This document shows, in pieces, positions 1 through 64,000 of a stretch of DNA of 64,000 nucleotides. The DNA comes from Defluviicoccus sp. (lineage in GTDB: Bacteria; Pseudomonadota; Alphaproteobacteria; Rhodospirillales; Defluviicoccaceae): assembly GCA_029624735.1 (NCBI GenBank), contig JARSSM010000016.1, positions 5,993 through 69,992 of the forward strand. The letters run 5' to 3'. Numbering within the stretch: position 1 is the stretch's first letter; the number at the start of each line of letters is the position of its first letter. A model generated the notes under the pieces. The model did no database searches, was not told the origin of the DNA, and worked only from the letters and a program-made list of their open reading frames with translations. A program made the translations under genes and the position numbers.

Positions 1-2
1 GC

Positions 3-755
3 AGCGTCAAGCTCAGCCTGTACGCGACGACTTCCACCGTGCAATGGCAGCAGATCGGCACTGACGCCGAGGCCGCTTTCGGTGTCCCGGCGCTGATCGT
101 GCACCGGGACCGGCATGCGTTGCTGTCGCTCGGCGCCGAAGCAGGCGCGCTCTCGGCCTGGCTGGCCAGCAGCTATCCCGACGTCAGCATCATCGGCATC
201 GGCAGCGAGATCGAGGTCTACAAGGAGGTCGGGCATCCGGCCAGCGTTGCCGAGCGCTTTCACCTGGCCGGGCTCGACGGCGGGCATGGCATCGGCCATA
301 CCCGCATGGCCACGGAAAGTGCGGTCACCGTCCGCCATTCGCACCCGTTCGCCGCCGGTCTCGATATCTGTCTGGTGCACAACGGATCGCTCTCGAACCA
401 CAATGACCTGCGCCGCCGGCTGGCGCGGCGCGGCATGCGCTTCCAAACCGATAACGACAGCGAGGTGGCAGCCGCATATCTGGCCGACCGCTTGGGCGCT
501 GGCTTGAGCCTGCGCGAAGCGCTGATCACGGCCGGCACCGATCTCGACGGCTTCTTTACCTTTGCGGTCGGCACTGCGGACGGTTTCGCCGTTGCGCGCG
601 ATGCGATTGCCTGCAAACCGGCGGTTCTGGCCGAGACCGAAGACTGGGTGGCGATGGCGTCGGAATATCGGGCGATTGCAACCCTCCCCGATGCCGACGA
701 CGCCCGGGTCTGGGAACCGAAGGCAGGCGAAGTCTACTGCTGGAACCGGGCCTGA
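3..755 (+). CDS. mgsA: N-methylglutamate synthase subunit A (class II glutamine amidotransferase, GlxB); 5'-truncated by the window edge
   Basis: Frame is open from position 3; motifs IGHTRMATES, HNGSLSNH, TDNDSEV; first of the glxB/C/D trio. Confidence 0.85.
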   Translation, partial: SVKLSLYATTSTVQWQQIGTDAEAAFGVPALIVHRDRHALLSLGAEAGALSAWLASSYPDVSIIGIGSEIEVYKEVGHPASVAERFHLAGLDGGHGIGHTRMATESAVTVRHSHPFAAGLDICLVHNGSLSNHNDLRRRLARRGMRFQTDNDSEVAAAYLADRLGAGLSLREALITAGTDLDGFFTFAVGTADGFAVARDAIACKPAVLAETEDWVAMASEYRAIATLPDADDARVWEPKAGEVYCWNRA

Positions 756-760
756 CCGCC

Positions 761-1441
761 ATGATCACGTTCGATCTCGACCGCGCCCCGCTGCGGGAGC
801 TGAACCAGTCACTGCATGACGTTGCCGGAGAGGGCGACCGCCGCTGGCGGATCGTCAATCCACGCGGCCGGCACAACATCGCCGTCGGTATGACGCAGGC
901 GCTCGACGTCGAAGTCGCAGGGCACACAGGCTATTACTGTGGCGGCATGAACCAGAACGCAGCGATCACCATCTGCGGCCACGCCGGTCAAGGGGTTGCG
1001 GAGAATATCGTTTCGGGCCGGGTGCGGGTGAAAGGCAATGCGTCGCAGTCGGCTGCCGCAAGCGGCCGCGGCGGCCTCGTCGTGATTGAAGGCGACGCCG
1101 GTGCGCGCTGCGGCATCTCGATGAAGGGCGTCGACATCGTCGTCGGCGGCTCCGTCGACCATATGAGCGCCTTCCTGGCCCAGGCCGGTACGCTCGTCGT
1201 CTGCGGTGACGCCGGACCCGACTTAGGTGATTCGATCTATGAGGCGGTCATCTTTGTCGGCGGGCAGGTCGGCAGCCTGGGTGCCGACTGCATCGAAAAG
1301 GAGATGACCGCAGCCCACCGCGGAAAGCTGGAGGCCTTGCTGGCGCAGGCCGGAATCGGCGCTGATACCAGCGCGTTCCGCCGCTTCGGCTCCGCGCGAA
1401 GACTTTATAACTTCCACGTTGACCACGCGGGCGAGTACTGA
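761..1441 (+). CDS. mgsB: N-methylglutamate synthase subunit B (GXGXG domain, GlxC)
   Basis: GltB/FwdC-type repeats (GHAGQGVAEN, GDAGARCGISMKG, GDAGPDLGDS) between glxB and glxD. Confidence 0.88.
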   Translation: MITFDLDRAPLRELNQSLHDVAGEGDRRWRIVNPRGRHNIAVGMTQALDVEVAGHTGYYCGGMNQNAAITICGHAGQGVAENIVSGRVRVKGNASQSAAASGRGGLVVIEGDAGARCGISMKGVDIVVGGSVDHMSAFLAQAGTLVVCGDAGPDLGDSIYEAVIFVGGQVGSLGADCIEKEMTAAHRGKLEALLAQAGIGADTSAFRRFGSARRLYNFHVDHAGEY

Positions 1442-1444
1442 GCC

Positions 1445-2761
1445 GTGTCAACCGATCCCCGCCTGAAACGCGAATCCGCAAGCTTTCATCGCAACGTAAT
1501 CGCCGAGATCCAGCGCGCGGCGAGCGAAGGCATCTACGAGATCAGGGGCTTCGGCGCCAAGCGGCACCTGCCGAGCTTCGATGACCTCGTGTTCCTTGGT
1601 GCCTCGATGTCCCGCTATCCGCTGGAGGGCTACCGCGAGCGTTGCGCGACCGATGTCGTGCTCGGCAGCCGCTTCGCCCGCAAGCCGGTCGAGCTCAAGA
1701 TCCCCATCACCATCGCCGGCATGAGCTTCGGCTCGCTCAGTGCGAACGCCAAGCGGGCGCTCGGCCTGGGTGCGACCAAGATGGGCACCAGCACCACCAC
1801 CGGTGACGGCGGCATGACGGAGGAGGAGCGCGATGCTTCGGCGGTCCTGGTCTATCAGGTGCTGCCATCGCGCTACGGCATGAATCCGGACGATCTTCGC
1901 CGCGCGGACGCAATCGAGGTGGTCATCGGTCAGGGTGCCAAGCCTGGCGGCGGCGGCATGCTGCTGGGCCAGAAGATCACGGACCGGGTGGCTGCAATGC
2001 GCACGCTGCCGACGGGAATCGACCAGCGCAGCGCCTGCCGGCATCCGGATTGGACCGGGCCGGACGACCTCGAGATCAAGATCGAGGAACTGCGGGAGAT
2101 CACCGACTGGATGAAGCCGATCTACGTCAAGATCGGTGCCACCCGGCCGCGGTTCGACGTCGCGCTTGCGGTCAAGGCCGGCGCCGATGTGATCGTGCTG
2201 GACGGCATGCAAGGCGGGACCGGCGCCACGCAGGATGTCTTCATTGAGCATGTCGGCATCCCGACGCTGCCGGCGCTGCGCGAGGCCGTCGAGGCCCTGC
2301 AGGAACTCGACATGCACCGGAAGGTGCAGCTGATCGTTTCCGGCGGCATCCGCTCAGGTGCCGATGTCGCCAAGGCGCTCGCCCTCGGGGCCGACGCGGT
2401 CTCGATCGGCACCGCGGCGCTGATCGCGCTTAACTGCAACGGCCCGCTTTATGAGGACGACTATAAGGCGCTCGGCGTTGAAGCGGGCCTCTGCCATCAC
2501 TGCCATACGGGGCGGTGTCCGGTCGGTATCGCGACGCAAGATACCGAGCTGGAGCAGCGTCTTGACCCAGAGGCAGCGGCGCTGCGCTTGCGCAACTACC
2601 TGTCGACGATGGTGCTGGAGGCGCAAACCTTGGCGCGCGCCTGTGGCAAGTCGCACCTCCTGCATCTTGAGCCGGAGGACCTGGTCGCGCTCACCATCGA
2701 AGCGGCGGCGATGGCGGGCGTTCCGCTCGCCGGCACCCGCTGGATCCCCGGCCGTTCCTGA
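1445..2761 (+). CDS. mgsC: N-methylglutamate synthase subunit C (FMN-binding glutamate synthase family, GlxD)
   Basis: AGMSFGSLS, GQGAKPGGGG, SGGIRSGADVAKALALGAD and Fe-S motif CHHCHTGRCPVGIATQ. Confidence 0.9.
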   Translation: MSTDPRLKRESASFHRNVIAEIQRAASEGIYEIRGFGAKRHLPSFDDLVFLGASMSRYPLEGYRERCATDVVLGSRFARKPVELKIPITIAGMSFGSLSANAKRALGLGATKMGTSTTTGDGGMTEEERDASAVLVYQVLPSRYGMNPDDLRRADAIEVVIGQGAKPGGGGMLLGQKITDRVAAMRTLPTGIDQRSACRHPDWTGPDDLEIKIEELREITDWMKPIYVKIGATRPRFDVALAVKAGADVIVLDGMQGGTGATQDVFIEHVGIPTLPALREAVEALQELDMHRKVQLIVSGGIRSGADVAKALALGADAVSIGTAALIALNCNGPLYEDDYKALGVEAGLCHHCHTGRCPVGIATQDTELEQRLDPEAAALRLRNYLSTMVLEAQTLARACGKSHLLHLEPEDLVALTIEAAAMAGVPLAGTRWIPGRS

Positions 2762-2902
2762 GACGGCTGCGCGGTCGGCGCTACGGCAACTTCCCGCGGC
2801 GGCCAGCCGTGTCTCACATGAAAAATAATTGCATCTGAGGAAAAGAGCGGTAAGGTCTGCGGCGTTCGGCGGCGTTGCCTTCGCCGCCTCCTTTGAGGCC
2901 CC

Positions 2903-4147
2903 GTGATGCCCCTCCGGTTGCTTCGATTCGGGCTTGGTTTGGCCCGGCCTGATACGCGTATCCTCCCGCTGCCGCAGGAGCTTAAGCCCCACTACGACGT
3001 CGTGATCGTCGGTGGCGGCGGACATGGCCTTGCCGCGGCCTATTACCTCGCCCGCCAGCACGGCATCACCAACGTCGCTGTGCTGGACAAGGGGTACATC
3101 GGCGGCGGCAATACCGGCCGCAACACGGCGATCGTCCGCTCGAACTACCTGACGGACGACGGCGTCCGCTTCTATGCCGAGTCGATGCGGCTCTACCAAA
3201 CGCTGAGCGACGAGCTCGACATCAACCTCATGTATTCCCAGCGTGGGCACTTGACCCTCGCCCACACCGACGCCTCGATTCGAACGATGCGCTGGCGCGC
3301 GGAGGTCAACAAGCACTTGGGCGTCGCCTCGGAACTCATCGGTCCCGACGAGATCGCCCGCATCTGCCCACAGCTCAATCTGTCGCGCGCCGTCCGCTAT
3401 CCGATCCTGGGTGCGCTGTCCCATCCGGTCGGCGCCACCGTTCGCCATGATGCTGTCGCCTGGGGCTATGCCAGAGCGGCCGGCCGGCTGGGTGTTGCCA
3501 TCCATCAAGGCACGGAAGTGGTCGGCTTTGCCATCGAGGGCGGCCGTATCACCGCGGTTGAAACCACGCGCGGCCGGATCGGCTGCGGCAAGGTCTTGAT
3601 CGCGGTCGCGGGCCGCAGCAGCCTGGTCTGCGACATGGCGGGCTTCCGGCTCCCCATTCGCACGGTGCCGTTGCAGGCGTGCGTCTCCCAGCCCGTGAAG
3701 CGGTTCCTCGATCCGATCATCGTCTCCGGCAGCCTGCATTGCTACATCTGGCAGAGCCAGCGCGGCGAGCTCGTCATGGGCGGCGCCACCGACCCGTACC
3801 CCCTCTATTCGACGCGATCGACCCTCGATTTCAAGGAGGGCCTGATGGCGCACATGCTGGAGCTGCTGCCGTTCCTGGGCGAGGTCAAGATCATGCGGCA
3901 GTGGGCGGGCTTAAGCGACATGACGCCTGACTTCGCGCCCGTGATGGGCAAGACCCCTCTTTCCAACTGTTACCTGACGGCGGGCTGGGGGACCTGGGGC
4001 TTCAAGGCCACGCCGGCCTCCGGCAAGGCAATGGCCGCTTGCGTTGCCGACGACAGACCGCCCGAACTGATCGCACCGTTCCGACTCGACCGCTTCCGCG
4101 AACTCGACCAGCTGGGCGAGGCGGGGGCTGCTTCGGTCGGACACTGA
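2903..4147 (+). CDS. mgdA: N-methylglutamate dehydrogenase subunit A (sarcosine oxidase beta-like)
   Basis: GGGGHGLAAAYYLA, GGGNTGRNTAIVRSNY, GWGTWGFKA; context between mgs and gmaS favours Mgd over true Sox. Confidence 0.85.
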   Translation: MMPLRLLRFGLGLARPDTRILPLPQELKPHYDVVIVGGGGHGLAAAYYLARQHGITNVAVLDKGYIGGGNTGRNTAIVRSNYLTDDGVRFYAESMRLYQTLSDELDINLMYSQRGHLTLAHTDASIRTMRWRAEVNKHLGVASELIGPDEIARICPQLNLSRAVRYPILGALSHPVGATVRHDAVAWGYARAAGRLGVAIHQGTEVVGFAIEGGRITAVETTRGRIGCGKVLIAVAGRSSLVCDMAGFRLPIRTVPLQACVSQPVKRFLDPIIVSGSLHCYIWQSQRGELVMGGATDPYPLYSTRSTLDFKEGLMAHMLELLPFLGEVKIMRQWAGLSDMTPDFAPVMGKTPLSNCYLTAGWGTWGFKATPASGKAMAACVADDRPPELIAPFRLDRFRELDQLGEAGAASVGH

Positions 4148-4160
4148 GGATCGCCCAGCC

Positions 4161-4433
4161 GTGAAGATCATGCCTTGCCCGCTCAATGGGCCGCGCAACA
4201 TCCAGGAGTTCATCTGCCGCGGCGAGGTCAGGATCCCGCCTGCCGCGGATGCTTCGGCCGAGGCTTGGGCCGAGTACCTGTTCTATCGCGAGAACAAGGC
4301 CGGCATCGTTCGCGAGTGGTGGTGTCACCTGCCGACGACGTTCTGGTTCATCGCCGAACGTGACACCCGCACGGATGAGATCATCCGCACATACACCTTC
4401 GACGCGCTGGACGAGTCGGGGAGCGGACGATGA
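4161..4433 (+). CDS. mgdB: N-methylglutamate dehydrogenase subunit B (sarcosine oxidase delta-like)
   Basis: MKIMPCPLNGPRNIQEF, EWWCH, ERDTRTDEI; GTG start. Confidence 0.85.
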   Translation: MKIMPCPLNGPRNIQEFICRGEVRIPPAADASAEAWAEYLFYRENKAGIVREWWCHLPTTFWFIAERDTRTDEIIRTYTFDALDESGSGR

Positions 4434-7330
4434 GCGCGCGTGAGCGGCTGCCGCTTCCCTTCGGGATCGCGATCGACCGCAGCCGGCCGCTCGGCTATTC
4501 CTTCGACGGCCGTTCAGGCAGCGGTTACGCCGGCGATACGCTGGCGAGTGCCCTTGCCGGGGACGGCGTCTGGCTCTTGTCCCGGTCGTTCAAGTACCAT
4601 CGGCCGCGTGGCCTTTTCTCGCTTGCCGGTCACGACGCCAACACCATGGTCCAGGTCGAAGATGAGCCGAACGTGCTCGCCGATCGGCTGGTGTTGCGCG
4701 AAGGCCTGACGGCAACTCCGCTGAACGGCACCGGCACACTGACCCGGGACCGGGCGCGGATCTTGGAGCGGCTGCACCGCTTCATGCCGGTCGGCTTCTA
4801 CTATCACGCCTTCTTTCGCCCGGCCGGGACCTGGCCGCGGTGGGAGAAACTGATCCGGGCGATGGGCGGGCTCGGCACGGTCAACACGGGCCAGAAGCAC
4901 GGCTATTACGACAAAGCCTATGCCTTCTGCGACGTCTGCGTGATTGGTGCTGGTCCGGCAGGGCTTTCGGCAGCGCTGGAAGCGGCGGCGGCCGGGGCCG
5001 AGGTCATCATCATCGACGACCAGGCGCTGCCCGGCGGTGCGCTTTCTTTCGCGCGCGAAGAGGTCGATGGCGACGCCGACGCGTTGCGCCGCAGCCTGCT
5101 TTCCCAGATCGAAGCCCAGCCGTCGATCACGCTGTGGAGCGGGGCGATCTGCCAGGGCTGGTTCACCGACCACTGGCTGCCGGTAACCCGCGGTGATCGC
5201 CTCTACAAGGTCCGGGCGGCGGCTGTGGTCATTGCGACCGGCACGATCGGCCAGCAGGTGGTGTTCCGCAATAACGACCTGCCGGGAATCATGCTTGGCT
5301 CGGCCGCCCAGCGGCTGATGCGGCTTTACGGCGTCCGGCCGGGCACACGAGCGGTAATCCTTGCCGCCGATGAAGCCGGCTACGGCGTCGCCCTTGACCT
5401 GATCGATGCCGGCGTCGAGGTGGCCGCCCTCCTTGACCTCAGGACCGAAGTGCCCGCGTCGCCTCTCGCCGCGGCGGTGCGGGAGCGTGGCGTGCCGGTC
5501 CGGCCGCGCATGGCGGTGGCAGAGGCGGTCGAGGGCCGCAACCATCTTTCGGCGGTGCGGATCGCCCCGGTTGTTGGCGAGGGAACGCTGGGGACCGCCG
5601 GCGAGACGATCGCATGCGATCTGCTCTGTCTTTCGGCCGGTGGTGTCCCGAATGCTGCGCTCGTCTGCCATGCCGGCGGGTCCGTGCGCCATGACGCCGT
5701 TTCTGGCCGGTTTGTTGTCGCTTCTACGCCTCCTGATCTGTTCGTTGCCGGTTCCGTCGCTGGAACGGAAAGTTTCGCGGCGGCAATGGCCGGCGGCCGG
5801 CGGGCAGGGTGGCAGGCGGCGCGGGCTGCCGGCTTTTCCAACCCGCACGAGCCGCAGGTGGAGCCGGCAATGGTTGCGCCCGCGGGGCCGATGCCGTGGC
5901 CAATCTTTCCCCATCCCAAGGGAAAGGACTTCGTCGATTATGACGAGGATCTGACCGTCAGCCACGTGCGCGACGCGGTTGCCGCCGGCTTTGACAGTGT
6001 TGAGCTGCTCAAGCGCTACTCCACGGCCGGCATGGGGCCGTCACAGGGGCGGATCACCAATCCGGTGCTCTACCGCCTGCTGGCACAGGCGACAGGGCAG
6101 AGTGTCGAGGCGGTCGGCAGTGTCACCGTGCGCCCGCCGATCGGCCAGGAGAAGATCGGCCACTTGGCCGGCCGCGGTTTCGATCCGGTCCGCCTGTCGC
6201 CGATCCACCATCGCCATCAGGAACTTGGCGCCACGATGATGGTGGCCGGGACCTGGCTGCGGCCGGCGGTCTATGGCGAGGGAGGTCAGGAGGCATCGAT
6301 CCGGGACGAGGTCCGCGCGGTCCGCAACGGTGTCGGCCTGATCGATGTCTCGACACTGGGCAAGATCGAGGTGCGGGGGCCGGATGCGGCCGCCTTCCTG
6401 GAACGCATCTATACGTTTGCCTTCGCAGCGCAACCGGTCGGCCGCGTCCGTTACGCGCTCATGACCGACGAGGTCGGCAACGTCATGGATGACGGCGTCG
6501 CCGCCCGCCTGCACGCCCACCATTTCTACGTGACGGCGACCACCGGCGGTGCGGACGGTGTCTACCGCTTCATGCAGTGGTGCAACGCCCAGTGGCGGCT
6601 TGCCGTCGACATCGCCAACGTCACGGCGGCCTACGCGGCGGTTAATATCGCCGGGCCGCGGGCGCGCGCGGTTCTCGCCCGCCTTGAGGGCGATCTCGAC
6701 CTGGCGCCGGAGGCTTTCCCCTACATGGCGGTGCGTGAGGGGATGCTTGCCGGCATGCCGGTGCGGGCACTCCGGGTCGGCTTCGTCGGTGAACTCGGCT
6801 ACGAACTGCACGTGCCTTCGAGTTGTGGCGAAGCGATCTGGGATCGGCTGCTTGCGGCGGGGCAAAGCGAGGGTATCCGGCCCTTCGGCGTCGAGGCGCA
6901 GCGGATCCTTCGCCTGGAGAAGGGCCACGTCATCATCGGTCAGGATACGGACGGCCTTTCAACCCCAGGGGAGGCCGGGCTCGGTTGGGCGCTCTCGAAG
7001 AAGAAACCGTTCTTCGTCGGCAAGGCGGCGCTCGAGCTGCGGCAGCGCCGGGCGATGAACCGGGTCCTGGTTGGCTTCGTCCAGACCAGCACCGGTCCCC
7101 AACCGCTGGAGAACCACCTCATCTTTGCGGGCAGCGAGGTCGCCGGCCGCGTTACGTCGGTTGCGTTCTCGCCGTCATTGGAGCGGGTCATCGGTTTGGC
7201 ATACGTACCGCCGGCGCTTGCCGAAACCGGCACGGCGCTGACGATCAAGGGCACGGGCGGACGGCTGATCGCGGCCGAGGTGTCCAAGACACCGTTCTAC
7301 GATCCCGAAAACCGCCGCCAGGAGATGTGA
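4430..7330 (+). CDS. mgdC: N-methylglutamate dehydrogenase subunit C (sarcosine oxidase alpha-like)
   Basis: RSFKYHRPRG, GAGPAGLSAA, KRYSTAGMGPSQG and GcvT-like C-terminus (DVSTLGKI, GFVGELGYE); ATGA overlap with mgdB. Confidence 0.88.
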   Translation: MSARERLPLPFGIAIDRSRPLGYSFDGRSGSGYAGDTLASALAGDGVWLLSRSFKYHRPRGLFSLAGHDANTMVQVEDEPNVLADRLVLREGLTATPLNGTGTLTRDRARILERLHRFMPVGFYYHAFFRPAGTWPRWEKLIRAMGGLGTVNTGQKHGYYDKAYAFCDVCVIGAGPAGLSAALEAAAAGAEVIIIDDQALPGGALSFAREEVDGDADALRRSLLSQIEAQPSITLWSGAICQGWFTDHWLPVTRGDRLYKVRAAAVVIATGTIGQQVVFRNNDLPGIMLGSAAQRLMRLYGVRPGTRAVILAADEAGYGVALDLIDAGVEVAALLDLRTEVPASPLAAAVRERGVPVRPRMAVAEAVEGRNHLSAVRIAPVVGEGTLGTAGETIACDLLCLSAGGVPNAALVCHAGGSVRHDAVSGRFVVASTPPDLFVAGSVAGTESFAAAMAGGRRAGWQAARAAGFSNPHEPQVEPAMVAPAGPMPWPIFPHPKGKDFVDYDEDLTVSHVRDAVAAGFDSVELLKRYSTAGMGPSQGRITNPVLYRLLAQATGQSVEAVGSVTVRPPIGQEKIGHLAGRGFDPVRLSPIHHRHQELGATMMVAGTWLRPAVYGEGGQEASIRDEVRAVRNGVGLIDVSTLGKIEVRGPDAAAFLERIYTFAFAAQPVGRVRYALMTDEVGNVMDDGVAARLHAHHFYVTATTGGADGVYRFMQWCNAQWRLAVDIANVTAAYAAVNIAGPRARAVLARLEGDLDLAPEAFPYMAVREGMLAGMPVRALRVGFVGELGYELHVPSSCGEAIWDRLLAAGQSEGIRPFGVEAQRILRLEKGHVIIGQDTDGLSTPGEAGLGWALSKKKPFFVGKAALELRQRRAMNRVLVGFVQTSTGPQPLENHLIFAGSEVAGRVTSVAFSPSLERVIGLAYVPPALAETGTALTIKGTGGRLIAAEVSKTPFYDPENRRQEM

Positions 7331-7334
7331 GCAA

Positions 7335-8057
7335 ATGAGCGGTGCAGAGGGCGCACGCGCGGCCAACGGCAACCCGCGCCGCAGCTTCTTCCAAAGGCAA
7401 CTGGAAGAGCTTGGTGCGCGGTTCTCGATCCTCGAGGATGGCCCGCTGGCCACCGATTTCGGCACTGCCACAGCCGAGCGCGAGCAGGCCCGGCAGCTGG
7501 GGCTCTGCGATCTCTCCTCCCTGCCGCGCATCGGTTTCAAGGGAGCGAATACCGCCGCCTGGCTTGCCGGCCGTGGCGTCGCACTTCCTGCGCAACCTCA
7601 CCGCCTCGCCCGTATCGAGGACGGTCTTCTCGCCTGCAGACTTTCGCCCGGCGAGGCGTTGCTGTTGTCCCAGCCATGGGGCGCGTCACGCCTGATCAAG
7701 GACGTGGAGCGTGCCTGGAGCATCGAGAGCGCGGGCCTATGCTTCCCGGTCCCGCGCCGGGACAGCCACGCCTGGCTGGCCCTGGTCGGCGCCCGGGTCC
7801 CGGCGATGCTGACCAAGATCTGCGGCATCGATTTCCGGCCGCACAAGTTTGCCGACCTCACGCTGGCCCAGACGCAGGTTGCGCGCACAAGTGCGATCGT
7901 GGCGCGCGCCGACGTCGAGGGTACGGGCTGCTGGCATCTGCTCTTCGACAGTGCTTCTGCGGCCTACATGTGGCAGGTGCTGATTGATGCGATGAGCGAA
8001 TTCGACGGCAGGCCAGTGGGTTGCGCCGCGTTGGCGCCGCCCGGCAGCGCTCTATAG
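7335..8057 (+). CDS. mgdD: N-methylglutamate dehydrogenase subunit D (sarcosine oxidase gamma-like)
   Basis: DLSSLPRIGFKG, KICGIDF, AQTQVART; fourth gene of the mgd run. Confidence 0.8.
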   Translation: MSGAEGARAANGNPRRSFFQRQLEELGARFSILEDGPLATDFGTATAEREQARQLGLCDLSSLPRIGFKGANTAAWLAGRGVALPAQPHRLARIEDGLLACRLSPGEALLLSQPWGASRLIKDVERAWSIESAGLCFPVPRRDSHAWLALVGARVPAMLTKICGIDFRPHKFADLTLAQTQVARTSAIVARADVEGTGCWHLLFDSASAAYMWQVLIDAMSEFDGRPVGCAALAPPGSAL

Positions 8058-8060
8058 GAG

Positions 8061-8693
8061 TTGACCCCGATCACGACGCTCGATGACGAAGGCAACGTCC
8101 ATGCCCTGCAAGGCGCAAGGGACAATGGTCTCGAAGCGGCGATCGGGCGGCAAGTGCGGGAGTTCCGCCTCCGTCTCGGCATGTCGGTGGTCGACTTGGC
8201 GCGCGAGGCCGGGCTTTCGGCGGGAATGCTGTCAAAGATCGAGAACGGCCAGACATCCCCTTCACTGGCGACACTAGCCAACCTGTCGCGCGCCCTCAAC
8301 GTTCCTTTCACGGCCCTGTTCCGCCGCTTCGAGGAGAAGCGGGATGCGATCCTCGTGCGTGCCGGCGAAGGCCTGACCATCGAGCGCCGCGGCACGCGGG
8401 CCGGCCACCAGTACCAGCTGCTGGGGCACACGCTGCATAAGCAGATTGCCTTCGACCCCTATTTGATCACGCTGACCGAGAAATCCGAAGTGTTCCCCCT
8501 GTTTCAGCATGCGGGGCTGGAATTCATCTATGTCCTGGAGGGCAGGGTCGCCTACCGCCATGGCGATCGGATCTATGCGCTCAGTCCCGGCGACTCGCTG
8601 TTCTTTGACGCCGATGCGCCGCATGGCCCGGAAGAACTGAGCCAGCTGCCGATCCGCTTCCTGTCGGTGATCGTTGGGCTGCGAACCGAGTGA
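8061..8693 (+). CDS. XRE-family HTH plus cupin transcriptional regulator (start uncertain)
   Basis: GLSAGMLSKIENGQTSPSL HTH; C-terminal cupin FQHAGLEF...GDSLFFDADAPHGP. Confidence 0.85.
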   Translation: MTPITTLDDEGNVHALQGARDNGLEAAIGRQVREFRLRLGMSVVDLAREAGLSAGMLSKIENGQTSPSLATLANLSRALNVPFTALFRRFEEKRDAILVRAGEGLTIERRGTRAGHQYQLLGHTLHKQIAFDPYLITLTEKSEVFPLFQHAGLEFIYVLEGRVAYRHGDRIYALSPGDSLFFDADAPHGPEELSQLPIRFLSVIVGLRTE

Positions 8694-8804
8694 GGTGAGA
8701 TCGATTTTTGTCGTAAAGGGGCGCGTCATTGCTGATTAGCGGCTCGTTTTTTGCAGTGACGTTACTTTCTGACGTTGGATCTTTTCAGGGTGGAGACAAG
8801 AAAC

Positions 8805-10112
8805 ATGGCTACAAGCCTGCATGAACTCGGCCGGGAACGCGGCATCCGCTACTTCCTCATCAGCTACGTTGACCTTTTCGGCGTGCTTCGGGCGAAGCTG
8901 GTGCCGCTCGGGGCAATCGCCGGAATGCAGAAGAACGGCGCCGGCTTCGCTGGTTTCGCCACCCACCTGGACTTGACCCCGGCGGACGCGGACATGTTTG
9001 CCCTGCCGGATCCGGACAGCTTGATCCAGTTGCCGTGGAACAAGGAGGTTGGCTGGCTCGCGTCCGCGCTTGTCGTCGGCGGGGAAGTGCTGGCGCACGG
9101 GCCGCGTGATGTTCTCAAAGAGCAAATCGCGCATGCCCGCGCCTTGGGCTACACCATGAAGACCGGCATCGAATGCGAGTTCTTCCTTCTCACACCGGAA
9201 GGCGATGCGATCGCCGACGTCTTCGACAGCTATCCCAAGCCCTGCTACGACCAGCAGGCTCTCATGCGGCAATACAACGTCATCCGCGCCATTTGCGATG
9301 CAATGGAGGAACTCGGCTGGGGGCCTTACCAGAACGATCATGAGGACGCCAACGGCCAGTTCGAAATGAACTGGGCCTTTGACGATGCACTCAAGTCCGC
9401 CGATCGGCATGTCTTCTTCAAGTACATGGCAAAAACGATCGCGGAGCAGCATGGCATGCGCGCGACCTTTATGCCGAAACCGTTCAATTCCCTGACCGGT
9501 AACGGCTGTCACATGCATGTTTCGTTATGGAACGACGATGGCAGCGACAACGTCTTCCATGCGGACGATGGTGAACTTGGCCTTTCGCCGCTTGCCTACA
9601 ATTTCCTCGGCGGGATCATGCATTCGGCCGATGCGCTGTGCGCCGTCTTCAATCCGACCGTCAACAGCTACAAGCGGATCAACGCGCCGATCACGGCCTC
9701 GGGCGCAACCTGGTCGCCAAACTCCATTACGTACGGGGGAAACAACCGGACGCACATGGTGCGGATCCCCGATCCGGGCCGCTTCGAGTTGCGGCTGATG
9801 GACGGAGCCGTCAATCCCTACCTCAGTCACGCGGCCGTTCTTGCTGCTGGTCTCGACGGCATCCGGAACCAGCGGGATCCCGGCGAGCGGCTTGACATCA
9901 ACATGTACACCGATGGTCACACGGTGGCTGGCGTTCGCAAGCTGCCGCTTAACCTTCTCGACGCATTGCGCCTGCTCGACGGCAGCGAGGTTCTGCGCGC
10001 TGCCCTCGGCGGTCGCTTTGTGGACAGCTACGTCAAGCTCAAGCTCCAGGAGTGGAACGACTTCATGAGCCACCCGAGCGCTTGGGAGCGCGCGCGCACG
10101 CTCGACTGCTGA
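8805..10112 (+). CDS. gmaS: Gamma-glutamylmethylamide synthetase (GlnT-type glutamine synthetase family)
   Basis: GGAG RBS before ATG 8805; RAKLVP, GAGFAGFA, DHEDANGQFE, MPKPF, NRTHMVRIP; located in NMG cluster. Confidence 0.85.
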   Translation: MATSLHELGRERGIRYFLISYVDLFGVLRAKLVPLGAIAGMQKNGAGFAGFATHLDLTPADADMFALPDPDSLIQLPWNKEVGWLASALVVGGEVLAHGPRDVLKEQIAHARALGYTMKTGIECEFFLLTPEGDAIADVFDSYPKPCYDQQALMRQYNVIRAICDAMEELGWGPYQNDHEDANGQFEMNWAFDDALKSADRHVFFKYMAKTIAEQHGMRATFMPKPFNSLTGNGCHMHVSLWNDDGSDNVFHADDGELGLSPLAYNFLGGIMHSADALCAVFNPTVNSYKRINAPITASGATWSPNSITYGGNNRTHMVRIPDPGRFELRLMDGAVNPYLSHAAVLAAGLDGIRNQRDPGERLDINMYTDGHTVAGVRKLPLNLLDALRLLDGSEVLRAALGGRFVDSYVKLKLQEWNDFMSHPSAWERARTLDC

Positions 10113-10161
10113 CACGACGTTCCGAAATCATCACAGATGCAACACGAAGGGTGAGGCGAGC

Positions 10162-11013
10162 GTGCACTACGTCTTGAGCATGAGCTGTCCCGATACGATC
10201 GGCATCGTCGCCGCCGTCAGTGGCTTTTTGAGCGCGCATGACGCCTTTATCACCGAATCCGTCCATTACGGTGATGAGCAGACGGCTCAATTCTTTATGC
10301 GGACCGTCTTCCGCTCGGCAAACGGCCGCATGCCGGACCTGACGCAAATAAGGAGCCGGTTTGGCGATGTGGCCGAACGGTTCCGCATGCGCTGGGGGAT
10401 CCATCCGACCGCGCAGCGGACCCGGGTCATGATCCTGGTTTCGAAGTTCGACCACTGTCTGAACGACTTATTGTACCGCTACCGCATTGGCCAGCTGCCG
10501 ATCGACGTGGCGGCTGTGGTGTCCAACCACCCCGACCTCGCCCCGCTGGCGCGTTGGCACAACATCCCGTTTCATCACCTGCCGGTGACGGCAGAGACCA
10601 AGAAGGCGCAAGAAGCCGAGGTCATCAACCTGATCGAGACGTTGAACGTCGAACTCGTTGTGCTCGCGCGTTACATGCAAGTCTTGTCGCCGGAACTATG
10701 CCGCTACCTCGATAAGCACTGCATCAACATTCATCATTCGTTTCTGCCGAGCTTCAAGGGTGCGAAGCCTTACCAGCAGGCCCATGAGCGCGGTGTCAAG
10801 ATTATCGGCGCCACCGCTCATTATGTGACTGAGAACCTCGACGAGGGACCGATTATCGAGCAGGCCGTCGAGCGTGTCGGTCACAGCCACAGCGCCGAGA
10901 GCCTGATGATGATGGGCCGGGATATCGAGAACGTCGTTCTGGCGCGAGCCGTCCAGTGGCATGTCGAGCGCCGGGTTTTCGTCAACGGTAAGAAAACCGT
11001 CGTTCTGCGCTGA
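10162..11013 (+). CDS. purU: Formyltetrahydrofolate deformylase
   Basis: N-terminal ACT domain; LVVLARYMQVLS, INIHHSFLPSFKGAKPY, GATAHYVT, DEGPIIEQ. Confidence 0.95.
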   Translation: MHYVLSMSCPDTIGIVAAVSGFLSAHDAFITESVHYGDEQTAQFFMRTVFRSANGRMPDLTQIRSRFGDVAERFRMRWGIHPTAQRTRVMILVSKFDHCLNDLLYRYRIGQLPIDVAAVVSNHPDLAPLARWHNIPFHHLPVTAETKKAQEAEVINLIETLNVELVVLARYMQVLSPELCRYLDKHCINIHHSFLPSFKGAKPYQQAHERGVKIIGATAHYVTENLDEGPIIEQAVERVGHSHSAESLMMMGRDIENVVLARAVQWHVERRVFVNGKKTVVLR

Positions 11014-11060
11014 ACACTGGACATCAAGGGCCGCGCGCAACAGGCCCCACAGGGCCGGGA

Positions 11061-11090
11061 AGGGCGCGCGGCTCAAAGTCCGCGCGCCCT
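11061..11090. terminator. 11-bp GC hairpin between convergent purU and amtB
   Basis: AGGGCGCGCGG-ctcaaagt-CCGCGCGCCCT; no clear U-tract. Confidence 0.5.
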
Positions 11091-11120
11091 CCCGACGGCG
11101 CCCTGTGTCGCATTCATTCG

Positions 11121-12449
11121 TCAGCTGTGTAGCGCCTCTCCGTGGATCGCCATGTCGAGCCCCTCGCGCTCAACATTCTCGGACACGCGCAGACCGATCA
11201 CGAGGTCGATCACCTTCAGGATGATGAAGCTGCCGACGACGGTGAGCCCGATGGTCACACCAACACCGAAGATCTGAGTGAGAATCTGGTCGGGGTTGCC
11301 GTCGATCAGGCCAGACTTGCCTTCGCCACCGATGGCCTGGACCGCGAACACGCCGGTCAGGATTGCGCCCAAGACACCGCCGACACCGTGGACGCCGAAG
11401 CAGTCCAGCGCATCGTCGATGCCAAGCTTGTGCTTCAGCCACGTTGCGCCCCAATAGCAGACGATTCCGGACAAGAGGCCGATCGCGAGCGCGCCCTTGA
11501 CGTCCACGAAGCCACAGGCCGGTGTGATCGCAACCAGTCCGGCAACGGCACCCGAGGCCGCGCCAAGCAGGGTCGGCTTGCCGCGCACGAGCCACTCAAT
11601 CCCCATCCATGACAGCACCGCCGCCGCCGTTGCGGTGTGGGTGGTGACGAACACGTTGCCGGCGGACCCGCCGGCTGCCAGCGACGAGCCGACGTTGAAG
11701 CCGAACCAGCCGACCCACAGCAGTGAGGCGCCGATCATGGTGAGAATCAGGTTGTGTGGCGCCATGCTTTCGCTGACCGAGGTCTCGCTGGCGCGCAGTC
11801 CCGTCCGTTTGCCCACCATGATTGCGGCAACCAGACCCGCAAAACCGGCGTTGATATGCACGACCGTGCCGCCGGCGAAGTCGAGCACACCTGCATCGAG
11901 CAGGTAACCGCCCGGTCCCCAGACCATGTGGGCTGTCGGGGCATAAACGAACAGCATCCACAATGCCATGTACCAAAGGATGGCCGAGAACTTCATCCGG
12001 TCGGCGAAGCTGCCAATGATGATCGCGGGCGTGATAATCGCAAAGGAGCACTGAAACATAACGAAGACGTTCTCAGGTATGGTTCCTGAAAGCGTGTCCG
12101 GCATAATCCCGTTCAAGAACGCTTTGTCCAGGCCGCCAAAGAACGGATTGTTTTCAGTGAAAGCGATGCTGTATCCGACAACAACCCAAAGCACTGATAA
12201 CAGAGCGCCCGTGGTGAAGCACTGCGTCAGCAGGGCAAGCACGTTCTTCTTGCGAACCATGCCGCCGTAAAACAGTGCAAGGCCTGGGAACAGCATCATG
12301 AGCACCAGAACCGTCGACGTCAGCATCCAGGCGTTGTCACCTGTGTCGAGGGTTGGTGCCGTGGCTTCTTGAGCGCTGGCGAGAGACGCGAACAGAAGTC
12401 CCGCGCCCGCAGTCAGCAGCCCGATCGATATCAGTTGTCTTTTTCGCAT
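11121..12449 (-). CDS. amtB: Ammonium/methylammonium transporter, Amt family
   Basis: Signal peptide; FQCSFAIIT, HMVWG, DFAGGTVVHINAG, GWFGFNVGS, DCFGVHG (Phe gate, twin His present). Confidence 0.95.
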   Translation of the reverse strand: MRKRQLISIGLLTAGAGLLFASLASAQEATAPTLDTGDNAWMLTSTVLVLMMLFPGLALFYGGMVRKKNVLALLTQCFTTGALLSVLWVVVGYSIAFTENNPFFGGLDKAFLNGIMPDTLSGTIPENVFVMFQCSFAIITPAIIIGSFADRMKFSAILWYMALWMLFVYAPTAHMVWGPGGYLLDAGVLDFAGGTVVHINAGFAGLVAAIMVGKRTGLRASETSVSESMAPHNLILTMIGASLLWVGWFGFNVGSSLAAGGSAGNVFVTTHTATAAAVLSWMGIEWLVRGKPTLLGAASGAVAGLVAITPACGFVDVKGALAIGLLSGIVCYWGATWLKHKLGIDDALDCFGVHGVGGVLGAILTGVFAVQAIGGEGKSGLIDGNPDQILTQIFGVGVTIGLTVVGSFIILKVIDLVIGLRVSENVEREGLDMAIHGEALHS

Positions 12450-12659
12450 GACGCTTGAGTCTCCTGATCACGCCTTCATTTCAGTGGATCTTCTTCGGCC
12501 GAACCTTCACCGTCTACGCCGCGGCCGCTGAGAGTCCCCGTGGGTTCGTTGGGCAACGGAATTCTGTCGCACCAACAGTGTCCGCCCACTCTCGTGCCGG
12601 CCGGCCGGAAAAGAGTCGGTCGCAAAAAGCTCCTGGTTCGAAATACTTGGCCTTGATGT

Positions 12660-12676
12660 ATCAAGAGCCGTGCCAG
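12660..12676 (-). promoter_or_regulatory. Candidate sigma54 promoter for amtB
   Basis: Minus strand CTGGCACGGCTCTTGAT: perfect -24 element, -12 is TTGA rather than TTGC. Confidence 0.4.
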
Positions 12677-13010
12677 TGTCGGTTGCTGCCGGCAAAAAAA
12701 TGCGAGCGCTGCCGCGGCCGGTAGCGGATCGGGCCGCTGCACTCGATAAGGACCGCGGCGGCTGGATGGGGCGCCGGCTTGGAGACACGTAGAGTGCCCA
12801 AGAAATGTACGGACCGGCGGTTGGGTGCCTTTCGGACAGGCAGATTCGAGGATCCGGCAACGCCGTCCTGCGTTCTGCGGCTGGTCTGTTCACGCGAGGG
12901 CCATGGCAGCAATCGGCGCGAGATTCGCGCGAAGGCGAGGTGACAGGAACCGCCGGATCGGGCTACGCAGGAGCGGCGTGATCGTGCGCTCAAACCGGGG
13001 TCAACGAAGC

Positions 13011-13733
13011 ATGTGGATTTCACGACTGGGCTTGGTGCTCGCAGCCGGCTTGGCGGCTTGTCAGGCGACGCCTGAAAAGACCGTTTCCGCGCCCCCTCTC
13101 ATCACCGGCGCCTTTATGACGCTTGCCGATGCGCCGCGCCTGACCGAATGCCGCACGGAGCGCAGCTACCCGGTGGCGATCGCCGCCGACTATCGGCGGC
13201 TTGAAGAGGCGTACCTGTCCGCGCGCGAGAAGCCCGGCCAGCCGCTGTTGATCACCTTCGAAGGCCGCATCACGGAACGGCCGCGCGCTGAGGAGGGCAC
13301 CGGCACCGAACCGACGGCGATCATCGAGCGCTTCGTTCACGTCTGGCCCGGAGAGACATGCGAGCGCAATCGCGTGGATGCGTCACTGACCAACACCTAC
13401 TGGCGCTTGGTCCTTCTCGGCCAAGAGGAGATTGGGGCGGTCGCCGGGCGCCGCGAACCGCACCTGATCCTGCGCATCGGCGAGCCCCGTTTTACCGCAA
13501 CCGCCGGCTGCAACCAGCTCATCGGCGGCTATGAGACGGATGGCGAGAGCCTGCGTTTTGGGGCGGCCGCCGCCACCCGCATGGCCTGCCCGCCACCGCT
13601 CGATGAGCGCGAGCGCCGCCTCGTCGATGTGCTGGCGAACACCAGGACCTGGCGCATCTCCGGTCCGGCACTCGAACTGCGCGACGGCGAACAGCGCCCA
13701 CTCGCGCTGTTGCAGGCGGTCTATCTGCGCTAG
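13011..13733 (+). CDS. Lipoprotein with NlpE C-terminal OB-like domain and META (HslJ) domain
   Basis: Lipobox LAAC after hydrophobic stretch from ATG 13011; LTEC...WPGETC; SLTNTYWRL, AGCNQLIGGY, ATRMAC. Confidence 0.7.
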   Translation: MWISRLGLVLAAGLAACQATPEKTVSAPPLITGAFMTLADAPRLTECRTERSYPVAIAADYRRLEEAYLSAREKPGQPLLITFEGRITERPRAEEGTGTEPTAIIERFVHVWPGETCERNRVDASLTNTYWRLVLLGQEEIGAVAGRREPHLILRIGEPRFTATAGCNQLIGGYETDGESLRFGAAAATRMACPPPLDERERRLVDVLANTRTWRISGPALELRDGEQRPLALLQAVYLR

Positions 13734-13739
13734 TGCACT

Positions 13740-13771
13740 GGCACAAACAGAGCGTCCATTCTGTTTGTGCC
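13740..13771. terminator. Perfect 12-bp inverted repeat after the META gene (terminator or operator)
   Basis: GGCACAAACAGA-gcgtccat-TCTGTTTGTGCC. Confidence 0.45.
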
Positions 13772-13868
13772 GAAAGTGCACGCGATTCAATATGTTGTGC
13801 AGCGAGAACCATGCTCGGGCGTGAAACGCCCGGTCGGGTCGCCGCACTAGCTCTTCGGAGCGTGTTCG

Positions 13869-13905
13869 ATAACGCGCGTGCATGGAATTGCTAGCGAGAC
13901 GGCAT
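13869..13905 (+). promoter_or_regulatory. OxyR/LysR-type four-element box upstream of the DoxX-NDH-2 gene
   Basis: ATAA-N7-GCAT-N7-CTAG-N7-GCAT, 11-bp phasing, resembles box at 22115-22151 read in reverse. Confidence 0.45.
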
Positions 13906-13981
13906 TTCACCGCCGACCGCGCCACCTGCCATGATTCAGGCTCAAGGGTCGGATCGCATCCGCCCGATGGTTTGATGGGAG

Positions 13982-16108
13982 GTGACCATGGCCGGCTCAA
14001 CCGCGGCCGCGCGGATCGGGACGCGTTTCGCGCCGGTATTTGAAGCGTGGGAGAACACGGTCGAGGCGTGCGCGCAGACGCTCGGCCCCGTGCTTGACCT
14101 CATCATCCGCCTCTGGCTGGCACAGATCTTCTTCGTTTCCGGCGTCGTCAAGACGGCGACCTGGGCGTCGACGGTGATGCTCTACACGACGGAGCATCCC
14201 GTACCTGGACTGGCACCGGCGACGGCCGCCGTACTCGGCACCGGCATCGAGCTGATCTGCGCGCCGCTCCTGGCCGTTGGCCTCTTCACGCGGCTCGCGG
14301 TTCTGCCGTTGCTGGCAACCACGCTCTTCTTGCAGCTGACCTACCTGGAACTCACCGACCACAGTTTGTGGATGGTGCTCCTGGGTCTCTTGGCCATCCG
14401 CGGTGCCGGCGCGCTGTCGTTGGACCACCTGATCGCGCCGCACCTGACAGGCTCCGCCATTCCCTTCGCCGCCACGTTACTGCGGCTTTTCAAGTGGCTG
14501 CAGCGAGCCGTCCTGCCCGCGTACCTTGTGGCGGTTCGGATCTGGTTCGGCTGGCTGGTGATGAGTGCTGTAACCGGCAGCGGCGGCGCTGCAACCGCGC
14601 TGACGATCGCCGCCTGTGCGCTGCTCGCGGCCGGGCTGGCGACGCAGTTTGCCGCGCTCGTCCTGATGATCCTGACCCTCACCGCGCAGGCAGCGATCCC
14701 CGAGCTTGGCGATCCCGTCCTGCGCCTGTTCGTCCTGGGCTTCTTCGTGATCCATGGCGCAGGCGCACTCTCGCTGGACCGCTTGGTGCAGACCAGCATT
14801 CGCGCCCTGTGCCCGAGCCTCACCATGGACCCTGCATGGTACGCGGATGCACCGCGGGTCGTTATCATCGGTGCCGGATTTGGCGGCATCGCAGCGGCGC
14901 GGGCGCTCAAGCACGCCCGGGCGCGGGTCACGCTGATCGACCGGCGCAACTACCATCTCTTCCAGCCGCTGTTGTACCAAGTCGCCACCGCGACGCTGTC
15001 GCCCGCCGATATCGCGGTGCCGATCCGCACGCTGGTGCGCGACCAGCGCAACTGCCAGGTCCTGATGGGCCGGGTCACTGCCATCGATCCGCACCGACGC
15101 GAGATCCAGTTCCGCGCCGGTTCGCAGCCGGCGGTCGGCTACGACTACCTGGTGTTGGCGACCGGCGCCCGGCACAGCTACTTCGGCAAGGACGCCTGGG
15201 AGCCGTTCGCGCCCGGCCTGAAGAAGATCGACGACGCAACGGCGATGCGCAGCCGGATCCTCTCCGCCTTCGAACAGGCGGAAGCCAGCGATGATCCGGC
15301 GGAGCGACAGCGTCTCCTGACCTTCGTCATCGTCGGCGGCGGCCCGACCGGAGTCGAGCTCGCAGGCGCGATTGCGGAGTTGGCGCACCACACCCTTCGC
15401 GAGGAATTCCGCAGCATCGATCCGGCCGAGGCGCGCGTCGTGCTCGTCCAGTCGGCGCCGCGCATCCTGCCGGCGCTGCCGGAGAGTCTATCCGTATCCG
15501 CGACCCGCGCCCTCGAAGGTCTTGGCGTCGAGGTCTTACTCAATACCCGCGTCGAAGGCATCGACGGCCAGGGGGCGACCATCGGCAACGAACGCGTCGA
15601 GGCGGGCACAGTGCTGTGGGCGGCAGGGGTCATGGCCTCGCCGGCCGGCCGCTGGATTGACGCTCAGTGCGATAACGCCGGCCGGGTCGAAGTCGCGGCC
15701 GATCTCTCGGTGTCCGGCTTGGCGAACATCTTTGCTATTGGCGATACGGCTGCTTGCGCTGGCGCGGACGGCCGGCCGCTGCCGGGCCTTGCCGCCGTCG
15801 CCAAGCAACAAGGCCACTATGTCGCGCGGCTGATCCGTGCCCGGATCGAAGGCCGGCGCGATCCTGGCCCGTTCCGCTACCGCAATCTCGGCTCGATGGC
15901 GACCATCGGCCGCAAGGCTGCGGTTGCCGAGCTGCCGGGAATGCGGTTGAGCGGTGGTATTGCCTGGTGGCTGTGGGGCTTGGTGCACGTCGCGTTTCTC
16001 GTCGACGCGCGCTCGCGGATCGCGGTGATGTTCGACTGGTTCTGGTCGTATCTCACCTTCAACCGCAGCGTCCGTCTGATCACCGGAGGGGAGGGAAGCG
16101 CCGATTGA
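13982..16108 (+). CDS. Fusion: two DoxX membrane domains plus type II NAD(P)H:quinone oxidoreductase (NDH-2)
   Basis: Two DoxX units each ending GAGALSLD; then IIGAGFGG, RRNYHLFQPLLYQVAT, IVGGGPTGVELAG, LWAAGV, FAIGDTA, AWWLWGLVH; one continuous 708-aa ORF. Confidence 0.85.
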   Translation: MTMAGSTAAARIGTRFAPVFEAWENTVEACAQTLGPVLDLIIRLWLAQIFFVSGVVKTATWASTVMLYTTEHPVPGLAPATAAVLGTGIELICAPLLAVGLFTRLAVLPLLATTLFLQLTYLELTDHSLWMVLLGLLAIRGAGALSLDHLIAPHLTGSAIPFAATLLRLFKWLQRAVLPAYLVAVRIWFGWLVMSAVTGSGGAATALTIAACALLAAGLATQFAALVLMILTLTAQAAIPELGDPVLRLFVLGFFVIHGAGALSLDRLVQTSIRALCPSLTMDPAWYADAPRVVIIGAGFGGIAAARALKHARARVTLIDRRNYHLFQPLLYQVATATLSPADIAVPIRTLVRDQRNCQVLMGRVTAIDPHRREIQFRAGSQPAVGYDYLVLATGARHSYFGKDAWEPFAPGLKKIDDATAMRSRILSAFEQAEASDDPAERQRLLTFVIVGGGPTGVELAGAIAELAHHTLREEFRSIDPAEARVVLVQSAPRILPALPESLSVSATRALEGLGVEVLLNTRVEGIDGQGATIGNERVEAGTVLWAAGVMASPAGRWIDAQCDNAGRVEVAADLSVSGLANIFAIGDTAACAGADGRPLPGLAAVAKQQGHYVARLIRARIEGRRDPGPFRYRNLGSMATIGRKAAVAELPGMRLSGGIAWWLWGLVHVAFLVDARSRIAVMFDWFWSYLTFNRSVRLITGGEGSAD

Positions 16109-16264
16109 CCGTCTGCGCTTGGCTTGGAGATCCTCCTGCAGCGCCCGTAGATGGAATTTGCCATCTGGGATTTCTTGCGTCCGGCCCTGATCCGAATTAG
16201 GATTTCACCGCTCCAGTTTTGCGGGACCGCTTGAATAAACCAAGAACGCTGGGATGAGGCGGGA

Positions 16265-17197
16265 ATGGAGCTCTACCAAGTTAAGTACTTTGTCAGCCTG
16301 TGCGAGACCCTCAACTTCACGCGTGCTGCGGAAAAGTGCAACGTAGCGCAGCCGAGCCTGACTCGCGCAATCCAGAACCTTGAGCGCGAGTTGGGTGGTC
16401 CTCTTTTCCACCGCGAACGTCAGAATACGCACCTCACCGAGTTGGGCCGCCTCATGCAGCCCTACTTCGAGGATATGCTGGGCCAAACACAGGCGGCGCA
16501 CGCTTTCGCCCGCAGTTTTGCCAACCTGGATGGCATCTCGCTGCGGATTGGCGTGATGTGCACGATCGGGCCAATCATGGTGTCGGATTTCCTGCGTTCG
16601 TTTGCCGAGCGCCATCAGGGGTTGGACATCTGCGTGCTCGACGCCTCCGCCCAGGCGTTGCAGAGCAAGCTGCTGAACGGCGAGATCGAGGTTGCCATCT
16701 ACGGTATGCCGGAACTGCAGCCGCACGACCGCTTGCACGCCTTACCACTGTTCTACGAACGCTTCGTCGTCGCGGTCGCGCGCGACCATCCGCTCGCCGC
16801 ACACGAGACCGTGCGCTGCAAAGATTTGCACAAGGGGCGTTACATCAACCGGATCAATTGCGAAGTATACGAGGTGGCGACTGCAGCCCTGCAACGCCTG
16901 GGCGTCGAGGTGCAAATGGTTTTCCGCAGCGAGCGCGATGACTGGGTCCAGGCGATGATCGCCGCCGGGCACGGCTTCGGTTTCTTTCCTGAGTACTGCG
17001 TCACCATGCCCGGCATCGTCGGCCGCCCCTTGGTCGAGCCGGAAATGTACCGCACGGTCGATCTGGTCACCGTGCGCGGCCGTCCGTTCTCGCCTGCCGT
17101 GGGCGCATTCGTGCGCGCGGCGAAGGCATTCACGTGGTCGCCGGCGCCGCCGGTCCCTCGGCCACACGACACGGATCGCGGCGCCTTCGCGGCCTGA
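16265..17197 (+). CDS. LysR-family regulator, OxyR-like
   Basis: HTH NFTRAAEKCNVAQPSLTRAIQNLE; GVMCT100IGP; Cys199 in RINCE. Confidence 0.9.
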   Translation: MELYQVKYFVSLCETLNFTRAAEKCNVAQPSLTRAIQNLERELGGPLFHRERQNTHLTELGRLMQPYFEDMLGQTQAAHAFARSFANLDGISLRIGVMCTIGPIMVSDFLRSFAERHQGLDICVLDASAQALQSKLLNGEIEVAIYGMPELQPHDRLHALPLFYERFVVAVARDHPLAAHETVRCKDLHKGRYINRINCEVYEVATAALQRLGVEVQMVFRSERDDWVQAMIAAGHGFGFFPEYCVTMPGIVGRPLVEPEMYRTVDLVTVRGRPFSPAVGAFVRAAKAFTWSPAPPVPRPHDTDRGAFAA

Positions 17198-17263
17198 ACG
17201 GTTGCCGATGGTGTCCTGAACCACAGCCAAGCAGATCCACCGCAGACGCAAGGAATCCCGGGG

Positions 17264-18142
17264 ATGGAGCTGTACCAGGTCAAGTACTTCCTTGCCGTCT
17301 GCGATCTCCTCAACTTCACCCGCGCGGCCGAACGCTGCAACGTTTCGCAGCCGAGCTTGACTCGCGCCATTCAGAACCTGGAGGCCGAGTTCGGCGGCCC
17401 GCTGTTTCACCGTGAGCGCCAGAACACGCACCTGACCGACTTGGGCCAGATGGTCCGCCCCTACCTTGAGGAGGTCGGCCAGCAGGCCGAAGCGGCGCGC
17501 GAGCGGGCCAGGCAGTATGTCAAACTGACAGATGCGCCGCTGATGGTCGGCGTCATGTGTACGATCGGTCCCGGGAAGCTGGTGCCGCTCTTTGCCGAGT
17601 TCCAGCGCAGCTATCCGGGCGTCGATATCGCGCTCCGCGACGCCCGCGCGGAAATGCTGCGCGACATGCTGGCCAAGGGTGAACTCGACCTTGCCATCTT
17701 CGGCCAGCCGGAACCGCCCGACGACCGTTTCAATGCATTGGAGCTGTTTCACGAATCGTTCGTGATCGGCTTCGGGCCAGGCCATCCGTTCGAGCCCTTG
17801 AACGCCGTCCGGCTGAGCGATCTGCATCAGATGCGCTACTTGAGCCGCGCCAATTGCGAGTTCGGAGACTATATGCGCGCGATGTGCCGGGAGCGCGGGA
17901 TCGAGCCGCTACGCCCTTACCGCAGCGAACGCGATGACTGGATTCAGGCGATGGCGCTGGCCGGGCTCGGCTTTACGTTCATCCCGCAGTTTGCGGTCAC
18001 AATCCCGGACCTGATTACGCGGCCGCTGATCGAGCCGGAGGTCGCTCGCACGGTTCATCTGGTAACCGTACGCGGCCGGCCGCACGGCAAGGCGGTCGGC
18101 GCCTTCGTCCGCACGGCGATGGCTCTGCGGGGAAAACTCTAG
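17264..18142 (+). CDS. LysR-family regulator, OxyR-like (paralog of upstream gene)
   Basis: Near-identical HTH; GVMCT100IGP; Cys198 and Cys208. Confidence 0.9.
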   Translation: MELYQVKYFLAVCDLLNFTRAAERCNVSQPSLTRAIQNLEAEFGGPLFHRERQNTHLTDLGQMVRPYLEEVGQQAEAARERARQYVKLTDAPLMVGVMCTIGPGKLVPLFAEFQRSYPGVDIALRDARAEMLRDMLAKGELDLAIFGQPEPPDDRFNALELFHESFVIGFGPGHPFEPLNAVRLSDLHQMRYLSRANCEFGDYMRAMCRERGIEPLRPYRSERDDWIQAMALAGLGFTFIPQFAVTIPDLITRPLIEPEVARTVHLVTVRGRPHGKAVGAFVRTAMALRGKL

Positions 18143-18216
18143 CCAGTTAGCGGCACGGCCACGATGACGTGGTCGTGCGGTCGCCAGAGGCCAGGCGCCA
18201 ACTCTTCCCTCCATCC

Positions 18217-18260
18217 GCATGAACGTTCCAGCATGAGCGTTCCAGCATGTCGCGTGCATG
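18217..18260. repeat. Short tandem repeat with GCATG core (14,14,11-bp spacing)
   Basis: GCATGAACGTTCCA GCATGAGCGTTCCA GCATGTCGCGT GCATG. Confidence 0.6.
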
Positions 18261-18357
18261 TTGGCAGGAACAATTGACGGTCAGTTGTTCAGCGGAGATA
18301 ATAGTGGCAAAGCGCTCGTGATAATAAGGACGCTTGCCACCCAAATGGAGGTCGACA

Positions 18358-18705
18358 ATGAAGCGCATCGCATCAAGTTTGTTACTTGGTGTTATTGTTG
18401 GTTGTGCTTCTATTGGTTCTGCTCACGCGGCAGAGGTATTCGTGATTCGTGGAGCAGAAGCGAAATCGGTTGCAACGGAACCAACCCCCGGGGTTACCGT
18501 TCTGCGCGGCGAACCAGCCGCGATCGCTGAACCAGCAGCGGCGGCACAGGGCACTGCGGCGACAGAGGAGGATGCGCCAGCGGAGTCGGGTGAGTTCATG
18601 ACCGGCGGCCGGCCGCTCTGGCGCATCGATCACGAAACGGGTCGCATCGTCGGCTGTTGGCTGCGGGGGTCCGCGAACCGGCAGGTTGTCTGCTCCAATC
18701 TCTGA
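18358..18705 (+). CDS. Hypothetical secreted protein
   Basis: GGAGG RBS before ATG 18358; Sec-type signal MKRIASSLLLGVIVGCASIGSAHA; Ala/Pro/Glu linker; C-terminal domain with two Cys. Confidence 0.6.
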   Translation: MKRIASSLLLGVIVGCASIGSAHAAEVFVIRGAEAKSVATEPTPGVTVLRGEPAAIAEPAAAAQGTAATEEDAPAESGEFMTGGRPLWRIDHETGRIVGCWLRGSANRQVVCSNL

Positions 18706-18727
18706 GCGGCCGGGCGAGGCTTCCTTC

Positions 18728-19417
18728 TCAGCGCGCGTGGCCGATGGCCCGGCGGTCACCTTCCCGTTTCCCCTCAACGGCGCCGACCGCCGCGACGATC
18801 GCTTCCGGTTCTGCGCATTCGCGGTGATCGGGGCAGACGAAAGCCGCCACCGCCATGCCGCCGGGGTCGATGACATAGCTCGCCGGGATCGGCAGGAACG
18901 CGGTGGGCCCGCCGTTGCGGTCCATCAGGTCAATACCACGGGCGCGATAGACCGCCTGCAGCGGGCCGGGTACGGGATAGCGCAGGCCGAACAGCTGGCA
19001 GACCTTAGCGCCGGGATCGCTGAGACGCGTCAGCCCCTCGAACGTGTCGGCAGCCGCGGTCGGATCCGTTCGGTCCTGCACCGGCGAGATGGCGAGCAGC
19101 GTCGCGCTCTGTTCGGCAATGAGTGGAGCGAGGGGGGCATACGCCGCCAGGACGGCGGCACACAGCGGACACCAGGGGCCGCAGGTGAACGTCAGTACCA
19201 CGGGACCGCGGTCGAGCCGGTCGATTAACCGCACCACCCGCCCGTTCGCGTCGGCGAGCGTGAATTCAGGCGCCAGTTCGCCATCCCGCAGCGCGCCCCC
19301 TTCGACGCCCGATTGCGCGAGCCACTGAGCGGCGTAGTCCATGGTCCGAACCTGCTTGGGCGTGAAACCGCGCCGCCACGTCGCACGCGCTTCGGCCAAA
19401 GTGTCTGCGAGCGTCAT
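18728..19417 (-). CDS. AhpC/TSA (peroxiredoxin-like, thioredoxin-fold) protein
   Basis: APEFTLADANG, GPVVLTF, GPWCPLC, LLAISP, LPIPASYVID. Confidence 0.8.
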   Translation of the reverse strand: MTLADTLAEARATWRRGFTPKQVRTMDYAAQWLAQSGVEGGALRDGELAPEFTLADANGRVVRLIDRLDRGPVVLTFTCGPWCPLCAAVLAAYAPLAPLIAEQSATLLAISPVQDRTDPTAAADTFEGLTRLSDPGAKVCQLFGLRYPVPGPLQAVYRARGIDLMDRNGGPTAFLPIPASYVIDPGGMAVAAFVCPDHRECAEPEAIVAAVGAVEGKREGDRRAIGHAR

Positions 19418-19475
19418 TCTTGCGCATCCGTCATTCTGGTGCCATTCGGCCAAGTGCCATTCGTCGCGAGAAATT

Positions 19476-19501
19476 CAGCCGGCCTCTGCCGAGGCCGGCT
19501 G
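19476..19501 (-). terminator. Probable intrinsic terminator after the DoxX gene
   Basis: 11-bp stem CAGCCGGCCTC/GAGGCCGGCTG, 4-nt loop, weak AAUUUC tail on minus strand. Confidence 0.5.
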
Positions 19502-19534
19502 CAGGTGGGGGGGAGCAACGTCGATGCGCGCGGG

Positions 19535-20011
19535 TCAGGACTGCTGATCCTCGAACAGCCGTCCGGCGATGAGGTGATCAATCGACAGCGCACCGGGCCC
19601 GCGGGTCACAAGGTACGCAAGGATCGATCCCCACAGCAGATGATCGGGCCAGTTCTCCGGGTAGACGAACAGCTGGATGACGAGGGTCATGCCCAACAGC
19701 GCCGCCGCGGCGAAGCGGGTGAAAAGACCGCATGCGACCAGAGCCGAGGCACCGAGCTCGGTTGCGGTGGCGAGGTAAGCCGCAAACGCCGCCGGCAGCA
19801 CCGGCACCATGTATTCCATGTCGAACAGGGCGACGGTTGCATCCCAACTCGCGATCTTGGTCAGGCCCGAGCGGAAGAACACGACGGCGACGGCCAAGCG
19901 GAACGCCAGCGCCAGGATGGACGTCGGGAATTTCTCCAACAGAGCACGGCCGGCGATGATGCTTCCGGTCAGGCTGCCGCTGCGGAGCGGGTGTGACAGT
20001 GTGGTAGCCAT
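19535..20011 (-). CDS. DoxX family membrane protein (BufD-like)
   Basis: RLAVAVVFFRSGLTKI, ELGASALVACGLFTRFAA, HLLWG, RGPGALSIDH; last gene of DUF692 operon. Confidence 0.88.
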   Translation of the reverse strand: MATTLSHPLRSGSLTGSIIAGRALLEKFPTSILALAFRLAVAVVFFRSGLTKIASWDATVALFDMEYMVPVLPAAFAAYLATATELGASALVACGLFTRFAAAALLGMTLVIQLFVYPENWPDHLLWGSILAYLVTRGPGALSIDHLIAGRLFEDQQS

Positions 20012-20028
20012 GATACCTCCTCACGAGA

Positions 20029-20817
20029 TCAGTTGATTGCAGTAACCGAGGCGACGACACCGCCTTCGAACAGCGACTCCAGGAGAGCGGGTGCGTTGAA
20101 CGAAGGCGCAATCGCGCGGGCGAGCGCGTTTGCCTTGCCGAGTCGACCGTCGGCAAGCAGGCTGCCGATGAAGGCAAATGCGGCGGCATCGAGCTTGAGC
20201 CAGCCGACTTCACCGTCCTGGCGATGGATGAACAGCTGCACACCGCCGGCCTCAAGATCGACCGCCGCGATTTCGTCATCGCCTTGCTGGTGAACCTGCC
20301 AGATCCGGTCGACCGGCCATGCCGACTTGACCAGACGGCAGGATGGATCGAGGCCGATGAACAGATCGCAAGACGGCGCTTCGATCTGCGCTGCCGCCGC
20401 TGCTGCATCGAGTGACGGCACATCGACGGCATGGCGGGCGCGGTTGATCGCCCACTCCAGCCGCGCCAGGTCGGCGAGATAGCCGAGCGAACCCGCTTCC
20501 GGCAGGCTTGCGAGGAACGCCGGAAAGCCGTCGCCGTACTCGAACAGGCACGGCCGCTGCGGCGGCTGGCTGAGGACATAGCGGCGCGCGGCTGCGGTAA
20601 AGAAGGCGTCGCCCACCAGCCGCCGGACGACGGGGAAGGTGGCGCCCAAGGCTTCGATGAGCGTCAGGCGGAAGTGATGGACATGGATCGCAAGCCGTGC
20701 CGACGCTCCCGGCGCATCCTCGACAATGGCGTTCGTGCCGGCGAAGGCCTGCTCCGCGAGCAGCCTTCCGGCTGCAACGGCGGCGAAACGGCTCTGCAGT
20801 TCACGCAGCGGCAGCAT
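20029..20817 (-). CDS. DUF2063 family MNIO partner/chaperone (BufC/HvfC-like)
   Basis: RLAIHVHHFRLTLIEALGATFPVVRRLVGDAFF, YGDGFPAFL, DLARLEWA; overlaps DUF692 end. Confidence 0.85.
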   Translation of the reverse strand: MLPLRELQSRFAAVAAGRLLAEQAFAGTNAIVEDAPGASARLAIHVHHFRLTLIEALGATFPVVRRLVGDAFFTAAARRYVLSQPPQRPCLFEYGDGFPAFLASLPEAGSLGYLADLARLEWAINRARHAVDVPSLDAAAAAAQIEAPSCDLFIGLDPSCRLVKSAWPVDRIWQVHQQGDDEIAAVDLEAGGVQLFIHRQDGEVGWLKLDAAAFAFIGSLLADGRLGKANALARAIAPSFNAPALLESLFEGGVVASVTAIN

Positions 20818-21670
20818 AACCCACCTCCTTGTGCACGGACCGCCAGCGGCGATCGGCCTCTTGCGCTTCCGCCACCAGGACTGGCAGCGGCGGCAGATTG
20901 CTGTCCCACTCGATCAGGGTGGCGGCATTCGGGAAGCGGGCGACGGCCCGCTCATAGAGTTCCCACACGGCGGCCGAAACCTGGCTGCCGTGATCATCGA
21001 TGAGGATCGTCACGCCGTCGGCGTCGTTGACGGCGTGCCCGGCAAGGTGAAGCTCATGCACGGCATCCGCTGGCAGGCCTTCGATCCACGCCAGGGGATC
21101 GCCGCCAAAATTGCGGCAGTTGACGAACACGTTATTGACATCAAACAACAGGCCGCAGCCGGTTCGCCGAACCAGCTCATTGAGGAATTCGACTTCGCTC
21201 AGTGTCGATTGTGCGAAACGAAGGTAGGCGGACGGATTCTCGATCAGAAGCTGGCGCCGCAGACGGTCCTGGACTTGGGCAATGTTGGCCGCGACCACGG
21301 CGAGGCTCTCCTCGCTGTAGGGAAGCGGCAAGAGATCGTTGAGGTACATCCCGTCGACGACCGACCAGGCGAGGTGCTCCGAGACCCAGTCCGGCTCGAT
21401 ACGCTCGACCAGTCGTGCCAGCCGTTCGAGGTGCCGGTCGTTGATGCCCTCGGCACTGCCAAGCGACATCCCGACGCCGTGCACGCTGATCGGCCAATGA
21501 CGCCGCACGACCTCGAGACGCGCCGGCATCCGGCCGCCGCCCATATAATTTTCGGCGTGGATCTCCAGAAAACCGACCGCCGGTCGGGTCGCGACGATCT
21601 CCTCGAAGTGCGGGCAACGGAGGCCGATGCCCGCCGTCTGGCGCTCTGTGGAGGAAGGTAGGGTGGACAT
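20801..21670 (-). CDS. DUF692 multinuclear non-heme iron oxidase (MNIO, BufB-like RiPP maturase)
   Basis: GIGLR, EIHAENY, HGVGMSLGS, SEHLAW, DLLPLP, IENPSAY, DVNNVFV, ELHLAGH, IDDHGS, LIEWD. Confidence 0.93.
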   Translation of the reverse strand: MSTLPSSTERQTAGIGLRCPHFEEIVATRPAVGFLEIHAENYMGGGRMPARLEVVRRHWPISVHGVGMSLGSAEGINDRHLERLARLVERIEPDWVSEHLAWSVVDGMYLNDLLPLPYSEESLAVVAANIAQVQDRLRRQLLIENPSAYLRFAQSTLSEVEFLNELVRRTGCGLLFDVNNVFVNCRNFGGDPLAWIEGLPADAVHELHLAGHAVNDADGVTILIDDHGSQVSAAVWELYERAVARFPNAATLIEWDSNLPPLPVLVAEAQEADRRWRSVHKEVGYAAAA

Positions 21671-21709
21671 GATCGTCGCTCCCGCCGGAGGTGGTGCCTT
21701 GTTGGTGGG

Positions 21710-21973
21710 CTACTTCTTGGTCGTCGAGCCACCGACCAGCTTGTCGCAGGTGCCGGCCGGAACGTAGACCCACGAGTCCGGCTGTGCGTCGCGCTTGGCG
21801 GTACCGGCGCACGAGCTGCCCGCCGTCTGGCAGTCGTTCATGCCGGCCTTCACGACGCCGAAGCACTTCTCGAACTTGTAGGTCGGCTGCTCGGCGGGGC
21901 CGGCGAGGGCAGCCGCGGAAACGGCAACGGTACCGACGAGGGCTGAAGCCAGTGCCAAAGTCGTCTTCTTCAT
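21710..21973 (-). CDS. DUF2282 bufferin-type (BufA1-like) periplasmic RiPP precursor
   Basis: 87 aa; signal peptide then EKCFGVVKAGMNDC-x6-CAGT...WVYVPAGTCDKLVGGS (C37, C48, C55, C76); GGGAGA RBS. Confidence 0.9.
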   Translation of the reverse strand: MKKTTLALASALVGTVAVSAAALAGPAEQPTYKFEKCFGVVKAGMNDCQTAGSSCAGTAKRDAQPDSWVYVPAGTCDKLVGGSTTKK

Positions 21974-22114
21974 CTTTCGATCTCCCACTGAAGTGTTGAC
22001 AAGGAAACGGTTCACTCTCGTTGCACTTAAGGAGCTGGTGGGTGGGCTCTGTTGTCGCCGCGATCACCGCCTCAAGCGCGCTATCACATTCCCGCAAACG
22101 CGTCTGAGAGTGAA

Positions 22115-22151
22115 ATGCAGATCGCCTATGGCTTCGATAGGCGAGCGCTAT
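22115..22151. promoter_or_regulatory. OxyR-type box upstream of the RiPP precursor
   Basis: ATGC-N7-CTAT-N7-ATAG-N7-CTAT; 14 of 16 positions match ATAG-N7-CTAT-N7-ATAG-N7-CTAT. Confidence 0.65.
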
Positions 22152-22168
22152 GTTCGCGCCAGCCGCCC

Positions 22169-22205
22169 ATAACCCCGCTCAGTCCCGACGATAGCTTGCC
22201 GTCAT
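22169..22205 (+). promoter_or_regulatory. Second, weaker LysR-type box facing the SDR operon
   Basis: ATAA-N7-CAGT-N7-ATAG-N7-TCAT. Confidence 0.4.
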
Positions 22206-22323
22206 GAACATGAGAGCGAGTCGCTATTTCCCTCTGACGGCCCGCTTGTTGAGAATGAGTGTCGTAGCGGTCGAGGCCGATCAGGGCCGCCGTCAACCGA
22301 ACAACCCGCGGAGGAATGCCATC

Positions 22324-23193
<870 letters not shown>

Positions 23194-23197
23194 GCCG

Positions 23198-24211
23198 ATG
23201 CGGCGGATCCTGCTCGCACTGGCGCTTGCGGCCTCGGCCGCAAGCCCGGCCTGGTCCGGCGAAGGGGGCGGGAGCGCGGCTTCCGACTCCCGCGCCGACC
23301 TGCCCGACGGTGTCGCCCCGTGGTGGCCCAGCCGCTACGGCGCCGACGATGAGATCGGCACGCTCAACGAGCTCACACCGGCGCGCATTGTCGAGGCGGT
23401 GCGGCTCGTCCGCCAGGGCGAGCGCATTGACCTCGGCCGCGTGCTCGACAAGGACACACCGGTCTTCCCCGGCCGCTACTGGCACCAGAGCGTCGATCTC
23501 GCGCCGCTGATCACCAACCTGCGCCGCGCCGACGCGCACGGCCGCGGCTGGGGGCTCAACGAAATCAACTGGATCACCGAGATCCAGGTCGGCACCTTCC
23601 AGGTCGGCACCCAGCTCGACTCGATCGGCCATCTGCAGATTGGCGACCGCTTCTACAACGGCTGGAAAACCCGCGATGTGGTCGAGGACTGGGGCCTCAA
23701 CCGGTTCGGGATCGAATCCGTCCCGCCGATCGTCGGCCGCGGCATCGTGGTCGATCTCGCCGGATTGAACGGCGTCGAACGCCTCGACAAGGGCACGGTG
23801 ATCGGTGTGGCCGACGTCGAGCGTGCCCTCGCCCGCCAGGGCATCACGATTGCTGAAGGCGATATCGTGCTGCTCCACACCGGCTGGGGCAGCCTCTGGG
23901 GCAAGGACAACGCGCTGTTCCTGTCGGGCGAACCGGGCCCCGGTCTGGCGCTCACCGAGTGGCTGCACGCCAAGCGCATTGCCGCACTCGGCACGGATAG
24001 CTGGAGCATCGGCCCGGTTCCGGGCGAGGACCCGGCGCGCCCGTTCGTCGTCCCGCAGACGATGTACGTCAAGATGGGGCTGTTCGGCTTCGAGAACCTC
24101 GCCACCGAACGGCTGGTCGAGCGCGGCATCTCCGAATTCCTGTTCGTCAACACGCACGGCCGGACGCGCGGCTCGACGGCCGCAGTCGTTGCACCAGTGG
24201 CCGTGTACTGA
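23198..24211 (+). CDS. Exported metal-dependent hydrolase, cyclase/kynurenine formamidase family
   Basis: Signal peptide; YGADDEIGTLN, QVGTQLDSIGH, LLHTGW, GTDSW, ENL. Confidence 0.8.
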   Translation: MRRILLALALAASAASPAWSGEGGGSAASDSRADLPDGVAPWWPSRYGADDEIGTLNELTPARIVEAVRLVRQGERIDLGRVLDKDTPVFPGRYWHQSVDLAPLITNLRRADAHGRGWGLNEINWITEIQVGTFQVGTQLDSIGHLQIGDRFYNGWKTRDVVEDWGLNRFGIESVPPIVGRGIVVDLAGLNGVERLDKGTVIGVADVERALARQGITIAEGDIVLLHTGWGSLWGKDNALFLSGEPGPGLALTEWLHAKRIAALGTDSWSIGPVPGEDPARPFVVPQTMYVKMGLFGFENLATERLVERGISEFLFVNTHGRTRGSTAAVVAPVAVY

Positions 24212-24228
24212 AGGTTGCGGAGGAGACA

Positions 24229-25686
24229 ATGGACGACGATTTCGACGCGATCATTGTCGGCTCGGGCGCCGGCGGCGGTGCCGCTGCGTACCGGCTGGCG
24301 ACAAGCGGCTGCCGCGTGCTGGTGCTGGAGAAGGGCGCGCCACTGCCGCACGACGGCAGCACGCTCGACGCCGGCATCGTCCTCAGCGAGGGCCGCTTCA
24401 AGAACCACGCCCCGTGGCGGGACGGCGACGGCGCCCCCTTCGTGCCGCAGGAGTACTACAACCTGGGCGGCAAGACGAAGTGGTACGGCGCCGCGCTCTT
24501 ACGCTTTGGCAGCCATGAGTTTGCCGACGATCCAGCGCATCAGTGCCGCGGCTGGCCGTTCGCATACGACGCGTTGGCACCCTACTATGAACAGGCCGAA
24601 GACCTTCTGGGCGTGCGCCGCTTCGCCGTCGAGCCCGATACGCAGCGCATCGCAGCGGCGTTTGAACGGGTCGCGCATGGCTGGCAGGTCGAGCCGATGC
24701 CACTCGGGCTCGCCGCCGACATCCTCGAACATCCGGAGGAAGCCGTGCGGTTCGACGGCTTCGCTTCCCCGCGCGGCCTGAAATCGGACGCCGAGGTCCG
24801 CTTGTTGGATCCGCTGCGCAACCGTCCCGGCATCCGTATCGAAACGAACGCCGAGGTCGTGGACCTTATCACGGCCGAGGGAGCGCCGGAGCGCGTCACC
24901 GGTGTCGTCACCGCCGACGGATCACGCTTCACCGCCAAGATGGTCCTGCTCGCCGCCGGTGCCCTGTCCTCACCGCGCCTCCTGCAGCACCATCTGCATG
25001 CAACCGGCTTGGATACGGTCCTGCCGGCGGCGCAATCGGTCGGCCGCAACTACAAGAGCCACCTGTTGACGGCAGTCGTTGGCTGGTCGCCGCGGCGGAA
25101 GACCGACCGCCTGCGCAAGACGGTGGTGATGACGAGCGAGGCCTTCGCGCATTCGAGCGTGCAGCCGCTGGGCGCCACCGACGGTGAGATCGTCGCCACC
25201 GAGCTGCCGGCATTCATGCCGCGCTGGGTTGCTGATCTGGTCGGCAACCGCGCCTACGGCTTTTTCCTGCAGACCGAGGACGGCTCGCATCCCGATAACC
25301 GGGTGAGCGCGGCAAACGGCTTTGCAAGCCCGCAGCTCGACTATGACCGCGACCGCATCGCGCCGGCGCGCGATGAACATCGCCATTTCGTGCGCGCGTT
25401 CTGCCGCGATCTCTTGCGGGTGGGGATGTTCCCGATCGTCAAGCCGATCCCGCTTTCCGGCACGGCGCACGCCTGCGGCACGCTGATCGCCGGCAATGAC
25501 CCTGCAACCTCGGTGGTCGACGCCTTCGGCAAGGTGCACGGCATGGACGGTCTCTATGTCGTCGACGGCAGCGTCCTGCCGCGCTCCAGCCGCGTCAATC
25601 CCGCGCTCACGATCTACGCCTGGGCGCTCCGCGTCGCCGACAGCCTTGCGCCTCAGCTTGCCTCCCATTCTGGAGAAAACCGATGA
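24229..25686 (+). CDS. GMC family oxidoreductase
   Basis: IIVGSGAGGG, LGGKTKWYGA, LAAGALSSPRLL, AHACGT, YVVDGSVLP, NPALTI. Confidence 0.88.
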   Translation: MDDDFDAIIVGSGAGGGAAAYRLATSGCRVLVLEKGAPLPHDGSTLDAGIVLSEGRFKNHAPWRDGDGAPFVPQEYYNLGGKTKWYGAALLRFGSHEFADDPAHQCRGWPFAYDALAPYYEQAEDLLGVRRFAVEPDTQRIAAAFERVAHGWQVEPMPLGLAADILEHPEEAVRFDGFASPRGLKSDAEVRLLDPLRNRPGIRIETNAEVVDLITAEGAPERVTGVVTADGSRFTAKMVLLAAGALSSPRLLQHHLHATGLDTVLPAAQSVGRNYKSHLLTAVVGWSPRRKTDRLRKTVVMTSEAFAHSSVQPLGATDGEIVATELPAFMPRWVADLVGNRAYGFFLQTEDGSHPDNRVSAANGFASPQLDYDRDRIAPARDEHRHFVRAFCRDLLRVGMFPIVKPIPLSGTAHACGTLIAGNDPATSVVDAFGKVHGMDGLYVVDGSVLPRSSRVNPALTIYAWALRVADSLAPQLASHSGENR

Positions 25687-28391
25687 CCATCCGCACAACC
25701 CTTGCCCCGGAACGGCAGCGTCTGGAAAACCAGCGCTCAGGCGTCGAAAACTGGCGGCGCTGGGGGCCTTACCTCTCCGAGCGCGCCTGGGGCACGGTGC
25801 GCGAGGACTACAGCGCCGACGGCAACGCCTGGAACTACCTTTCCCATGATGACTCGCGCTCGCGCGCCTATCGCTGGAGCGAGGACGGCCTGGGCGGCCT
25901 TTCGGATGACCAGCAGCGGCTGTGCTTCGCCTTGGCACTTTGGAACGGCGCCGATGCGATCCTCAAGGAACGCGCATTCGGCCTGACCGGCAACCAGGGC
26001 AACCGCGGCGAGGACGTCAAGGAGTACTACTTCTATCTGGACGCCACGCCCAGCCACAGCTTCCTGCGCTACCTTTACAAGTATCCGCAGCGCCGCTTCC
26101 CCTATGAGCGTCTGATCGAAGAGAACGCGCGCCGATCCCGGCACGAACCGCCGTTCAATTTGAGCGAAGCCGGCCTGTTCGACGACGGCCGCTACTTCGA
26201 TGTCGAGGTGTGCTGCGCCAAGGCCGGCGCGGACGAGATTCACATCCGCATCACCGCGGCCAATCGCGGGCCGGAGCCGGCCACCTTGCATCTGCTGCCG
26301 ACCTTGTGGTTCCGCAACACCTGGTCATGGGGCGATGGAACGGCCAAGCCGGTCATGCGCCAGGTCGTGCCGCCCAAGGGTGCCGCCTGGGCCATCGAGG
26401 CAGCGCACGAAGAGCTCGGCCAGGTGTTTCTCTATGGTGCGCAGGAGGGAACACCGCTTTTCACCGAGAACGAGACCAATGGCCGCCGGCTCTGGGGCGA
26501 CGCGCACGCCAGCCCGTACGCCAAGGACTCCTTCCATCGCCGCATCATCAACGGCGAGACGGGTGCGGTCAGAACGGACGGTACCGGCACCAAGTTCGCC
26601 TCCTGGCACGCGTTGACGGTGCCGCCGGGAACGAGCGTGCACCTCGATCTCGTGCTTTCGGAACGGCCGTTGAGCCAGCCCTTTGCCCGCAGCGAGATGG
26701 TGTTCGTGGCCAGACGTGACGAAGCCGATGCCTTCTATGCGGAGGTGCTGCCCGAGGCGAACGCCGAGGACCGGCGTATCGTCCGCCAGGCGCTGGCCGG
26801 GATGATCTTCTCCAAGCAGTTCTTCCATTTCGATGTCAGCCGCTGGCTCGATGGCGATGCCTTCCCCGCTCCGGCAGAGCGCCAGTGCGGTCGTAACGCA
26901 CGCTGGAAGCACATGAAGGCGGCCGACATCCTCTCGATGCCGGATGCCTGGGAGTACCCCTGGTTTGCCGCCTGGGATCTGGCGTTTCACACCGCGGCGC
27001 TGGCCCTGGTCGATGTCGATTTCGCCAAGGACCAGATCGAGATCATGGTCAACGAGCGCTACCTGCACCCGAACGGCCAGATCCCGGCGTACGAATGGAA
27101 CTTCTCTGACGTCAATCCGCCGGTGCACGCGCTGGGGGCGCTGAAAGTATTCCGGGCCGAGCGCGTGCAGCGCGGCCTGGGCGACCATGCGTTTTTGGGC
27201 CGCGTCTTCCACAAGCTGCTGCTCAATTTCGCCTGGTGGATCAACCAGAAGAACGGCGACGGCAGTAACGTTTTCGAGGGCGGGTTCCTCGGTCTCGATA
27301 ATATCTCGGTGTTCGACCGCTCGCAGCCGCTGCCGGGCGGCTACCGGCTCAAACAGGCCGATGCCACCGGCTGGATGGCGATGTTCGCGCTCAACATGAC
27401 GCTGATCGCGCTCGAACTCACGGCCGACGATCCGGCCTACGAGGACATCGCGATCCAGACCTACGAGCAGTTCTTGAGCATTGCCAACACGCTCGCCGGC
27501 TATGCCGACGGCGGCGTGCCGATCTGGGACGAAGGCAGCGGTTTTTTCAAGGACCTGATCGTCGGCCCGAACGGGACAAGCCGGCATATCGACGTCTACT
27601 CGATGGTCGGCCTGATCCCGCTGTATGCGACCGAGATCGTCGATCAGCGCCTGCTCGCGCACGCGCCGCGGTTCCGCGAACGCCTGCGCCGCCACGCCGG
27701 CGGCGTTTTCCGCGGCAACATCATCTGCGCCTGCCCGGAGACCGTGAACGCGCGCGGCGAGCATCTGCTCTCGGTCGTCGATCACACGATGCTTCAGCCG
27801 CTGCTCGGGCGGCTCCTTGACGAAGCGCAGTTCCTCTCGCCGTTCGGCGTCCGCAGCGTCAGCAAGATCCACGAACAGCATCGGGAGTTGGGCGAGCTGC
27901 CTGGCGTCGGCTGGGCGATGATCGAGTACGTCCCCGGCGAATCGAACTCGCCGCTGTTCGGCGGCAACTCGAACTGGCGCGGGCCGATCTGGATGCCGGT
28001 GAACTTCCTGCTCGTCCAGTCGCTGGAGAAGTTCTACCGCTACCTGGGCGACAATTTCACCGTAGCGGTGCCCAGCTTGGGCGGTGCCGCGCTCAACCTC
28101 CAGGAGATTGCGCACCTCATCGCCGAGCGGCTCGTCAACATCTACCGCCGCGACCCGAACGGTACCGTGGCGGCGATGCAGGGCCAGCCGCAGTTCACGA
28201 ACGACGCACACTGGCGCGACCTGCTGCTGTTCTACGAGTATTTCCATGCCGAGACCGGCCAGGGCCTCGGCGCCGCGCATCAGACCGGCTGGACCGGCCT
28301 GATCGCGAACCTGGTGATGCGCCGCTACCGTCGCGGCATCCCCCGCTACTGGCGGGAGCAGCAGGCGCATGCAGCGGCGGCGGCCGAGTAA
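25683..28391 (+). CDS. MGH1-like glycoside hydrolase (GH63-related)
   Basis: WGPYLSERAWGTVREDYS, MPDAWEYPWFAAWDLAFH, DFSDVNPPVH-like NFSDVNPPVH, GESNSPLFGGNSNWRGPIW, GAAHQTGWT. Confidence 0.82.
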   Translation: MTIRTTLAPERQRLENQRSGVENWRRWGPYLSERAWGTVREDYSADGNAWNYLSHDDSRSRAYRWSEDGLGGLSDDQQRLCFALALWNGADAILKERAFGLTGNQGNRGEDVKEYYFYLDATPSHSFLRYLYKYPQRRFPYERLIEENARRSRHEPPFNLSEAGLFDDGRYFDVEVCCAKAGADEIHIRITAANRGPEPATLHLLPTLWFRNTWSWGDGTAKPVMRQVVPPKGAAWAIEAAHEELGQVFLYGAQEGTPLFTENETNGRRLWGDAHASPYAKDSFHRRIINGETGAVRTDGTGTKFASWHALTVPPGTSVHLDLVLSERPLSQPFARSEMVFVARRDEADAFYAEVLPEANAEDRRIVRQALAGMIFSKQFFHFDVSRWLDGDAFPAPAERQCGRNARWKHMKAADILSMPDAWEYPWFAAWDLAFHTAALALVDVDFAKDQIEIMVNERYLHPNGQIPAYEWNFSDVNPPVHALGALKVFRAERVQRGLGDHAFLGRVFHKLLLNFAWWINQKNGDGSNVFEGGFLGLDNISVFDRSQPLPGGYRLKQADATGWMAMFALNMTLIALELTADDPAYEDIAIQTYEQFLSIANTLAGYADGGVPIWDEGSGFFKDLIVGPNGTSRHIDVYSMVGLIPLYATEIVDQRLLAHAPRFRERLRRHAGGVFRGNIICACPETVNARGEHLLSVVDHTMLQPLLGRLLDEAQFLSPFGVRSVSKIHEQHRELGELPGVGWAMIEYVPGESNSPLFGGNSNWRGPIWMPVNFLLVQSLEKFYRYLGDNFTVAVPSLGGAALNLQEIAHLIAERLVNIYRRDPNGTVAAMQGQPQFTNDAHWRDLLLFYEYFHAETGQGLGAAHQTGWTGLIANLVMRRYRRGIPRYWREQQAHAAAAAE

Positions 28392-28406
28392 CGGGAGGAC
28401 ATCGTC

Positions 28407-29624
28407 ATGCAGCCTACGCGCTCGCTGCCGGTCGCAGCACCTGCCACGTGGCCCGCGATTGCGCTCGTCTACACGGCGGCGCTCGTGCAGGGGATGACGC
28501 TGGTGAGCTTCCCGGCCTTGAGTGGCGTGCTCAAGGAAACGCTCGCACTTTCCGATGCCGCCTACGGTGCCATCTTCCTGCCTCAGGTCGCCTGTGCCGT
28601 CGCCGGTGCGGTGGCGGGCGGCAGTCTGGCGCGAAAGCTTGGGTTACGGGCGTTGCTCGCACTCGCCCTTGCCTGCAACGGCCTGAGCCAGGCGCTCCTG
28701 GCGGCGACGGCGATGCTCCCTCAATCCGTGGGCGTCGCCATGCTGTTCGCCGGCACCGCCTGCCTTGGCCTCGGCTTCGGGCTGATTGGCGCGCCCATCA
28801 ACAGCTATCCGCGGCTGCTCTTCCCCGCCAAGGGCGAACCGGCGCTGGTTGCCGCCCACACCCTGATCGGCTTGGGCCTGGCGACCGCACCGTTGGCGGC
28901 GGCACCGCTGATCGAGGCCGGCATGTGGGCCAGCCTGCCGCTGATCCTGGCTCTTGTCTGTGCCGCCTTGGCGGCCGCGACGTTGATTACGGCGTTACCA
29001 CAGCCAGCGGACGTCGCGTCCGAGACCCGTCGTCCCCGCCCGCCGGTTGCCGCACCGCTGTTCTGGCTGTTCGCCGCCATCACCGTCATCTACGCCTTCG
29101 CCGAAGGGACCTTTTCCAACTGGGCGGTGATCTATTTGCGTGACAGCCGTGGCCTGCCGGAGATGACCGCGGGCCTGGCACTCTCCGCGTTCTGGGGGGC
29201 GATCGTCGTCGGCCGGCTGGTGATCACGCTCCTTGTCGTGCGCGTGCCGGCACGGCTGATCTGGCTCACGCTGCCGTGCCTGATGATCGCAGCCTTCTGG
29301 CTGCTGCCGTATGCGGGCAGCGCGCTCACCGGCATCGGCTTCTTCGCGCTTGCAGGCCTCGCCTGTTCGGCGTTCCTGCCGCTGACCATCAGCCTCGCGG
29401 TGGAGCGCTTTCCGGAAGCCGTCGCCTGGGTGTCGTCGATGCTGATCGCAGCCTTGATGGTGGGCGTCGGCCTGGGCTCATATCTCGTCGGTGCCCTGCA
29501 GGCGGTGCTGCCGCTGGATGCGCTCTACCGCCTGTCGTCGGTGTACCCGGCGGCCGTGCTGCTGCTCGCCGGCCTCGTGCTGCGCGCACGCATACGCCGC
29601 CCGGAGCCTGCCCCGGCGGCGTGA
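28407..29624 (+). CDS. MFS transporter (sugar-permease-like)
   Basis: About 12 hydrophobic segments; YAFAEGTFSNWAVIYL. Confidence 0.85.
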   Translation: MQPTRSLPVAAPATWPAIALVYTAALVQGMTLVSFPALSGVLKETLALSDAAYGAIFLPQVACAVAGAVAGGSLARKLGLRALLALALACNGLSQALLAATAMLPQSVGVAMLFAGTACLGLGFGLIGAPINSYPRLLFPAKGEPALVAAHTLIGLGLATAPLAAAPLIEAGMWASLPLILALVCAALAAATLITALPQPADVASETRRPRPPVAAPLFWLFAAITVIYAFAEGTFSNWAVIYLRDSRGLPEMTAGLALSAFWGAIVVGRLVITLLVVRVPARLIWLTLPCLMIAAFWLLPYAGSALTGIGFFALAGLACSAFLPLTISLAVERFPEAVAWVSSMLIAALMVGVGLGSYLVGALQAVLPLDALYRLSSVYPAAVLLLAGLVLRARIRRPEPAPAA

Positions 29625-29747
29625 GCACGTGGGGGTGGCAACTGCTTGTCGGCGGTGTGATGACTGGCTTGTGCTTGTGATCGTCTAACCAGATCGCCGG
29701 ACCGGCTCTGAGCGAAGCGGCCAGTGGCGGCGCCAGCCGAAGGATAC

Positions 29748-29796
29748 AAACAAAAGGCCGCGCCCGTCTTCCGCGATGGACGTGAACGGGCGCGGC
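29748..29796 (-). terminator. Probable intrinsic terminator for the 29893-30231 gene
   Basis: 11-bp stem GCCGCGCCCGT/ACGGGCGCGGC with 18-nt loop, followed on minus strand by CTTTTGTTT. Confidence 0.5.
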
Positions 29797-29892
29797 GGAG
29801 TGGACGATCACAATGCTGGACAGACCCGGGGTCGAAATCGCGGCAACTCGAGCGAATGGCGATTTGGACCCGGGTCGTCGAGCATTGATGTG

Positions 29893-30231
29893 CTACCACC
29901 AGCGGTTCGGCAGGCCCTTGATCTGGCAGCCGCCACGCGTGGCGATGTCGTTGATTCCGCACCCTTCGTCCATCTCAACGATAATGTCGCCACTGGCACA
30001 GGACGCCGGCTCGGCGTACATCTGGTAGCCGCTGATCGAGGTGCCGCCGCCCCGACTGGAGGTGTTCCAGGTGTCAACATCCCACTGGACGTTCTTAAGG
30101 TCGGTCCACTTGACGCCGTAATTGGACAACGCATCCGCTACGGCTTTCTGGCACTTGTTGTCTTGCGCCTGCGCGGACAGAGCAAAACCGGATACCGCCA
30201 AGACGGCGGCAAACAACATCGTTGTCTTCAT
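29893..30231 (-). CDS. Hypothetical secreted four-cysteine protein
   Basis: GGAGA RBS; signal peptide ending AQA; C27, C78, C91, C102; natural-looking composition. Confidence 0.7.
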   Translation of the reverse strand: MKTTMLFAAVLAVSGFALSAQAQDNKCQKAVADALSNYGVKWTDLKNVQWDVDTWNTSSRGGGTSISGYQMYAEPASCASGDIIVEMDEGCGINDIATRGGCQIKGLPNRWW

Positions 30232-30285
30232 TGCTCACTTTCTCCCTCTCTCAGTTATCGCAGCAGGCCCTGTCCTGCTGCGGCC

Positions 30286-31062
30286 TCAACCCTGTGAAAC
30301 TTGTTGTCGAAAGTGGGTCGCGCCCGTCGCATAAGATCGGTACGCGCTCGCAGTGCTCGCCGAAATCCAACCTTGCTTCTCTGCGGCTTCCTTCAGTTGC
30401 ACCGCGATTTCGTCCGCCGTCCGCTTGGCTGAACCTTCGATGGTGGCGGAACCATCGATCTCTCCGGCGGCCTTGACCGCGCCCCCGACGATCAAGCCGA
30501 TCGGGTTCGCGGTTGCCGCCAGCACCGCCAGCGGAACGACGACCCCCGGCATCTTTCCGCCGCCGGAGTTGACTTCGGCGCTGCCGAGGAGACGCAAACC
30601 CTGAGCGGTCATCTGGTAGCCTTCGACCGCTGTCATCAGCTTGGCATCACCGGCACCGAACCCGACAAGCACTCGCTCGGCGGCGCTACCTTTGTCAACC
30701 GAGACGAAATAGCCCCTGATGACAATGTCGTTGATCGCGGGTGCCGGTTGCCCGGCAGCGCGCACCGCGGGCAGCCCTGCATCGCTCAGATTCGCGACGA
30801 GTTCCTTCGCGACTTCAGCCCCCAGTTTGCGGGTGACCGCGAGCTGATCGGCAGTCGGTGCGACCGCGCCAGCGGTATGATCGGCAAAGGCCGAACCGGG
30901 CGGGACCTCGGCGGGGTTGGCCGTAAAGTCATGGATGATGATCCGCTCCGGCCGCGGGAGCGTTGCGCCGTCGTAACGGTGGCGCTCGGTCACCTCGGTC
31001 GACGCGCACGCCGTTATCACGACAACGGCGAAAAACAACGTCATGGCACTACGAATGGACAC
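30286..31062 (-). CDS. DUF4410-like lipoprotein
   Basis: Lipobox ITAC; IIIHDF, IRGYFVSVDKGSAAERVLVGFGAG, GKMPG. Confidence 0.65.
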   Translation of the reverse strand: MSIRSAMTLFFAVVVITACASTEVTERHRYDGATLPRPERIIIHDFTANPAEVPPGSAFADHTAGAVAPTADQLAVTRKLGAEVAKELVANLSDAGLPAVRAAGQPAPAINDIVIRGYFVSVDKGSAAERVLVGFGAGDAKLMTAVEGYQMTAQGLRLLGSAEVNSGGGKMPGVVVPLAVLAATANPIGLIVGGAVKAAGEIDGSATIEGSAKRTADEIAVQLKEAAEKQGWISASTASAYRSYATGATHFRQQVSQG

Positions 31063-31152
31063 CGGATTGCGTCTCCAAGAACTGATCCCCGAACTCCGCG
31101 CCTCGGCAGGGTAGGGACGGCCGTTACCGCTCTTGCCGCTCTCTTGCTTGTC

Positions 31153-33813
31153 TCACTCGCTTGTCTTGTTGTTACGCTGTGCTGCCTTCAACTTTTCTGT
31201 GTCTTCCGCCGACAGCTGCGGCCGGTCGATCGTCAGCGTGATCTTGTCGATCTTGCCCGTGAAGGCGAACGGCACCTGATAGTCGGCGTCATCCACCGGC
31301 GTTCCGGTGTCTGAGCCGACGTCGAGGTTCTCGTCCCACTGCATGATCAACGGTAGTGTCCGTTCCATCGTCTTGGTCACGACCTCGTTGCCGTCGACCT
31401 TGAGAACGCCTGTACCGCTGCGGCCGATGCCGCTCATGCTTGCGTAGGCGAGGGTGCCCATGCCCAGCCCGTCGTACTTGAAATCGAACTCGAGCGTGTG
31501 CTTGCCAGGCGTCAGCTCGGGCCCCTCCCAGCGGATCCGCTTTAGGTCCACTAAGTTCCACAGAAATACGGGCCTGTTTTTCAGCACGTAAAACCCATAG
31601 CCCGCGAACCGCCCACCTTGAGTGATCAACATTCCCTCGGCACCGCCCGCCGGGATTTCGACCTCTGCCATGAGCTTGTACGATGCGTTGAGAACGCTCG
31701 GTGCATCGCCGTTCGGCGTACCTGTCAGCGGCGCTGTCCACGTGAACACGTTGCGGCCAGCGGTGATGCTCGGGCGCGGGGTGATGAGCCGGGTCGCCAC
31801 AGTGGCATCCAGCGGCAACACCTGGTATTTCTTGGCTTCCTTCCAGAAGATGTCCTGCAGTTCCTTCAGCTTCTCGGGGTACTTCGCTGCGACGTCTTCC
31901 GACTGAGTCCAGTCCTTGTTCAGGTCATAGAGTTCCCAGGGGAAAGTGGCCGGGTCTGCGCCCAGCCCGCCGGCGATGACCCAGGGCGGCCGCATCACCT
32001 TGGTACTGGCGATCCAGCCGTCGTGGTAGATGGCGTGGTCGCCAAACATCTCGAAGTACTGGGTCTTGTGGGTCGAGGGTGCATTCGCCTTCTTTTCGTC
32101 GAAGGTGTACAGCATGCTGACGCCCTCGATGGGGCTCTGCCGTATGCCGTCGACGACCTCGGGCTGGCGGATTCCAGCAGCCTCCAGGATCGTCGGAACG
32201 ATGTCGATAACGTGGTGGAACTGGTGGCGGATGCCGCCCTGATCCTTGATCACCTTGGGCCATGAAATCGCCATGCCCTGGCGCACGCCGCCGAAGTGCG
32301 AAGCGATCTGCTTCGTCCAGGAGAAGGGGGTGTCGAAGGCCCAGGCCCACGGTACCGCCATGTGGTTATAGGTCTGCTCGGAGCCCCAAACGTCATAGAA
32401 CTCCTTGAGCTGGACCTCCACCGGCACCTCGACACCATTGAACATGGCCACCTCATTGGGGGTGCCAAGCAGGGTGCCCTCGGCGCTGGTGCCGTTGTCG
32501 CCGTTAATATAGATGATCAGGGTGTTGTCGAGCTTGCCGATGTCTTCGACCGCTTGGATGACCCGGCCGATTTCGTGGTCGGTGTAGGCGACGTAAGCCG
32601 CAAAGACATCGACCTGACGCAGGAACAGCTTCTTTTCATCGTCGCTGAGCTGATCCCAGCGCTTCAACAGGTCGTCCGGCCAGGGCGTGAGCTTGGCGTC
32701 CTTGGGGATCACGCCGAGCTTCTTTTGGTTCTCGAAGATGGTTTCGCGCAGCTTGTTCCAACCGGCGTCGAACAAGTGCATGTCGCTGATTTTCTTGATC
32801 CACTCCGGGGTCGGGTGGTGCGGCGCGTGGGTGCCGCCGGGCACGTAGTAGACAAAGAACGGCTGATCCGGCGTGAGGGTATTGACCTGGTTGATGTAGG
32901 CAATGGCGTCGTCGGCCATTGCGGTGATGAGATTGAACTTCGGGTTGCCGACGAACGGATAGATGTAGGTGGTGTTGCGAGCCAGATTCGCCGGCTGCCA
33001 CTGATTGGTATCGCCGCCCATGAAGCCGTAGAAGTACTCGAAGCCCATGCCGACCGGCCACTGGTCGAAGGGGCCGATCGCAGTCGCCTGGAATGCCGGC
33101 GTGTTATGGTTCTTGCCGAACCACGAGGTGCGGTAGCCGTTGTCCTTGAGGATCCTGCCGATCGTTGCCTTGTCCCTGGTGATGACCGAATCATAGCCGG
33201 GAAAGCCGGTGGCCTGTTCGGCAATGACGCCGTAACCAACCGAGTGGTGGTTGCGCCCGGTGATCAGGGCGGCCCGGGTCGGGGAGCAGAGCGCGGTCGA
33301 GTTGAAGTTGGTGTAGCGCAGGCCGCTGTTGGCGATCCGGTCTAAGGATGGTGTCGGGATCACGCCACCGAAGGTGCTCGTGACCCCAAAACCGGAGTCA
33401 TCGGTCATGATGAGGAGCACGTTGGGCGCACCCGCGGGCGGCTCGATGCGGGCCGGCCAGTAGGGTTTGGAGCCCTCGGTTGTGCGTTCGATCGTGCCCT
33501 TGAACTCTTGCGGCGGTGCTGGAAGCTGTACACCGTCAATAGCGATTGTGGCACTCGGCGAGCCCGGCACGCCAGCGACCTTGCCGTGACCATGCGAGCT
33601 GATCCAGCGGTCGCTCTGCGGCACGCCTGCAGGCTCGATGATCGGCACGCCTGCGCGTTGACGGGCTTCTTCAGCACCTGCAGCCGAGGCATGGCCCAGG
33701 GCAAGCGCGGTTGCGACGAGCACGGCGATAACGGGCGATAGGAGGCCCCCTCGGTCTGCGCTAACGGACGCTGCGCTTGATGCGAGCACGCTCTTCATGA
33801 GAGACCCGCTCAT
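31153..33813 (-). CDS. Arylsulfatase (Cys-type, formylglycine-dependent)
   Basis: AGGGGAGG RBS before ATG 33813; PNVLLIMTDD, LCSPTRAALITGR, FGKNHN, GDNG. Confidence 0.92.
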   Translation of the reverse strand: MSGSLMKSVLASSAASVSADRGGLLSPVIAVLVATALALGHASAAGAEEARQRAGVPIIEPAGVPQSDRWISSHGHGKVAGVPGSPSATIAIDGVQLPAPPQEFKGTIERTTEGSKPYWPARIEPPAGAPNVLLIMTDDSGFGVTSTFGGVIPTPSLDRIANSGLRYTNFNSTALCSPTRAALITGRNHHSVGYGVIAEQATGFPGYDSVITRDKATIGRILKDNGYRTSWFGKNHNTPAFQATAIGPFDQWPVGMGFEYFYGFMGGDTNQWQPANLARNTTYIYPFVGNPKFNLITAMADDAIAYINQVNTLTPDQPFFVYYVPGGTHAPHHPTPEWIKKISDMHLFDAGWNKLRETIFENQKKLGVIPKDAKLTPWPDDLLKRWDQLSDDEKKLFLRQVDVFAAYVAYTDHEIGRVIQAVEDIGKLDNTLIIYINGDNGTSAEGTLLGTPNEVAMFNGVEVPVEVQLKEFYDVWGSEQTYNHMAVPWAWAFDTPFSWTKQIASHFGGVRQGMAISWPKVIKDQGGIRHQFHHVIDIVPTILEAAGIRQPEVVDGIRQSPIEGVSMLYTFDEKKANAPSTHKTQYFEMFGDHAIYHDGWIASTKVMRPPWVIAGGLGADPATFPWELYDLNKDWTQSEDVAAKYPEKLKELQDIFWKEAKKYQVLPLDATVATRLITPRPSITAGRNVFTWTAPLTGTPNGDAPSVLNASYKLMAEVEIPAGGAEGMLITQGGRFAGYGFYVLKNRPVFLWNLVDLKRIRWEGPELTPGKHTLEFDFKYDGLGMGTLAYASMSGIGRSGTGVLKVDGNEVVTKTMERTLPLIMQWDENLDVGSDTGTPVDDADYQVPFAFTGKIDKITLTIDRPQLSAEDTEKLKAAQRNNKTSE

Positions 33814-34158
33814 AACGCCCTCCCCTACGGAGCATTCTTCTGACAATAAGCGAAGGGCGATCCCACTGACAATAGGTGAATAGTGGGCAGCCTTCTTGCC
33901 GTACTGCCCCATCCGGTGGCGCTATCGCCGCTACCCTGGCAGCCGGCGCGGCGCCTTGGGTCAAGCAGCCTCCGGGCGGAAGGCGGCGTGGCCCTGTTTC
34001 TCAACAGGGTGACGCGTTTGGCGCACGATGATGAGAAGCGGCTGCGGCATACGCGCAAAACCCGCTTTACGAGGAAATGCTGTACGGCATGCCTGTTGAC
34101 CGCTAAGTCGGAGTCTTGTTGCGCCGGTGAAGGTGCGCGGCGGCAGAGGGAGCGGGCA

Positions 34159-34626
34159 ATGATAGAATGGCAGACAATTCTTGGGCATTTCGCGGTTCAA
34201 CTGGTGCTGGTGGCTCTTACTGTCTTGATCCACGCAGCCGCGATGATCCTCGTGCTTCGTCACTTCGTGCGGAGCGTTCCGCCCGAAGGAGTGCATGTCC
34301 CTTTCCTCCGCTCAGTCGCTTTCCTATTTTATATCGTTTGCTTGATCCTGGCAGCGCATCTTGTCGAGATGGTGGTTTGGGGGCTGGCATTTCACCTGAT
34401 CGGCATATTTCCTAACTCATTCACGGCATATTACTTCGCGATCGAGACCTATACGACGCTTGGCTATGGTGACGTGCTGCTTCCTCATGATTGGCGCCTG
34501 ACTTCCGGCTGGCTGGCCACCACCGGACTGTTGATGTTCGGCTGGTCAACGGCTGTTTTCGCGACCATCATCGACCGTCTGAACGAAAGCCGCATACAAC
34601 GCGTGGTGGAGCGCCGGAAGGCGTGA
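34159..34626 (+). CDS. Small two-TM-core potassium channel family protein (Ion_trans_2)
   Basis: YFAIETYTTLGYGD selectivity filter flanked by TM helices. Confidence 0.8.
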   Translation: MIEWQTILGHFAVQLVLVALTVLIHAAAMILVLRHFVRSVPPEGVHVPFLRSVAFLFYIVCLILAAHLVEMVVWGLAFHLIGIFPNSFTAYYFAIETYTTLGYGDVLLPHDWRLTSGWLATTGLLMFGWSTAVFATIIDRLNESRIQRVVERRKA

Positions 34627-34668
34627 CCGCGCTTGGGAGACGGCCCGCGCGGGATGTGGCGGCAGAGC

Positions 34669-35658
34669 TCACCGATCCCTGTTTCGCGCGAGGACGGCAT
34701 CGCTGCAATCCGCGTTGGCATGGGTGACTTCGACAACCGAGGGATCGGGTTCGCGCAGCCAAAACGCCACTCGGGTCGCAGCCTCAGGCTTCAGGTGCAG
34801 CGGGTCGAGGTAGATGGCGCGCTCTGCCGTCAGGCGGCTCTCGATGTCAAAGTCGTAGACGGTGGCGATGCCCTTCAGCCATGCCTTGAAGGCGTGATAC
34901 TCCTCGCCCGCCTGGGCCAACAAGATGTGACGCAACTCCTGATTGACGGGCGGAATGACGAGGATGACGTTCGCGCCGCGGCTTCTGAGGCGGCACACGG
35001 TCTGGTGCAGCGCGGCTTTGAGCTGCGCCGCCCCGATGCGGGACCCGATTGCCGCCGTCTCTCGGCGCATGAGGTACTGCCAATGCGCCTTCTCCTCCAG
35101 AGCGGGCGCATCGGACACGAGGATTTGACCCGAAGCTGCGTAAAGGAGGTTGGCAAACGAAGCGCGTAGCGCGGTCAGGCTGGTGTTTAGGGTGAATCCG
35201 TTTTCAATCACGCCGAGGTTTTGGCGGAAGTTGGTGCCGGTCTTGCTGTCGTCGAGCGCGCGGAACGAAACGCCGATGATAAAGGTGTGCACGGACGGGC
35301 GTTCTTCGACAACGTAGTTGATCACATCCAGCACATCGCGCAGCGACGCGCCGCCGATCGAGAAATTGAATGCTTTTGTGTTCGTGCCCTCGGTGTAGCC
35401 AGCCACCGGCAGGGCGCGCATGACGCTGTTGCCGAAAAAGACGACGCTCGCATCCGCCGCATGAAACTGCGCAGCTGCCAGCACATTGCGCGCGATCGGT
35501 CGCGACACCAGTTCCCGATCCAGCTCAAGGACCGTCACCTTGTTATAGCCGAAGGGATCGACCGTGTAGTTGATTGCGTAGACAAATCCCAGAATCACTG
35601 CTGCAACAACCGCAATGCGCAGCATGTAGGTCTGGTAAGTCTTGCACGTTTTGCGCAT
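34669..35658 (-). CDS. Membrane-anchored SGNH-like protein (AlgJ/PatB/DltD-type partner)
   Basis: N-terminal TM then NYTVDPFG; FFGNS (block I), FNFSIGG, YLDPLHL (DxxH); starts 2 nt after MBOAT stop. Confidence 0.6.
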   Translation of the reverse strand: MRKTCKTYQTYMLRIAVVAAVILGFVYAINYTVDPFGYNKVTVLELDRELVSRPIARNVLAAAQFHAADASVVFFGNSVMRALPVAGYTEGTNTKAFNFSIGGASLRDVLDVINYVVEERPSVHTFIIGVSFRALDDSKTGTNFRQNLGVIENGFTLNTSLTALRASFANLLYAASGQILVSDAPALEEKAHWQYLMRRETAAIGSRIGAAQLKAALHQTVCRLRSRGANVILVIPPVNQELRHILLAQAGEEYHAFKAWLKGIATVYDFDIESRLTAERAIYLDPLHLKPEAATRVAFWLREPDPSVVEVTHANADCSDAVLARNRDR

Positions 35659-35660
35659 TC

Positions 35661-37226
35661 TCAGAACTGAAAGTAGATGAACTCAGACGTTCGATTAAGG
35701 CACAACACGGAAATGCCGAGTGCCACCGCCGTCACGGTGGCGCCCAGGGTGTTGACGCGCCAACGCAGCCAGGTCCGCCAATGATGCTGCTCGTTCCAGT
35801 ACATGTTGGAGCAGGTTGGCCGGTAGCGGCCGACGATCTGCTCGACATTCGGAACGAACCAGACCAGGAGCAAGGACGCAGCGATGGTTGCCACCATCAT
35901 CCCCCAGTCGCGCAGCGGCACGAACTGGCTGGCGCCGAAGGAAACGCCGAGGTCCTTCAGCAATGCCGCTGCCCCCCCGGTGTAGGCCTCCACGTCGCCC
36001 GGGAAGGTCGGCCCCTGAAACAGCATCGCTTGGACCATGATCATGGCGCCGTCCACGGTGCCTGCGCGGAAGACCACACGGCTGAAGACGACGCAGATGA
36101 AGGTGATGAGGACGGCGATCGGCAGCGGAATCTGCGGCAGCGGCCGGCCGCGGCGGGCAGCAACCGCTTGACGGAAGCCCAGCCAGCTTCGGTTGACGAT
36201 AAGATACACCCCATGCATGGCCCCCCAGATGACGTAGGTCCAGCCGGCGCCGTGCCAAATGCCGGCGATCAGCATGGTCAGAAAGAGGTTAATGGCGCCG
36301 CGCGTCTTGCCGCGCCGGTTGCCGCCCAACGGAATGTAAACGTAGTGAAGCAAGAACCGGGACAGCGTCATATGCCAGCGGCGCCAGAAATCGATGATAT
36401 TGGCCGCCTTGTGCGGGGAGAAGAAGTTCAACGGAAAGCGAATACCGAACAGGCGTGCCAGTCCGATCGCCATGTCGGAGTAGCCCGAGAAATCGAAGTA
36501 GATCTGCTGCGTATAGGCGACGGCGGCTGTCCAGGCCTCCACGGTCGTCACGGGCAGGCCGGCATCAGCGCCAGCGAATACCGGCGTTGCGAAAACAGCA
36601 AGCGAATCCGCGATGACGACCTTTTTGAACAGGCCAGCAACAAAAATAGTCGTGCCGACGGCGATGTTCGAGTAGCGAAAGTTCTGACGGCGACGGGTAA
36701 ACTGCGGCATCATCTCCGAATGATGCAGAATAGGTCCAGCGATCAGATGCGGGAAGAACGTGACAAAGAGAACATAATCCACAAGGCCGTGCTCTGAGAC
36801 CTTGTCCTGCTGAGCGTCAACAAGATACGCTATCTGCGTGAACGTGAAGAACGATATGCCGATTGGTAGAATTATGGCCGGCCACGTTACGTCGATTCCC
36901 ACAAGTGCCAGATTATCGAGGAAAAAGTTCCAATACTTATAGTATCCAAGCAACAAGAGGTTACAACAGATCCCGAAAATCATTATCAAGCGCTTGCGAT
37001 GAGAATGTTTGCTGCCGATTATCACGTGACCAACGGTAAAGTTGAACGCGATAGACAGCGTCAAGAGGATTACATAGCTTGCATTAAAGAAGCCGTAGAA
37101 ATAGATAGACGCCATTGCCAGAAAAACCTTGGCGCAAACCAGGCGGCTATTTAGGACAAAAAAATAGTATACGGTAAAAACAACCGGCAGATAGCAGAAT
37201 ATGAAAAAGTATGAGTTGAATAACAT
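35661..37226 (-). CDS. MBOAT family O-acyltransferase (AlgI/PatA-like)
   Basis: MLFNSYFF, LPIGISFFTF, FFPHLIAGPI, YFDFSGYSDMAIG, FWRRWH, GIWHGAGW, FIYFQF. Confidence 0.92.
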   Translation of the reverse strand: MLFNSYFFIFCYLPVVFTVYYFFVLNSRLVCAKVFLAMASIYFYGFFNASYVILLTLSIAFNFTVGHVIIGSKHSHRKRLIMIFGICCNLLLLGYYKYWNFFLDNLALVGIDVTWPAIILPIGISFFTFTQIAYLVDAQQDKVSEHGLVDYVLFVTFFPHLIAGPILHHSEMMPQFTRRRQNFRYSNIAVGTTIFVAGLFKKVVIADSLAVFATPVFAGADAGLPVTTVEAWTAAVAYTQQIYFDFSGYSDMAIGLARLFGIRFPLNFFSPHKAANIIDFWRRWHMTLSRFLLHYVYIPLGGNRRGKTRGAINLFLTMLIAGIWHGAGWTYVIWGAMHGVYLIVNRSWLGFRQAVAARRGRPLPQIPLPIAVLITFICVVFSRVVFRAGTVDGAMIMVQAMLFQGPTFPGDVEAYTGGAAALLKDLGVSFGASQFVPLRDWGMMVATIAASLLLVWFVPNVEQIVGRYRPTCSNMYWNEQHHWRTWLRWRVNTLGATVTAVALGISVLCLNRTSEFIYFQF

Positions 37227-38228
37227 TGCCTACTCCCCCCTCGACGGCCTCTGGCCGCGATGCCCCTCTCAAGGATATGCAAATGCTGTGGTCGCTGTGC
37301 GTGATTTACGATTGCACGAGCAGCCCGTAAGCGCACGCGCGACTACTAAGATGGTAACAGAGTCCACAAAAAACACTAGTCCATTTTTGGGTGCTTATTC
37401 CAAGCAATGTTCCCCATATGGGTCGTCATCAGTTCCTTGTCTCCTGGCGACGCTTTCAGGAATGCAATGACAGGTGGTGATATAGAGAGTGTGCTTGTCC
37501 GGCCCGTATGAGTACTTTTATGAGAGTTTCGCGTGCGCAACGCCATCATTCAGCCGCTTTGAGCCGGTAGCGCGCCGTCATCGTGTGCGCCCCGGTACGG
37601 GTGCGGTCTGTTCTCGGCGATTTGATTCTGGGGACGGGGAGTACACCATGGCCGCGTTCGGGAGCAAGGCTGCCGGGAGCGATGGAACAACGCTGCTGCC
37701 GCACGGCGAAAATGGGCCCGCGCAGGGGTGTGAACCGGGAGGTCAGCGTGGCCAGCTGCCTGGCGGGAGTCTTTACACCGGCCGTGGTAAACGCTATGTT
37801 CTATAAAGAGTCATGAGCTGTTCTGGTTTTGCGGGGAGGCGGGCAGGGTATTGACGACAGGCGGTGCGATCGCGGCCGGTGGATGAAGACTTGATGATGA
37901 CAGCGGCTTGCCGGCAGGACGACAGCGGCGGCGAAGACAGACGACCAAAGGCGACGAATGACGACAGCTGACGACGCAAGCGGGCGGCGCCGGTGCCTGG
38001 CCGTCGGTGAGGTAAGTCGCTGTCGTGTCTCGGGAATCCACCGCAATGCGCCCGGCCCCCAATTCCGGGTTCGACGCCCGGCGGCCGGGAGGAATCCTTT
38101 TGTCGCGATGGTGGTATGCGAAATCGCCACGCGACCTCCGCGCAGGTTCGTGCTAGCATTGGTTTTGGGTGCGCGCTTGGCCGGCTCGGCGGTGACACGC
38201 GTGCGAAATGAGGGATAAGGAGGCCGAA

Positions 38229-38720
38229 ATGGCAAAAGGTCCGGAATTGCCGAAGGTTACTGAGATGCTGTCGGATGTGTCGAAGATGGTGAGCGCGTTG
38301 GATCCGGCGAAGGCGGTCGACGAGCTGAACAAGCTCTTGGGGCAAATGAAGATTCCCGGCATTGACAGCGATGCCTTCGTTGCCGCGCAAAAGCGCAACC
38401 TGGAAGCCGTGACGTCGGCCAACCGGGCGGTCTTCGAGGGCTTTCAGGCGATCACGCGGCGCCAGGTCGAGGCCTTCCAGGAGACGATCGCCGAGGCGAC
38501 TCGCGCGGTCAAGGAGCTGGGGGCGAAGCCGTCGGCACCCGAGGCAGTGGCAAGGCAGGCCGACCTTGCGAAGCAGATGTTCGAGCGCACCATCGCCTCG
38601 ACCAAGGAGATCGTCGAGATCGCGTCGAAGGCGAGCCAGGACGTCGCGAATATCATGAATTCGCGCCTTGATGCGAGCGTGCAGGAACTGAAGGAAGTCT
38701 TGCAGAAGCCGCTGAAGTAA
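38229..38720 (+). CDS. phaP: Phasin (PHA granule-associated protein)
   Basis: KIPGIDSDAFVAAQKRNLEAVTSAN, Ala/Lys/Glu-rich helical composition; AGGAGG RBS. Confidence 0.8.
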   Translation: MAKGPELPKVTEMLSDVSKMVSALDPAKAVDELNKLLGQMKIPGIDSDAFVAAQKRNLEAVTSANRAVFEGFQAITRRQVEAFQETIAEATRAVKELGAKPSAPEAVARQADLAKQMFERTIASTKEIVEIASKASQDVANIMNSRLDASVQELKEVLQKPLK

Positions 38721-38746
38721 CCCGAGTACGCACACGAAACGAGCGC

Positions 38747-38777
38747 AGCCGCCCTCTTCCAAGGGCGGCTTTGCTTT
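38747..38777 (+). terminator. Intrinsic terminator after phasin
   Basis: AGCCGCCCT-cttcca-AGGGCGGCT followed by TTGCTTT. Confidence 0.7.
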
Positions 38778-38796
38778 ATCGGGGACTTGGGCCCGC

Positions 38797-39558
38797 TCAG
38801 TGGGCGAGGATCTGGCTTAGGAACTTCCGCGTTCGCTCGCTGCTGGGTGCCGTAAAGAAGGTTTCCGGCGGCGCCATCTCGACAATCGTGCCGCCGTCCA
38901 TGAACACCATGGTGTTGGCGACGGTGCGGGCGAAGCCCATCTCGTGGGTGACGACGATCATCGTCATCCCGCCTTCCGCCAGCTCGACCATGACATCCAG
39001 CACCTCCTTGATCATTTCCGGATCGAGTGCGGAGGTCGGCTCATCGAACAGCATGATCTGCGGCTGCATGCAGAGTGCGCGGGCGATGGCGACGCGCTGC
39101 TGCTGACCGCCGGACAACTGGCCGGGATACTTGTTCGCCTGTTCCGGAATGTGGACCCGGCCGAGGTACTCAAGGGCGATCCGCTGGGCTTCGGCCTTCG
39201 GCATCTTCTTGACCCACACCGGCGCCAGGACGAGATTCTCAAGCACGGTCAGGTGCGGGAACAGGTTGAAGCTCTGGAACACCATGCCGACGTCGCGGCG
39301 GACCCGCTCGACCGAGCGGACATCCGGCGTGAGCTCGGTCGCGTTCACGATCAGGCGGCCCTTCTCGTGCCGCTCCAAGCCGTTGACGCAGCGGATCAGC
39401 GTCGACTTGCCGGAGCCGGACGGGCCGCAGATGACGACCCGCTCGCCGCGGCGGACGGTCAGCGAGATGTCGTTGAGGACGTGAAAGCTGCCGTACCACT
39501 TGTGGACGTGCTCCAGCGTGATGGCTGGCGCCGTTTCCGGCCTTGATCCCTCGCTCAT
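38797..39558 (-). CDS. aapP: General L-amino acid ABC transporter ATPase
   Basis: [34 protein letters not shown]. Confidence 0.9.
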
Positions 39559-39577
39559 CGCTGCTTCCCGAAAAAGC

Positions 39578-40729
39578 TCATGCCCGCTTGGCCCCGGCCT
39601 CCAGCCTGCGTTCCAGGAACAGGCTGTAGCGCGACATGAAGAAGGAGAACGCCCAATAGATCAGGCCTGCGAACAGGTAACTCTCGACGTAGAACGGCCG
39701 CCAGGGTGGATCGGTCAGGGCAGTCTTGGCGGTCGTCAAGAGGTCGAACAGGCCGATGATGATGACCAGCGATGTATCCTTGAACATGCTGATGAACTGA
39801 TTGACGATCGGCGGGATGGCGATCTTGAGCGCTTGTGGCAGGATGATCAGCACCGTCTTCTGCCAGTAGGACAGCCCCAGCGCATCGGCCGCCTCGAACT
39901 GGCCGCGCGGGATCGACTGCAGGCCGCCGCGCACCGCCTCGGCCAGATAGGCGGCGGTGAACAGGACGATGCCGATCAGCGCCCGCAACAGCTTGTTGAC
40001 GGTCACGCCCTCGGGCAGGAACAGCGGCACCATCACCGAGGCCATGAACAAGACGCTGATCAGCGGCACGCCGCGGATCAGTTCGATGAAGCCGACACTA
40101 AGCGCGTGGACCGCTGGCATCTCCGACCGCCGTCCGAGGGCGAGCACGATCGAGATCGGAAAGGCGCAGACAATGCCGACCGCAGCCAGAATGAGCGTCA
40201 GCGGCAACCCGCCCCAGCGCTCGGTTTCGACGAACGTGAGGCCAAGCACGCCGCCCCACATCAGGAGCGCACAGATGCCAAGCGTGCAGACCCACAGAAC
40301 GGCGAGCCATGGCCGCCAGAAGCCGGGGTGGCACGAGACCGCGACGGCAACGACGAACAGTGCTACGGCGAGCAGCGGGCGCCAATGTTGGTCAAAGGGA
40401 TAGAGGCCGAACAGGATGAAGCGGTGCTTCTGTTCGATCAGCGCCCAGCACGCTCCTTCCGCGGCGCGGCATTGCGCCGGGTCGGCCGCTGACCAGACCG
40501 CCTCGACGAGCGCCCACTGAATAAGCGGCGGCACCGCGACGGCGAGGAGCGCGGCGCAGGCGATGGTGACCAGCGTGTTGGGAATGCTGGAAAAGAGGTT
40601 CGCCCGCATCCAGCCAAGGACGCTTCCGCGTGCCCGCGGCGGTGCCTCTTCCTTGTGCAGCCCGTCGACCGGCTCCTCTTCGCGGGCGAAGATCTCGTCC
40701 GGCGTTTCCGTCACCGGCGGCTGGCTCAT
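39578..40729 (-). CDS. aapM: General L-amino acid ABC transporter permease
   Basis: [44 protein letters not shown]. Confidence 0.88.
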
Positions 40730-41934
40730 CGCGTGGCTCCTTTGAGCGCGATCCGGCGGTTGTGCCAGTTCATCAGTCCGGAGATGGAGAGGCTGACCGT
40801 CAGGTAGACCGCCATGATGATGGCGATCCCTTCGACGGCCTGGCCGGTCTGATTGATGGCGGTGTTGGCAACGCTGACGAGGTCGGGATAGCCGATGGCG
40901 ACGGCGAGCGACGAGTTCTTGATCAGGTTGAGGTATTGGCTCGTCAGCGGCGGGACGATGATGCGCATCGCCTGCGGCATGATGATCAGGCGCAGGACCA
41001 GGCCACGTTTCAGGCCGAGCGCGCCCCCGGCCTCGGTCTGCCCGCGCGGGACGGCGAGGATGCCGCCGCGCACGATTTCGGCGATGAAGGTGCCGGTGTA
41101 GGCGACGAGGCCGATCAGGAGAGCTGCGAACTCCGGTGTCAGGCGTCCGCCGCCCTGGAAGTTGAAGCCCTTGAGGGTAGGAGCGTCAATGTCGGTCGGG
41201 GCGCCGGCGGCAAGCCAGGCGAGCATCGGCAAGCCAACGATGAGGGCGAGGCCGATGCGAAAGGTCGGCAGGATCTTGCCGGTGCGTTCCTGCCGCCGCC
41301 GGCCCCATGCGGTGAGCGCTGCCGTTGCTGCGATCGCGACGGCAAGAGCCGCCAGTGCCAGCCCGAACGCGGGATCCCAGGCCGGCAGCGGCACAAACAG
41401 GCCTCGGTTGGTGAGATACACGCCGGGCAGCGGGTTGAGCGCTTGGCGCGGCAGCGGCAATCCTTCCGTGATCAAGGAGTACCAGAAGAACAGCTGCAAC
41501 AGGACGGGGATGTTGCGCAGGCTTTCGACGTAGAGCGCCGCCAGCTGCGCGACCAGCCAGTTGGGCGACAGCCGGGCGATGCCGGCGAGCGTGCCGAGGA
41601 TGGTCGCCAGCGCGATGCCGGCGACCGCGATCAGGAGCGTGTTCAACAGGCCGACGACAAGTGCCCGCAGGTACGAGTCGGCCGGGCTGTAGGCGATGGT
41701 TGCCTCGCTGATGCCGAAGCCGGCCTCGCGCTCAAGAAAGCCGAAGCCGGTCGCGATGTTGCGGCTCTCCAGATTGGCCAGCGTGTTGGAAACGAGATAG
41801 GACGCGAGCAGAACCACGCCGGCGACGACGAGGATCTGATAGAGAATGGCCCGACCGTGGCGCTCATTCCACCAAGCCACGCGGGCGGGCGCCGGCGGGC
41901 TGGCGTCGGGTGCAGGCGGCTGGCGCATCGTCAT
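40726..41934 (-). CDS. aapQ: General L-amino acid ABC transporter permease
   Basis: IATGFGFL, VGLLNTL, RNIPVLLQLFFW, YLNLIKNSSLA. Confidence 0.88.
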   Translation of the reverse strand: MTMRQPPAPDASPPAPARVAWWNERHGRAILYQILVVAGVVLLASYLVSNTLANLESRNIATGFGFLEREAGFGISEATIAYSPADSYLRALVVGLLNTLLIAVAGIALATILGTLAGIARLSPNWLVAQLAALYVESLRNIPVLLQLFFWYSLITEGLPLPRQALNPLPGVYLTNRGLFVPLPAWDPAFGLALAALAVAIAATAALTAWGRRRQERTGKILPTFRIGLALIVGLPMLAWLAAGAPTDIDAPTLKGFNFQGGGRLTPEFAALLIGLVAYTGTFIAEIVRGGILAVPRGQTEAGGALGLKRGLVLRLIIMPQAMRIIVPPLTSQYLNLIKNSSLAVAIGYPDLVSVANTAINQTGQAVEGIAIIMAVYLTVSLSISGLMNWHNRRIALKGATR

Positions 41935-41995
41935 CGCGAGGAGAGGCGGCCGCCCGCCGGCGCGTCGACGCCGGCCGGACGGCCATACCAGTCCG

Positions 41996-43015
41996 TCAGC
42001 GGATCGGCGCGGTGTACATCAGCCCGCCTTGCGTCCACAGTGCGTTCAAGCCGCGCGGCAGCTGCAGTTTCGAACCCATGCCGACGTTGCGCTCGAAGCT
42101 CTCGCCGTAGTTGCCGACTTGCTTGATGATGTTGTAGGCCCACTTCTCGTCAAGGCCGAGCGCCGCTCCCATTCCGGGCGTCACGCCGAGGAGGCGCTTG
42201 ACGGTCGGATCTGCACTGGTCATCGCCGCATCGACGTTGGCCGCTGTCAGACCCTTCTCCTCTGCTTCCACCATCGCCGCGATCGACCATTTCACCGCGT
42301 CGAACCACTGGTCGTCGCCATGGCGGACGACCACGGCGAGCGGTTCCTTGGAGATGATTTCCGGCAGGATGACGTGGTCGGCCGGCGCCGAGGCGTCGTT
42401 GGCGCGGATGGCGGCAAGCTGGGAGACGTCGGAGGTGATCGCGTCGCACCGGCCGGCGAAATAGGCGGCGGTGACCTCCTCGTACTTCTCGATCGTCACC
42501 GGTTTCAGCTCAAGCTTGTTGGCACGGAAGTAATCCGCAAGGTTAAGCTCGGTGGTGGTGCCGGTCTGCACGCACACGGTCGCGCCGGAGAGCTCCTTGG
42601 CGCTTTTCACGCCCAGGCTCTTGCGCACCATGAAGCCTTGGCCGTCGTAATAATTGACGTTCGTGAAGTTGAGGCCGTTGGCGGTATCGCGGGTGAGTGT
42701 CCAGGTCGTGTTGCGGGCGAGCATGTCGATCTCACCCGACTGCAGCGCCGTCAGGCGCGCCTGGGCGCTCAACGGGACGTAGCGAACCTTGTCGGCACTG
42801 CCGAGAACGGATGCCGCGACGGCCCGGCACATGTCGACATCGAGGCCCTTCCAGACGCCCTTCTCGTCCGGTGCGGCAAAGCCGAACAGGCCGGTGTGGA
42901 CGCCGCAAACGAGTTCGCCACGCGCCTTGACGGCATCGAAGGTCGGCCCTGCCTGGGCTTGGCCGCCGGCGAACAGGGCGATGGCGATGATACTGCTGGT
43001 GACGAACGCTCTCAA
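41996..43015 (-). CDS. aapJ: General L-amino acid ABC transporter substrate-binding protein
   Basis: TTG start after GGAGGA; RGELVCGV, LARNTTWT, YYDGQGF, ISKEPL, VGNYGESF, GGLMYTAPIR. Confidence 0.9.
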   Translation of the reverse strand: MRAFVTSSIIAIALFAGGQAQAGPTFDAVKARGELVCGVHTGLFGFAAPDEKGVWKGLDVDMCRAVAASVLGSADKVRYVPLSAQARLTALQSGEIDMLARNTTWTLTRDTANGLNFTNVNYYDGQGFMVRKSLGVKSAKELSGATVCVQTGTTTELNLADYFRANKLELKPVTIEKYEEVTAAYFAGRCDAITSDVSQLAAIRANDASAPADHVILPEIISKEPLAVVVRHGDDQWFDAVKWSIAAMVEAEEKGLTAANVDAAMTSADPTVKRLLGVTPGMGAALGLDEKWAYNIIKQVGNYGESFERNVGMGSKLQLPRGLNALWTQGGLMYTAPIR

Positions 43016-43098
43016 TCGATCCTCCATCCGCTGGTCCGCCGCTCTCGTGGCGATCGTGTCTCGCCGACGCGGCAGTTTTTCTCATGCGCGTCCGATCT

Positions 43099-43114
43099 TG
43101 CAACGATCGTGCCG
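43099..43114 (-). promoter_or_regulatory. Sigma54 promoter for aapJQMP
   Basis: Minus strand CGGCACG-ATCG-TTGCA (GG and GC correctly spaced), about 84 nt upstream of aapJ. Confidence 0.65.
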
Positions 43115-43603
43115 CCGCAAGCAATCGAAGAAAGCGCAATCAAGAGGTTCGATCGACTGAAAAAAGGCGCCTGCCAGAGGTGCCGGCCACACGCGGGGGC
43201 AGCGTGGCCGAGTGCGGTTAAGCGCGCGTGGCGATCACTGCGTCGCTAAAGCGCGCTTCTTTTTCTTACCACCACCATTTGTAGAGAATCTTGACGGAGC
43301 GTGCCGGAATCGAGAGGTCAGGCCGCGGATCGAACAACCCGAGATACCACTCCGTGACCGAGCAGGCTGCACTCAACCATTGCCCAGCTATCTCGCCCGC
43401 AAAATCCGCGGACATTTGACCACTCTCGTTCATCGCACGTCTCCCTGCTTGACACCAGGTTATCACTCTTAGATGGTTTGAAACACCAGTTTTTTTCGCT
43501 CATCAGCCATGCGAAAGGCGGCACAGCCTTAGCAGGCCGCGAAGGGGGACCGCGCGGCTGTGAAAGTCTTCTTGCCTATGCTTGCGGCTGCTATAAGCGG
43601 GCC

Positions 43604-44578
43604 ATGCTGACGGTCTACTCGCTGAGCGAAGGCGCCATCGCCGCGCAGTGCGTCCTCGCGGAGACGACGCTGCCGGAGCGGCCGCTGTGGGTTGACCTCA
43701 ACGAGCCGACTGCGGCCGAAGAAGCCCTGGTCGAGGCGGCGCTGGCGGTTGACGTGCCGACGCCGGAGGAGATGCGCGAGATCGAAACGTCAAGCCGCCT
43801 CTACCGCGAGGGGGCAGCGCTGGTGATGACGGCGAGCATTCTGTTCAACGTCGAAACCCCGGTGCCGGAAACGCGCGCGATCACCTTCATCCTCGTCAAC
43901 GGCGCGCTGATTACCGTGCGCTATTCGGAACCGCAACCGTTTCGCATCTTTCCGGCCTGGCTGCAAACACGGCCGGAGCTCAGCGTCTCGGCGGAAATGA
44001 CTCTGGTCGGCCTTCTCGACGCGATCATCGATCGTCTCGCCGACGCGCTGGAGATGGTCGACGGCACGGCGGGCCAGTTGTCGAAAGCGGTATTTGCGCC
44101 GCTGGACAAGGAGATCCCCCGCGCGCGCGATTATCGGCGCCAGCTTGAGGAGATCGGCCTCAATTCGATCCGCTGCTCGAAAGTGGATGAGAGCCTGGTC
44201 GGCCTGTCCCGCCTGCTGACGTTTCTGGACGCCAATCTGCGGCAGACAGGGAACAAGGAAGTCCGCCTGCGGATCAAGGACCTGCAGCGCGATGCCTTGT
44301 CCCTCTCGGCCTATGTCGAGCGGTTGTCGGAAAAGTTGCAGCTGTTGCTGGATGCCACGCTTGGCATGATCAACATCCGGCAGAACGCGATCATGCAGGT
44401 CTTTTCCGTGGTCGCCGTGGTGTTTATGCCGCCGACGCTGATCGCCAGTATCTACGGCATGAATTTCGAGGTCATGCCGGAGCTGAGCTGGCCGTGGGGT
44501 TACCCGGCCGCGCTCGGTTGCATCGTGGTCTCGGCGATCCTGCCGTATCTCCTTTTCAAGCGGCGCGGCTGGCTGTAG
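43604..44578 (+). CDS. corA: Magnesium transporter CorA family
   Basis: WVDLNEPT, EIETSSRLY, PPTLIASIYGMNF signature, C-terminal TM pair. Confidence 0.92.
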   Translation: MLTVYSLSEGAIAAQCVLAETTLPERPLWVDLNEPTAAEEALVEAALAVDVPTPEEMREIETSSRLYREGAALVMTASILFNVETPVPETRAITFILVNGALITVRYSEPQPFRIFPAWLQTRPELSVSAEMTLVGLLDAIIDRLADALEMVDGTAGQLSKAVFAPLDKEIPRARDYRRQLEEIGLNSIRCSKVDESLVGLSRLLTFLDANLRQTGNKEVRLRIKDLQRDALSLSAYVERLSEKLQLLLDATLGMINIRQNAIMQVFSVVAVVFMPPTLIASIYGMNFEVMPELSWPWGYPAALGCIVVSAILPYLLFKRRGWL

Positions 44579-44669
44579 GAGGCGTTGGCCGCGCGCCAAG
44601 CACGTGCAGCGGTATCGCGCCTGCAGGAAGGGCGCGCCAATGAAAGAGCACCGACGCTAGGGAGGTTTC

Positions 44670-46325
44670 ATGTCACCACACGCCACCGTTACGCCCGCCG
44701 CCGATCCGTTCGAGAGCGGGCTTGACAAGAATGCCGCCAATCATCAGCCGCTGACGCCGTTGGGCTTCATCCAGCGCGCGGCGCTCATCTATCCGCAGCG
44801 TCTCGCGGTCGTGCACGGAACCCGCCACTACACGTGGAGCGAGACCTACGCCCGCAGCCGCAAGCTCGCTTCGGCGCTCAGGCAGCACGGCATCGGCCGC
44901 GGCGACGTGGTGGCGGTCATGGCTGCCAACACGCCTGAGATGTACGAAGCGCATTTCGGCGTGCCGATGGCGGGCGCCATTCTCAACACGCTCAACACCC
45001 GCCTCGATGCAACCACCCTCGGCTACTGCTTGAAACACGGCGAGGCAAAGGCGCTCATCACCGACCGCGAGTTTGCCGGCCCGATCGGCGAGGCGCTGCG
45101 GCAAGCGGGACGTGAGCTGCTGGTAATCGAGATCGATGACGCGCTGGCCGCGACGCGTGGGACGCTTGCGGGTGCGCATGAGTACGAGGCGTTTTGCGCT
45201 GTCGGCGACCCGGACTTCGCCTGGGAACCGCCCGCCGACGAATGGAATGCGATCAGCCTCAACTACACCTCGGGCACGACGGGCGACCCCAAGGGCGTCG
45301 TCTATCATCACCGCGGCGCCTACCTGACCGCGATCGGCAATGTCCTGTCATGGCAGATGCCGCCGCATCCTGTCTATCTGTGGACGCTGCCGATGTTCCA
45401 CTGCAACGGCTGGTGTTTCCCGTGGACGGTTGCCGCCGTTGCCGGCGTGAACATCTGCCTGCGCGGCTTCACCGGTGAGACGATCTGGCGGGCGATTGGC
45501 GAGCACCGCGTTACCCATTTCTGCGGTGCGCCGATCGTGCTCAACATGGTTGCCAACACGCCAGCCGACCGGCGGCCGGCCATCGAGCATCAGGTCAACG
45601 TGATGACCGCCGCAGCGCCGCCGCCGGCCGCGACGCTCGAAGTGATGCAGCGGCAGGGCTTCCACGTCACCCACGTCTATGGTTTGACCGAAACCTACGG
45701 TCCGTCGGTCGTGTGCGCGTGGAAGGAGGAGTGGGACGGGCTGCCGATCGAAGAGCAGGCGACGCTCAAGGCGCGCCAGGGTGTGCGCTATCCGAACCTC
45801 GAAGACCTGGCCGTCATCGATCCTTTGACGATGGCGCAGGTTCCGCACGACGGCGAAACGATGGGCGAAGTGATGTTCCGCGGCAACGTGGTGATGAAGG
45901 GCTATCTGAAGGATGATCGGGCGACCGACGCCGGGCTGAAGGGCGGCTGGTTCCATTCCGGTGATCTCGGTGTCTGTCATCCGGACGGTTACATTCAGCT
46001 GAAAGACCGCTCCAAGGACATCATCATCTCCGGCGGTGAGAATATCTCCTCGATCGAGGTTGAGAACGTCCTGTTCAAGCATCCGGCCGTGCTGCTGGCC
46101 GCCGTGGTTGCCCGTCCCGACGAGAAATGGGGCGAAACGCCGTGCGCCTTCATAGAGCTCAAGGCCGATGCGCGGGTCAGCGAAGCGGAGATGATCGCCT
46201 TTTGCCGCGAGCACTTGGCACACTTCAAATGCCCGCGGCGGGTGATCTTCGGTGAGGTGCCCAAGACTTCAACCGGCAAGATCCAGAAGTTCAAGCTGCG
46301 TGCAGCAGCCCAGGGGTTGGCGTAG
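44670..46325 (+). CDS. AMP-dependent acyl-CoA synthetase
   Basis: YTSGTTGDPKG, TLPMFHCNGW, YGLTET, FHSGDL, DRSKDIIISGGEN, TSTGKIQK. Confidence 0.9.
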   Translation: MSPHATVTPAADPFESGLDKNAANHQPLTPLGFIQRAALIYPQRLAVVHGTRHYTWSETYARSRKLASALRQHGIGRGDVVAVMAANTPEMYEAHFGVPMAGAILNTLNTRLDATTLGYCLKHGEAKALITDREFAGPIGEALRQAGRELLVIEIDDALAATRGTLAGAHEYEAFCAVGDPDFAWEPPADEWNAISLNYTSGTTGDPKGVVYHHRGAYLTAIGNVLSWQMPPHPVYLWTLPMFHCNGWCFPWTVAAVAGVNICLRGFTGETIWRAIGEHRVTHFCGAPIVLNMVANTPADRRPAIEHQVNVMTAAAPPPAATLEVMQRQGFHVTHVYGLTETYGPSVVCAWKEEWDGLPIEEQATLKARQGVRYPNLEDLAVIDPLTMAQVPHDGETMGEVMFRGNVVMKGYLKDDRATDAGLKGGWFHSGDLGVCHPDGYIQLKDRSKDIIISGGENISSIEVENVLFKHPAVLLAAVVARPDEKWGETPCAFIELKADARVSEAEMIAFCREHLAHFKCPRRVIFGEVPKTSTGKIQKFKLRAAAQGLA

Positions 46326-46340
46326 GCCGAGGGCAGGGAC

Positions 46341-47261
46341 GTGGTGCAGGCGGGCGAGCCGGAGTCGCAGCAGGGATCGGCGCTAGTGCCGCCGATGAAG
46401 CCCGGCCCGGCTGCCCGCCTGCGCGCGCTGCTGGCCGAGAACCGCTTGTTGGCGATGCCTTGCTGCTTCGATGCCCTGTCGGCACGGCTGATCGAGGCGG
46501 CAGGGTTCGGCGTGACCTTCATGAGCGGCTTTGCGGTTGCCGCGGCACGGCTGGGCCTGCCTGACACCGGCTTGATGTGCTACGCCGAAGCACTCGACCA
46601 GGGGCGCTCGATCTGCCAGGCGGTCCGCATTCCGGTCATCGGCGATGCCGACACTGGCTACGGCAACGCGCTCAACGTCAAGCGCACCGTGCAAGGCTAC
46701 GCCGCAGCGGGTTTTGCCGGCGTAATGATCGAAGACCAGGTCTGGCCGAAGCGCTGCGGCCACACCCCTGGCAAGGCGGTGGTCGAGCGCGCGGAAGCCG
46801 TTGCCCGGATCCAAGCCGCCGTCGATGCCCGCAACGAGGGCCAGGACATCCTGATCGTCGCCCGGACCGATGCACGGGGGACCCATGGGCTCGGCGAGGC
46901 GATCGCACGCGCGGAAGCGTTTGCCGCGGCCGGGGCGGACATATTGTTCATCGAGGCGCCGGCCTCGGTTGACGAGATGGCGGCGCTGTGCCGCGCGGTT
47001 CCCGGCCGCCATCTCGCCAACATGCTCGAGGGGGGAAGGACGCCGATTCTCCCGCTCCAGCAGCTTGAAGAACTGGGCTTCGCGCTCGCCGCCTACCCAC
47101 TGACATTGTTGAGCGCGGCCGTCCGCGCGATGCGGGACGCACTCGCCGACCTCGGCCACGGCCGCGATCCGACGGCATGCCTGATGCCGTTCGACGAGCT
47201 GCGCCGGATCGTCGGCTTTCAGGCGTACGAAGAGGAAGAGAAGCGCTATCGGCAAGGTTGA
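46341..47261 (+). CDS. Isocitrate lyase/PEP mutase superfamily enzyme (start may be 46395)
   Basis: FDALSARL, DADTGYG, IEDQVWPKRCGH, ARTDAR. Confidence 0.85.
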   Translation: MVQAGEPESQQGSALVPPMKPGPAARLRALLAENRLLAMPCCFDALSARLIEAAGFGVTFMSGFAVAAARLGLPDTGLMCYAEALDQGRSICQAVRIPVIGDADTGYGNALNVKRTVQGYAAAGFAGVMIEDQVWPKRCGHTPGKAVVERAEAVARIQAAVDARNEGQDILIVARTDARGTHGLGEAIARAEAFAAAGADILFIEAPASVDEMAALCRAVPGRHLANMLEGGRTPILPLQQLEELGFALAAYPLTLLSAAVRAMRDALADLGHGRDPTACLMPFDELRRIVGFQAYEEEEKRYRQG

Positions 47262-47422
47262 ACGAGCATCGGACACCGGCGCCATCGCGCCATGGCTGGT
47301 TACGCGGCCTTTCAATGTTGCCGACTCCCGGTTAAGTACGGAGGCTTTCTGGAGCGGCGGCGGCCGCATCGGTCGGGGGAGGTGCGCCGTGCCTCGGCCG
47401 GCGGAAACGGTAACGGAATGAG

Positions 47423-48835
47423 ATGACGGTTACGGTTCGATTTGCACCTTCGCCGACGGGCTTTCTGCACATTGGGGCCGCGCGCACGGCGCTGTTCAAT
47501 TTTCTGTTCGCCCGCCGCCACGGCGGCAGCTTCTTGTTGCGGATCGAGGATACCGACCGTGCCCGCTCAACGCAGGCGGCGGTCGATACGATCCTCAATG
47601 GGCTGCGCTGGCTCGGCCTCGACTGGGATGGAGAGCCAGTCTATCAGTTCTCCCGTGCGCCGCGGCACGTGGATGCGGCCCGCCAGCTGCTTGCGGCCGG
47701 CAAGGCCTACCTCTGCTACGCCACGCCGCAGGAACTGGAGGAGATGCGCCGCGAGGCGCGCGCGCAGGGCCGCCCGGTGCGCTACGACGGGCGCTGGCGC
47801 GACCGCGATCCTTCGGAAGCGCCTGAGGGTGTGCCACCCGTGATTCGACTGCGGGCGCCGACTGCGGGCGAAACGCGGATCGATGACTTGGTGCAGGGCG
47901 CCGTGACCGTCCCCAACGAGCAGCTCGACGACATGGTGCTGCTGCGTGCCGACGGCACGCCGACCTACATGCTCGCTTGTGTCGTCGATGACTACGACAT
48001 GGCGATCACGCATGTCATCCGCGGCGATGATCACCTCACGAATACATTTCGCCAGTACCAGCTCTACCAGGCCTTCGGCTGGCCGGTGCCGCAGTTTGCC
48101 CACATCCCGCTCATCCACGGCGCCGACGGTCAGAAGCTCTCCAAGCGTCACGGCGCCGTCGGCCTGGAGGAGTACCGGCGCCAGGGGTTCCTGCCCGAAG
48201 CGGTGTGCAACTACCTGCTCAGGCTGGGCTGGAGCCACGGCAACGACGAGATCATCAGCCGCGAACAGGCAATCGCGTGGTTTGATCTCGACCACATCGG
48301 GCGTTCGCCGGCGCGCTTCGACATCGAGAAGCTGACGAGCCTCAATGCGCATTATCTGCGCAGCGCCGACCCGCGTCAGATCGTTCGTCTGCTGCTGGCC
48401 GAGCTCTCGCTGCGGTGCAACGGGACGCTTGCTCCAACGGCCGAAGAACGCCTAGAAAAAGGATTGGACAGCCTGCGCGAGCGTGCGAGGACCGTGAACG
48501 AGCTCTGTGCCAATGCCCGTTTCTACGCTGTCGACGGCGCCGTGACGCCTGACGCGGGCGCGGCGGCATTGCTGACGGCGGACGCGCGGGCGCGCCTCGG
48601 CACTGTGGTGAAGCTGCTCGGGCAGGTCCAGCCCTGGCGGGCGGAAGCGATCGAAGCGGTGACGCGGGAAGCGTGCGAAGTGCGAGGTTGGAAGCTCAAG
48701 GATATCGCGCAGCCTTTGCGGGCTGCCGTGACGGGCGCAAGGGTATCGCCGCCCCTGTTCGAGGTGATGGAGATCCTGGGTCGAGAGGAAACGATCGTGC
48801 GCGTCGAAGGCGCGGCTGGAGCCGAAGCGCCTTGA
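47423..48835 (+). CDS. gltX: Glutamate--tRNA ligase
   Basis: RFAPSPTGFLHIG, RIEDTD, VIRGDDH, KLSKR. Confidence 0.95.
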   Translation: MTVTVRFAPSPTGFLHIGAARTALFNFLFARRHGGSFLLRIEDTDRARSTQAAVDTILNGLRWLGLDWDGEPVYQFSRAPRHVDAARQLLAAGKAYLCYATPQELEEMRREARAQGRPVRYDGRWRDRDPSEAPEGVPPVIRLRAPTAGETRIDDLVQGAVTVPNEQLDDMVLLRADGTPTYMLACVVDDYDMAITHVIRGDDHLTNTFRQYQLYQAFGWPVPQFAHIPLIHGADGQKLSKRHGAVGLEEYRRQGFLPEAVCNYLLRLGWSHGNDEIISREQAIAWFDLDHIGRSPARFDIEKLTSLNAHYLRSADPRQIVRLLLAELSLRCNGTLAPTAEERLEKGLDSLRERARTVNELCANARFYAVDGAVTPDAGAAALLTADARARLGTVVKLLGQVQPWRAEAIEAVTREACEVRGWKLKDIAQPLRAAVTGARVSPPLFEVMEILGREETIVRVEGAAGAEAP

Positions 48836-48919
48836 TCGGCCAGGAAACAGCTCGGAGCGGGGCGCGTCGCGATCTATCTATTTTTGTGGTTTGGCTGGCG
48901 ATGCGAGGATGTGAAAGCA

Positions 48920-50245
48920 ATGAGCGACGAAAACGTCCCTGCCGCTGAGAAGAACAGAACTGTTACTCTCATCGACAACTTGACCGGGCGCCGCTTTGAA
49001 CTGTCGATCCTCAGCGGGTCGACGGGACCTGACGTCATTGATGTCAGGAAGCTGTTCCAGGAGACAGGTTACTTTACATTCGATCCAGGATATACATCAA
49101 CTGGCAGCTGCGAATCGAGTATTACATACATCGACGGCGACGAAGGGGTCCTGTTGTATCGCGGCTATCCGATTGAGGAACTCGCGCAACACTCCGACTT
49201 CATGGAAGTGTGTTATCTTCTGCTGTACGGCGATTTGCCCAATGCCGACCAGAAGCGGAAGTTCGAGCACGACATTACCTACCACACCATGCTGCACGAG
49301 CAGATGGCGAAGTTCATCGAGGGGTTCCGGCGGGATTCCCATCCGATGGCGGTGATGGTCGGCATGGTCGGCGGTATGTCGGCTTTCTACCATGACTCGA
49401 CCGACATCACGAACCCGCGCCATCGCATGGTTGCGTCCTACCGGCTGATCGCCAAGATGGCGACCATGGCGACGTGGGCGTACAAGTACTCCCTCGGCCA
49501 GCCCTTCATCTATCCCCGCAATGATCTGCGCTTTGCGGAAAACCTGCTGCACATGATGTTCGCGGTGCCGTGCGAGCCCTACCGGGTCAATCCGGTGCTG
49601 GCGCGGGCCATGGACCGCATCCTCATCCTGCACGCCGATCATGAGCAGAACGCCTCGACCTCGACCGTTCGCCTGGCGGGATCGAGCGGTGCCAACCCGT
49701 TCGCCTGCATCGCGGCCGGGATCGCATCCCTGTGGGGACCGGCGCACGGCGGTGCCAACGAGGCGGTGCTGCGCATGCTGGAGGAGGTCGGCGATAAACG
49801 CCGGATCGGCGAGTATGTCCGCCGGGCGAAGGACAAGGATGACCCGTTCCGCCTGATGGGGTTCGGTCACCGCGTGTACCGCAATTACGATCCGCGGGCG
49901 CGGATTATGCGGGAATCGTGTCACGCGGTGCTGAACGAATTGGATATGCGCGACGATCCGCTGCTCGAACTGGCGATGGAGCTGGAGAAGATCGCACTGG
50001 AAGACGACTATTTCGTCTCCAAGAAGCTCTATCCCAATGTCGACTTCTATTCCGGCATCATCTTCCGCGCGATGGGCATCCCGACCTCGATGTTTACGGT
50101 CCTGTTTGCAGTCGCCCGAACGGTCGGCTGGGTCGCGCAGTGGAACGAGATGATCGAGGATCCGACGCAAAAGATCGGCCGGCCACGCCAGCTCTATTCG
50201 GGGCCGACGCGGCGCGCATACAAGCCACTGGCGCAGCGGGTGTAG
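48920..50245 (+). CDS. gltA: Citrate synthase (type II)
   Basis: [45 protein letters not shown]. Confidence 0.97.
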
Positions 50246-50343
50246 GGGAGGCCGACCAGCGCCGCATCGGAGTCCGGCGGCCTGCAGCCCGATAACGCGG
50301 GGGCGCGGTGGCGCTTGCGCCCGTCAACGGAGGGAGAGCGGCG

Positions 50344-51579
50344 GTGGCGCGCCTTTCGGTGCCGAAGGACCGGATCAAGGTTGTCCTGCTTGAAGGCGTC
50401 CACGCGAGTGCGCGGGATGTCTTCCTTGCCCACGGCTATGAGAATGTCGAGCTCTTGAGCGGTGCGCTCGATGGCGCCGCCCTTCAAGCCCGGCTGGCCG
50501 ACGCCCACATCGTCGGCATCCGCTCGCGAACCAAGCTGACCGCACCGCTGATCGCTGCCGCCGAGCGCGTGTTCTGCATTGGCTGCTTCTGCATCGGTAC
50601 CAATCAGGTCGATCTGCAGGCGGCCAAGCTCAGGGGCATTCCCGTCTTCAATGCACCCTATTCAAACACCCGCTCGGTTGCGGAACTCGTCATCGGCGAG
50701 ATCATCATGTTGGCGCGCCGGGTGCCCGAGAAATCGGCGCAGGCGGCGACCGGGCACTGGCGCAAGGACGTCTCCGGCGCCCGCGAGATCCGCGGCAAGA
50801 CGCTCGGGATCGTCGGCTACGGCCACATCGGCTCGCAGGTCTCTGTCCTGGCCGAAGGGCTGGGAATGCATGTGCGCTATTTCGACATCGTCGACAAGCT
50901 CGCGCTTGGCAATGCGCAGCCGAGCCCGAGCCTCGATGCGCTCCTGGCCAGCTCCGATGTCGTCACCCTGCACGTGCCGGCGACGTCCGCAACGCGCGGC
51001 ATGATCGGCGCGCACGCGCTCAAGCGAATGAAACAAGGCGCCGTTCTGATCAATGCCGCCCGCGGCGATGTGGTCGACGTCGAGGCGCTGGCCGAGGCCT
51101 TGCGATCGGGGCATCTCGCGGGCGCCGCTGTCGATGTCTTTCCGAGCGAGCCGGCCCGCGACGACGAACCGTTCAGCTCGCCCCTGCAGGGGATCGCCAA
51201 CGTCATCCTGACGCCGCACATCGGCGGCTCGACGGAGGAGGCGCAGGCCAGCATCGGCCGCGAGGTCGCGGAAAAGCTCGTCCGCTACTCGGACAACGGC
51301 TCCACCGTCGGCGCCGTCAACTTTGTCGAGGTATCGTTGCCGGTCCAAGCGGGCATGACCCGCTTCTTGCACATTCATCGCAATGTTCCGGGCGTGCTGG
51401 CGGCGGTAAACCGCGTTTTCTCGGCGAGGTCGCTGAACATCGCCGGACAGTATCTGCGCACCGATGCCGACGTCGGCTACGTCGTCAGCGATATCGGCGG
51501 CGATCTGGTGGAGGGAATGGGGGTTCGCCGCGATTTGGACGCGATCGAGGGAACAATTCGCGTTCGGTTCCTGTATTGA
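50344..51579 (+). CDS. serA: D-3-phosphoglycerate dehydrogenase, E. coli-like short form with ACT domain
   Basis: IGIRSRT, CIGTNQVDL, GIVGYGHIG, TPHIGGSTEEAQ, HRNVPGVL. Confidence 0.9.
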   Translation: MARLSVPKDRIKVVLLEGVHASARDVFLAHGYENVELLSGALDGAALQARLADAHIVGIRSRTKLTAPLIAAAERVFCIGCFCIGTNQVDLQAAKLRGIPVFNAPYSNTRSVAELVIGEIIMLARRVPEKSAQAATGHWRKDVSGAREIRGKTLGIVGYGHIGSQVSVLAEGLGMHVRYFDIVDKLALGNAQPSPSLDALLASSDVVTLHVPATSATRGMIGAHALKRMKQGAVLINAARGDVVDVEALAEALRSGHLAGAAVDVFPSEPARDDEPFSSPLQGIANVILTPHIGGSTEEAQASIGREVAEKLVRYSDNGSTVGAVNFVEVSLPVQAGMTRFLHIHRNVPGVLAAVNRVFSARSLNIAGQYLRTDADVGYVVSDIGGDLVEGMGVRRDLDAIEGTIRVRFLY

Positions 51580-52039
51580 ATTCTCTTTGCCCCAGTAGCG
51601 GTGCCCTCGCTGATTGTGTCCCGTTCTAGGGCACGCGCTCTTGGATTAGTGGCTCGTTCGCGAACAATCATTACGTCCCATGACGGCGTTGTGCTGGCAG
51701 CGCGGTTGTGCTTATATGCCCCAAACGGGGTCGTTTTGGATCGCTAAGCTGCTTCGAGGGGCCCTATTGGGTCTTTCGCGCGGAGCAATCCTTGTTCTGC
51801 GGTGGGACAGTTCCGCCTCAGATTCAACGACTCTGTTCGCAGGTCAAACGACCGGAAAGGAGGCAGAAGACACCATCGAGGGAGATGCGAAAGCGGGTGC
51901 CGCCGCCTCCAAGAGGATCGGGGCGAGCGCCGGCGATCAGTTCGAGCATCTCGCTGCAACGCGACAACCAATACAGATGACGAGAAATCAGTCAAATCGC
52001 GAATAAGAAACGAAATGACACGCCATGGGGTGATTAAGA

Positions 52040-52495
52040 ATGCTCAAGAAAGGCTTGGACTTCACGTACGGTACTAATCATGCGAAGCACCGAGGAGCCA
52101 TCGCCGCAGATCCTCGCTCCCCGAAAAGCGCGCACCAAGACGGAACTGAACCGCCGCATTACCTGACTGACGATATCGCCGTCGAGGAGTGGAAGCGTGT
52201 GGCTTCTCATCTTCTTGCCGATGGTTTGCTGACAGCCGCCCGCCGTGCCTTGCTGGTGGGATACTGCACGGCTGTTGCAAGAGCCATTCGTGCCGAAGAA
52301 ACGCTTCTCCGAGAGGGCCGATACTATGAAACTGAAACCAATCGAGGTTCCGTCATGCGGCGCCGGCATCCTGCCGCACAAGACTCGGAACAGGCGTGGT
52401 GCGCCGTTCGCAAGTTCGCCCGCCAGCTTGGCCTCGCGACGCAAAGCCCTGACGATCTTGGGGCGGGCGGCGGCCGCCGAGCAATCTTTAAATGA
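52040..52495 (+). CDS. Phage terminase small subunit, P27 family-like
   Basis: PPHYL...EEWKRV...L...GLL...L..YC...A...L..EG...RHPA...FARQLGL pattern; directly upstream of TerL. Confidence 0.75.
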   Translation: MLKKGLDFTYGTNHAKHRGAIAADPRSPKSAHQDGTEPPHYLTDDIAVEEWKRVASHLLADGLLTAARRALLVGYCTAVARAIRAEETLLREGRYYETETNRGSVMRRRHPAAQDSEQAWCAVRKFARQLGLATQSPDDLGAGGGRRAIFK

Positions 52496-54026
52496 GACCT
52501 TCAGCTACAGTGAAACCCTTGCCAGGCAGGTTCTTTTTTTCGTTGAGGAATACTGCAGCCATGTCAAGGGCCCCCTAACCGGCCACCCGCTCAGGCTTGC
52601 GCCCTGGCAGCGCAAGCTCGTCTGCAACCTGTTCGGCTGGCAGCGCACCGACGCCAGACGGCGTTACCGTTACGTCTGGCTCGAGGCGCCGCGCAAATCG
52701 GGCAAGACGACGCTCGCGGCGGCTCTCGGCCTTTACATGCTGGTCGTCGATCCGGAGCCGGGGGCCGAGATCGTCATCGCCGCCGCCGATATCAAGCAGG
52801 CGATGATCTGCTTCAGCATCGCGACCGAGATGATCGCCCGCGATCCGGATCTGTCCTCGCTGTGCCGGGTGCACAAGCACGTGATCGCGTACAAGGACGC
52901 GCACTTGCGCATCGTCTCGTCCCGCGCGGAGCAGAAACACGGCGAGAACATCTCCTGCCTGATCTTTGACGAACTGCACCTGCAGCCGTCACGCGTGCTG
53001 CATGACGCCCTGATCACGAGCATGGCCGCCCGGAACGATCCGCTCGTTCTCTATCTGACCACCGCCGGCTGGGATCCGACGTCGCTGGCCTGGGAGTTCC
53101 ATTCCTACGCGCGCAAAATTCAAGACGACCTGATCGACGATCCAAGCTGGCTGGTGGCGATGTTCGGTGCCGAGCCGGACGCTGACTGGACCGACCCGCG
53201 GGTGTGGGCCGACGCCCATCCTGGTCTGGGCGTCTCGGTGGCGGAGGACTTCTTGCGCCAGGAGTGTGCCCGCGCGCTCCAAACGCCGGGCTTCATCCGC
53301 AGTTTCCGCCGCCTTTATCTGAACATATGGAGCGAAAAGTCCTCGATCTGGCTCGACGTGAAACAGTGGGATGCGTGTGGCGACACACCGCTTGCGCTCG
53401 AGGCGCTGGCGGGGCGGGAATGCTACGCCGGACTCGACCTGAGCTCGACCGCCGACTTGACGGCGCTCGTCCTCATGTTCCCCGATCCGGATGGCGGCTG
53501 TACCGTGCTGCCGTTCGCATTCTGTCCGGAAACGACGCTCGTCGAGCGCACGCGCAAGGAGAACGCAGCCTATCTCGAATGGCACGAGAAGGGCTACGTG
53601 ATCGCCACACCGGGCAACGTCGTCGACTACAACGCGATCCTCGCCAAGATCCGCGAACTGGCGGAGACCTATCATCTGGTCGAGATCGCTTACGACCGCT
53701 GGAACGCCTCGATGCTGATCAACGAGCTGACCGCCGACGGCTTCACCTGCGTGCCTGTGCCGCAGACGCCGACCGTGATGAACGCGCCGATGCGCGAACT
53801 CGAACGCCTCGCTGCGGAGGGAACCTTACGTCACGGTGGCCACCCGGTGCTGCGCTGGTGCGCCGGCAACACGGCGGTCGAGATGAGTGCCAACGGCGAT
53901 ATCAAGCCGGCGCGTGGCAAGAGCGTCGACAAGATCGACCTTATGGTCGCGCTGTTGATGGCGCTGTCCCGGCATCTGTTGCGGACCACCTGGGGCCCGA
54001 CGCCACTCGTGCCATTGTCCCGTTGA
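52458..54026 (+). CDS. Phage terminase large subunit (start codon unresolved; homology begins near 52497)
   Basis: HVKGPLTGHPLRLAPWQ, Walker A APRKSGKT, Walker B LIFDELH, YLTTAG, nuclease AGLDLSSTADLT, YDRWNA, DKIDLMVALLMA. Confidence 0.9.
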   Translation: MGRAAAAEQSLNETFSYSETLARQVLFFVEEYCSHVKGPLTGHPLRLAPWQRKLVCNLFGWQRTDARRRYRYVWLEAPRKSGKTTLAAALGLYMLVVDPEPGAEIVIAAADIKQAMICFSIATEMIARDPDLSSLCRVHKHVIAYKDAHLRIVSSRAEQKHGENISCLIFDELHLQPSRVLHDALITSMAARNDPLVLYLTTAGWDPTSLAWEFHSYARKIQDDLIDDPSWLVAMFGAEPDADWTDPRVWADAHPGLGVSVAEDFLRQECARALQTPGFIRSFRRLYLNIWSEKSSIWLDVKQWDACGDTPLALEALAGRECYAGLDLSSTADLTALVLMFPDPDGGCTVLPFAFCPETTLVERTRKENAAYLEWHEKGYVIATPGNVVDYNAILAKIRELAETYHLVEIAYDRWNASMLINELTADGFTCVPVPQTPTVMNAPMRELERLAAEGTLRHGGHPVLRWCAGNTAVEMSANGDIKPARGKSVDKIDLMVALLMALSRHLLRTTWGPTPLVPLSR

Positions 54027-54107
54027 CGCCGGGGGTGCGGCACCATACAAGACCGCCGGGCCACGATCTCCCACCGGATCGCGACCCATCTGCAAGGATG
54101 GGAGCTA

Positions 54108-55283
54108 ATGATGTCGACACCGCTGCGGCCGAACGTCCGTCCGGCCAACCCCTGCTTTTCTTCTGGACCCTGTGCCAAACGCCCCGGCTGGAACGTGGGC
54201 GCGCTCGCCGATGCCTGCGTTGGCCGCTCGCACCGCTCGAAGGCGGGTAAGGCCAAGCTGAAGGCGGTCATCGACCGCTCGCGCGCGCTCCTCGGCCTGC
54301 CATCTGATTTTCGCCTCGGAATCGTGCCGGCCTCGGACACGGGCGCGGTCGAGATGGCGCTGTGGTCGCTCCTGGGCGCCCGCGGCGTCGATGTGCTGGC
54401 TTGGGAGAGCTTCGGCAAGGAATGGCTGACCGACGTCACCAAGCAGCTGAAGCTCAAGGACGTGCGCACGATCCAGGCCGATTACGGCCGGCTGCCGGAC
54501 CTCTCGGCCGTAACCGGCGACAATGACATCATTTTCACCTGGAACGGCACCACGTCCGGCGTTGCCGTGCCGAACGGCGACTGGATCCCTCCCGACCGCA
54601 AGGGGCTCACGATTTGCGATGCCACTTCGGCGGTGTTCGCCTGGGAGATGCCGTGGGACAAGCTCGATGTCGTCACGTACTCCTGGCAGAAGGTGCTGGG
54701 TGGCGAGGCGCAGCACGGCATGCTCGCCTTAGGCCCGCGCGCGGTGGCAAGGCTTGAGAGCTACACGCCCTCCTGGCCGCTGCCGAAGCTCTTCCGCATG
54801 ACCAAGAACAGCAAGCTGATCGAAGGGGTGTTTGTCGGCGAGACCATCAACACGCCTTCGATGCTGGCGGTCGAGGATGCGCTGGACGCGCTCGTGTGGG
54901 CGGAATCGGTCGGCGGTGCGGCCGGATTGGTCGCGCGCTGCCGTGCCAATGCGGCGGCGATCGAGGCGTGGGTCGAGGCGAGCCCATGGATTGGCTTCCT
55001 TGCCGAGGATCCGCAGACCCGCTCGCGGACGTCTGTGTGCCTGAAGGTGGTCGATCCTGCATTCACCGCCTTGCCGGCCGACGCCCAGGCTGCGGCAGCA
55101 AAGCGGCTCGCTTCGCTGCTAGAGAGTGAAAAGGTCGCCTACGACATCGGCGCCTACCGCGATGCGCCGCCGGGTTTGCGCATCTGGGCCGGCGCCACCG
55201 TCGAGACGGCCGACCTGAAGGCTCTCTTCTCCTGGCTCGACTGGGCCTATGCCGTCGTCAAGAGCGAAATCGCTGCTTCCTGA
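54108..55283 (+). CDS. serC: Phosphoserine aminotransferase (alphaproteobacterial/Methanosarcina type)
   Basis: [59 protein letters not shown]. Confidence 0.95.
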
Positions 55284-55300
55284 AAAGGGGTCCCCTTCCC

Positions 55301-56893
55301 GTGCCCAAAGTTCTCATCTCCGACGACATGAGCCCGCAGGCTGCGGAGATTTTCCGCGCCCGCGGCGTCGATGTCGACGTCAAGACCAATCTCAGCCCGG
55401 CTGAACTCAAAGCCTGCATCGGCGGCTACGACGGTTTGACCGTTCGCTCCGCGACCAAGGTTACGGCGGAGATCATTGCCGCCGCCGACCGGCTGCGGGT
55501 GATCGGCCGCGCCGGCATCGGTGTCGATAACGTCGATGTGCCCGCCGCCACCGCGCGCGGCATCGTCGTCATGAATACGCCGTTCGGCAACTCGATCACG
55601 ACCGCGGAACACGCGATTGCGATGATGTTCGCGCTCGCGCGGCAGATCCCGCAGGCAAACGCGTCGACGCACGCCGGCAAGTGGGAGAAGTCGAAGTTCA
55701 TGGGCGTCGAGCTCGCCGGCAAGACGCTCGGCATCATCGGCTGCGGCAACATCGGCAGCATCGTTGCCGACCGGGCGCAAGGGCTCAAGATGCGCGTCGT
55801 TGCCCATGATCCCTATCTGACGCCGGCGCGCGCGGAGGCGTTGGGGGTCGAGAAGGTCGATCTCGATCAGCTGTTCCGGCGCGCCGATTTCATCAGCTTG
55901 CATGCGCCCGCAACCGATGCAACCCGCGGCATCATCAACGCCGAGACGATCGCGAAAATGCGGCCAGGGGTGCGGATCATCAATTGCGCCCGCGGCGCGC
56001 TGGTCAACGAGGCGGACCTGAAGGCCGGGCTCGATTCTGGCCATGTCGCTGGCGCCGCCCTTGACGTCTTCGCCCAGGAGCCGGCCAAGCAGAATATCCT
56101 GTTCGGGATGCCCAACGTGGTCGTGACGCCGCATCTCGGCGCATCGACAGTGGAGGCGCAGGAGAAGGTTGCGCTGCAGGTCGCCGAACAGCTGGCGGAT
56201 TTCCTGCTCAAGGGCAGCGTCGTCAACGCGCTGAACATGCCCTCGGTCAGTGCCGAGGAGATGCCGCGGCTGCGCCCGTACATGGGTCTGGCGCGGCAGC
56301 TTGGCAGCCTCGCCGGGCAGCTGATCGAGAGTGCGGTCCGCTCGGTTACGATCGAGTACGAGGGGCACGCGGCAGCCTTGAACGTGAAGCCGTTGACCGC
56401 GCTCGTTCTCGAAGGGTTGCTGGCGCCGTTGATGGTCTCCGTCAACATGGTGAATGCACCCACGCTTGCGCTCGCGCGCGGGATCGCGGTCAGTGAGGTC
56501 AAGCGCGAACAGGCAGGCTCCCTGCAGACGCGGGTCACGCTCACGGTGGTCACGGAAGTCCAGAGCAGGACCCTGCGCGGCACCCTGGTCAACGGCGATC
56601 AACCGCGCATCGTCGAGATCAAGGGGATCCCGATGGACGCGCAGCTTCATCCCGCCATGCTGCTGGTCACCAACAATGACCGGCCTGGCCTGATCGGTGG
56701 CCTCGGGACCGTCCTCGGCAATGCCGGCATCAACATCGCGACCTTCCACTTGGGCCGCGACCGCCCTGGCGGCAACGCGATCGCACTGCTGGAGGTCGAC
56801 GAGCCGCCCTCGGAGGCGGTGCTCGACCAGATCCGTGCGCTGCCGAACGTCGTCCGGGTGAAATCGCTGCGGTTTGCCGCCGGCTTCTGCTGA
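55301..56893 (+). CDS. serA: D-3-phosphoglycerate dehydrogenase, long form with ASB and ACT domains
   Basis: VRSATKV, RAGIGVDNVD, GCGNIG, TPHLGASTVEAQ, NNDRPGLIG, NIATFHLGR. Confidence 0.95.
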   Translation: MPKVLISDDMSPQAAEIFRARGVDVDVKTNLSPAELKACIGGYDGLTVRSATKVTAEIIAAADRLRVIGRAGIGVDNVDVPAATARGIVVMNTPFGNSITTAEHAIAMMFALARQIPQANASTHAGKWEKSKFMGVELAGKTLGIIGCGNIGSIVADRAQGLKMRVVAHDPYLTPARAEALGVEKVDLDQLFRRADFISLHAPATDATRGIINAETIAKMRPGVRIINCARGALVNEADLKAGLDSGHVAGAALDVFAQEPAKQNILFGMPNVVVTPHLGASTVEAQEKVALQVAEQLADFLLKGSVVNALNMPSVSAEEMPRLRPYMGLARQLGSLAGQLIESAVRSVTIEYEGHAAALNVKPLTALVLEGLLAPLMVSVNMVNAPTLALARGIAVSEVKREQAGSLQTRVTLTVVTEVQSRTLRGTLVNGDQPRIVEIKGIPMDAQLHPAMLLVTNNDRPGLIGGLGTVLGNAGINIATFHLGRDRPGGNAIALLEVDEPPSEAVLDQIRALPNVVRVKSLRFAAGFC

Positions 56894-56953
56894 GGCCGAA
56901 GGACCTGGGGCCGAAGGATCTGGGGCCGAAGGATCTGGGGCCGGAGGGTCTAA
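56894..56953. repeat. 15-bp tandem repeat, four copies (last degenerate), between convergent serA and der
   Basis: GGCCGAAGGACCTGG GGCCGAAGGATCTGG GGCCGAAGGATCTGG GGCCGGAGGGTCTAA. Confidence 0.9.
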
Positions 56954-56976
56954 GGCCGGTGGGCGGGGCTGCCGGC

Positions 56977-58329
56977 CTAGTCGGCGTAGGGATTGCGCGG
57001 CTGGCGGACGACGAAGCGGAGCGGCACGCCGCCAAGCCCGAACCGATCGCGCAGGCCGTTGGCAAGAAAGCGGAGATAGCTTTCGGGCAGCGGCGCGACG
57101 CGGTTCGCGAATACGGCGAAGGTCGGCGGACGCGTTGAGACCTGGGCGATGTAGCGCAGCTTGAACGGCCGCCCGCCAACCATCGGCGGTGCCTGTTTCC
57201 CGCTCATCTCCTTGAGCCAGCGATTGAGCGGCCCGGTGCCGATGTGCTGGCTCCAGCTCTCGTAGGCTTCGAGCACGCGCGCCATCACGCCGCCGACGCC
57301 TGCACCGGTCAGCGCCGAGACGTAAACCGGCTTCAGGCCGCGCAACTGCGCGAGCGAGGTTTGAATGCGGCGGGCGAGATCGGCAGCACTTGCCCGGCGG
57401 TCGTGGATCAGGTCGGCCTTGTTGACGACGAGGAGCGGCGCCCGGCCTTCCTCGCTCACCCAGCGGGCGATGGTCAGATCCTGCTTCTCAAGGCCGACGC
57501 TGCCGTCGATGACGATGGCGCAGACGTGCGCAAAGCGGATCGCGCGCCGGGTATCGGCGGCGGCCAGCGCCTCCAGGCGGTCGTCGACCCTGGCCTGCCG
57601 GCGCAAGCCGGCGGTGTCGATCAGGCGGATGGCGCGGCCGGCATAGCTCCAGGCGATCGGCACCGCATCCCGGGTGATGCCGGCTTCAGGGCCGGTGATC
57701 ATCCGCTCCTCACCGACGAGCGCGTTGACGAGGCTCGATTTGCCGACGTTCGGGCGGCCGATGATGGCAAGCTGGATCTGTTTCGGACCTGGTTCAGCGC
57801 CTCTCGCGCCTGCTTCGGCCGCCGGCTCGATCTCACCGGCGGCGGCGTCCTTGAGTGCTTCGAGGAGGAGATGCAGGCCCTCGCCGTGGGCAGCGGACAG
57901 CGGCACTGGCTCGCCGAGGCCGAGGCCGTAGGCCTCCAGCAGCCCCGCCTCGCCGGCACCGCCGTCGTACTTGTTGGCTGCCAGCACCACCGGCAGGCCG
58001 GCGCGCCGGAGGATGCCGGCCAAGTCATGATCGAGCGGACTGATGCCGGCCCTGGCGTCGATCAGCATCAGGACCACTTTCGCTGTCGCCACGGCGCGTT
58101 CGGTCTGGGCTTGGATCCGGCCGGCGAGCGTGTCGGCGGCGGCGCCCTCGAAGCCGGCGGTATCGACGGCCGTGAATGCGAGGTCGCCCAGCTGCACCGC
58201 GGCCTCGCGGCGGTCGCGGGTGACGCCCGGGGAATCGTCGACGATCGCCAGCGGCCGGCCGGCCAAGCGATTGAACAACGTCGACTTGCCGACGTTGGGA
58301 CGGCCGACGATGACCACCGGCAAGGACAT
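56977..58329 (-). CDS. der: Ribosome biogenesis GTPase Der (EngA)
   Basis: Two GTPase domains (GRPNVGKS twice, DTAG, NKxD) plus KH-like C-terminus. Confidence 0.96.
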   Translation of the reverse strand: MSLPVVIVGRPNVGKSTLFNRLAGRPLAIVDDSPGVTRDRREAAVQLGDLAFTAVDTAGFEGAAADTLAGRIQAQTERAVATAKVVLMLIDARAGISPLDHDLAGILRRAGLPVVLAANKYDGGAGEAGLLEAYGLGLGEPVPLSAAHGEGLHLLLEALKDAAAGEIEPAAEAGARGAEPGPKQIQLAIIGRPNVGKSSLVNALVGEERMITGPEAGITRDAVPIAWSYAGRAIRLIDTAGLRRQARVDDRLEALAAADTRRAIRFAHVCAIVIDGSVGLEKQDLTIARWVSEEGRAPLLVVNKADLIHDRRASAADLARRIQTSLAQLRGLKPVYVSALTGAGVGGVMARVLEAYESWSQHIGTGPLNRWLKEMSGKQAPPMVGGRPFKLRYIAQVSTRPPTFAVFANRVAPLPESYLRFLANGLRDRFGLGGVPLRFVVRQPRNPYAD

Positions 58330-58358
58330 CGGCTGATCGAGCGGTTGTCTCGGCGCGG

Positions 58359-59678
58359 CTATTGATACGCCGTCAGCTTGCCGTCGTCGCTCACGACGTA
58401 TAGGCGGCCGTCGGCGATAACGGGGATATGGCCGGCCCCGGCCGAAAGCTTGAGGCTGCCGACCTCGCGCCCGTCGCTGGGCGAGAGCAGCAAAGCCTTG
58501 CCGCGGGAGCCGATCACGACCAGGCGGTTACTGGCCAGGACTGGGCCGGTCCAGACGATCGGATCCTTTTGCTCCTTCTCGTTGGCGAAGACGGGCAGCT
58601 TGGCGACCCAGCGGATCGTCCCCTTGTCGCGCGTCAGGCAGACGAGTTCCTGCTGGCTCGTCACCAGAAAGGCATAGTCGCCCGCAATCCAAGCGCCATT
58701 GAGGGAGCCGATGTCCCGCTCCCACAGCCGGTCGCCGGTAGCGGCGTTCAGCGCCACCAGGATGCCGCCGTAACTGGCGGCGATCACTTGGCCGCGGTCA
58801 ACGGCGGGACGGCCGCGGATGTGCGAAACCGAGGCCAACTCGTCGGTCCTGCGGCCGGGAGCCAGCGATTCCGACCACATGACGCGGCCGGTAGCTGCGC
58901 GCAGCGCGATCAGGTCGCCGGAAGAGAACGGCGCGATGATGCTGTCCTCGGTCATGGCGGCGCTCGCGGTTCCGAGCAGGCCCGCGGCCTCGGACAACGC
59001 CTGGTGCGGCGGCCACAGGTCGCGGCCATCGGCGGCGTTCATGCCGTAAAGCACATTGTTGACCGTAATCGCGACCAGCCGGCCGCGCCCGACCGAAGGC
59101 GCGCCATGAATCGGCGCGCTGACGTTGCGGCTCCAGAGCTCCTTGCCGGTTGCAGCATTCAGCGCGAACACCTTGGCAAAGCCGGTGGTGGCGAAGAGGG
59201 AGCCGTTTGCGTAGGCAAGTCCGCCCGACAGCGCTTCATCGTCCTGCTTGCGGGCCAGGTCGACGTCCCACACCGTTTTGCCCGATCCGGCATCGAATGC
59301 GCGCACGCGCTGCTCTGAGTCCATCGTGAACACGCGGCCATCGGCGACGACTGGAGCGGGCAGGCGCGGCCGCTCGGCCGTGATGCCATCGCCGATGCTG
59401 ACCGACCAAACCGGTTGCAAGGAGCTCCCCAGCCGAACATGGTAAAGCGGCCGGTCGCCAGAGCCGCCATCCTGTGGCCAGGCCAAGTTGTTTTCCGGCG
59501 GCGGCAGGACAATCGGCTCCAGCGATGCCTGCAGATCCGGTTGCAGCGCCGTCTGATGCGCGAGCACCGAGACGCGGGTGCCTGGCAGGGCCTCTTCCTT
59601 CTTCTTGCCGAACCAGCTTTCGCAACCGCCGAGAAGGCCCAGCGCCGCGACCGCGGCAATCAACCGAAGGTATCGCAT
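58359..59678 (-). CDS. bamB: Outer membrane assembly lipoprotein BamB (PQQ-like beta-propeller)
   Basis: Lipobox LGGC, repeated propeller blades (A.DA.TG...W); position between yfgM and der. Confidence 0.85.
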   Translation of the reverse strand: MRYLRLIAAVAALGLLGGCESWFGKKKEEALPGTRVSVLAHQTALQPDLQASLEPIVLPPPENNLAWPQDGGSGDRPLYHVRLGSSLQPVWSVSIGDGITAERPRLPAPVVADGRVFTMDSEQRVRAFDAGSGKTVWDVDLARKQDDEALSGGLAYANGSLFATTGFAKVFALNAATGKELWSRNVSAPIHGAPSVGRGRLVAITVNNVLYGMNAADGRDLWPPHQALSEAAGLLGTASAAMTEDSIIAPFSSGDLIALRAATGRVMWSESLAPGRRTDELASVSHIRGRPAVDRGQVIAASYGGILVALNAATGDRLWERDIGSLNGAWIAGDYAFLVTSQQELVCLTRDKGTIRWVAKLPVFANEKEQKDPIVWTGPVLASNRLVVIGSRGKALLLSPSDGREVGSLKLSAGAGHIPVIADGRLYVVSDDGKLTAYQ

Positions 59679-60352
59679 TATCGATTTTCCATGCCGGACT
59701 GCGCGAGCACTTGGCTGGCGCGCGCCCGTGCTTCCGAAGGGGCCTGTGGGTCGTTCCGCAAGGCTTCGAGAAGCTCCTTGGCCTTGAGCTGGTCGCCCCG
59801 CTCGAGTGAAACGGCAGCCAGGAGCTCTTGTGCCGTGTAGCGCCAGGGCTGGTCGGTGGCGGTGAGCGGCGCCAGTTCGGCGCTCAGCGTTTCGAGCGCG
59901 GCGAGATTGGCCTGCGGCTGTTCGAGAGCTAGCATCGCGCGAAACAAGGTGCCGAGGGAGGCATAAAGGGGGTCGCTGGTGGTGGTTGCCAGCTTCTGGT
60001 AGGCGTCGCGCGCGCCGGCACGATCCCCCGCTCGCGCCAGTGCATCGGCTGCCCGCAGCCGCGCCAGGACGGCGATGTCGCCCGGTCCGTCTTCGGCCAA
60101 GGCGGTGAATGCGTGCGCGGCTGCCGACGGATCGGTCGCGACCAATCGCGCTGCTTCGGCCAGGCGGCGGCTGGCATCGGCGTGGGCGCTGCGCTGGTAG
60201 CTGCGCCAGCCTTCTGCGCCGGCAACGATCACCACGAGAACGATGGCCCCCCCCACCAGCAGCGAGCCGTACTTCTTCCACAGACGCGCGAGGCGGTCGC
60301 GCCGCAGGTCCTCGTCGACTTCGCGGATGAGGGTATCGGAGAGCGAGTTCAT
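59678..60352 (-). CDS. yfgM: YfgM-like TPR-containing inner membrane protein
   Basis: IREVDEDLRRD...WKKYG, single TM, helical repeats; yfgM-bamB-der synteny; TAATG coupling. Confidence 0.8.
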   Translation of the reverse strand: MNSLSDTLIREVDEDLRRDRLARLWKKYGSLLVGGAIVLVVIVAGAEGWRSYQRSAHADASRRLAEAARLVATDPSAAAHAFTALAEDGPGDIAVLARLRAADALARAGDRAGARDAYQKLATTTSDPLYASLGTLFRAMLALEQPQANLAALETLSAELAPLTATDQPWRYTAQELLAAVSLERGDQLKAKELLEALRNDPQAPSEARARASQVLAQSGMENR

Positions 60353-60410
60353 GCCGGATCTCGTTGTTCGTGCACGCGGCGGGGGTGGCCCAGGGCGAGA
60401 GGGTTGAATA

Positions 60411-61442
60411 TCACGTGTCGACTGCTCGCAACAGACCAAGCGTTACCGCCGGTCGGCTGCGGAGCGCCGCCTCCAGGCGGGCGAAGGCCGCATCGTCGCC
60501 GGGGAGGCCGAACCGCAGCCAGTGCGGCTGATCGGTAAACGGGCGCACCAGGATGCCGTTTCGCGCCAGATGTTCGAACAGGCCGTGCGCGTCCGCATCG
60601 GTGACGAGGCGAAACAGATCGGTGCCGCCGATGACCGTCAGCCCCGCTGCTGCGAGGAGTGCATCCAGCCGGCCGGCCGCACGTGCGAGCGAAGCGCGGG
60701 CCGCCGCAGTCCACCCGGCATCGCCGAGTGCCTCACTGCCGATCGCGAGGGCCGGCCCGCTGACGGCCCAGGGTCCTTGCGCTTCCGTAAGCTGGGCGAT
60801 GAGCGCCGGCGCGGCGATGACGAAGCCGAGGCGAAGGCCGGCGAGGCCGAAGAACTTGCCCACCGAGCGCAGCACGATGAGCGGGGCGCGGTCACAGTGG
60901 CCGGCGACGCTCACTTCCGGCATGACATCGGCAAAGGCCTCGTCAACCACGACGCAGTAGCGTTCGGCGAGCGCCAACACCTGCGCTGCCGTCAGGACCC
61001 TGCCATCCGGATTGTTGGGGTTGACGATCACAAGCGTGCCACAGGCCGCCGGAATGTCCTCGACCCGCGCGACGGTGTGGACGCGATGGCCGGCGGCGGC
61101 CCAGGCGCGTGCGTGTTCGGCATAGGTCGGAGCCAGGATCGCCACATCTTGTACCGGCGTGAGGATGCGCGGCAGCCATTGGATGGCGGCTTGGGTTCCC
61201 GCGACCGGCAGCACACAAGCCGGTCCCGGCGCGCCATAATAGCTGGCGGCGACAGCCTGCAGGCGCGCGGCTGCAGCCGCATCGGGCAGGCAGTGCCAGG
61301 TTTGCAGCGGCAGCGTCGGGACAGGGTAGGGATGGGGCGAGATGCCGGTCGACAGATCGAGCCAGGCGGAAGCCGGGATGCCGAAGCTGCGGGCGGCAGC
61401 GGCAATGGCTCCGCCGTGCAGCCGCCAGGGATCTGCCGGCAT
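60411..61442 (-). CDS. cobC: L-threonine-O-3-phosphate decarboxylase (aerobic-pathway CobC, CobD-like)
   Basis: HGG...WLDLSTGISP, GTQAAIQWLP, VNPNNPDG, VDEAF, RSVGKFFGLAGLRLGF, LRFGLP. Confidence 0.88.
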   Translation of the reverse strand: MPADPWRLHGGAIAAAARSFGIPASAWLDLSTGISPHPYPVPTLPLQTWHCLPDAAAAARLQAVAASYYGAPGPACVLPVAGTQAAIQWLPRILTPVQDVAILAPTYAEHARAWAAAGHRVHTVARVEDIPAACGTLVIVNPNNPDGRVLTAAQVLALAERYCVVVDEAFADVMPEVSVAGHCDRAPLIVLRSVGKFFGLAGLRLGFVIAAPALIAQLTEAQGPWAVSGPALAIGSEALGDAGWTAAARASLARAAGRLDALLAAAGLTVIGGTDLFRLVTDADAHGLFEHLARNGILVRPFTDQPHWLRFGLPGDDAAFARLEAALRSRPAVTLGLLRAVDT

Positions 61443-61500
61443 TACGCCCGTCCGGGGACGGCGCCCGGGAGGCACACCGGCATGGCGCGAGCGGCTTCGC

Positions 61501-62277
61501 TCACGGCGCAGGCGGCGCGCCGGCCGCGCCATCGTGGTGCAAATAGCGGCGGTGCAGGCGGATGCTGAAGGGAAGCGAGCCAAGATAGGCGATCTGCGTC
61601 AGCGCCAGGGTGATCCAGGGCGAACTGACGAGGACGGCGACATAAAAGGCGACGCCAAGCATGGTCGGCAAGATGACGGCGGGAGCGAGGCGGATCTTCT
61701 TGAACGAGAAGGTCCGCACGCGGCTGACCTGCAGCAGCGCGCCGACGGTGATGAAGGTGCCGACCAGCACCGGATTGCGCAGCACGTCGCTTTCGAAATG
61801 GAACCATAGGACCATGGGCAACAGGACGGTGCCGGCCCCGGCCGGTGCGGGCACGCCGACGAAAAAGTTCTGGCTCCAGGCCGGCTCCTCGCCGCCGATA
61901 TCGGAATTGAAGCGCGCCAGCCGCAGCGCTGAGCTGGTGCACAGCAGCATGACCAGGAACCAGCCGAAGCGGCCGCTGTCGGCCCAGGCCCAGAGGTAGA
62001 GGGTGATGGCGGGAGCAACGCCAAAGCACAAGAAGTCCGAGAGCGAGTCGAGCTCGGCGCCGAACTTGCTGGTTCCCTTCAGCATGCGCGCAATCCGGCC
62101 GTCAAGCGCGTCGAAGACGCCTGCGGCAACGATCGCCAGCACGGCGTGTTCCCAGCGCTCCTCGAGCGCAAAGCGCAGAGCGTTGAGCCCGGCCGAAAGC
62201 GCCAGCAGGGTGAGGATGCTGGGAATCATCCGGTTGATGTGCAGGACCTTAAGCGATTGGCCACGGCGGATCTGCAT
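61501..62277 (-). CDS. pssA: CDP-diacylglycerol--serine O-phosphatidyltransferase
   Basis: DALDGRIAR...G...DSLSDFLCFGVAP CDP-alcohol motif; LRLARFN; adjacent to psd. Confidence 0.92.
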   Translation of the reverse strand: MQIRRGQSLKVLHINRMIPSILTLLALSAGLNALRFALEERWEHAVLAIVAAGVFDALDGRIARMLKGTSKFGAELDSLSDFLCFGVAPAITLYLWAWADSGRFGWFLVMLLCTSSALRLARFNSDIGGEEPAWSQNFFVGVPAPAGAGTVLLPMVLWFHFESDVLRNPVLVGTFITVGALLQVSRVRTFSFKKIRLAPAVILPTMLGVAFYVAVLVSSPWITLALTQIAYLGSLPFSIRLHRRYLHHDGAAGAPPAP

Positions 62278-62287
62278 CGCTCGACCT

Positions 62288-62980
62288 CTACCGGCACGCG
62301 CCCGCGCGGGGCCCTTCGCTGGCGGCGACGTCGGCCAGCACCGTCTCGCCGGCGATGCAGCGCTGACCCAGCGCGACCAGCGGCGCAACGGGGGTGGGAA
62401 GGTAGACATCGACCCGGCTGCCGAAGCGAATCATGCCGATCCGCTGGCCGGTCTGTACCGCATCGCCGTCAATGACCCAGGCACAGATGCGGCGTGCAAT
62501 CAGCCCCGCAATCTGGACGACGACGAGGGGCTTGCCGTCGTCCGTGGCGATCAGGAACGAGCGGCGCTCGTTATCGTCACTCGACTTGTCGGCAGCGGCA
62601 CTGACGAAGCGGCCCGGACGGTAGGCGGTGCGAATGATGCGGCCATCGACCGGGGCGCGGTTGATGTGGACGTCGAAGATGCTCATGAAGATCGACACCC
62701 GCGTGAAGGTCGATCCTTCGACGGCGAGTTCGGGCGGCGGCGTTGCCGGCCCGATGGCGACGATCAGGCCGTCGGCAGGACTGACGATCAGGCCGCGGCG
62801 CGTCGGCGTTACGCGCGGTGGATCGCGGAAGAAATACGCACACCAAGCCGTGATGATGAGGCCGCACAGACCCGCGGCCGGCGACAACACGGTGAGACCG
62901 CCCGCACCGGCCGCGGCGATGGCGATGAACGGCCATCCTTGGCGGTGAATCGGGACCAGGAACGCGCGCAGGACGGACAT
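62288..62980 (-). CDS. psd: Phosphatidylserine decarboxylase proenzyme
   Basis: YFFRDPPR, SPADG, SIFMSIFDVHINRAP, QIAGLIARRI, IRFGSRVD autocleavage motif. Confidence 0.93.
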   Translation of the reverse strand: MSVLRAFLVPIHRQGWPFIAIAAAGAGGLTVLSPAAGLCGLIITAWCAYFFRDPPRVTPTRRGLIVSPADGLIVAIGPATPPPELAVEGSTFTRVSIFMSIFDVHINRAPVDGRIIRTAYRPGRFVSAAADKSSDDNERRSFLIATDDGKPLVVVQIAGLIARRICAWVIDGDAVQTGQRIGMIRFGSRVDVYLPTPVAPLVALGQRCIAGETVLADVAASEGPRAGACR

Positions 62981-63048
62981 TCGCTCAGTCCGCCCGATCG
63001 GTTCCTGACGACCGTCCGGCAATAATCGTCACGGGCGGGGAACGCGGT

Positions 63049-63678
63049 TCATCGCCGACGGCCGGCCTGCGCGCGCCGGTAATGCCAGACCGACGCCGGC
63101 GGCAGGTTGGAGACGATCCACCGTGCACGGCGGCCACTGATGCCTACGCGCTGGCAGACCTCGCGCGGGACCGGCGACGCCGGTCCGTAGGTGAACTGCA
63201 CGAAATCACCGTGCTCGCCCATCACCTCAAAGGCGGCGCTCAGGATCCGCTGGCAGTCCTCGCGCGTCAGGCACAGAAGGGGAATGCCAGAGACGACGGC
63301 TTTGACCGGTTCGGTGATGCCGTGCTCGGTCAAGAGCGGCTTGAGGTCACGCGCGTCGGCGCAAAGCAGGCGAACGTCCGGCAGGCGGGCCGCGATCACG
63401 TCGCACAAGGCCGGTTCGCACTCGACGACAATCAGCGAGCTGGCAGGCACTCCCGCATCGAGCAGCGCTTCCGTCACCTTGCCGGTGCCGCCGCCCAGCT
63501 CGACAACGACGCCGGGCGCGTTGACATCGATGCAGGCGGCGACCGCCGTCGCCAGCCCGCGGCTGCTGGGCAGGACGGCGCCAAGCTGGCCCGGCCGCCG
63601 CAGCCAGATCTTGAAGAAGGCCGCGTCGGCATTGTCGGTGGTACGGCGCGCGCCGTGTCGGAGTTTTCCCGAGTTCAT
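63049..63678 (-). CDS. pmtA: Phospholipid N-methyltransferase, rhizobial PmtA type (start uncertain)
   Basis: FFKIWLRRPGQLGAVLPSSRGLA, VVELGGGTG SAM motif, VVSGIPLL, FVQFTYG, NLPPASVW. Confidence 0.75.
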   Translation of the reverse strand: MNSGKLRHGARRTTDNADAAFFKIWLRRPGQLGAVLPSSRGLATAVAACIDVNAPGVVVELGGGTGKVTEALLDAGVPASSLIVVECEPALCDVIAARLPDVRLLCADARDLKPLLTEHGITEPVKAVVSGIPLLCLTREDCQRILSAAFEVMGEHGDFVQFTYGPASPVPREVCQRVGISGRRARWIVSNLPPASVWHYRRAQAGRRR

Positions 63679-63869
63679 CAGTGGTCGAAGTGTCCCGATC
63701 GGATTATTGAGCTGCGGTCGATCAAAAAGGAGTTGAGCCAAGGACGAACCCAGCGGTCCCGCTGCGGCTGCCCCGCCCCCCGATGTGCGGGCACCGTAGC
63801 ACACGGCTCCGAGGATGACGAGACCCTCGCCATCACCGCATCGACCGGCACGGCGTGTGCAGCAGTATC

Positions 63870-63923
63870 TTGACGGGCGCTGCGAACCAAACTAGAACAA
63901 TCTCCGTTGTTTTTCTTTTGTTC
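63870..63923 (+). promoter_or_regulatory. Sigma70-like promoter overlapped by alphaproteobacterial LexA (SOS) box
   Basis: TTGACG-N17-TAGAAC; GAAC-N7-GAAC at 63884-63898; weaker GTTT-N7-GTTC at 63909-63923. Confidence 0.65.
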
Positions 63924-64000
63924 CAGATCTTGGGGTTGCAGCGCGGCCGACCTGCAGCATCTGGACGGTCGGTTGAGTCGTGGACGAGTTGTTGCACGCC

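Follow-up and report, generated by a model that had tools for sequence, protein, structure and literature searches.

A 40-bp Operator Shared by a Bufferin Operon, a DoxX-NDH-2 Fusion Gene, and a Putative Sugar-oxidation Operon in Defluviicoccus Suggests a Compact Stress Regulon

Organization of the Locus

The window analyzed here is a 64,000-nucleotide stretch of one contig of a Defluviicoccus sp. genome (3.4 Mb, 98.9% complete). Profile matches and open reading frames located every gene that a preliminary description had placed in the 16-kb block at positions 13869–29624. The features are as follows.

13869..13908, plus strand: operator O1, ATAACGCGCGTGCATGGAATTGCTAGCGAGACGGCATTTC, ~80 bp before the fusion gene; a matrix from other families gives it 37.6 bits
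13988..16108, plus strand: DoxX-DoxX(degenerate)-NDH-2 fusion, 706 aa when translated from ATG 13988, with the open frame reaching back to GTG 13982
16265..17197, plus strand: LysR1, OxyR-like, distinct subfamily; Cys99 and a Cys at the OxyR C199 column
17264..18142, plus strand: LysR2, a LysR1 paralog (54% identity); Cys at the OxyR C199 and C208 columns
18334..18705, plus strand: small ORF encoding a secreted protein of 123 aa (signal peptide), no family match; membership of the system uncertain
18728..19417, minus strand: AhpC/TSA-Redoxin-fold protein with WCPLC, downstream of bufD
19535..20011, minus strand: BufD (DoxX); PF07681, 63.8 bits
20029..20817, minus strand: BufC (DUF2063/HvfC-type partner protein); PF09836, 75 bits
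20801..21670, minus strand: BufB (MNIO bufferin maturase); NF050167, 372.8 bits, cut-off 310; PF05114, 344.5 bits
21710..21973, minus strand: BufA1 precursor (DUF2282, Sec signal peptide, four Cys); PF10048, 82.9 bits, cut-off 22.4
22112..22151, minus strand: operator O2, ATAGCGCTCGCCTATCGAAGCCATAGGCGATCTGCATTTC, reading toward bufA, ~140 bp upstream of the bufA ATG; 44.8 bits
22191..22230, plus strand: operator O3, ATAGCTTGCCGTCATGAACATGAGAGCGAGTCGCTATTTC, ~94 bp ahead of the SDR start codon; 32.4 bits
22324..23193, plus strand: SDR, glucose-1-dehydrogenase-like; PDB 1rwb, 1gee, 1gco, E ~1e-72; NF005559
23198..24211, plus strand: cyclase-family (PF04199) metal hydrolase with a signal-peptide-like N terminus
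24229..25686, plus strand: GMC flavoprotein oxidoreductase; nearest structures are the catalytic subunits of FAD glucose dehydrogenase and fructose dehydrogenase
25683..28391, plus strand: GH63/MGH1-like glycoside hydrolase, 902 aa, with no family assigned to its N-terminal half
28407..29624, plus strand: MFS transporter; a MIP channel occupies this slot in other lineages

The Bufferin Operon and the AhpC-like Protein

By gene content and order, the core of the minus-strand operon is a canonical bufABCD bufferin operon. The genes abut or overlap in the order bufA, bufB, bufC, bufD, and BufA1 is the sole DUF2282 protein of the genome. By analogy with other bufferins, the mature peptide is predicted to carry 5-thiooxazole at its central Cys residues and to bind copper. 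A search for NrsF (PF06532) in the 98.9%-complete genome found none, with a positive Caulobacter control, which agrees with the earlier claim that ECF control is missing here. The 123-aa secreted ORF on the opposite strand is conserved in the closest relatives only.

The protein encoded downstream of bufD had been described as a CxxC peroxiredoxin-like protein. The motif is present here, but it varies across the family: C, S, or, in one ortholog, an in-frame TGA (possible Sec) occupies the first position, the second Cys is kept in nearly all inspected orthologs, and most orthologs within the genus have SxxC instead of CxxC. Because no signal peptide or TM segment was seen, the protein is probably cytoplasmic. 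Its gene lies beside buf genes or the fusion gene at loci L031, L033, L034, L044, L064, L077, L098, and L121.

The DoxX-DoxX-NDH-2 Fusion

Pfam assigns DoxX, Pyr_redox_2, and NDH2_C domains to the fusion (PF07681, 43.5 bits for repeat 1; PF07992, 173.8 bits; PF22366, 46.3 bits, cut-off 27.7). The second DoxX repeat is degenerate and falls below the Pfam threshold; it was detected as an internal repeat (E=3e-8), and two DoxX stretches were scored in the homologs P0047 and P0069. An AF2 model of the fusion has two sets of four TM helices followed by an NDH-2 fold, and the protein has the two dinucleotide folds and the C-terminal membrane domain of the NDH-2 type. From these features we infer a predicted NAD(P)H:quinone-type oxidoreductase activity that would require no Fe-S cluster. 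In 13 of 14 fusions the residue ending the second Rossmann strand is Gln. An E-to-Q change at this position permits NADPH use in Agrobacterium NDH-2, and Gln at this nucleotide-specificity position hints at NADPH use by the fusion. As no other NDH-2 homolog was found in the genome, the fusion may also have a housekeeping role. Its first DoxX repeat is ~50% identical to BufD.

The Putative Sugar-oxidation Operon

The SDR aligns end to end with Bacillus glucose 1-dehydrogenase (1gco, 1gee, and 1rwb; E=8e-73 for 1rwb), scoring 232.5 bits with NF005559 (above the cut-off of 215) and 288.8 bits with NF006493 (under the cut-off of 420). It is glucose-1-dehydrogenase-like, with glucose as its predicted substrate. 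The start codon of a 329-aa ORF from 22204 lies within operator O3; the SDR start is most likely 22324. In some lineages a two-domain VOC/glyoxalase protein takes the place of the cyclase, and the GH63-like protein had no match in PDB or NCBIfam. In other Alphaproteobacteria, a 3-hydroxybutyrate dehydrogenase (TIGR01963, 382 bits, cut-off 307) stands under the same operator instead; it is predicted to be a second NAD(P)H-forming enzyme, with the monomer of a storage polymer as its substrate.

A 40-bp Operator at Three Promoters

The promoters of the fusion gene, bufA, and the SDR operon carry a 40-bp site of identical geometry with the consensus ATAG-N7-CTAT-N7-ATAG-N7-GGCATTTC. When compared with the four ATAG-type elements at 10–11-bp spacing of an OxyR site, three of the four elements fit and the fourth is GGCATTTC; the operator would be an OxyR-like tetrad whose final element overlaps the promoter. 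Phylogenetic footprinting revealed that the site is kept in at least eight related genomes while the remaining intergenic DNA has diverged, and the footprint persists in relatives at only 60–70% protein identity.

A matrix trained on 23 sites, all from other families, matched the 3.4-Mb genome at exactly O2 (44.8 bits), O1 (37.6 bits), and O3 (32.4 bits). On the opposite strand, a match overlapping the bufA site scored 19.4 bits; the next match in the genome scored 14.4 bits, and the best matches in shuffled genomes 14–18 bits. The 11-bp-phased ATAG/CTAT box noted in the preliminary description is real and stronger than claimed there. Three footprinted sites only in 3.4 Mb point to a dedicated local regulator, not the housekeeping OxyR, and the predicted binder is most likely the locally encoded LysR1 and/or LysR2.

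Judged by profile and residue conservation, LysR1 and LysR2 belong to a distinct OxyR-like subfamily. They score 101 and 103 bits with the OxyR model NF008361, under its cut-off of 329; the housekeeping OxyR homolog at C1:178327-179205 scores better, at 232 bits. The best solved-structure match of the local LysR is 4x6g (E=2e-25). Invariant residues of the subfamily are the Cys at the OxyR C199 column and Cys14, Cys27, and Cys99. At the C208 column, LysR2 has a Cys, but LysR1 and most subfamily members do not. The conserved Cys residues at the C199 column and position 99 hint at a possible thiol-sensing role.

Recurrence of the Gene Set in Other Genomes

In an evenly drawn sample of 301 genomes of the Alphaproteobacteria, the LysR subfamily is present in 27. 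Its gene lies within ~6 kb of bufB in nine of these and adjoins NDH-2 alone in one more, so that it stands beside bufB or NDH-2 in 10 of 27 genomes, where we estimate that ~0.1 would be expected by chance. The LysR pair is limited to the three closest genomes, other relatives having a single LysR. Among the 114 bufB-bearing genomes of the sample, NDH-2 is adjacent in 5 and LysR in 9, and bufB and the NDH-2 clade are at most 5 kb apart in 5 of the 23 genomes with both. The system is a minority variant, found in ~4–8% of sampled bufB-bearing genomes.

The operator and the LysR subfamily, together with BufA1, NDH-2, the AhpC-like protein, and SDR, recur in several alphaproteobacterial families. 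The operator lies upstream of BufA, NDH-2, AhpC-like, SDR, and DoxX genes at L031, L034, L047, L077, L087, L089, L096, and L098, with the same placement in L117–L122 and a flanking LysR in L117, L119, and L120; in other families the LysR subfamily accompanies most operator-bearing loci. Cupin, DUF302, and molybdopterin-oxidoreductase genes are under the operator at other loci.

The NDH-2 clade occurs in several families fused to DoxX, after bufD, or within buf operons. An unfused NDH-2 of this clade directly follows bufD in L077, L096, and L118 and lies between bufD and bufB in L120. This adjacency, a fusion/fission relationship, taken with the identity between the DoxX repeat and BufD, links BufD to NDH-2. 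At one locus, L029, a flavoprotein disulfide-reductase-type gene follows the fusion gene.

In beta- and gammaproteobacteria, the parts form one operon, BufA1-DoxX-SDR-(cyclase/VOC)-GMC-GDE-GH63-(MIP/MFS)-fusion, with DoxX-NDH-2 last; its genes are co-directional and often overlapping, without LysR. Such operons uphold the proposed link of the bufferin genes to sugar oxidation and a DoxX-bound flavoprotein, as does the likeness of the SDR to glucose 1-dehydrogenase. BufA1 comes first in most long operons. Among 80 species-representative loci, the sugar module accompanies 14 of 50 DoxX-linked NDH-2 genes versus none of 30 unfused controls, and BufA accompanies 14 of 50 versus 1 of 30. About half of the DoxX-NDH-2 fusions are solitary, as in Erythrobacter and Sphingomonadaceae. 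Outside this genus, most LysR-type loci are without the sugar module and the beta/gamma operons are without LysR; the three-way combination is thus lineage-limited, being found in this family (Defluviicoccaceae) and Inquilinus (L047).

A Proposed Stress Regulon and Its Alternatives

An operator that is common to three promoters and unique in the genome indicates that the parts are one unit. Taken together with the recurrence of the set in several alphaproteobacterial families, this agrees with the earlier proposal of one system. We think it probable, with some reserve, that the locus is a compact stress regulon of three transcription units, in which one 40-bp operator and the local LysR(s) join a bufferin, NDH-2, and glucose oxidation. 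The first unit would supply an eight-helix DoxX-DoxX membrane module joined to a cytoplasmic NDH-2 flavoprotein; the second, bufABCD, a periplasmic copper-chelating RiPP, followed by the AhpC/Trx-fold thiol protein; and the third, glucose release and oxidation via the GH63-like hydrolase, SDR, GMC flavoprotein, and transporter. A redox or copper signal read by the conserved LysR cysteines would turn on all three. Copper would be chelated outside the cell by the bufferin, while inside storage-derived glucose would yield NAD(P)H, from which the DoxX-anchored NDH-2 would pass electrons to the quinone pool or a DoxX-bound acceptor, with BufD as a membrane partner of the NDH-2 flavoprotein. The sequence analysis shows which genes are present, the operator that they share, that this operator is unique in the genome, and that the set recurs elsewhere. 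Inferred in this scheme are the protein that binds the operator, thiol sensing by the LysRs, the signal that induces the units, where the electrons go (a passage across the membrane included) and what accepts them, and NAD(P)H supply as the reason for the sugar operon.

The preliminary description is partly supported by these data. Both OxyR-like LysRs are present, but the emphasis on a pair was overstated given the single LysR of most relatives. Likewise, bufABCD is present, but a system "built around" the bufferin goes too far for a set in which roughly every second fusion is solitary and whose partners occur in so few bufB-bearing genomes. bufABCD is already known; what appears to be new is its wiring with DoxX-NDH-2 and glucose oxidation under a LysR operator, and we found no paper describing bufferin/NDH-2/sugar-operon wiring under a shared LysR operator.

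More tentatively, and with the balance somewhat against it, the arrangement may be generalized. BufD/DoxX with an NAD(P)H-dependent NDH-2-type flavoprotein would be an inducible Fe-S-free electron-input module fed by storage carbon through glucose or 3-hydroxybutyrate dehydrogenases and backing bufferin copper/oxidant defense, for example by membrane Cu(II) or quinone reduction; in Alphaproteobacteria a Cys-rich OxyR-like LysR not described before would control the whole set through a 40-bp operator of its own. The regulon would give a testable role to DoxX (BufD), which is unexplained in bufferin operons.

It is also conceivable, though rather unlikely, that the regulon responds to stress from oxidants, HOCl, or quinones (electrophiles) and not to copper, with a DoxX-flavoprotein core like RclA/RclC or the MhqR regulon and the bufferin as an optional output. 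The OxyR-like regulator and operator are consistent with this, as are the many fusions without a bufferin, the VOC/glyoxalase in place of the cyclase in some operons, the cupin, DUF302, and molybdopterin-oxidoreductase genes under the operator elsewhere, and the disulfide-reductase-type gene after the fusion in L029. However, BufA1 heads most long operons, and where bufferins have been tested, copper induces them and they protect against it (10.1101/2024.03.18.585515). The two readings are compatible, since copper and oxidant stress overlap.

There is little likelihood that the locus is an ordinary bufferin operon with unrelated neighbors, its synteny inherited within the family and its boxes being global OxyR sites. 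The operator does resemble the OxyR tetrad of E. coli, the genome has a housekeeping OxyR homolog (232 bits), synteny in a single genus alone proves little, and extra conserved genes were found at bufferin loci in very low proportions in a published survey (PMC12452194). But the same genes turn up in rearranged form in other orders and classes, the operator occurs at three sites and at no other locus in the genome, the operator and the LysR subfamily co-occur in most operator-bearing loci of other families, and the 10 of 27 genomes in which LysR adjoins bufB or NDH-2 far exceed the chance expectation.

Improbable to a like degree is a thiol-disulfide relay serving the bufferin precursor, in which DoxX (BufD and the fusion) and the Trx-fold AhpC-like protein would act as in MauE/MauD or DsbB/DsbA, powered reductively by NAD(P)H via NDH-2: the weak Pfam MauE matches of BufD and the fusion, the redoxin-fold WCxxC protein after bufD or bufC in several lineages, the in-frame TGA that marks a redox-active site in one ortholog, and the disulfide formed by the outer Cys pair of BufA1 (PMC12452194) favor it, but the AhpC-like protein has neither signal peptide nor TM anchor, most of its genus orthologs have SxxC, and an alignment of the DoxX repeats of fusions contained no invariant Cys or His.

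Comparison with Known Systems

The regulon favored here has the DUF2282 precursor (signal peptide, four Cys), MNIO, DUF2063, and DoxX of Buf1 bufferin clusters in the same order. It differs in having an OxyR-like LysR operator in place of control by an ECF sigma factor (SigF) and the NrsF anti-sigma factor, which is frequent among Buf1 clusters without defining them, in sharing that operator with a DoxX-NDH-2 gene and a glucose-oxidation operon, and in the AhpC-like gene after bufD.

With OxyR of E. coli and P. aeruginosa, the local LysRs share the C199-column Cys (and that at C208 in LysR2) and ATAG/CTAT elements one helical turn apart. The context of this Cys is GHC in OxyR and NCE in the local subfamily, which has the added invariant Cys14, Cys27, and Cys99 and GGCATTTC as the fourth operator element. 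Whereas the OxyR regulon is genome-wide, three local promoters are concerned here, and a separate housekeeping OxyR is present.

Like NDH-2, the fusion combines Pyr_redox_2 and NDH2_C domains and two dinucleotide folds with membrane helices at the C terminus; unlike NDH-2, it has an N-terminal eight-helix DoxX-DoxX module, Gln for Glu in 13 of 14 fusions, and a buf/sugar operon setting. Cupric-reductase activity has been reported for E. coli Ndh.

E. coli RclABC responds to HOCl and copper, with RclR as an AraC-type regulator and RclA as a flavoprotein that reduces Cu(II), and M. tuberculosis has a DoxX-SseA-SodA complex. Both combine a DoxX-superfamily membrane protein (putatively RclC in RclABC) with a redox enzyme and are stress-induced, and RclA and the NDH-2 part of the fusion belong to the same broad pyridine-nucleotide-disulfide oxidoreductase superfamily. 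In contrast to RclABC, the enzyme here is an NDH-2 and not a disulfide-reductase dimer, the regulator is a LysR and not an AraC-type RclR, and the membrane and redox parts are covalently fused. Finally, compared with Bacillus glucose 1-dehydrogenase, the SDR is set apart by its operon partners (GMC, GH63-like, cyclase, and MFS genes) and by the putative stress operator ahead of them.

Gene Content of the Bufferin Locus

Domain and profile searches recovered all of the genes that the preliminary description had placed in this 16-kb block. They are listed here together with three copies of a 40-bp operator.

Features of the locus (window positions)
13869-13908, +, operator copy O1, pointing to the fusion gene
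13982/13988-16108, +, DoxX-DoxX-NDH-2 fusion, 706/708 aa (domain matches to DoxX, Pyr_redox_2 and NDH2_C)
16265-17197, +, LysR1, LysR regulator
17264-18142, +, LysR2, LysR regulator
18334-18705, +, small secreted ORF, 123 aa, clear signal peptide, without family match
18728-19417, -, AhpC/TSA-Redoxin-fold protein with WCPLC (fold and motif)
19535-20011, -, BufD/DoxX, part of the canonical bufferin operon
20029-20817, -, BufC/DUF2063, part of the canonical bufferin operon
20801-21670, -, BufB/MNIO (NF050167, 373 bits, cut-off 310)
21710-21973, -, BufA1/DUF2282 precursor, signal peptide and four Cys
22112-22151, -, operator copy O2, pointing to bufA
22191-22230, +, operator copy O3, pointing to SDR
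22324-23193, +, SDR, first gene of the operon divergent from bufA
after SDR to 29624, +, cyclase-family hydrolase, GMC flavoprotein, GH63/MGH1-like hydrolase and MFS transporter

The 123-aa secreted ORF, which lies between LysR2 and the AhpC-like gene, is conserved only in two relatives, G004 (88%) and G008 (55%). Immediately 5' of O1, the gene at 12825-13733 (+) specifies a lipoprotein-like product in which NlpE_C and META domains are recognised. NlpE/CutF is tied to copper in E. coli; because the gene in the window has a conserved counterpart in the closest genome (G004) alone, it is probably not a member of the regulon. The stretch from the stop codon of bufD to the start of the AhpC-like gene contains a GC-rich inverted repeat (GCCGGCCTC-N4-GAGGCCGGC, 19460-19500) that looks like a weak terminator or attenuator, and the AhpC-like gene may therefore be only partly co-transcribed with bufABCD.

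A 40-bp Operator Is Confined to Three Promoters

Two regions, the bufA-SDR intergenic DNA and the DNA preceding the fusion gene, were aligned across relatives with protein identities of only 60-90%. Nearly all of the sequence had diverged save three copies of one 40-bp element with the consensus ATAG-N7-CTAT-N7-(A/C)TAG-N7-GGCATTTC. The distance from operator to downstream gene is fixed, and the two divergent copies are separated by anything from ∼30 to 290 bp, depending on the relative.

A matrix made from the window and relative sites detected no further operator in the 3.4-Mb genome. To escape circularity, a second matrix was built from 23 sites of other families only; it recovered exactly O1-O3 in that genome, with scores of 44.8 bits for O2, 37.6 bits for O1, and 32.4 bits for O3. 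Setting aside a 19.4-bit opposite-strand overlap of the bufA site, the next match scored 14.4 bits, and the maxima in five shuffled genomes were 14-18 bits. Thus, the ATAG/CTAT-type box first noticed at three promoters is a single 40-bp element that is present at all three and found nowhere else in the genome.

Membership in a global OxyR regulon was rejected on the uniqueness of the sites. A conserved leader peptide (MNMRASRYF...) 5' of SDR was also rejected: in its 40-bp geometry the block matches the other two sites, and the frame is not kept in all relatives, being interrupted by a stop in L015 and lacking an ATG in L023. An apparent N-terminal extension of SDR (ORF start 22204) falls within O3.

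LysR1 and LysR2 Belong to a Subfamily Distant from OxyR

LysR1 and LysR2 are paralogs (54% identical) whose nearest solved structure is OxyR (4x6g, E=2e-25). They scored ∼100 bits against the OxyR model (cut-off 329), and an OxyR homolog encoded on another contig scored 232 bits. In the tree, both fell in a well-supported subfamily distant from this OxyR homolog. The subfamily has a near-invariant HTH, invariant Cys14, Cys27, and Cys99 (GVMCTIGP), and an invariant Cys at the column of OxyR C199 (NCE context), but a Cys at the C208 column is found only in LysR2 and a few others.

Since the operator is confined to the locus and travels with the LysR subfamily elsewhere, the local LysRs are its likely binders. 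A thiol-sensing LysR pair had been proposed to act in place of ECF control. No NrsF anti-sigma was detectable in the 98.9%-complete genome, and LysR-type control of the system is well supported in silico; thiol sensing by the LysRs is offered as a hypothesis. Both paralogs are present only in the three closest genomes; other relatives carry one LysR.

The Arrangement Recurs as a Minority Variant of Bufferin Clusters

At least 10 genomes from the genus and a single sister genus share the gene order fusion, LysR, AhpC-like, BufDCBA, SDR...GH63. Outside the family, proteins of DoxX-NDH-2 architecture are widespread, and at least 238 database proteins from Alpha-, Beta- and Gammaproteobacteria match the DoxX half alone. 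The following related gene orders were found.

Related gene orders in other sequences
Burkholderiales MAG, DUF2063-DoxX-SDR-VOC-GMC-GDE-GH63-MIP-fusion (gene neighbourhood)
Chromatiales MAG, SDR-cyclase-GMC-GDE-GH63-SDR-MIP-fusion-flavoprotein (gene neighbourhood)
Metagenome contig, BufA1-DoxX-SDR-cyclase-GMC-GDE-GH63-fusion-MFS (overlapping genes)
Second contig, BufA1-MNIO-DUF2063-AhpC-like-...-fusion-LysR (gene neighbourhood)

A species-representative scan yielded 80 loci, of which 44 encode a two-DoxX fusion, 6 are split or ambiguous, and 30 serve as controls with an unfused NDH-2. Within the fetched flank, BufA1 was present at 14 of the 50 DoxX-linked NDH-2 loci compared with 1 of the 30 unfused controls, and the sugar module at 14 of 50 compared with none of 30. 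Inquilinus limosus (L047) has all parts, including two tandem LysRs, and about half of the fusions are without partner genes nearby. A full DoxX-DoxX-NDH-2 fusion also occurs on plasmid p1MG of the acidophilic metal oxidiser Acidithiobacillus ferrianus (L045), where no partner gene lies within 10 kb.

In several beta/gamma operons, DoxX directly follows BufA1 (L030:974-1868, L048:34-775, and L039:2024-2992), and no MNIO or DUF2063 gene lies within the operon. The precursor-DoxX pair may thus act without local maturation genes or use ones elsewhere.

Among 301 genomes sampled evenly from the class, 114 carry bufB, 35 carry the NDH-2 clade (E<1e-90), and 23 carry both; the two genes are ≤5 kb apart in 5 genomes. 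The LysR subfamily is present in 27 genomes, 20 of which also have bufB; a member lies ∼6 kb or less from bufB in 9 genomes and adjoins NDH-2 alone in 1 further genome. The chance expectation for such adjacencies is an estimated ∼0.1, a comparison that is indicative only, as related genomes are not independent. At loci from this sample, the operator precedes BufA-BufB-BufC-(BufD)-NDH-2, SDR-BufA-BufD-NDH-2-BufB-BufC, and BufA-AhpC-like-fusion-SDR, and at three loci (L117, L119, and L120) a subfamily LysR adjoins the operator-bearing cluster.

The arrangement is therefore real and recurrent in other families, yet it is a minority variant, accounting for ∼4-8% of the bufB-bearing genomes sampled. 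This share agrees with the published rarity of extra conserved genes in bufferin clusters (PMC12452194).

Fusion and Fission Link BufD-type DoxX to the NDH-2 Flavoprotein

Although degenerate, the second DoxX repeat of the fusion can still be seen as an internal repeat (E=3e-8), and in the homologs P0047 and P0069 it scores as DoxX. The AlphaFold model (pLDDT 74) places an NDH-2 fold after two groups of four membrane helices. The fusion is the sole NDH-2 homolog found in the 98.9%-complete genome and may double as the organism's only alternative NADH dehydrogenase.

The first DoxX repeat is ∼50% identical to BufD, and in some genomes an unfused NDH-2 of the same clade lies directly 3' of bufD. 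Such alternation between fused and separate genes argues that DoxX proteins of the BufD type function jointly with the NDH-2 flavoprotein. Apparent covalent BufD-NDH-2 fusions in L077 and L096 were two adjacent genes on inspection. The DoxX repeats have invariant charged residues in the membrane helices and no invariant Cys or His, which speaks against a DsbB/VKOR-like thiol relay; this pattern would better suit a quinone-site or scaffold role.

The Operator Precedes Fe-S-independent Dehydrogenase Genes

The window SDR is close to Bacillus glucose 1-dehydrogenase (E ∼1e-72) and above the NCBIfam subfamily cut-off. Among solved structures, the GMC protein comes closest to the catalytic subunits of FAD glucose dehydrogenase and fructose dehydrogenase. 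The GDE gene of other lineages scored near the putative glycogen-debranching model, and the GH63-like protein had no match in the solved-structure search. In other Alphaproteobacteria, the same operator precedes 3-hydroxybutyrate dehydrogenase in place of SDR. Both types of dehydrogenase would form NAD(P)H from storage-polymer monomers, and neither requires an Fe-S cluster.

In Microvirga vignae (L087) and at L089, L096, L098, and L071, the operator lies 5' of genes for secreted cupins (GECPAGK motif), DUF302, a patatin-like lipase, a molybdopterin oxidoreductase, and an alpha/beta hydrolase; the regulon of these other Alphaproteobacteria is therefore broader (up to 5-6 sites/20 kb).

The AhpC-like Protein Is Variable at Its Active Site

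The AhpC-like protein was rejected as a periplasmic MauD analogue because no signal peptide was seen and the CxxC is not conserved. The first active-site position in orthologs is Cys, Ser, or, in one Reyranella ortholog, an in-frame TGA. In this Reyranella sp. chromosome (L103:12728-13303, -), the TGA falls exactly at the first Cys of WCxxC (GSW*PYC) and the ORF runs ∼130 codons beyond it; the protein may be a selenocysteine (UxxC) variant.

Discussion

The system is coherent. Stress would induce an Fe-S-independent electron route in which reserves supply NAD(P)H and the DoxX-anchored NDH-2 delivers its electrons to the quinone pool or a different acceptor; meanwhile, bufferin would chelate copper outside the cell. 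The NAD(P)H-forming, Fe-S-free dehydrogenases for storage monomers fit this model. Of the proposed tie to sugar oxidation and a DoxX electron path, the genetic link stands, having reappeared independently in other lineages; the passage of electrons across the membrane and the use proposed for the NAD(P)H are hypotheses.

Bufferins are one of the largest RiPP families, and our results address two questions about them, the role of the conserved DoxX and the way in which the many clusters that lack ECF sigma genes are controlled. The locus and its relatives supply a defined operator with a cognate LysR subfamily; patterns of gene fusion and fission, together with shared operons, tie DoxX to an NDH-2-type flavoprotein; and a periplasmic metallophore is linked to the formation of NAD(P)H from storage compounds in the cytoplasm. 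If true, the model would join copper or oxidant defence to a respiratory bypass and carbon-reserve use, and would explain the widespread, uncharacterised DoxX-DoxX-NDH-2 architecture (>238 database proteins). Its immediate value is that DoxX function and the regulation of ECF-sigma-less clusters become directly testable.

A search of open-access full text found no paper linking bufferin or DoxX with LysR or NDH-2. "Transcriptional regulators" have been noted to co-occur often with these clusters, with DoxX perhaps an unrecapitulated factor (PMC13097082). The locus is a bufferin cluster of a known kind, and what appears new is its LysR operator and the link to DoxX-NDH-2 and sugar metabolism.

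What the first reader, a model, noticed from the sequence alone, without database searches (positions are those of the whole stretch)
13982..16108. Double-DoxX membrane module fused to a type II NADH dehydrogenase
Seen: a single 708-aa ORF with two DoxX repeats (second degenerate) then a complete NDH-2. Established: NDH-2 is normally a monotopic protein without TM helices; DoxD is part of thiosulfate:quinone oxidoreductase, and DoxX accompanies DUF692 clusters. Inference: the fusion may route electrons from cytoplasmic NAD(P)H through the membrane to a periplasmic client such as the Cys-rich RiPP or its bound copper, hinting at what stand-alone DoxX (19535-20011) does.
Basis: partly seen in the sequence, partly recalled or inferred. 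Interest (0 to 1): 0.7.

Follow-up and report, generated by a model that had tools for sequence, protein, structure and literature searches.

The report
DoxX-DoxX-NDH-2 fusion beside bufferin operon
One real, widely conserved gene joins two copies of the poorly understood DoxX membrane module (the type found in copper-binding "bufferin" peptide operons) to a complete NAD(P)H:quinone reductase, and its habitual place in or next to bufferin operons gives a testable clue to what DoxX does.

Summary
ORF 13982-16108 (+) probably starts at ATG 13988, giving 706 aa. It encodes two DoxX four-helix modules followed by a complete type II NADH dehydrogenase (NDH-2). The second module has lost its outward loop.

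It is not an assembly artefact: 118 full-length homologues (50-99% identity) share the architecture.

Both DoxX copies are of the BufD type, the DoxX found in bufferin operons. In 19 of 29 loci where DoxX and NDH-2 are fused or adjacent, a bufferin gene lies within the DNA held (at most 10 kb), against 0 of 71 stand-alone NDH-2 loci. The arrangements vary:
- the fusion sits in the bufD slot;
- it follows bufABCD and an AhpC-like gene;
- it is paired with bufA alone;
- bufD and ndh2 are separate adjacent genes.

The fused clade replaces the glutamate linked to NADH preference with glutamine in 114 of 118 members, which suggests NADPH use.

The electron path to copper or the peptide remains an inference. 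Published notice is one sentence on Legionella lpg0671 and an undiscussed table row. Earlier agents of this scan found the same family on other genomes. It is an uncharacterised variant of NDH-2, of moderate to high interest.

The parts
13982..16108 (+). DoxX-DoxX-NDH-2 fusion gene (708 codons from GTG 13982; likelier start ATG 13988, 706 aa)
   Evidence: AlphaFold2 model: mean pLDDT 81.3, pTM 0.75.
14087..14434 (+). DoxX repeat 1 (residues about 36-151). It has four TM helices, an intact outward TM1-TM2 loop with W61, E71 and P73, and the GAGALSLD end motif.
   Evidence: Pfam DoxX 43.5 bits. 50% identical to the stand-alone BufD. Helices. Invariant residues.
14486..14806 (+). DoxX repeat 2 (residues about 169-275), a degenerate copy that lacks the ~25-residue TM1-TM2 loop
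   Evidence: hhalign probability 99.9%, E 8e-34. The loop is intact in 45 of 118 homologues and shortened in about 60, this one included.
14840..16084 (+). NDH-2 part (residues 287-701): two GxGxxG folds (GAGFGG 297-302, GGGPTG 452-457), Q490 at the NADH/NADPH-discriminating position, the AAVAKQ quinone-region motif, and the C-terminal NDH2_C membrane helices
   Evidence: PDB 9mqy (mycobacterial NDH-2): E 6.5e-107 over residues 287-701; Foldseek TMt 0.82. Motifs.
16148..16167 (+). Terminator-like hairpin 40 nt after the fusion's stop codon
   Evidence: Consensus scan only; weak evidence.
16265..17197 (+). LysR-family regulator 1
   Evidence: Pfam HTH_1 and LysR_substrate. A LysR gene also lies near the fusion in other loci.
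17264..18142 (+). LysR-family regulator 2
   Evidence: Pfam HTH_1 and LysR_substrate. A tandem LysR pair also occurs in the Inquilinus cluster.
18728..19453 (-). AhpC/TSA (peroxiredoxin-like) protein with a WCPLC motif and no signal peptide, directly downstream of bufD
   Evidence: The same gene lies between bufD or bufA and the fusion in other genomes.
19535..20011 (-). bufD: stand-alone DoxX of the bufferin operon
   Evidence: Pfam DoxX 63.8 bits. It and the fusion are the only two DoxX genes in the 3.4-Mb genome.
20029..20817 (-). bufC (DUF2063 / HvfC_N partner protein)
   Evidence: Pfam DUF2063 75 bits.
20801..21670 (-). bufB (MNIO / DUF692 bufferin maturase)
   Evidence: NCBIfam MNIO_BufB 372.8 bits against a cut-off of 310; Pfam 344.5 bits. 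It is the only copy in the genome.
21710..21973 (-). bufA (DUF2282 bufferin precursor with a signal peptide and four Cys)
   Evidence: Pfam DUF2282 82.9 bits; sequence. It is the only copy in the genome.

Best explanation
The gene encodes a membrane-integrated NAD(P)H:quinone oxidoreductase that belongs functionally to the bufferin (copper-binding RiPP) system.

Shown:
- Eight TM helices, formed by two BufD-type DoxX modules, are joined by a short linker of about 25 residues to a complete NDH-2. The NDH-2 keeps its FAD, NAD(P)H and quinone-region motifs and its own membrane helices.
- By the positive-inside rule, the N-terminus and the NDH-2 lie in the cytoplasm, and the conserved W61/E71/P73 loop of repeat 1 faces the periplasm.
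- The gene family lies in or next to bufferin operons and can take the place of bufD.

Inferred:
- NAD(P)H reduces FAD, and FAD reduces a quinone held by or handed to the DoxX pair. Q490 suggests that NADPH is accepted.
- The resulting quinol is used at the periplasmic face for the copper-bufferin system. The most feasible reaction is Cu(II) to Cu(I), on free or peptide-bound copper, because bufferin binds Cu(I) more tightly.
- By extension, stand-alone BufD would be the quinone or quinol-handling membrane partner and would draw on the general quinone pool.
For: 1. Architecture and conservation.

2. The DoxX is of the BufD type. It is 50% identical to the local bufD. Of the 30 best stand-alone DoxX matches in 400 genomes of the class, 26 lie within 3 kb of a PF05114 (MNIO) gene (hand comparison).

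3. Synteny:
- In the class sample, 8 of 14 fused or adjacent DoxX/NDH-2 loci carry a bufferin gene within the DNA fetched around the gene (6-10 kb a side).
- Among genome-contig loci it is 4 of 8.
- Among randomly chosen homologues with long contigs it is 7 of 7.
- None of 71 stand-alone NDH-2 loci has bufA or bufB.
- Arrangements seen: bufABC-fusion with a 4-nt overlap; bufABCD-AhpC-like-fusion with a 4-nt overlap; bufA-fusion; bufA-AhpC-like-fusion.

4. Rosetta-stone evidence: in other genomes bufD and ndh2 are separate genes 3 nt apart at the end of bufABC. Their NDH-2 forms a clade separate from the fused clade, so the pairing arose twice.

5. Own genome:
- Complex I is present.
- The fusion is the only NDH-2.
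- The only two DoxX genes lie 3.4 kb apart.

6. Q490 replaces the conserved glutamate in 114 of 118 fusions, while stand-alone relatives keep E. The E-to-Q change at this position is linked to NADPH use (PMC11670749).

7. Quinol-mediated Cu(II) reduction by E. coli NDH-2 is on record (PMC7558416).
Against: - No biochemical data exist for any member.
- In C. vibrioides, deleting bufD affected neither the peptide modification nor growth on copper (PMC11626156).
- About a third of the fusions (10 of 29 loci) have no bufferin gene in the DNA held (at most 10 kb).
- In this window the fusion is on the opposite strand, 3.4 kb from bufD, and probably monocistronic.
- The perfect LysR-type box of the bufA promoter does not recur upstream of the fusion.
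- The DoxX part has no invariant Cys, His or Met that could bind copper or relay thiol electrons; Cys93 (80%) and His127 (88%) are conserved only in part.
- Reducing Cu(II) to the more toxic Cu(I) is not an obvious benefit.
- As the sole NDH-2, the fusion may also serve general respiration.
Confidence: 0.55

Rival explanations
1. It is a general membrane antioxidant or quinone-detoxifying module. The fusion keeps the quinone pool reduced, as FSP1 does, or handles toxic quinones, as B. subtilis MhqP/CatD DoxX proteins do. It would act together with the AhpC-like protein under LysR control. It would then sit beside bufferin genes only because copper stress and oxidative stress coincide, with no direct action on copper or the peptide.
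For: - The AhpC/TSA-like gene is a conserved neighbour and overlaps the fusion by 4 nt in one operon.
- LysR regulators are conserved nearby.
- In Inquilinus a two-domain Glyoxalase gene overlaps the fusion's start.
- FSP1 is a structural relative of the NDH-2 part.
- The bufferin authors suggest that doxX protects from other stresses (PMC12452194).
- The roles of the B. subtilis MhqP/CatD DoxX proteins are my own recollection.
Against: - Pairs of bufA plus fusion without other stress genes, and the fusion sitting exactly in the bufD slot, point to a direct tie to the peptide system.
- The DoxX type is specifically BufD-like.
Confidence: 0.22
2. It is an ordinary respiratory NDH-2 that has merely gained an extra membrane anchor. 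In that case the DoxX pair has no catalytic role and the neighbourhood is coincidental.
For: - It is the only NDH-2 in the genome.
- All NDH-2 motifs are intact.
- 10 of 29 loci have no bufferin neighbour.
Against: - The NDH-2 part keeps its own C-terminal membrane helices, so it needs no new anchor.
- Polar residues of the DoxX part are invariant across 50%-identity homologues.
- The synteny contrast is 19 of 29 against 0 of 71.
- The E-to-Q switch is specific to the fused clade.
- Complex I is present.
Confidence: 0.12
3. It is a reductase and docking platform for the MNIO enzyme. The NDH-2 part would re-reduce the iron cofactor of BufB to its active mixed-valent state, and the DoxX pair would hold BufB and BufC at the membrane next to the Sec translocon.
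For: - The fusion directly follows bufB-bufC in several operons.
- A 2026 preprint abstract (10.64898/2026.07.17.739211, listed) reports that MNIO thiooxazole formation needs a mixed-valent diiron cofactor. I read only the abstract.
Against: - Loci with bufA plus the fusion have no MNIO gene beside them.
- BufD is dispensable for the modification in C. vibrioides.
- NDH-2 enzymes normally deliver electrons to quinones rather than to proteins.
Confidence: 0.06

Closest known systems
[quoted passage not shown]
   Same: - Residues 287-701 align end to end with 9mqy: E 6.5e-107, 45% identity in the Foldseek structural alignment, TMt 0.82.
- It has both dinucleotide folds, the quinone-region motif and the C-terminal membrane helices.
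   Different: - An N-terminal extension of about 285 residues and eight TM helices, made of two DoxX modules, is added.
- Gln replaces the acidic residue that favours NADH.
- The genomic tie is to bufferin operons, not respiratory genes.
BufD / GigT-type DoxX of bufferin (gig) operons: C. vibrioides bufABCD, C. metallidurans gig, L. pneumophila GIG (PMC11626156, PMC12452194, PMC5413113)
   Same: - Repeat 1 is 50% identical to the local BufD.
- Its nearest stand-alone relatives are DoxX genes next to MNIO genes.
- In some genomes the fusion occupies the bufD slot.
   Different: - The module is duplicated and fused to a flavoenzyme.
- Here it is a separate transcription unit, and a normal bufD is also present.
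- It scores below the NCBIfam HvfX cut-off: 39.9 bits against 80.
L. pneumophila lpg0671 in the GIG-homologous cluster H4 (Jwanowski et al. 2017, PMC5413113)
   Same: [quoted passage not shown] This is the same kind of fusion in the same kind of neighbourhood.
   Different: - No analysis or experiment was done on it.
- I did not align lpg0671 with this protein.
- That cluster also holds acetoacetate decarboxylase and adenylate cyclase genes, which are absent here.
FSP1 plus vitamin K gamma-carboxylase (GGCX) in animals
   Same: - The logic is alike: an NDH-2-family NAD(P)H:quinone reductase (FSP1) supplies quinol to a membrane enzyme that acts on exported peptides (PMC9929328).
- FSP1 is a structural relative of the NDH-2 part.
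- GGCX entries are the most consistent matches to the DoxX-pair model and include its highest-probability ones: 13 entries, mostly at probability 0.7-0.95, TMq 0.33-0.46.
   Different: - The fold match is statistically weak (E about 0.5), and there is no sequence-profile match.
- No carboxylation chemistry or Gla-like substrate is indicated.
- This is an analogy, not membership.
Ndh2 of the Listeria flavin-based extracellular electron transfer locus
   Same: It is a specialised NDH-2 with an added membrane domain, dedicated to sending electrons to an extracytoplasmic acceptor rather than to respiration.
   Different: There the extra membrane part is C-terminal and the system is Gram-positive and flavin-based. 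It was not compared here.

Membership tests
NDH-2 (type II NADH:quinone oxidoreductase) | Two Rossmann dinucleotide-binding folds with GxGxxG motifs; Pyr_redox_2 match above the cut-off | tested here: met
   GAGFGG at 297-302 and GGGPTG at 452-457. Pyr_redox_2 scores 173.8 bits against a cut-off of 26.1.
NDH-2 (type II NADH:quinone oxidoreductase) | C-terminal membrane-anchoring domain (NDH2_C) | tested here: met
   PF22366 scores 46.3 bits against 27.7 at residues 636-691. Helices 659-672 and 676-691 appear in the model.
NDH-2 (type II NADH:quinone oxidoreductase) | Overall fold like solved NDH-2 structures | tested here: met
   9mqy: Foldseek E 4.9e-36, TMt 0.82. 4nwz: TMt 0.85.
NDH-2 (type II NADH:quinone oxidoreductase) | Quinone-site AQxAxQ motif | tested here: inconclusive
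   The motif here is AAVAKQ (residues 604-609), with K608 and Q609 invariant. Stand-alone relatives of this clade also carry AP[AV]AKQ instead of AQxAxQ, so the deviation belongs to the clade and not to the fusion.
NDH-2 (type II NADH:quinone oxidoreductase) | Acidic residue at the end of the second beta strand of the NAD(H) fold (NADH preference) | tested here: not met
   Q490 aligns with E in 4nwz and with D in 9mqy. Q is present in 114 of 118 fusions. Stand-alone relatives have E.
NDH-2 (type II NADH:quinone oxidoreductase) | NAD(P)H:quinone oxidoreductase activity with non-covalent FAD | not testable with these tools
   This needs an enzyme assay.
DoxX family (PF07681) | Pfam match above the cut-off; four TM helices ending in a G.G..SLD motif | tested here: met
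   Repeat 1 scores 43.5 bits against 23.6. Repeat 2 is detected only by hhalign, at 99.9% probability. The motifs are GAGALSLDHLI (141-151) and GAGALSLDRLV (259-269). Each repeat has four helices.
HvfX family Cu-binding RiPP maturation protein (NCBIfam NF050144) | Score at or above the curated cut-off of 80 bits | tested here: not met
   The fusion scores 39.9 bits. The local stand-alone BufD also falls below the cut-off, at 47.4 bits.
Bufferin biosynthetic gene cluster (bufABCD) | DUF2282 precursor, BufB-type MNIO, DUF2063 partner and DoxX in one cluster | tested here: met
   This concerns the neighbouring operon at 19535-21973 (-). MNIO_BufB scores 372.8 bits against 310. DUF2282, DUF2063 and DoxX are all above their cut-offs.
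Bufferin biosynthetic gene cluster (bufABCD) | The fusion is a member of the cluster (co-oriented or co-transcribed with buf genes) | tested here: inconclusive
   In this window the fusion is on the opposite strand, 3.4 kb from bufD, with two LysR genes between. In other genomes it is inside the operon.

The most novel reading that the evidence does not exclude
The BufD-type DoxX pair is itself a quinol-using enzyme that faces the periplasm and acts on the exported bufferin peptide. Its logic, and perhaps its fold, would resemble vitamin K-dependent gamma-carboxylase. The fused NDH-2 would be its dedicated, FSP1-like NAD(P)H:quinone reductase. Together they would form a bacterial counterpart of the non-canonical vitamin K cycle, hard-wired into one polypeptide. 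This would assign the first biochemical function to the large DoxX family.
Probability: 0.1. Interest if true: 0.9.

Novelty: new variant of a known kind. Interest (0 to 1): 0.6.

Why it matters
DoxX is a very large membrane-protein family with no established biochemistry. Its member BufD is the one core gene of bufferin clusters with no assigned role: about 40% of some 14,000 MNIO loci carry a DoxX gene (PMC12452194, Table S1).

A conserved fusion to NDH-2, and independently an operonic pairing with NDH-2, says that DoxX works with a flavin/quinone electron input from NAD(P)H. That turns 'function unknown' into specific assays:
- quinone reductase activity;
- NADH versus NADPH preference, and a Q490E mutant;
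- vectorial Cu(II) reduction;
- the redox state of bufferin.

It would also define a specialised, non-respiratory class of NDH-2 tied to periplasmic metal defence. The bufferin literature has so far recorded this only as an undiscussed 'Pyr_redox_2, 11%' row in a supplementary table.

Tried and rejected
- **Assembly artefact or frameshift.** Rejected: 118 full-length homologues exist, many from long contigs.
- **The search for related loci on genome contigs.** The scan chose NDH-2 peptide patterns and was swamped by stand-alone NDH-2; only about 9 of 80 loci carried DoxX. I reused those loci as a negative control.
- **Shared LysR/OxyR-type operator.** I looked for one upstream of both the fusion and bufA. 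ATAG-N7-CTAT is perfect only at 22137-22151, and no match with one mismatch or fewer lies upstream of the fusion. The regulatory link within this window is therefore not supported at that stringency.
- **A MauE/MauD-like periplasmic thiol relay with the AhpC-like protein.** Set aside, because that protein has no signal peptide or TM helix.
- **A disulfide-reduction route (DsbD-like).** Judged unlikely. The DoxX part has no invariant Cys, only a partly conserved Cys93 at 80%. Quinol is also too weak a reductant for disulfides, which is established thermodynamics.
- **A solved DoxX structure.** A single-sequence search and a profile search of the PDB both found nothing. Only a weak fold-level match to GGCX and NACHO appeared.
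- **Hidden bufA genes in the unlinked loci.** A custom HMM over all six-frame ORFs found none.
- **Model coordinates.** They were not available, so the interface between the DoxX pair and the NDH-2 quinone site could not be measured.
Full report
**Observation**

The + strand is open from 13982 to 16108, giving 708 codons from GTG. A GGGAGG ribosome-binding site at 13977-13982 favours ATG 13988 as the start, giving 706 aa. The nearest database protein is 99% identical and also 706 aa long.

Pfam finds three domains above their cut-offs:
- DoxX at residues 39-119, 43.5 bits.
- Pyr_redox_2 at 292-611, 173.8 bits.
- NDH2_C at 636-691, 46.3 bits.

Pfam does not see the second DoxX copy. It shows in the sequence as a repeated end motif: GAGALSLDHLI at 141-151 and GAGALSLDRLV at 259-269. 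A profile-profile comparison built from 118 homologues aligns residues 25-158 with 159-285 at 99.9% probability and E 8e-34. The second copy has a gap of about 25 residues where repeat 1 has its TM1-TM2 loop.

**Reality of the fusion**

The word-indexed search returned at least 118 full-length proteins of 660-780 aa, 50-99% identical. Nearly all carry precomputed DoxX, Pyr_redox_2 and NDH2_C domains. They come from independent assemblies, among them Defluviicoccus, Rhodospirillales, Xanthobacteraceae and Inquilinus limosus, and some lie on contigs longer than 2 Mb. Other searches found members in these groups:
- Erythrobacter
- Paraburkholderia (Burkholderia sp. H160)
- Muproteobacteria

The Reyranella, Hyphomicrobiaceae and Verrucomicrobiia loci of that scan carry the unfused bufD-ndh2 pair instead. 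An assembly join is excluded. In an even sample of 400 genomes of the same class, 11 genomes have the fused form (12 with this one) and 2 have an unfused adjacent pair.

**Anatomy**

The NDH-2 part aligns end to end with mycobacterial NDH-2 (PDB 9mqy), at E 6.5e-107 over residues 287-701. In the AlphaFold2 model (pLDDT 81.3, pTM 0.75) it superposes on 9mqy with TMt 0.82. Both GxGxxG motifs are invariant.

The quinone-region motif reads AAVAKQ. Stand-alone relatives of this clade also have AP[AV]AKQ, so this is not peculiar to the fusion.

One feature is peculiar to the fusion. The residue aligned with the NADH-favouring acidic residue (E in 4nwz, D in 9mqy) is Gln in 114 of 118 fusions and in all 15 fused loci examined. 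The stand-alone relatives whose motifs one search lists all keep Glu there, as do most of the unfused operon partners. The literature links an uncharged residue here, and an engineered E-to-Q change in a bacterial NDH-2, with NADPH use, while warning that one residue is not fully predictive (PMC11670749).

The membrane part is modelled with high confidence, with block pLDDT mostly 85-97. It forms eight TM helices. Lys and Arg are concentrated in the N-terminus, in the loops at residues 100-104, 140-175 and 218-221, and after residue 266. Under the positive-inside rule this puts the N-terminus and the NDH-2 in the cytoplasm. It puts the conserved W61...E71-x-P73 loop of repeat 1 in the periplasm. 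This reading rests on the sequence together.

The linker from the last DoxX motif to the first Rossmann strand is only about 25 residues and is confidently modelled.

Of the 118 homologues, 45 keep an intact outward loop in repeat 2. About 60, including this protein, have the shortened form. The ancestral protein therefore had two intact DoxX modules, and this lineage has reduced the second.

No invariant Cys, His or Met occurs in the DoxX part. Cys93 and His127 are conserved only in part, at 80% and 88%.

**The DoxX is of the bufferin (BufD) type**

The genome is 3.4 Mb and 98.9% complete. It holds only two DoxX genes, the fusion and the stand-alone gene at 19535-20011 (-). These are 50% identical over repeat 1 and lie 3.4 kb apart.

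The stand-alone gene is the last gene of a canonical bufferin operon on the minus strand:
- bufA at 21710-21973: a DUF2282 precursor with a signal peptide and four Cys.
- bufB at 20801-21670: MNIO_BufB, 372.8 bits against a cut-off of 310.
- bufC at 20029-20817: DUF2063.
- bufD at 19535-20011.

Across the class sample, 26 of the 30 best stand-alone matches to the fusion's DoxX part lie within 3 kb of a PF05114 gene (hand comparison).

**Linkage to bufferin genes**

I took DNA around every fused or adjacent case in the class sample and mapped the window's proteins onto it. The arrangements found were:
- bufA-bufB-bufC-[DoxX-DoxX-NDH2] on one strand (G323).
- The fusion divergent from bufABCD, 2.3 kb away (G382).
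- bufD-AhpC-like-fusion (G384, cut by the contig end).
- bufA-AhpC-like-fusion-SDR (G104).
- The fusion followed by bufA (G152).
- bufA-B-C-bufD-ndh2, with bufD and ndh2 as separate genes 3 nt apart (G084, G250).

Six genomes had no bufferin gene within 6-8 kb. A custom bufA HMM also found none there.

Among the genome-contig loci, 4 of 8 DoxX/NDH-2 cases were linked, against 0 of 71 stand-alone NDH-2 loci with bufA or bufB.

I then picked seven homologues (51-69% identical) only for having long contigs. All seven were linked:
- Two have the window's exact layout: fusion, LysR, AhpC-like, bufDCBA, SDR, GH63-like.
- One has a similar layout.
- One has bufABCD-AhpC-like-fusion, with a 4-nt overlap.
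- One has bufABC-fusion with a 4-nt overlap, placing the fusion in the bufD slot.
- One has bufA-fusion-SDR.
- Inquilinus has SDR-MIP-GMC-Glyoxalase-fusion-GH-GH-bufABCD-LysR-LysR, all on one strand.

In total, 19 of 29 loci are linked. A random gene in a 4-Mb genome with one or two such operons would lie within 10 kb less than 1% of the time. Related genomes are not independent, but the linked cases span several families and at least two classes.

An approximate maximum-likelihood tree (FastTree) of the NDH-2 parts places all fused forms in one clade with support 0.956. The unfused operon partners fall in a different clade among stand-alone enzymes. The DoxX-NDH-2 partnership was therefore established at least twice.

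**What is known**

- The bufferin papers call BufD a putative DoxX-type oxidoreductase. They show that deleting it in C. vibrioides changes neither the modification nor growth on copper (PMC11626156).
- The MNIO landscape paper lists Pyr_redox_2 and LysR domains near 11% of MNIO genes in a supplementary table and never discusses them (PMC12452194).
- Jwanowski et al. [quoted passage not shown]
- No paper in the library treats a DoxX-NDH-2 fusion.
- Earlier follow-up agents of this scan reached the same reading on other genomes. This is a repeat discovery within the scan.

**Mechanism**

The shown facts are the architecture, the topology, the BufD-type identity of the DoxX part, the synteny, the unfused pairs and the E-to-Q switch.

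The inferred path is as follows. NAD(P)H reduces FAD. FAD reduces a quinone at or near the DoxX pair. The quinol is then used at the periplasmic face for the copper-bufferin system.

Cu(II) reduction is the most feasible end reaction, for two reasons. Quinol-mediated Cu(II) reduction by E. coli NDH-2 is on record (PMC7558416). Bufferin binds Cu(I) with KD of about 7e-20 M (PMC11626156).

Disulfide reduction is unlikely on thermodynamic grounds and because the DoxX part has no invariant cysteine.

The main rival reading is a general antioxidant or quinone-handling module, similar to FSP1 or MhqP. The conserved cytoplasmic AhpC-like WCPLC protein and the LysR genes support it. It shares the first steps with my reading and differs only in the final acceptor.

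A plain respiratory NDH-2 with an added anchor is hard to reconcile with four findings: the retained NDH2_C helices, the invariant polar residues of the DoxX part, the synteny contrast, and the presence of Complex I.

**A lead**

The model of the DoxX pair alone (pLDDT 84.8, pTM 0.80) has no significant PDB match. Its most consistent matches, among them its highest-probability ones, are 13 entries of vitamin K-dependent gamma-carboxylase, mostly at probability 0.7-0.95, TMq 0.33-0.46 and E of about 0.5-4. It also matches the DoxX-like chaperone NACHO/TMEM35A, with TMt 0.60.

Sequence profiles find nothing.

GGCX uses a quinol to modify exported peptides. In animals FSP1, an NDH-2 relative, supplies that quinol (PMC9929328). 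The parallel with a DoxX-NDH-2 fusion next to an exported peptide is striking, but it rests on a weak fold match. I give it about 10%.

**Limits**

- No model coordinates were available, so the domain interface could not be measured.
- The linkage counts are not phylogenetically corrected.
- A LysR-type ATAG-N7-CTAT box is perfect only in the bufA/SDR promoter and is not found upstream of the fusion. Co-regulation within this window is therefore unproven.

**Verdict**

The feature is real. It is an uncharacterised variant of NDH-2 that is functionally tied to bufferin systems.

Noticed in passing
L115:9758-10735 and L116:2700-4448 (other genomes): In these genomes bufD (a single DoxX, about 157 aa) and a complete NDH-2 are separate genes 3 nt apart at the end of bufA-bufB-bufC. 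Their NDH-2 belongs to a different clade from the fused forms and mostly keeps Glu at the NADH-specificity position.
   Followed up: partly
window 18728-19453 (-): An AhpC/TSA-like protein with a WCPLC motif and no signal peptide follows bufD. The same gene lies between buf genes and the fusion in at least six other loci. In one operon it overlaps the fusion's start by 4 nt (L130). Its role is unknown.
   Followed up: partly
window 22137-22151: A perfect ATAG-N7-CTAT (LysR-type) palindrome, with an adjacent CTAT-N7-ATAG, lies in the divergent bufA/SDR promoter. No match with one mismatch or fewer lies upstream of the fusion, so the shared operator proposed in a sister note is not seen at this stringency.
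   Followed up: partly
window 12825-13733 (+): The gene directly upstream of the fusion, 248 nt away on the same strand, combines an NlpE C-terminal OB domain with a META domain. I recall that NlpE is an envelope-stress lipoprotein linked to copper sensing. No link to the fusion was tested.
   Followed up: no
window 22204-29624 (+); L127, L129, L133: An SDR gene, and often GMC oxidoreductase, GH63/MGH1-like hydrolase and MFS genes, recur next to the bufferin/fusion cluster in distant homologues. In Inquilinus they lie on the same strand as the fusion, and a two-domain Glyoxalase gene overlaps the fusion's start. This may be a larger conserved supercluster.
   Followed up: partly
L114:11224-12168 (-): Two tandem DUF2282 precursor genes lie upstream of bufB-bufC-fusion in this genome.
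   Followed up: no
L117:7009-9100 (-): In this genome the fusion lies in a 1044-codon open frame. Its NDH-2 match is split into two pieces (7376-8236 and 7009-7365), which could reflect an insertion, a frameshift or an extra domain.
   Followed up: no
L010, L015, L018 (stand-alone NDH-2 loci): Three stand-alone NDH-2 genes close to the 'adjacent' clade have a DUF2063-like or BufD-like gene within 0.3-2.5 kb but no bufA or bufB hit. In L018 the DUF2063-like gene is immediately upstream. NDH-2 may pair with bufferin-type genes more widely than the fusion alone shows.
   Followed up: no
model m1a335d8ee63e (residues 1-290): The model of the DoxX pair gives weak but repeated Foldseek matches to the membrane domain of vitamin K-dependent gamma-carboxylase, and a match to NACHO/TMEM35A. 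None is significant by E-value.
   Followed up: partly

What the first reader, a model, noticed from the sequence alone, without database searches (positions are those of the whole stretch)
22115..22205. Paired OxyR-type operator boxes in the divergent promoter, echoed upstream of DoxX-NDH-2
Seen: ATGC-N7-CTAT-N7-ATAG-N7-CTAT (22115-22151), ATAA-N7-CAGT-N7-ATAG-N7-TCAT (22169-22205) and ATAA-N7-GCAT-N7-CTAG-N7-GCAT (13869-13905). AT-containing tetramers in exact 11-bp phase stand out in this GC-rich DNA. Established: ATAG-N7-CTAT-N7-ATAG-N7-CTAT is the oxidised-OxyR consensus. Inference: these define the regulon of the local LysR pair or of the housekeeping OxyR.
Basis: partly seen in the sequence, partly recalled or inferred. 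Interest (0 to 1): 0.7.

Follow-up and report, generated by a model that had tools for sequence, protein, structure and literature searches.

The report
Operators of a bufferin-cluster LysR regulator
Three conserved 40-bp OxyR-like DNA boxes are the only such sites in this genome, and they most likely let a LysR-type regulator encoded in the same cluster switch on a copper-binding peptide (bufferin) operon and two neighbouring redox operons.

Summary
Scoring every 37-nt window of the 3.40-Mb genome against ATAG-N7-CTAT-N7-ATAG-N7-CTAT gives one 14/16 hit (22115) and one 13/16 hit (22191). Both lie in this intergenic region.

The third box (13869) is weak against the E. coli consensus (10/16). 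It is nevertheless the next-best genome hit to matrices built from orthologues of box 1 or box 2 alone.

All three are conserved across the genus at fixed distances from bufA, an SDR gene and the DoxX-NDH-2 gene. A strict pattern finds three hits per genome, all in this cluster, in seven cluster-bearing genomes.

Elsewhere in the class the same motif lies within 1.5 kb of orthologues of the local LysR gene in 16 of 29 loci, usually divergent and next to its start. The ahpC-oxyR intergenic region lacks it. A -10-like nAnnnT sits at a fixed offset in 47 of 53 operators, putting the dyads near -65 and -43.

Verdict: these are genuine OxyR-type operators of a cluster-dedicated, uncharacterised LysR subfamily, not of housekeeping OxyR. 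No binding or transcript data exist.

The parts
22112..22151 (-). Operator S1 for the bufA (bufferin) operon. Read on the - strand: ATAGCGCTCGCCTATCGAAGCCATAGGCGATCTGCATTTC. Distal dyad ATAGC-N5-GCTAT-like; proximal half CATAG-N7-GCAT, followed by TTC.
   Evidence: Best OxyR-consensus match in the genome, 14/16. Conserved in 11 orthologous loci, 114-146 bp from the bufA ATG. Scores 42.9 bits with the generalised matrix; the next unrelated hit is 9.0.
22191..22230 (+). Operator S2 for the SDR-cyclase-GMC-GH63 operon: ATAGCTTGCCGTCATGAACATGAGAGCGAGTCGCTATTTC.
   Evidence: Second-best OxyR-consensus match in the genome, 13/16. Conserved in 9 orthologous loci, 93-132 bp upstream of the SDR ATG. 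Absent where the SDR gene is not adjacent (G009, G002). Scores 43.7 bits.
13869..13908 (+). Operator S3 for the DoxX-NDH-2 (-LysR1-LysR2?) transcription unit: ATAACGCGCGTGCATGGAATTGCTAGCGAGACGGCATTTC.
   Evidence: Second-best genome hit for matrices built only from S1 or only from S2 orthologues. Conserved in 9 genomes. Scores 44.5 bits.
22086..22114 (-). Predicted bufA promoter: -35 TTCACT (22114-22109), 17-nt spacer, -10 GAATGT (22091-22086). Predicted TSS about 22079. The spacer holds a genus-conserved block, GACGCAtTyGCrGGA.
   Evidence: Inference from a fixed-offset signal: A at operator position 62 in 47/53 and T at position 66 in 42/53 non-redundant operators. There is no strong sigma-70 consensus in the region. 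Alignment.
22228..22256 (+). Predicted SDR promoter: -35 TTCCCT (22228-22233), -10 GAGAAT (22251-22256). Predicted TSS about 22263.
   Evidence: Same anchored analysis; sequence.
13906..13935 (+). Predicted DoxX-NDH-2 promoter: -35 TTCACC (13906-13911), 18-nt spacer, -10 CATGAT (13930-13935). Predicted TSS about 13942.
   Evidence: Conserved GsCAT about 20 nt after GGCATTTC.
16265..17197 (+). LysR1, candidate cognate regulator. LTTR with invariant Cys99 (MCTIGP) and Cys199 (NCE).
   Evidence: Pfam HTH_1 and LysR_substrate. 100.5-101.1 bits to the NCBIfam OxyR model, cut-off 329. Orthologue present in every related genome where the cluster was recovered intact. Cys invariant in 120/120 homologues.
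17264..18142 (+). LysR2, a tandem paralogue 54% identical to LysR1 with a nearly identical HTH. Has an extra Cys208.
   Evidence: The tandem pair occurs only in G000, G004, G008 and G010; other genomes have a single copy.
18728..21973 (-). Target operon 1: bufA (21710-21973, DUF2282), bufB MNIO (20801-21670), bufC DUF2063 (20029-20817), DoxX (19535-20011), AhpC/TSA-type redoxin (18728-19453).
   Evidence: Pfam and NCBIfam. BufB scores 372.8 bits against a cut-off of 310.
22324..28391 (+). Target operon 2: SDR (22324-23193), cyclase (23198-24211), GMC oxidoreductase (24229-25686), GH63-like (25683-28391).
   Evidence: Pfam. Synteny.
13982..16108 (+). Target gene 3: DoxX-NDH-2 fusion (the ATG at 13989 has a GGAGG upstream).
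   Evidence: Pfam DoxX, Pyr_redox_2 and NDH2_C.

Best explanation
The three boxes are operators of the LysR-type regulator(s) encoded in the same cluster: LysR1, LysR2 or both. These belong to an uncharacterised, OxyR-related LTTR subfamily.

Each operator is a 40-bp element, ATAGC-N6-CTAT-CGAA-N4-(A/T)AG-N6-CGGCATTTC. It points towards its target gene. The well-conserved dyad (ATAG-N7-CTAT, a T-N11-A LysR box) is distal, and the GCATTTC end overlaps a weak -35 hexamer (TTCnnn).

Inferred mechanism: a tetramer occupies four successive major grooves, with dyads centred near -65 and -43. It then recruits RNA polymerase to three promoters that have no strong sigma-70 consensus. These drive the bufferin operon (bufABC-DoxX-redoxin), the divergent SDR-cyclase-GMC-GH63 operon, and DoxX-NDH-2. 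The last may read through into the LysR genes and so give autoregulation.

More speculatively, the signal is a thiol-reactive stress (oxidant, Cu(I) or sulfane sulfur) sensed by the invariant Cys99/Cys199 pair.

Shown: uniqueness in the genome, conservation, orientation, co-occurrence with the regulator gene, and a -10-like signal at a fixed offset. Inferred: which protein binds, activation rather than repression, TSS positions and the signal.
For: Uniqueness. The genome-wide rank 1 and rank 2 matches to a consensus defined in another organism both lie in this intergenic region. Leave-one-site-out matrices recover the third site as the next-best hit in 3.4 Mb. With the generalised matrix the three sites score 42.9-44.5 bits; the next unrelated hit is 9.0.

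Conservation. S1, S2 and S3 are kept as footprints in orthologous loci where BufB identity falls to about 63%, while flanking and spacer bases vary. S1 tracks bufA and S2 tracks the SDR gene, and the distance between them varies from 53 to 289 bp.

Pattern scan. The strict IUPAC pattern gives exactly 3 hits per genome, all in the cluster, in 7 cluster-bearing genomes. It gives 0 hits in the 16 genomes of other families in the order. The reversed-pattern control gave 1 hit across the 41 genomes.

Link to the regulator gene.
- LTTR orthologues were found in every related genome where the cluster was recovered intact.
- In a 400-genome sample of the class, 9 GC-rich genomes (6 genera) had convincing sites, and all 9 carry an LTTR orthologue. 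The base rate is 32/400.
- 16 of 29 LTTR-orthologue loci (1.5 kb either side) carry a site of at least 14 bits, mostly 14-140 bp from the LTTR start and divergent from it.
- Only 3 of 80 BufB loci (854 kb) carry one. One of those (L009) has the LTTR, and another (L013) has a site 110 bp upstream of bufA.
- Bufferin clusters without the LTTR lack the motif: the second cluster in G010, and 77 of the 80 diverse loci.

Housekeeping OxyR. The ahpC-oxyR intergenic region lacks the motif.

Promoter geometry. A at operator position 62 in 47/53 and T at position 66 in 42/53 operators. This puts the dyad centres near -65 and -43, matching E. coli oxyS IR1 and IR2 at -66 and -44 (PMC5002191).

Relationship to OxyR. 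The closest solved structure by sequence is P. aeruginosa OxyR 4x6g.
Against: There is no binding, footprint or expression data.

In this genus the LTTR genes are not adjacent to any operator. The nearest is S3, 2.4 kb upstream of LysR1, so the local link is by cluster membership only.

The matrices were built from related sequences, so their scores are inflated by construction.

13 of the 29 distant LTTR loci show no site within 1.5 kb.

The '9 convincing sites' were picked by eye among 43 pattern-positive genomes. Most hits in AT-rich genomes are noise.

Cross-binding by housekeeping OxyR to so OxyR-like a site cannot be excluded.
Confidence: 0.85

Rival explanations
1. The boxes are targets of the housekeeping OxyR (C1:178306-179214). 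On this reading the cluster is simply part of the peroxide regulon.
For: 14/16 and 13/16 identity to the oxidised-OxyR consensus (the consensus as stated in PMC8787470). The cluster encodes redox proteins: an AhpC/TSA-type redoxin, DoxX and NDH-2.
Against: No window scoring 10/16 or better exists in the ahpC-oxyR intergenic region. No other site in the genome passes any of the matrices. Across lineages the motif follows the cluster-type LTTR gene and usually abuts its start codon.
Confidence: 0.07
2. Only one of the two paralogues (LysR1 or LysR2) uses these operators. The other has diverged to a different signal or acts as an anti-activator or heteromer partner.
For: The HTH regions are almost identical. 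Single-copy genomes keep all three operator types. LysR2 alone has a Cys208 placed as in OxyR. The duplication is restricted to one sub-clade.
Against: Nothing in the DNA distinguishes two operator classes that would match two proteins. This is a refinement of the best explanation rather than a competitor.
Confidence: 0.3
3. The phased AT-rich tetramers are a compositional or chance feature of AT-richer intergenic DNA and have no regulatory role.
For: The intergenic region is slightly AT-richer, 59-60% GC against 65%.
Against: Ranks 1 and 2 of 3.4 million windows lie 76 bp apart. The tetramers are conserved while the spacers vary, across genera and families. The offset to a -10-like signal is fixed.
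Confidence: 0.01

Closest known systems
OxyR operators (E. coli oxyR-oxyS, katG, ahpC; P. aeruginosa OxyR regulon): two tandem ATAG-N7-CTAT repeats
   Same: Four ATAG-type elements in 11-bp phase (14/16 and 13/16 identity). The inferred dyad centres of about -65 and -43 match oxyS IR1 and IR2 at -66 and -44 (PMC5002191). The proximal end overlaps -35. The regulator is an LTTR whose nearest solved relative is OxyR, and it has a Cys at the position of OxyR Cys199.
   Different: The regulator is not an OxyR orthologue: 100-103 bits against a cut-off of 329. It lacks Cys208 in most members and instead has an invariant Cys99. The proximal quarter-site is GCAT-TTC rather than CTAT, and a conserved CGAA sits between the dyads. 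The targets are a bufferin gene cluster, DoxX-NDH-2 and an SDR operon, not catalase or ahpC. The genome has a separate ahpCD-linked OxyR.
Generic LysR-type regulator RBS/ABS promoter architecture (T-N11-A box; for example BenM, CbnR, OccR, CysB)
   Same: A high-affinity dyad with T-N11-A lies distal, and a weaker site overlaps -35. In most lineages the regulator gene is divergent and its start lies tens of bp from the distal dyad.
   Different: In this genus the regulator genes have moved away from every operator and are duplicated in tandem. One regulator type serves three promoters in a 16-kb cluster.
SigF-NrsF (ECF sigma / anti-sigma) control of bufferin (buf1/buf2, gig) operons in Caulobacter and Cupriavidus; BvgAS control in Bordetella
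   Same: It controls the same kind of DUF2282-MNIO-DUF2063-DoxX operon.
   Different: No NrsF was found in this 98.9%-complete genome, and there is no sigma gene in the cluster. The control element is an LTTR operator rather than an ECF promoter. The bufferin papers searched do not mention a LysR regulator.

Membership tests
OxyR binding site / OxyR regulon | Two tandem ATAG-N7-CTAT repeats with a 7-10 bp interval | tested here: met
   S1 scores 14/16 and S2 13/16, ranks 1 and 2 in the genome. S3 scores only 10/16.
OxyR binding site / OxyR regulon | The regulator is an OxyR orthologue (NCBIfam NF008361 above cut-off; Cys199 and Cys208) | tested here: not met
   LysR1 scores 100.5-101.1 bits and LysR2 102.8-103 bits, against a cut-off of 329. 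Cys199 is present, and Cys208 only in LysR2. A separate OxyR candidate (231.8 bits, ahpCD-linked) exists elsewhere.
OxyR binding site / OxyR regulon | The motif is present at classical OxyR targets (ahpC, catalase, oxyR itself) | tested here: not met
   No window scoring 10/16 or better in the ahpC-oxyR intergenic region. No further genome hit above 9 bits.
LysR-type regulator operator (RBS + ABS) | T-N11-A dyad as the recognition site | tested here: met
   ATAGC-N5-GCTAT in S1 and its orthologues. Consensus ATAgc-N6-ctAT from 31 sites.
LysR-type regulator operator (RBS + ABS) | Distal site near -65 and proximal site overlapping -35 of the regulated promoter | tested here: inconclusive
   A -10-like nAnnnT at a fixed offset in 47/53 operators implies -65 and -43. 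No TSS data were available.
LysR-type regulator operator (RBS + ABS) | Genetic linkage to the regulator gene, typically divergent | tested here: met
   Same cluster in all genus members. 16 of 29 distant LTTR loci have a site within 1.5 kb of the LTTR gene, most of them next to its start and divergent from it.
LysR-type regulator operator (RBS + ABS) | Physical binding by the regulator | not testable with these tools
   Needs EMSA, footprinting or DAP-seq.
Buf1-type bufferin biosynthetic gene cluster (the main target) | DUF2282 precursor with signal peptide and 4 Cys, plus MNIO (BufB), DUF2063 (BufC) and DoxX | tested here: met
   DUF2282 at 83.4 bits. MNIO_BufB at 372.8 bits, above the cut-off of 310. 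DUF2063 and DoxX.
Buf1-type bufferin biosynthetic gene cluster (the main target) | SigF/NrsF regulatory pair, frequent in Buf1 gene clusters | tested here: not met
   No PF06532 match in the genome; the Caulobacter control was positive.

The most novel reading that the evidence does not exclude
A widespread, so far unnamed alphaproteobacterial LTTR subfamily is a thiol-based sensor of copper, oxidant or sulfane-sulfur stress. Its members are OxyR-like but use an invariant Cys99-Cys199 pair instead of Cys199-Cys208. Through one 40-bp operator type the subfamily commands a modular 'periplasmic redox/metal defence' regulon: bufferin RiPP, DoxX-NDH-2, a secreted cupin, DUF302, AhpC/TSA redoxin and SDR. 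In this lineage it replaces the SigF-NrsF system as the switch for bufferin production.
Probability: 0.4. Interest if true: 0.65.

Novelty: new member of a known kind. Interest (0 to 1): 0.5.

Why it matters
Bufferins are a very large family of copper-binding RiPPs. Their only regulators reported in the bufferin papers I read are the ECF pair SigF-NrsF and BvgAS.

This report gives a precise, experimentally addressable alternative. It defines a 40-bp operator, three predicted promoters and a candidate sensor protein with two invariant cysteines, and it shows that the module recurs in several alphaproteobacterial families.

The result turns a generic 'LysR family regulator' annotation into a defined regulon. 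It links bufferin production to a DoxX-NDH-2 fusion and an SDR/GMC/GH63 operon of unknown role. It also supplies a motif that can be used to find further members of this stress regulon in genomes.

The architecture itself is textbook LTTR/OxyR, so the conceptual novelty is moderate.

Tried and rejected
1. The search for related loci with BufB in genome contigs returned only distant loci (65% identity or less) and no same-genus ones. These served instead as an LTTR-poor background set.

2. The sigma-70 consensus scan of 21900-22400 found nothing. This is consistent with activator-dependent promoters but is not informative on its own.

4. An Rfam scan of 13600-22600 found no RNA family. No riboswitch explains the long bufA leader.

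5. The repeat search of the intergenic region found only short, weak repeats.

6. The class-wide IUPAC pattern scan was dominated by noise in AT-rich genomes, with similar counts for the reversed control. Only the GC-rich hits were usable, and those were then tested against LTTR presence.

7. I considered a SigF-type ECF promoter (GTAACC-N16-CGAA). ATAACC at 22169 is followed after 16 nt by ATAG rather than CGAA, and the stretch is not conserved. Rejected.

8. I considered a sigma-54 promoter in the conserved GCATTTGC block. No GG-N10-GC arrangement is present. Rejected.

9. I considered that the two central boxes form one cooperative pair or loop. Rejected because their spacing varies from 53 to 289 bp among orthologues.

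10. The matrix hit at the start of the Phenylobacterium LTTR gene (L194) is the coding sequence for MEMQQVRYFL, not a site.

Full report
**Observation**

The region 21974-22323 is the gap between two divergent genes.
- On the - strand, a small signal-peptide protein starts at 21973. It is a DUF2282 bufferin precursor (83.4 bits).
- On the + strand, an SDR gene starts at 22324.

Behind bufA, all on the - strand, lie:
- an MNIO maturase, BufB (NCBIfam 372.8 bits, cut-off 310)
- DUF2063/BufC
- DoxX
- an AhpC/TSA-type redoxin

Upstream in the window, on the + strand, are a DoxX-NDH-2 fusion (13982-16108) and two tandem LysR-type genes (16265-17197 and 17264-18142). The 'divergent promoter' is therefore bufferin operon versus SDR operon. 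The LysR pair is about 4 kb away.

**Is it more than chance?**

I laid the whole 3.40-Mb, 65%-GC assembly in the Python box. I then scored every 37-nt window against ATAG-N7-CTAT-N7-ATAG-N7-CTAT.

| Matches out of 16 | Windows |
|---|---|
| 13 | 1 (window 22191-22227) |
| 12 | 16 |
| 11 | 124 |
| 10 | 739 |

The two best matches in the genome to a consensus defined in E. coli therefore lie 76 bp apart in this one intergenic region.

Box 3 (13869) scores only 10/16, which alone would be ordinary.

**Conservation**

BufB homologues in 40 relatives gave orthologous loci in 10 further genomes with the same synteny: DoxX-NDH-2 > LysR (one or two copies) > < redoxin < DoxX < bufC < bufB < bufA | > SDR.

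In all 11 loci, box 1 is retained 114-146 bp from the bufA ATG. Its sequence there is ATAGC-N6-CTAT-N5-CCATAG-N7-GCATTTC, and the spacer bases vary.

In the 9 loci where the SDR gene is adjacent, a second box is retained 93-132 bp from the SDR ATG: ATAG-N7-TCAT-N7-AGAG-N7-CTATTTC. The distance between the two boxes ranges from 53 to 289 bp. The second box is missing exactly where the SDR gene is not adjacent (G009, G002).

The two boxes are therefore two independent, back-to-back operators, one per transcription unit. The true second operator is 22191-22230.

**The third box**

Position weight matrices built only from orthologues of S1, or only from orthologues of S2, both rank window 13868-13911 (+) second in the whole genome on both strands. 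The combined matrix gives 56.5, 54.1 and 31.1 bits for S1, S2 and S3, and 4.9 for the next unrelated hit.

S3 is conserved upstream of DoxX-NDH-2 in 9 genomes. It ends in an invariant GCATTTC about 80 nt before the ATG at 13989.

A strict IUPAC pattern, ATAR-N9-AT-N9-AG-N7-SYATTTY, gave these results:
- exactly three hits per genome, all in the cluster, in seven cluster-bearing genomes
- no hits in the 16 genomes from other families of the order
- one hit for the reversed control across the 41 genomes

**Which regulator?**

*Housekeeping OxyR.* The genome's best OxyR candidate is C1:178306-179214 (231.8 bits). It has Cys199/Cys208-type cysteines and is divergent from ahpC-ahpD. It has no window scoring 10/16 or better in its own intergenic region. 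No other site in the genome approaches the motif. With a generalised 31-site matrix the three operators score 42.9-44.5 bits. The reverse reading of the palindromic S1 scores 18.8, and the next unrelated hit 9.0.

*The local LysR proteins in relatives.* They score only about 100 bits against the OxyR model, whose cut-off is 329. Their orthologues were found in every related genome where the cluster was recovered intact. In G001 and G016 the cluster is merely split over contigs, and G016 keeps all three operators.

*Outside the genus.*
- In an alphaproteobacterial MAG (L009), a 46-49%-identical LTTR is divergent from bufA. The motif ATAACCGCCATGCATCGAAACCATAAGCAGTCGGTATTTC lies 38 bp from its start.
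- In a 400-genome sample of the class, the nine GC-rich genomes with convincing pattern hits (six genera) all carry an LTTR orthologue. The base rate is 32/400.
- 16 of 29 LTTR-orthologue loci (1.5 kb either side) carry a site of at least 14 bits. Most sites lie 14-140 bp from the LTTR start and are divergent from it.
- By comparison, 3 of 80 BufB loci totalling 854 kb carry such a site. One of those (L009) has the LTTR. Another (L013) has a site 110 bp upstream of bufA.
- Bufferin clusters lacking the LTTR lack the motif. An example is the second cluster of G010.

Other recurrent targets of the motif are a secreted cupin, DUF302, SDR, NDH-2 and AhpC/TSA genes. I conclude that the operators belong to this LTTR subfamily and not to housekeeping OxyR.

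**How it probably works**

I anchored 53 non-redundant operators from all lineages on their first base. This reveals A at position 62 in 47/53 and T at position 66 in 42/53, with no comparable signal elsewhere downstream. That is the signature of a -10 hexamer (nAnnnT) 17 nt after a -35 hexamer starting at the TTC of the operator's GCATTTC end.

| Promoter | -35 | -10 | Predicted TSS |
|---|---|---|---|
| bufA (- strand) | TTCACT | GAATGT | about 22079 |
| SDR (+ strand) | TTCCCT | GAGAAT | about 22263 |
| DoxX-NDH-2 (+ strand) | TTCACC | CATGAT | about 13942 |

The standard sigma-70 scan finds nothing in 21900-22400. This fits weak, activator-dependent promoters.

With these positions the two dyads are centred near -65 and -43. 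That is the geometry reported for the ATAG-N7-CTAT repeats IR1 and IR2 of E. coli oxyS, at -66 and -44 (PMC5002191). It is also the generic LTTR layout of a recognition site plus an activation site.

The inference is that a tetramer on four successive major grooves activates three promoters. S3 possibly also drives the LysR genes by read-through, since no operator was found in 16109-16264.

**The sensor**

The LTTR subfamily has two cysteines invariant in 120/120 homologues of 54-93% identity:
- Cys99, in MCTIGP, next to the residue equivalent to OxyR Thr100
- Cys199, in NCE, in the loop of OxyR Cys199

Cys208 occurs only in LysR2 of this sub-clade. The nearest solved structure by sequence is P. 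aeruginosa OxyR (4x6g, 84.6 bits).

A thiol-based switch responding to oxidant, Cu(I) or sulfane sulfur is a reasonable but untested guess. It is in keeping with the copper-chelating role of bufferins (10.1101/2024.03.18.585515).

**Comparison with what is known**

OxyRs recognise two tandem ATAG-N7-CTAT repeats (PMC8787470), so the sequence criterion is met. The regulator and regulon criteria for 'OxyR site' are not met.

The architecture is a canonical LTTR operator.

For bufferin gene clusters the reported regulators are SigF-NrsF and BvgAS. Sigma/anti-sigma genes are described for Buf1 clusters. 'LysR' does not occur in those papers, and I found no paper linking LysR to DUF692 or bufferin. 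This genome has no NrsF and a single MNIO gene.

**Limits**

No binding or transcript data exist.

The matrices were trained on related sequences. The selection of 'convincing' class-level sites was partly by eye. 13 of 29 distant LTTR loci show no site within 1.5 kb.

A genus-conserved block, GACGCAtTyGCrGGA, in the spacer of the bufA promoter remains unexplained.

**Verdict**

Three corrections apply: box 2 is shifted by 22 bp, the central boxes are two separate operators, and housekeeping OxyR is unlikely to be the regulator.

The finding is a new member of a well-known kind of system. It is made more interesting by its target, a bufferin gene cluster, and by the uncharacterised Cys99/Cys199 LTTR subfamily it defines.

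Noticed in passing
window 22092-22104 (- strand): A block, GACGCAtTyGCrGGA, is conserved across the genus inside the predicted -35/-10 spacer of the bufA promoter. It is absent from the S2 and S3 promoters. It may be a site for a second regulator.
   Followed up: partly
window 16265-18142: The LTTR subfamily has Cys99 (MCTIGP) and Cys199 (NCE) invariant in 120/120 homologues. LysR2 adds Cys208. The tandem duplication occurs only in G000, G004, G008 and G010; other genus members have one copy.
   Followed up: partly
G000:C21:214-1070 and C11:147392-148700 (outside the window): CRISPR-like array: the repeat ATTGGGCCGGCCTTTCGGCCGGATAGTCAC recurs at a period of about 73 bp. It surfaced as 12/16 hits in the consensus scan.
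   Followed up: no
G000:C1:177044-179214 (outside the window): Canonical ahpD-ahpC <> oxyR arrangement. The intergenic region of about 80 bp carries TTCGATC-N23-GATCGAA rather than an ATAG/CTAT motif.
   Followed up: partly
L168, L170, L185-L187, L013, L196: In other lineages the same operator lies 70-90 nt upstream of a secreted cupin with a conserved GECPADK...PGG.VPWHSH motif. It also precedes DUF302 genes (L183, L184, L196).
   Followed up: partly
L127 (G010:C25): A second bufferin cluster in a genus member has no LTTR nearby and no operator. This shows the motif is not a general property of bufferin promoters.
   Followed up: yes
L160, L161 (G017): Two SDR paralogues in one relative each carry an S2-type operator about 120 bp upstream.
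   Followed up: no
window 16109-16264: The 156-bp, lower-GC gap between DoxX-NDH-2 and LysR1 has no operator of 8 bits or more. Whether LysR1 has its own promoter or is read through from S3 is open.
   Followed up: partly
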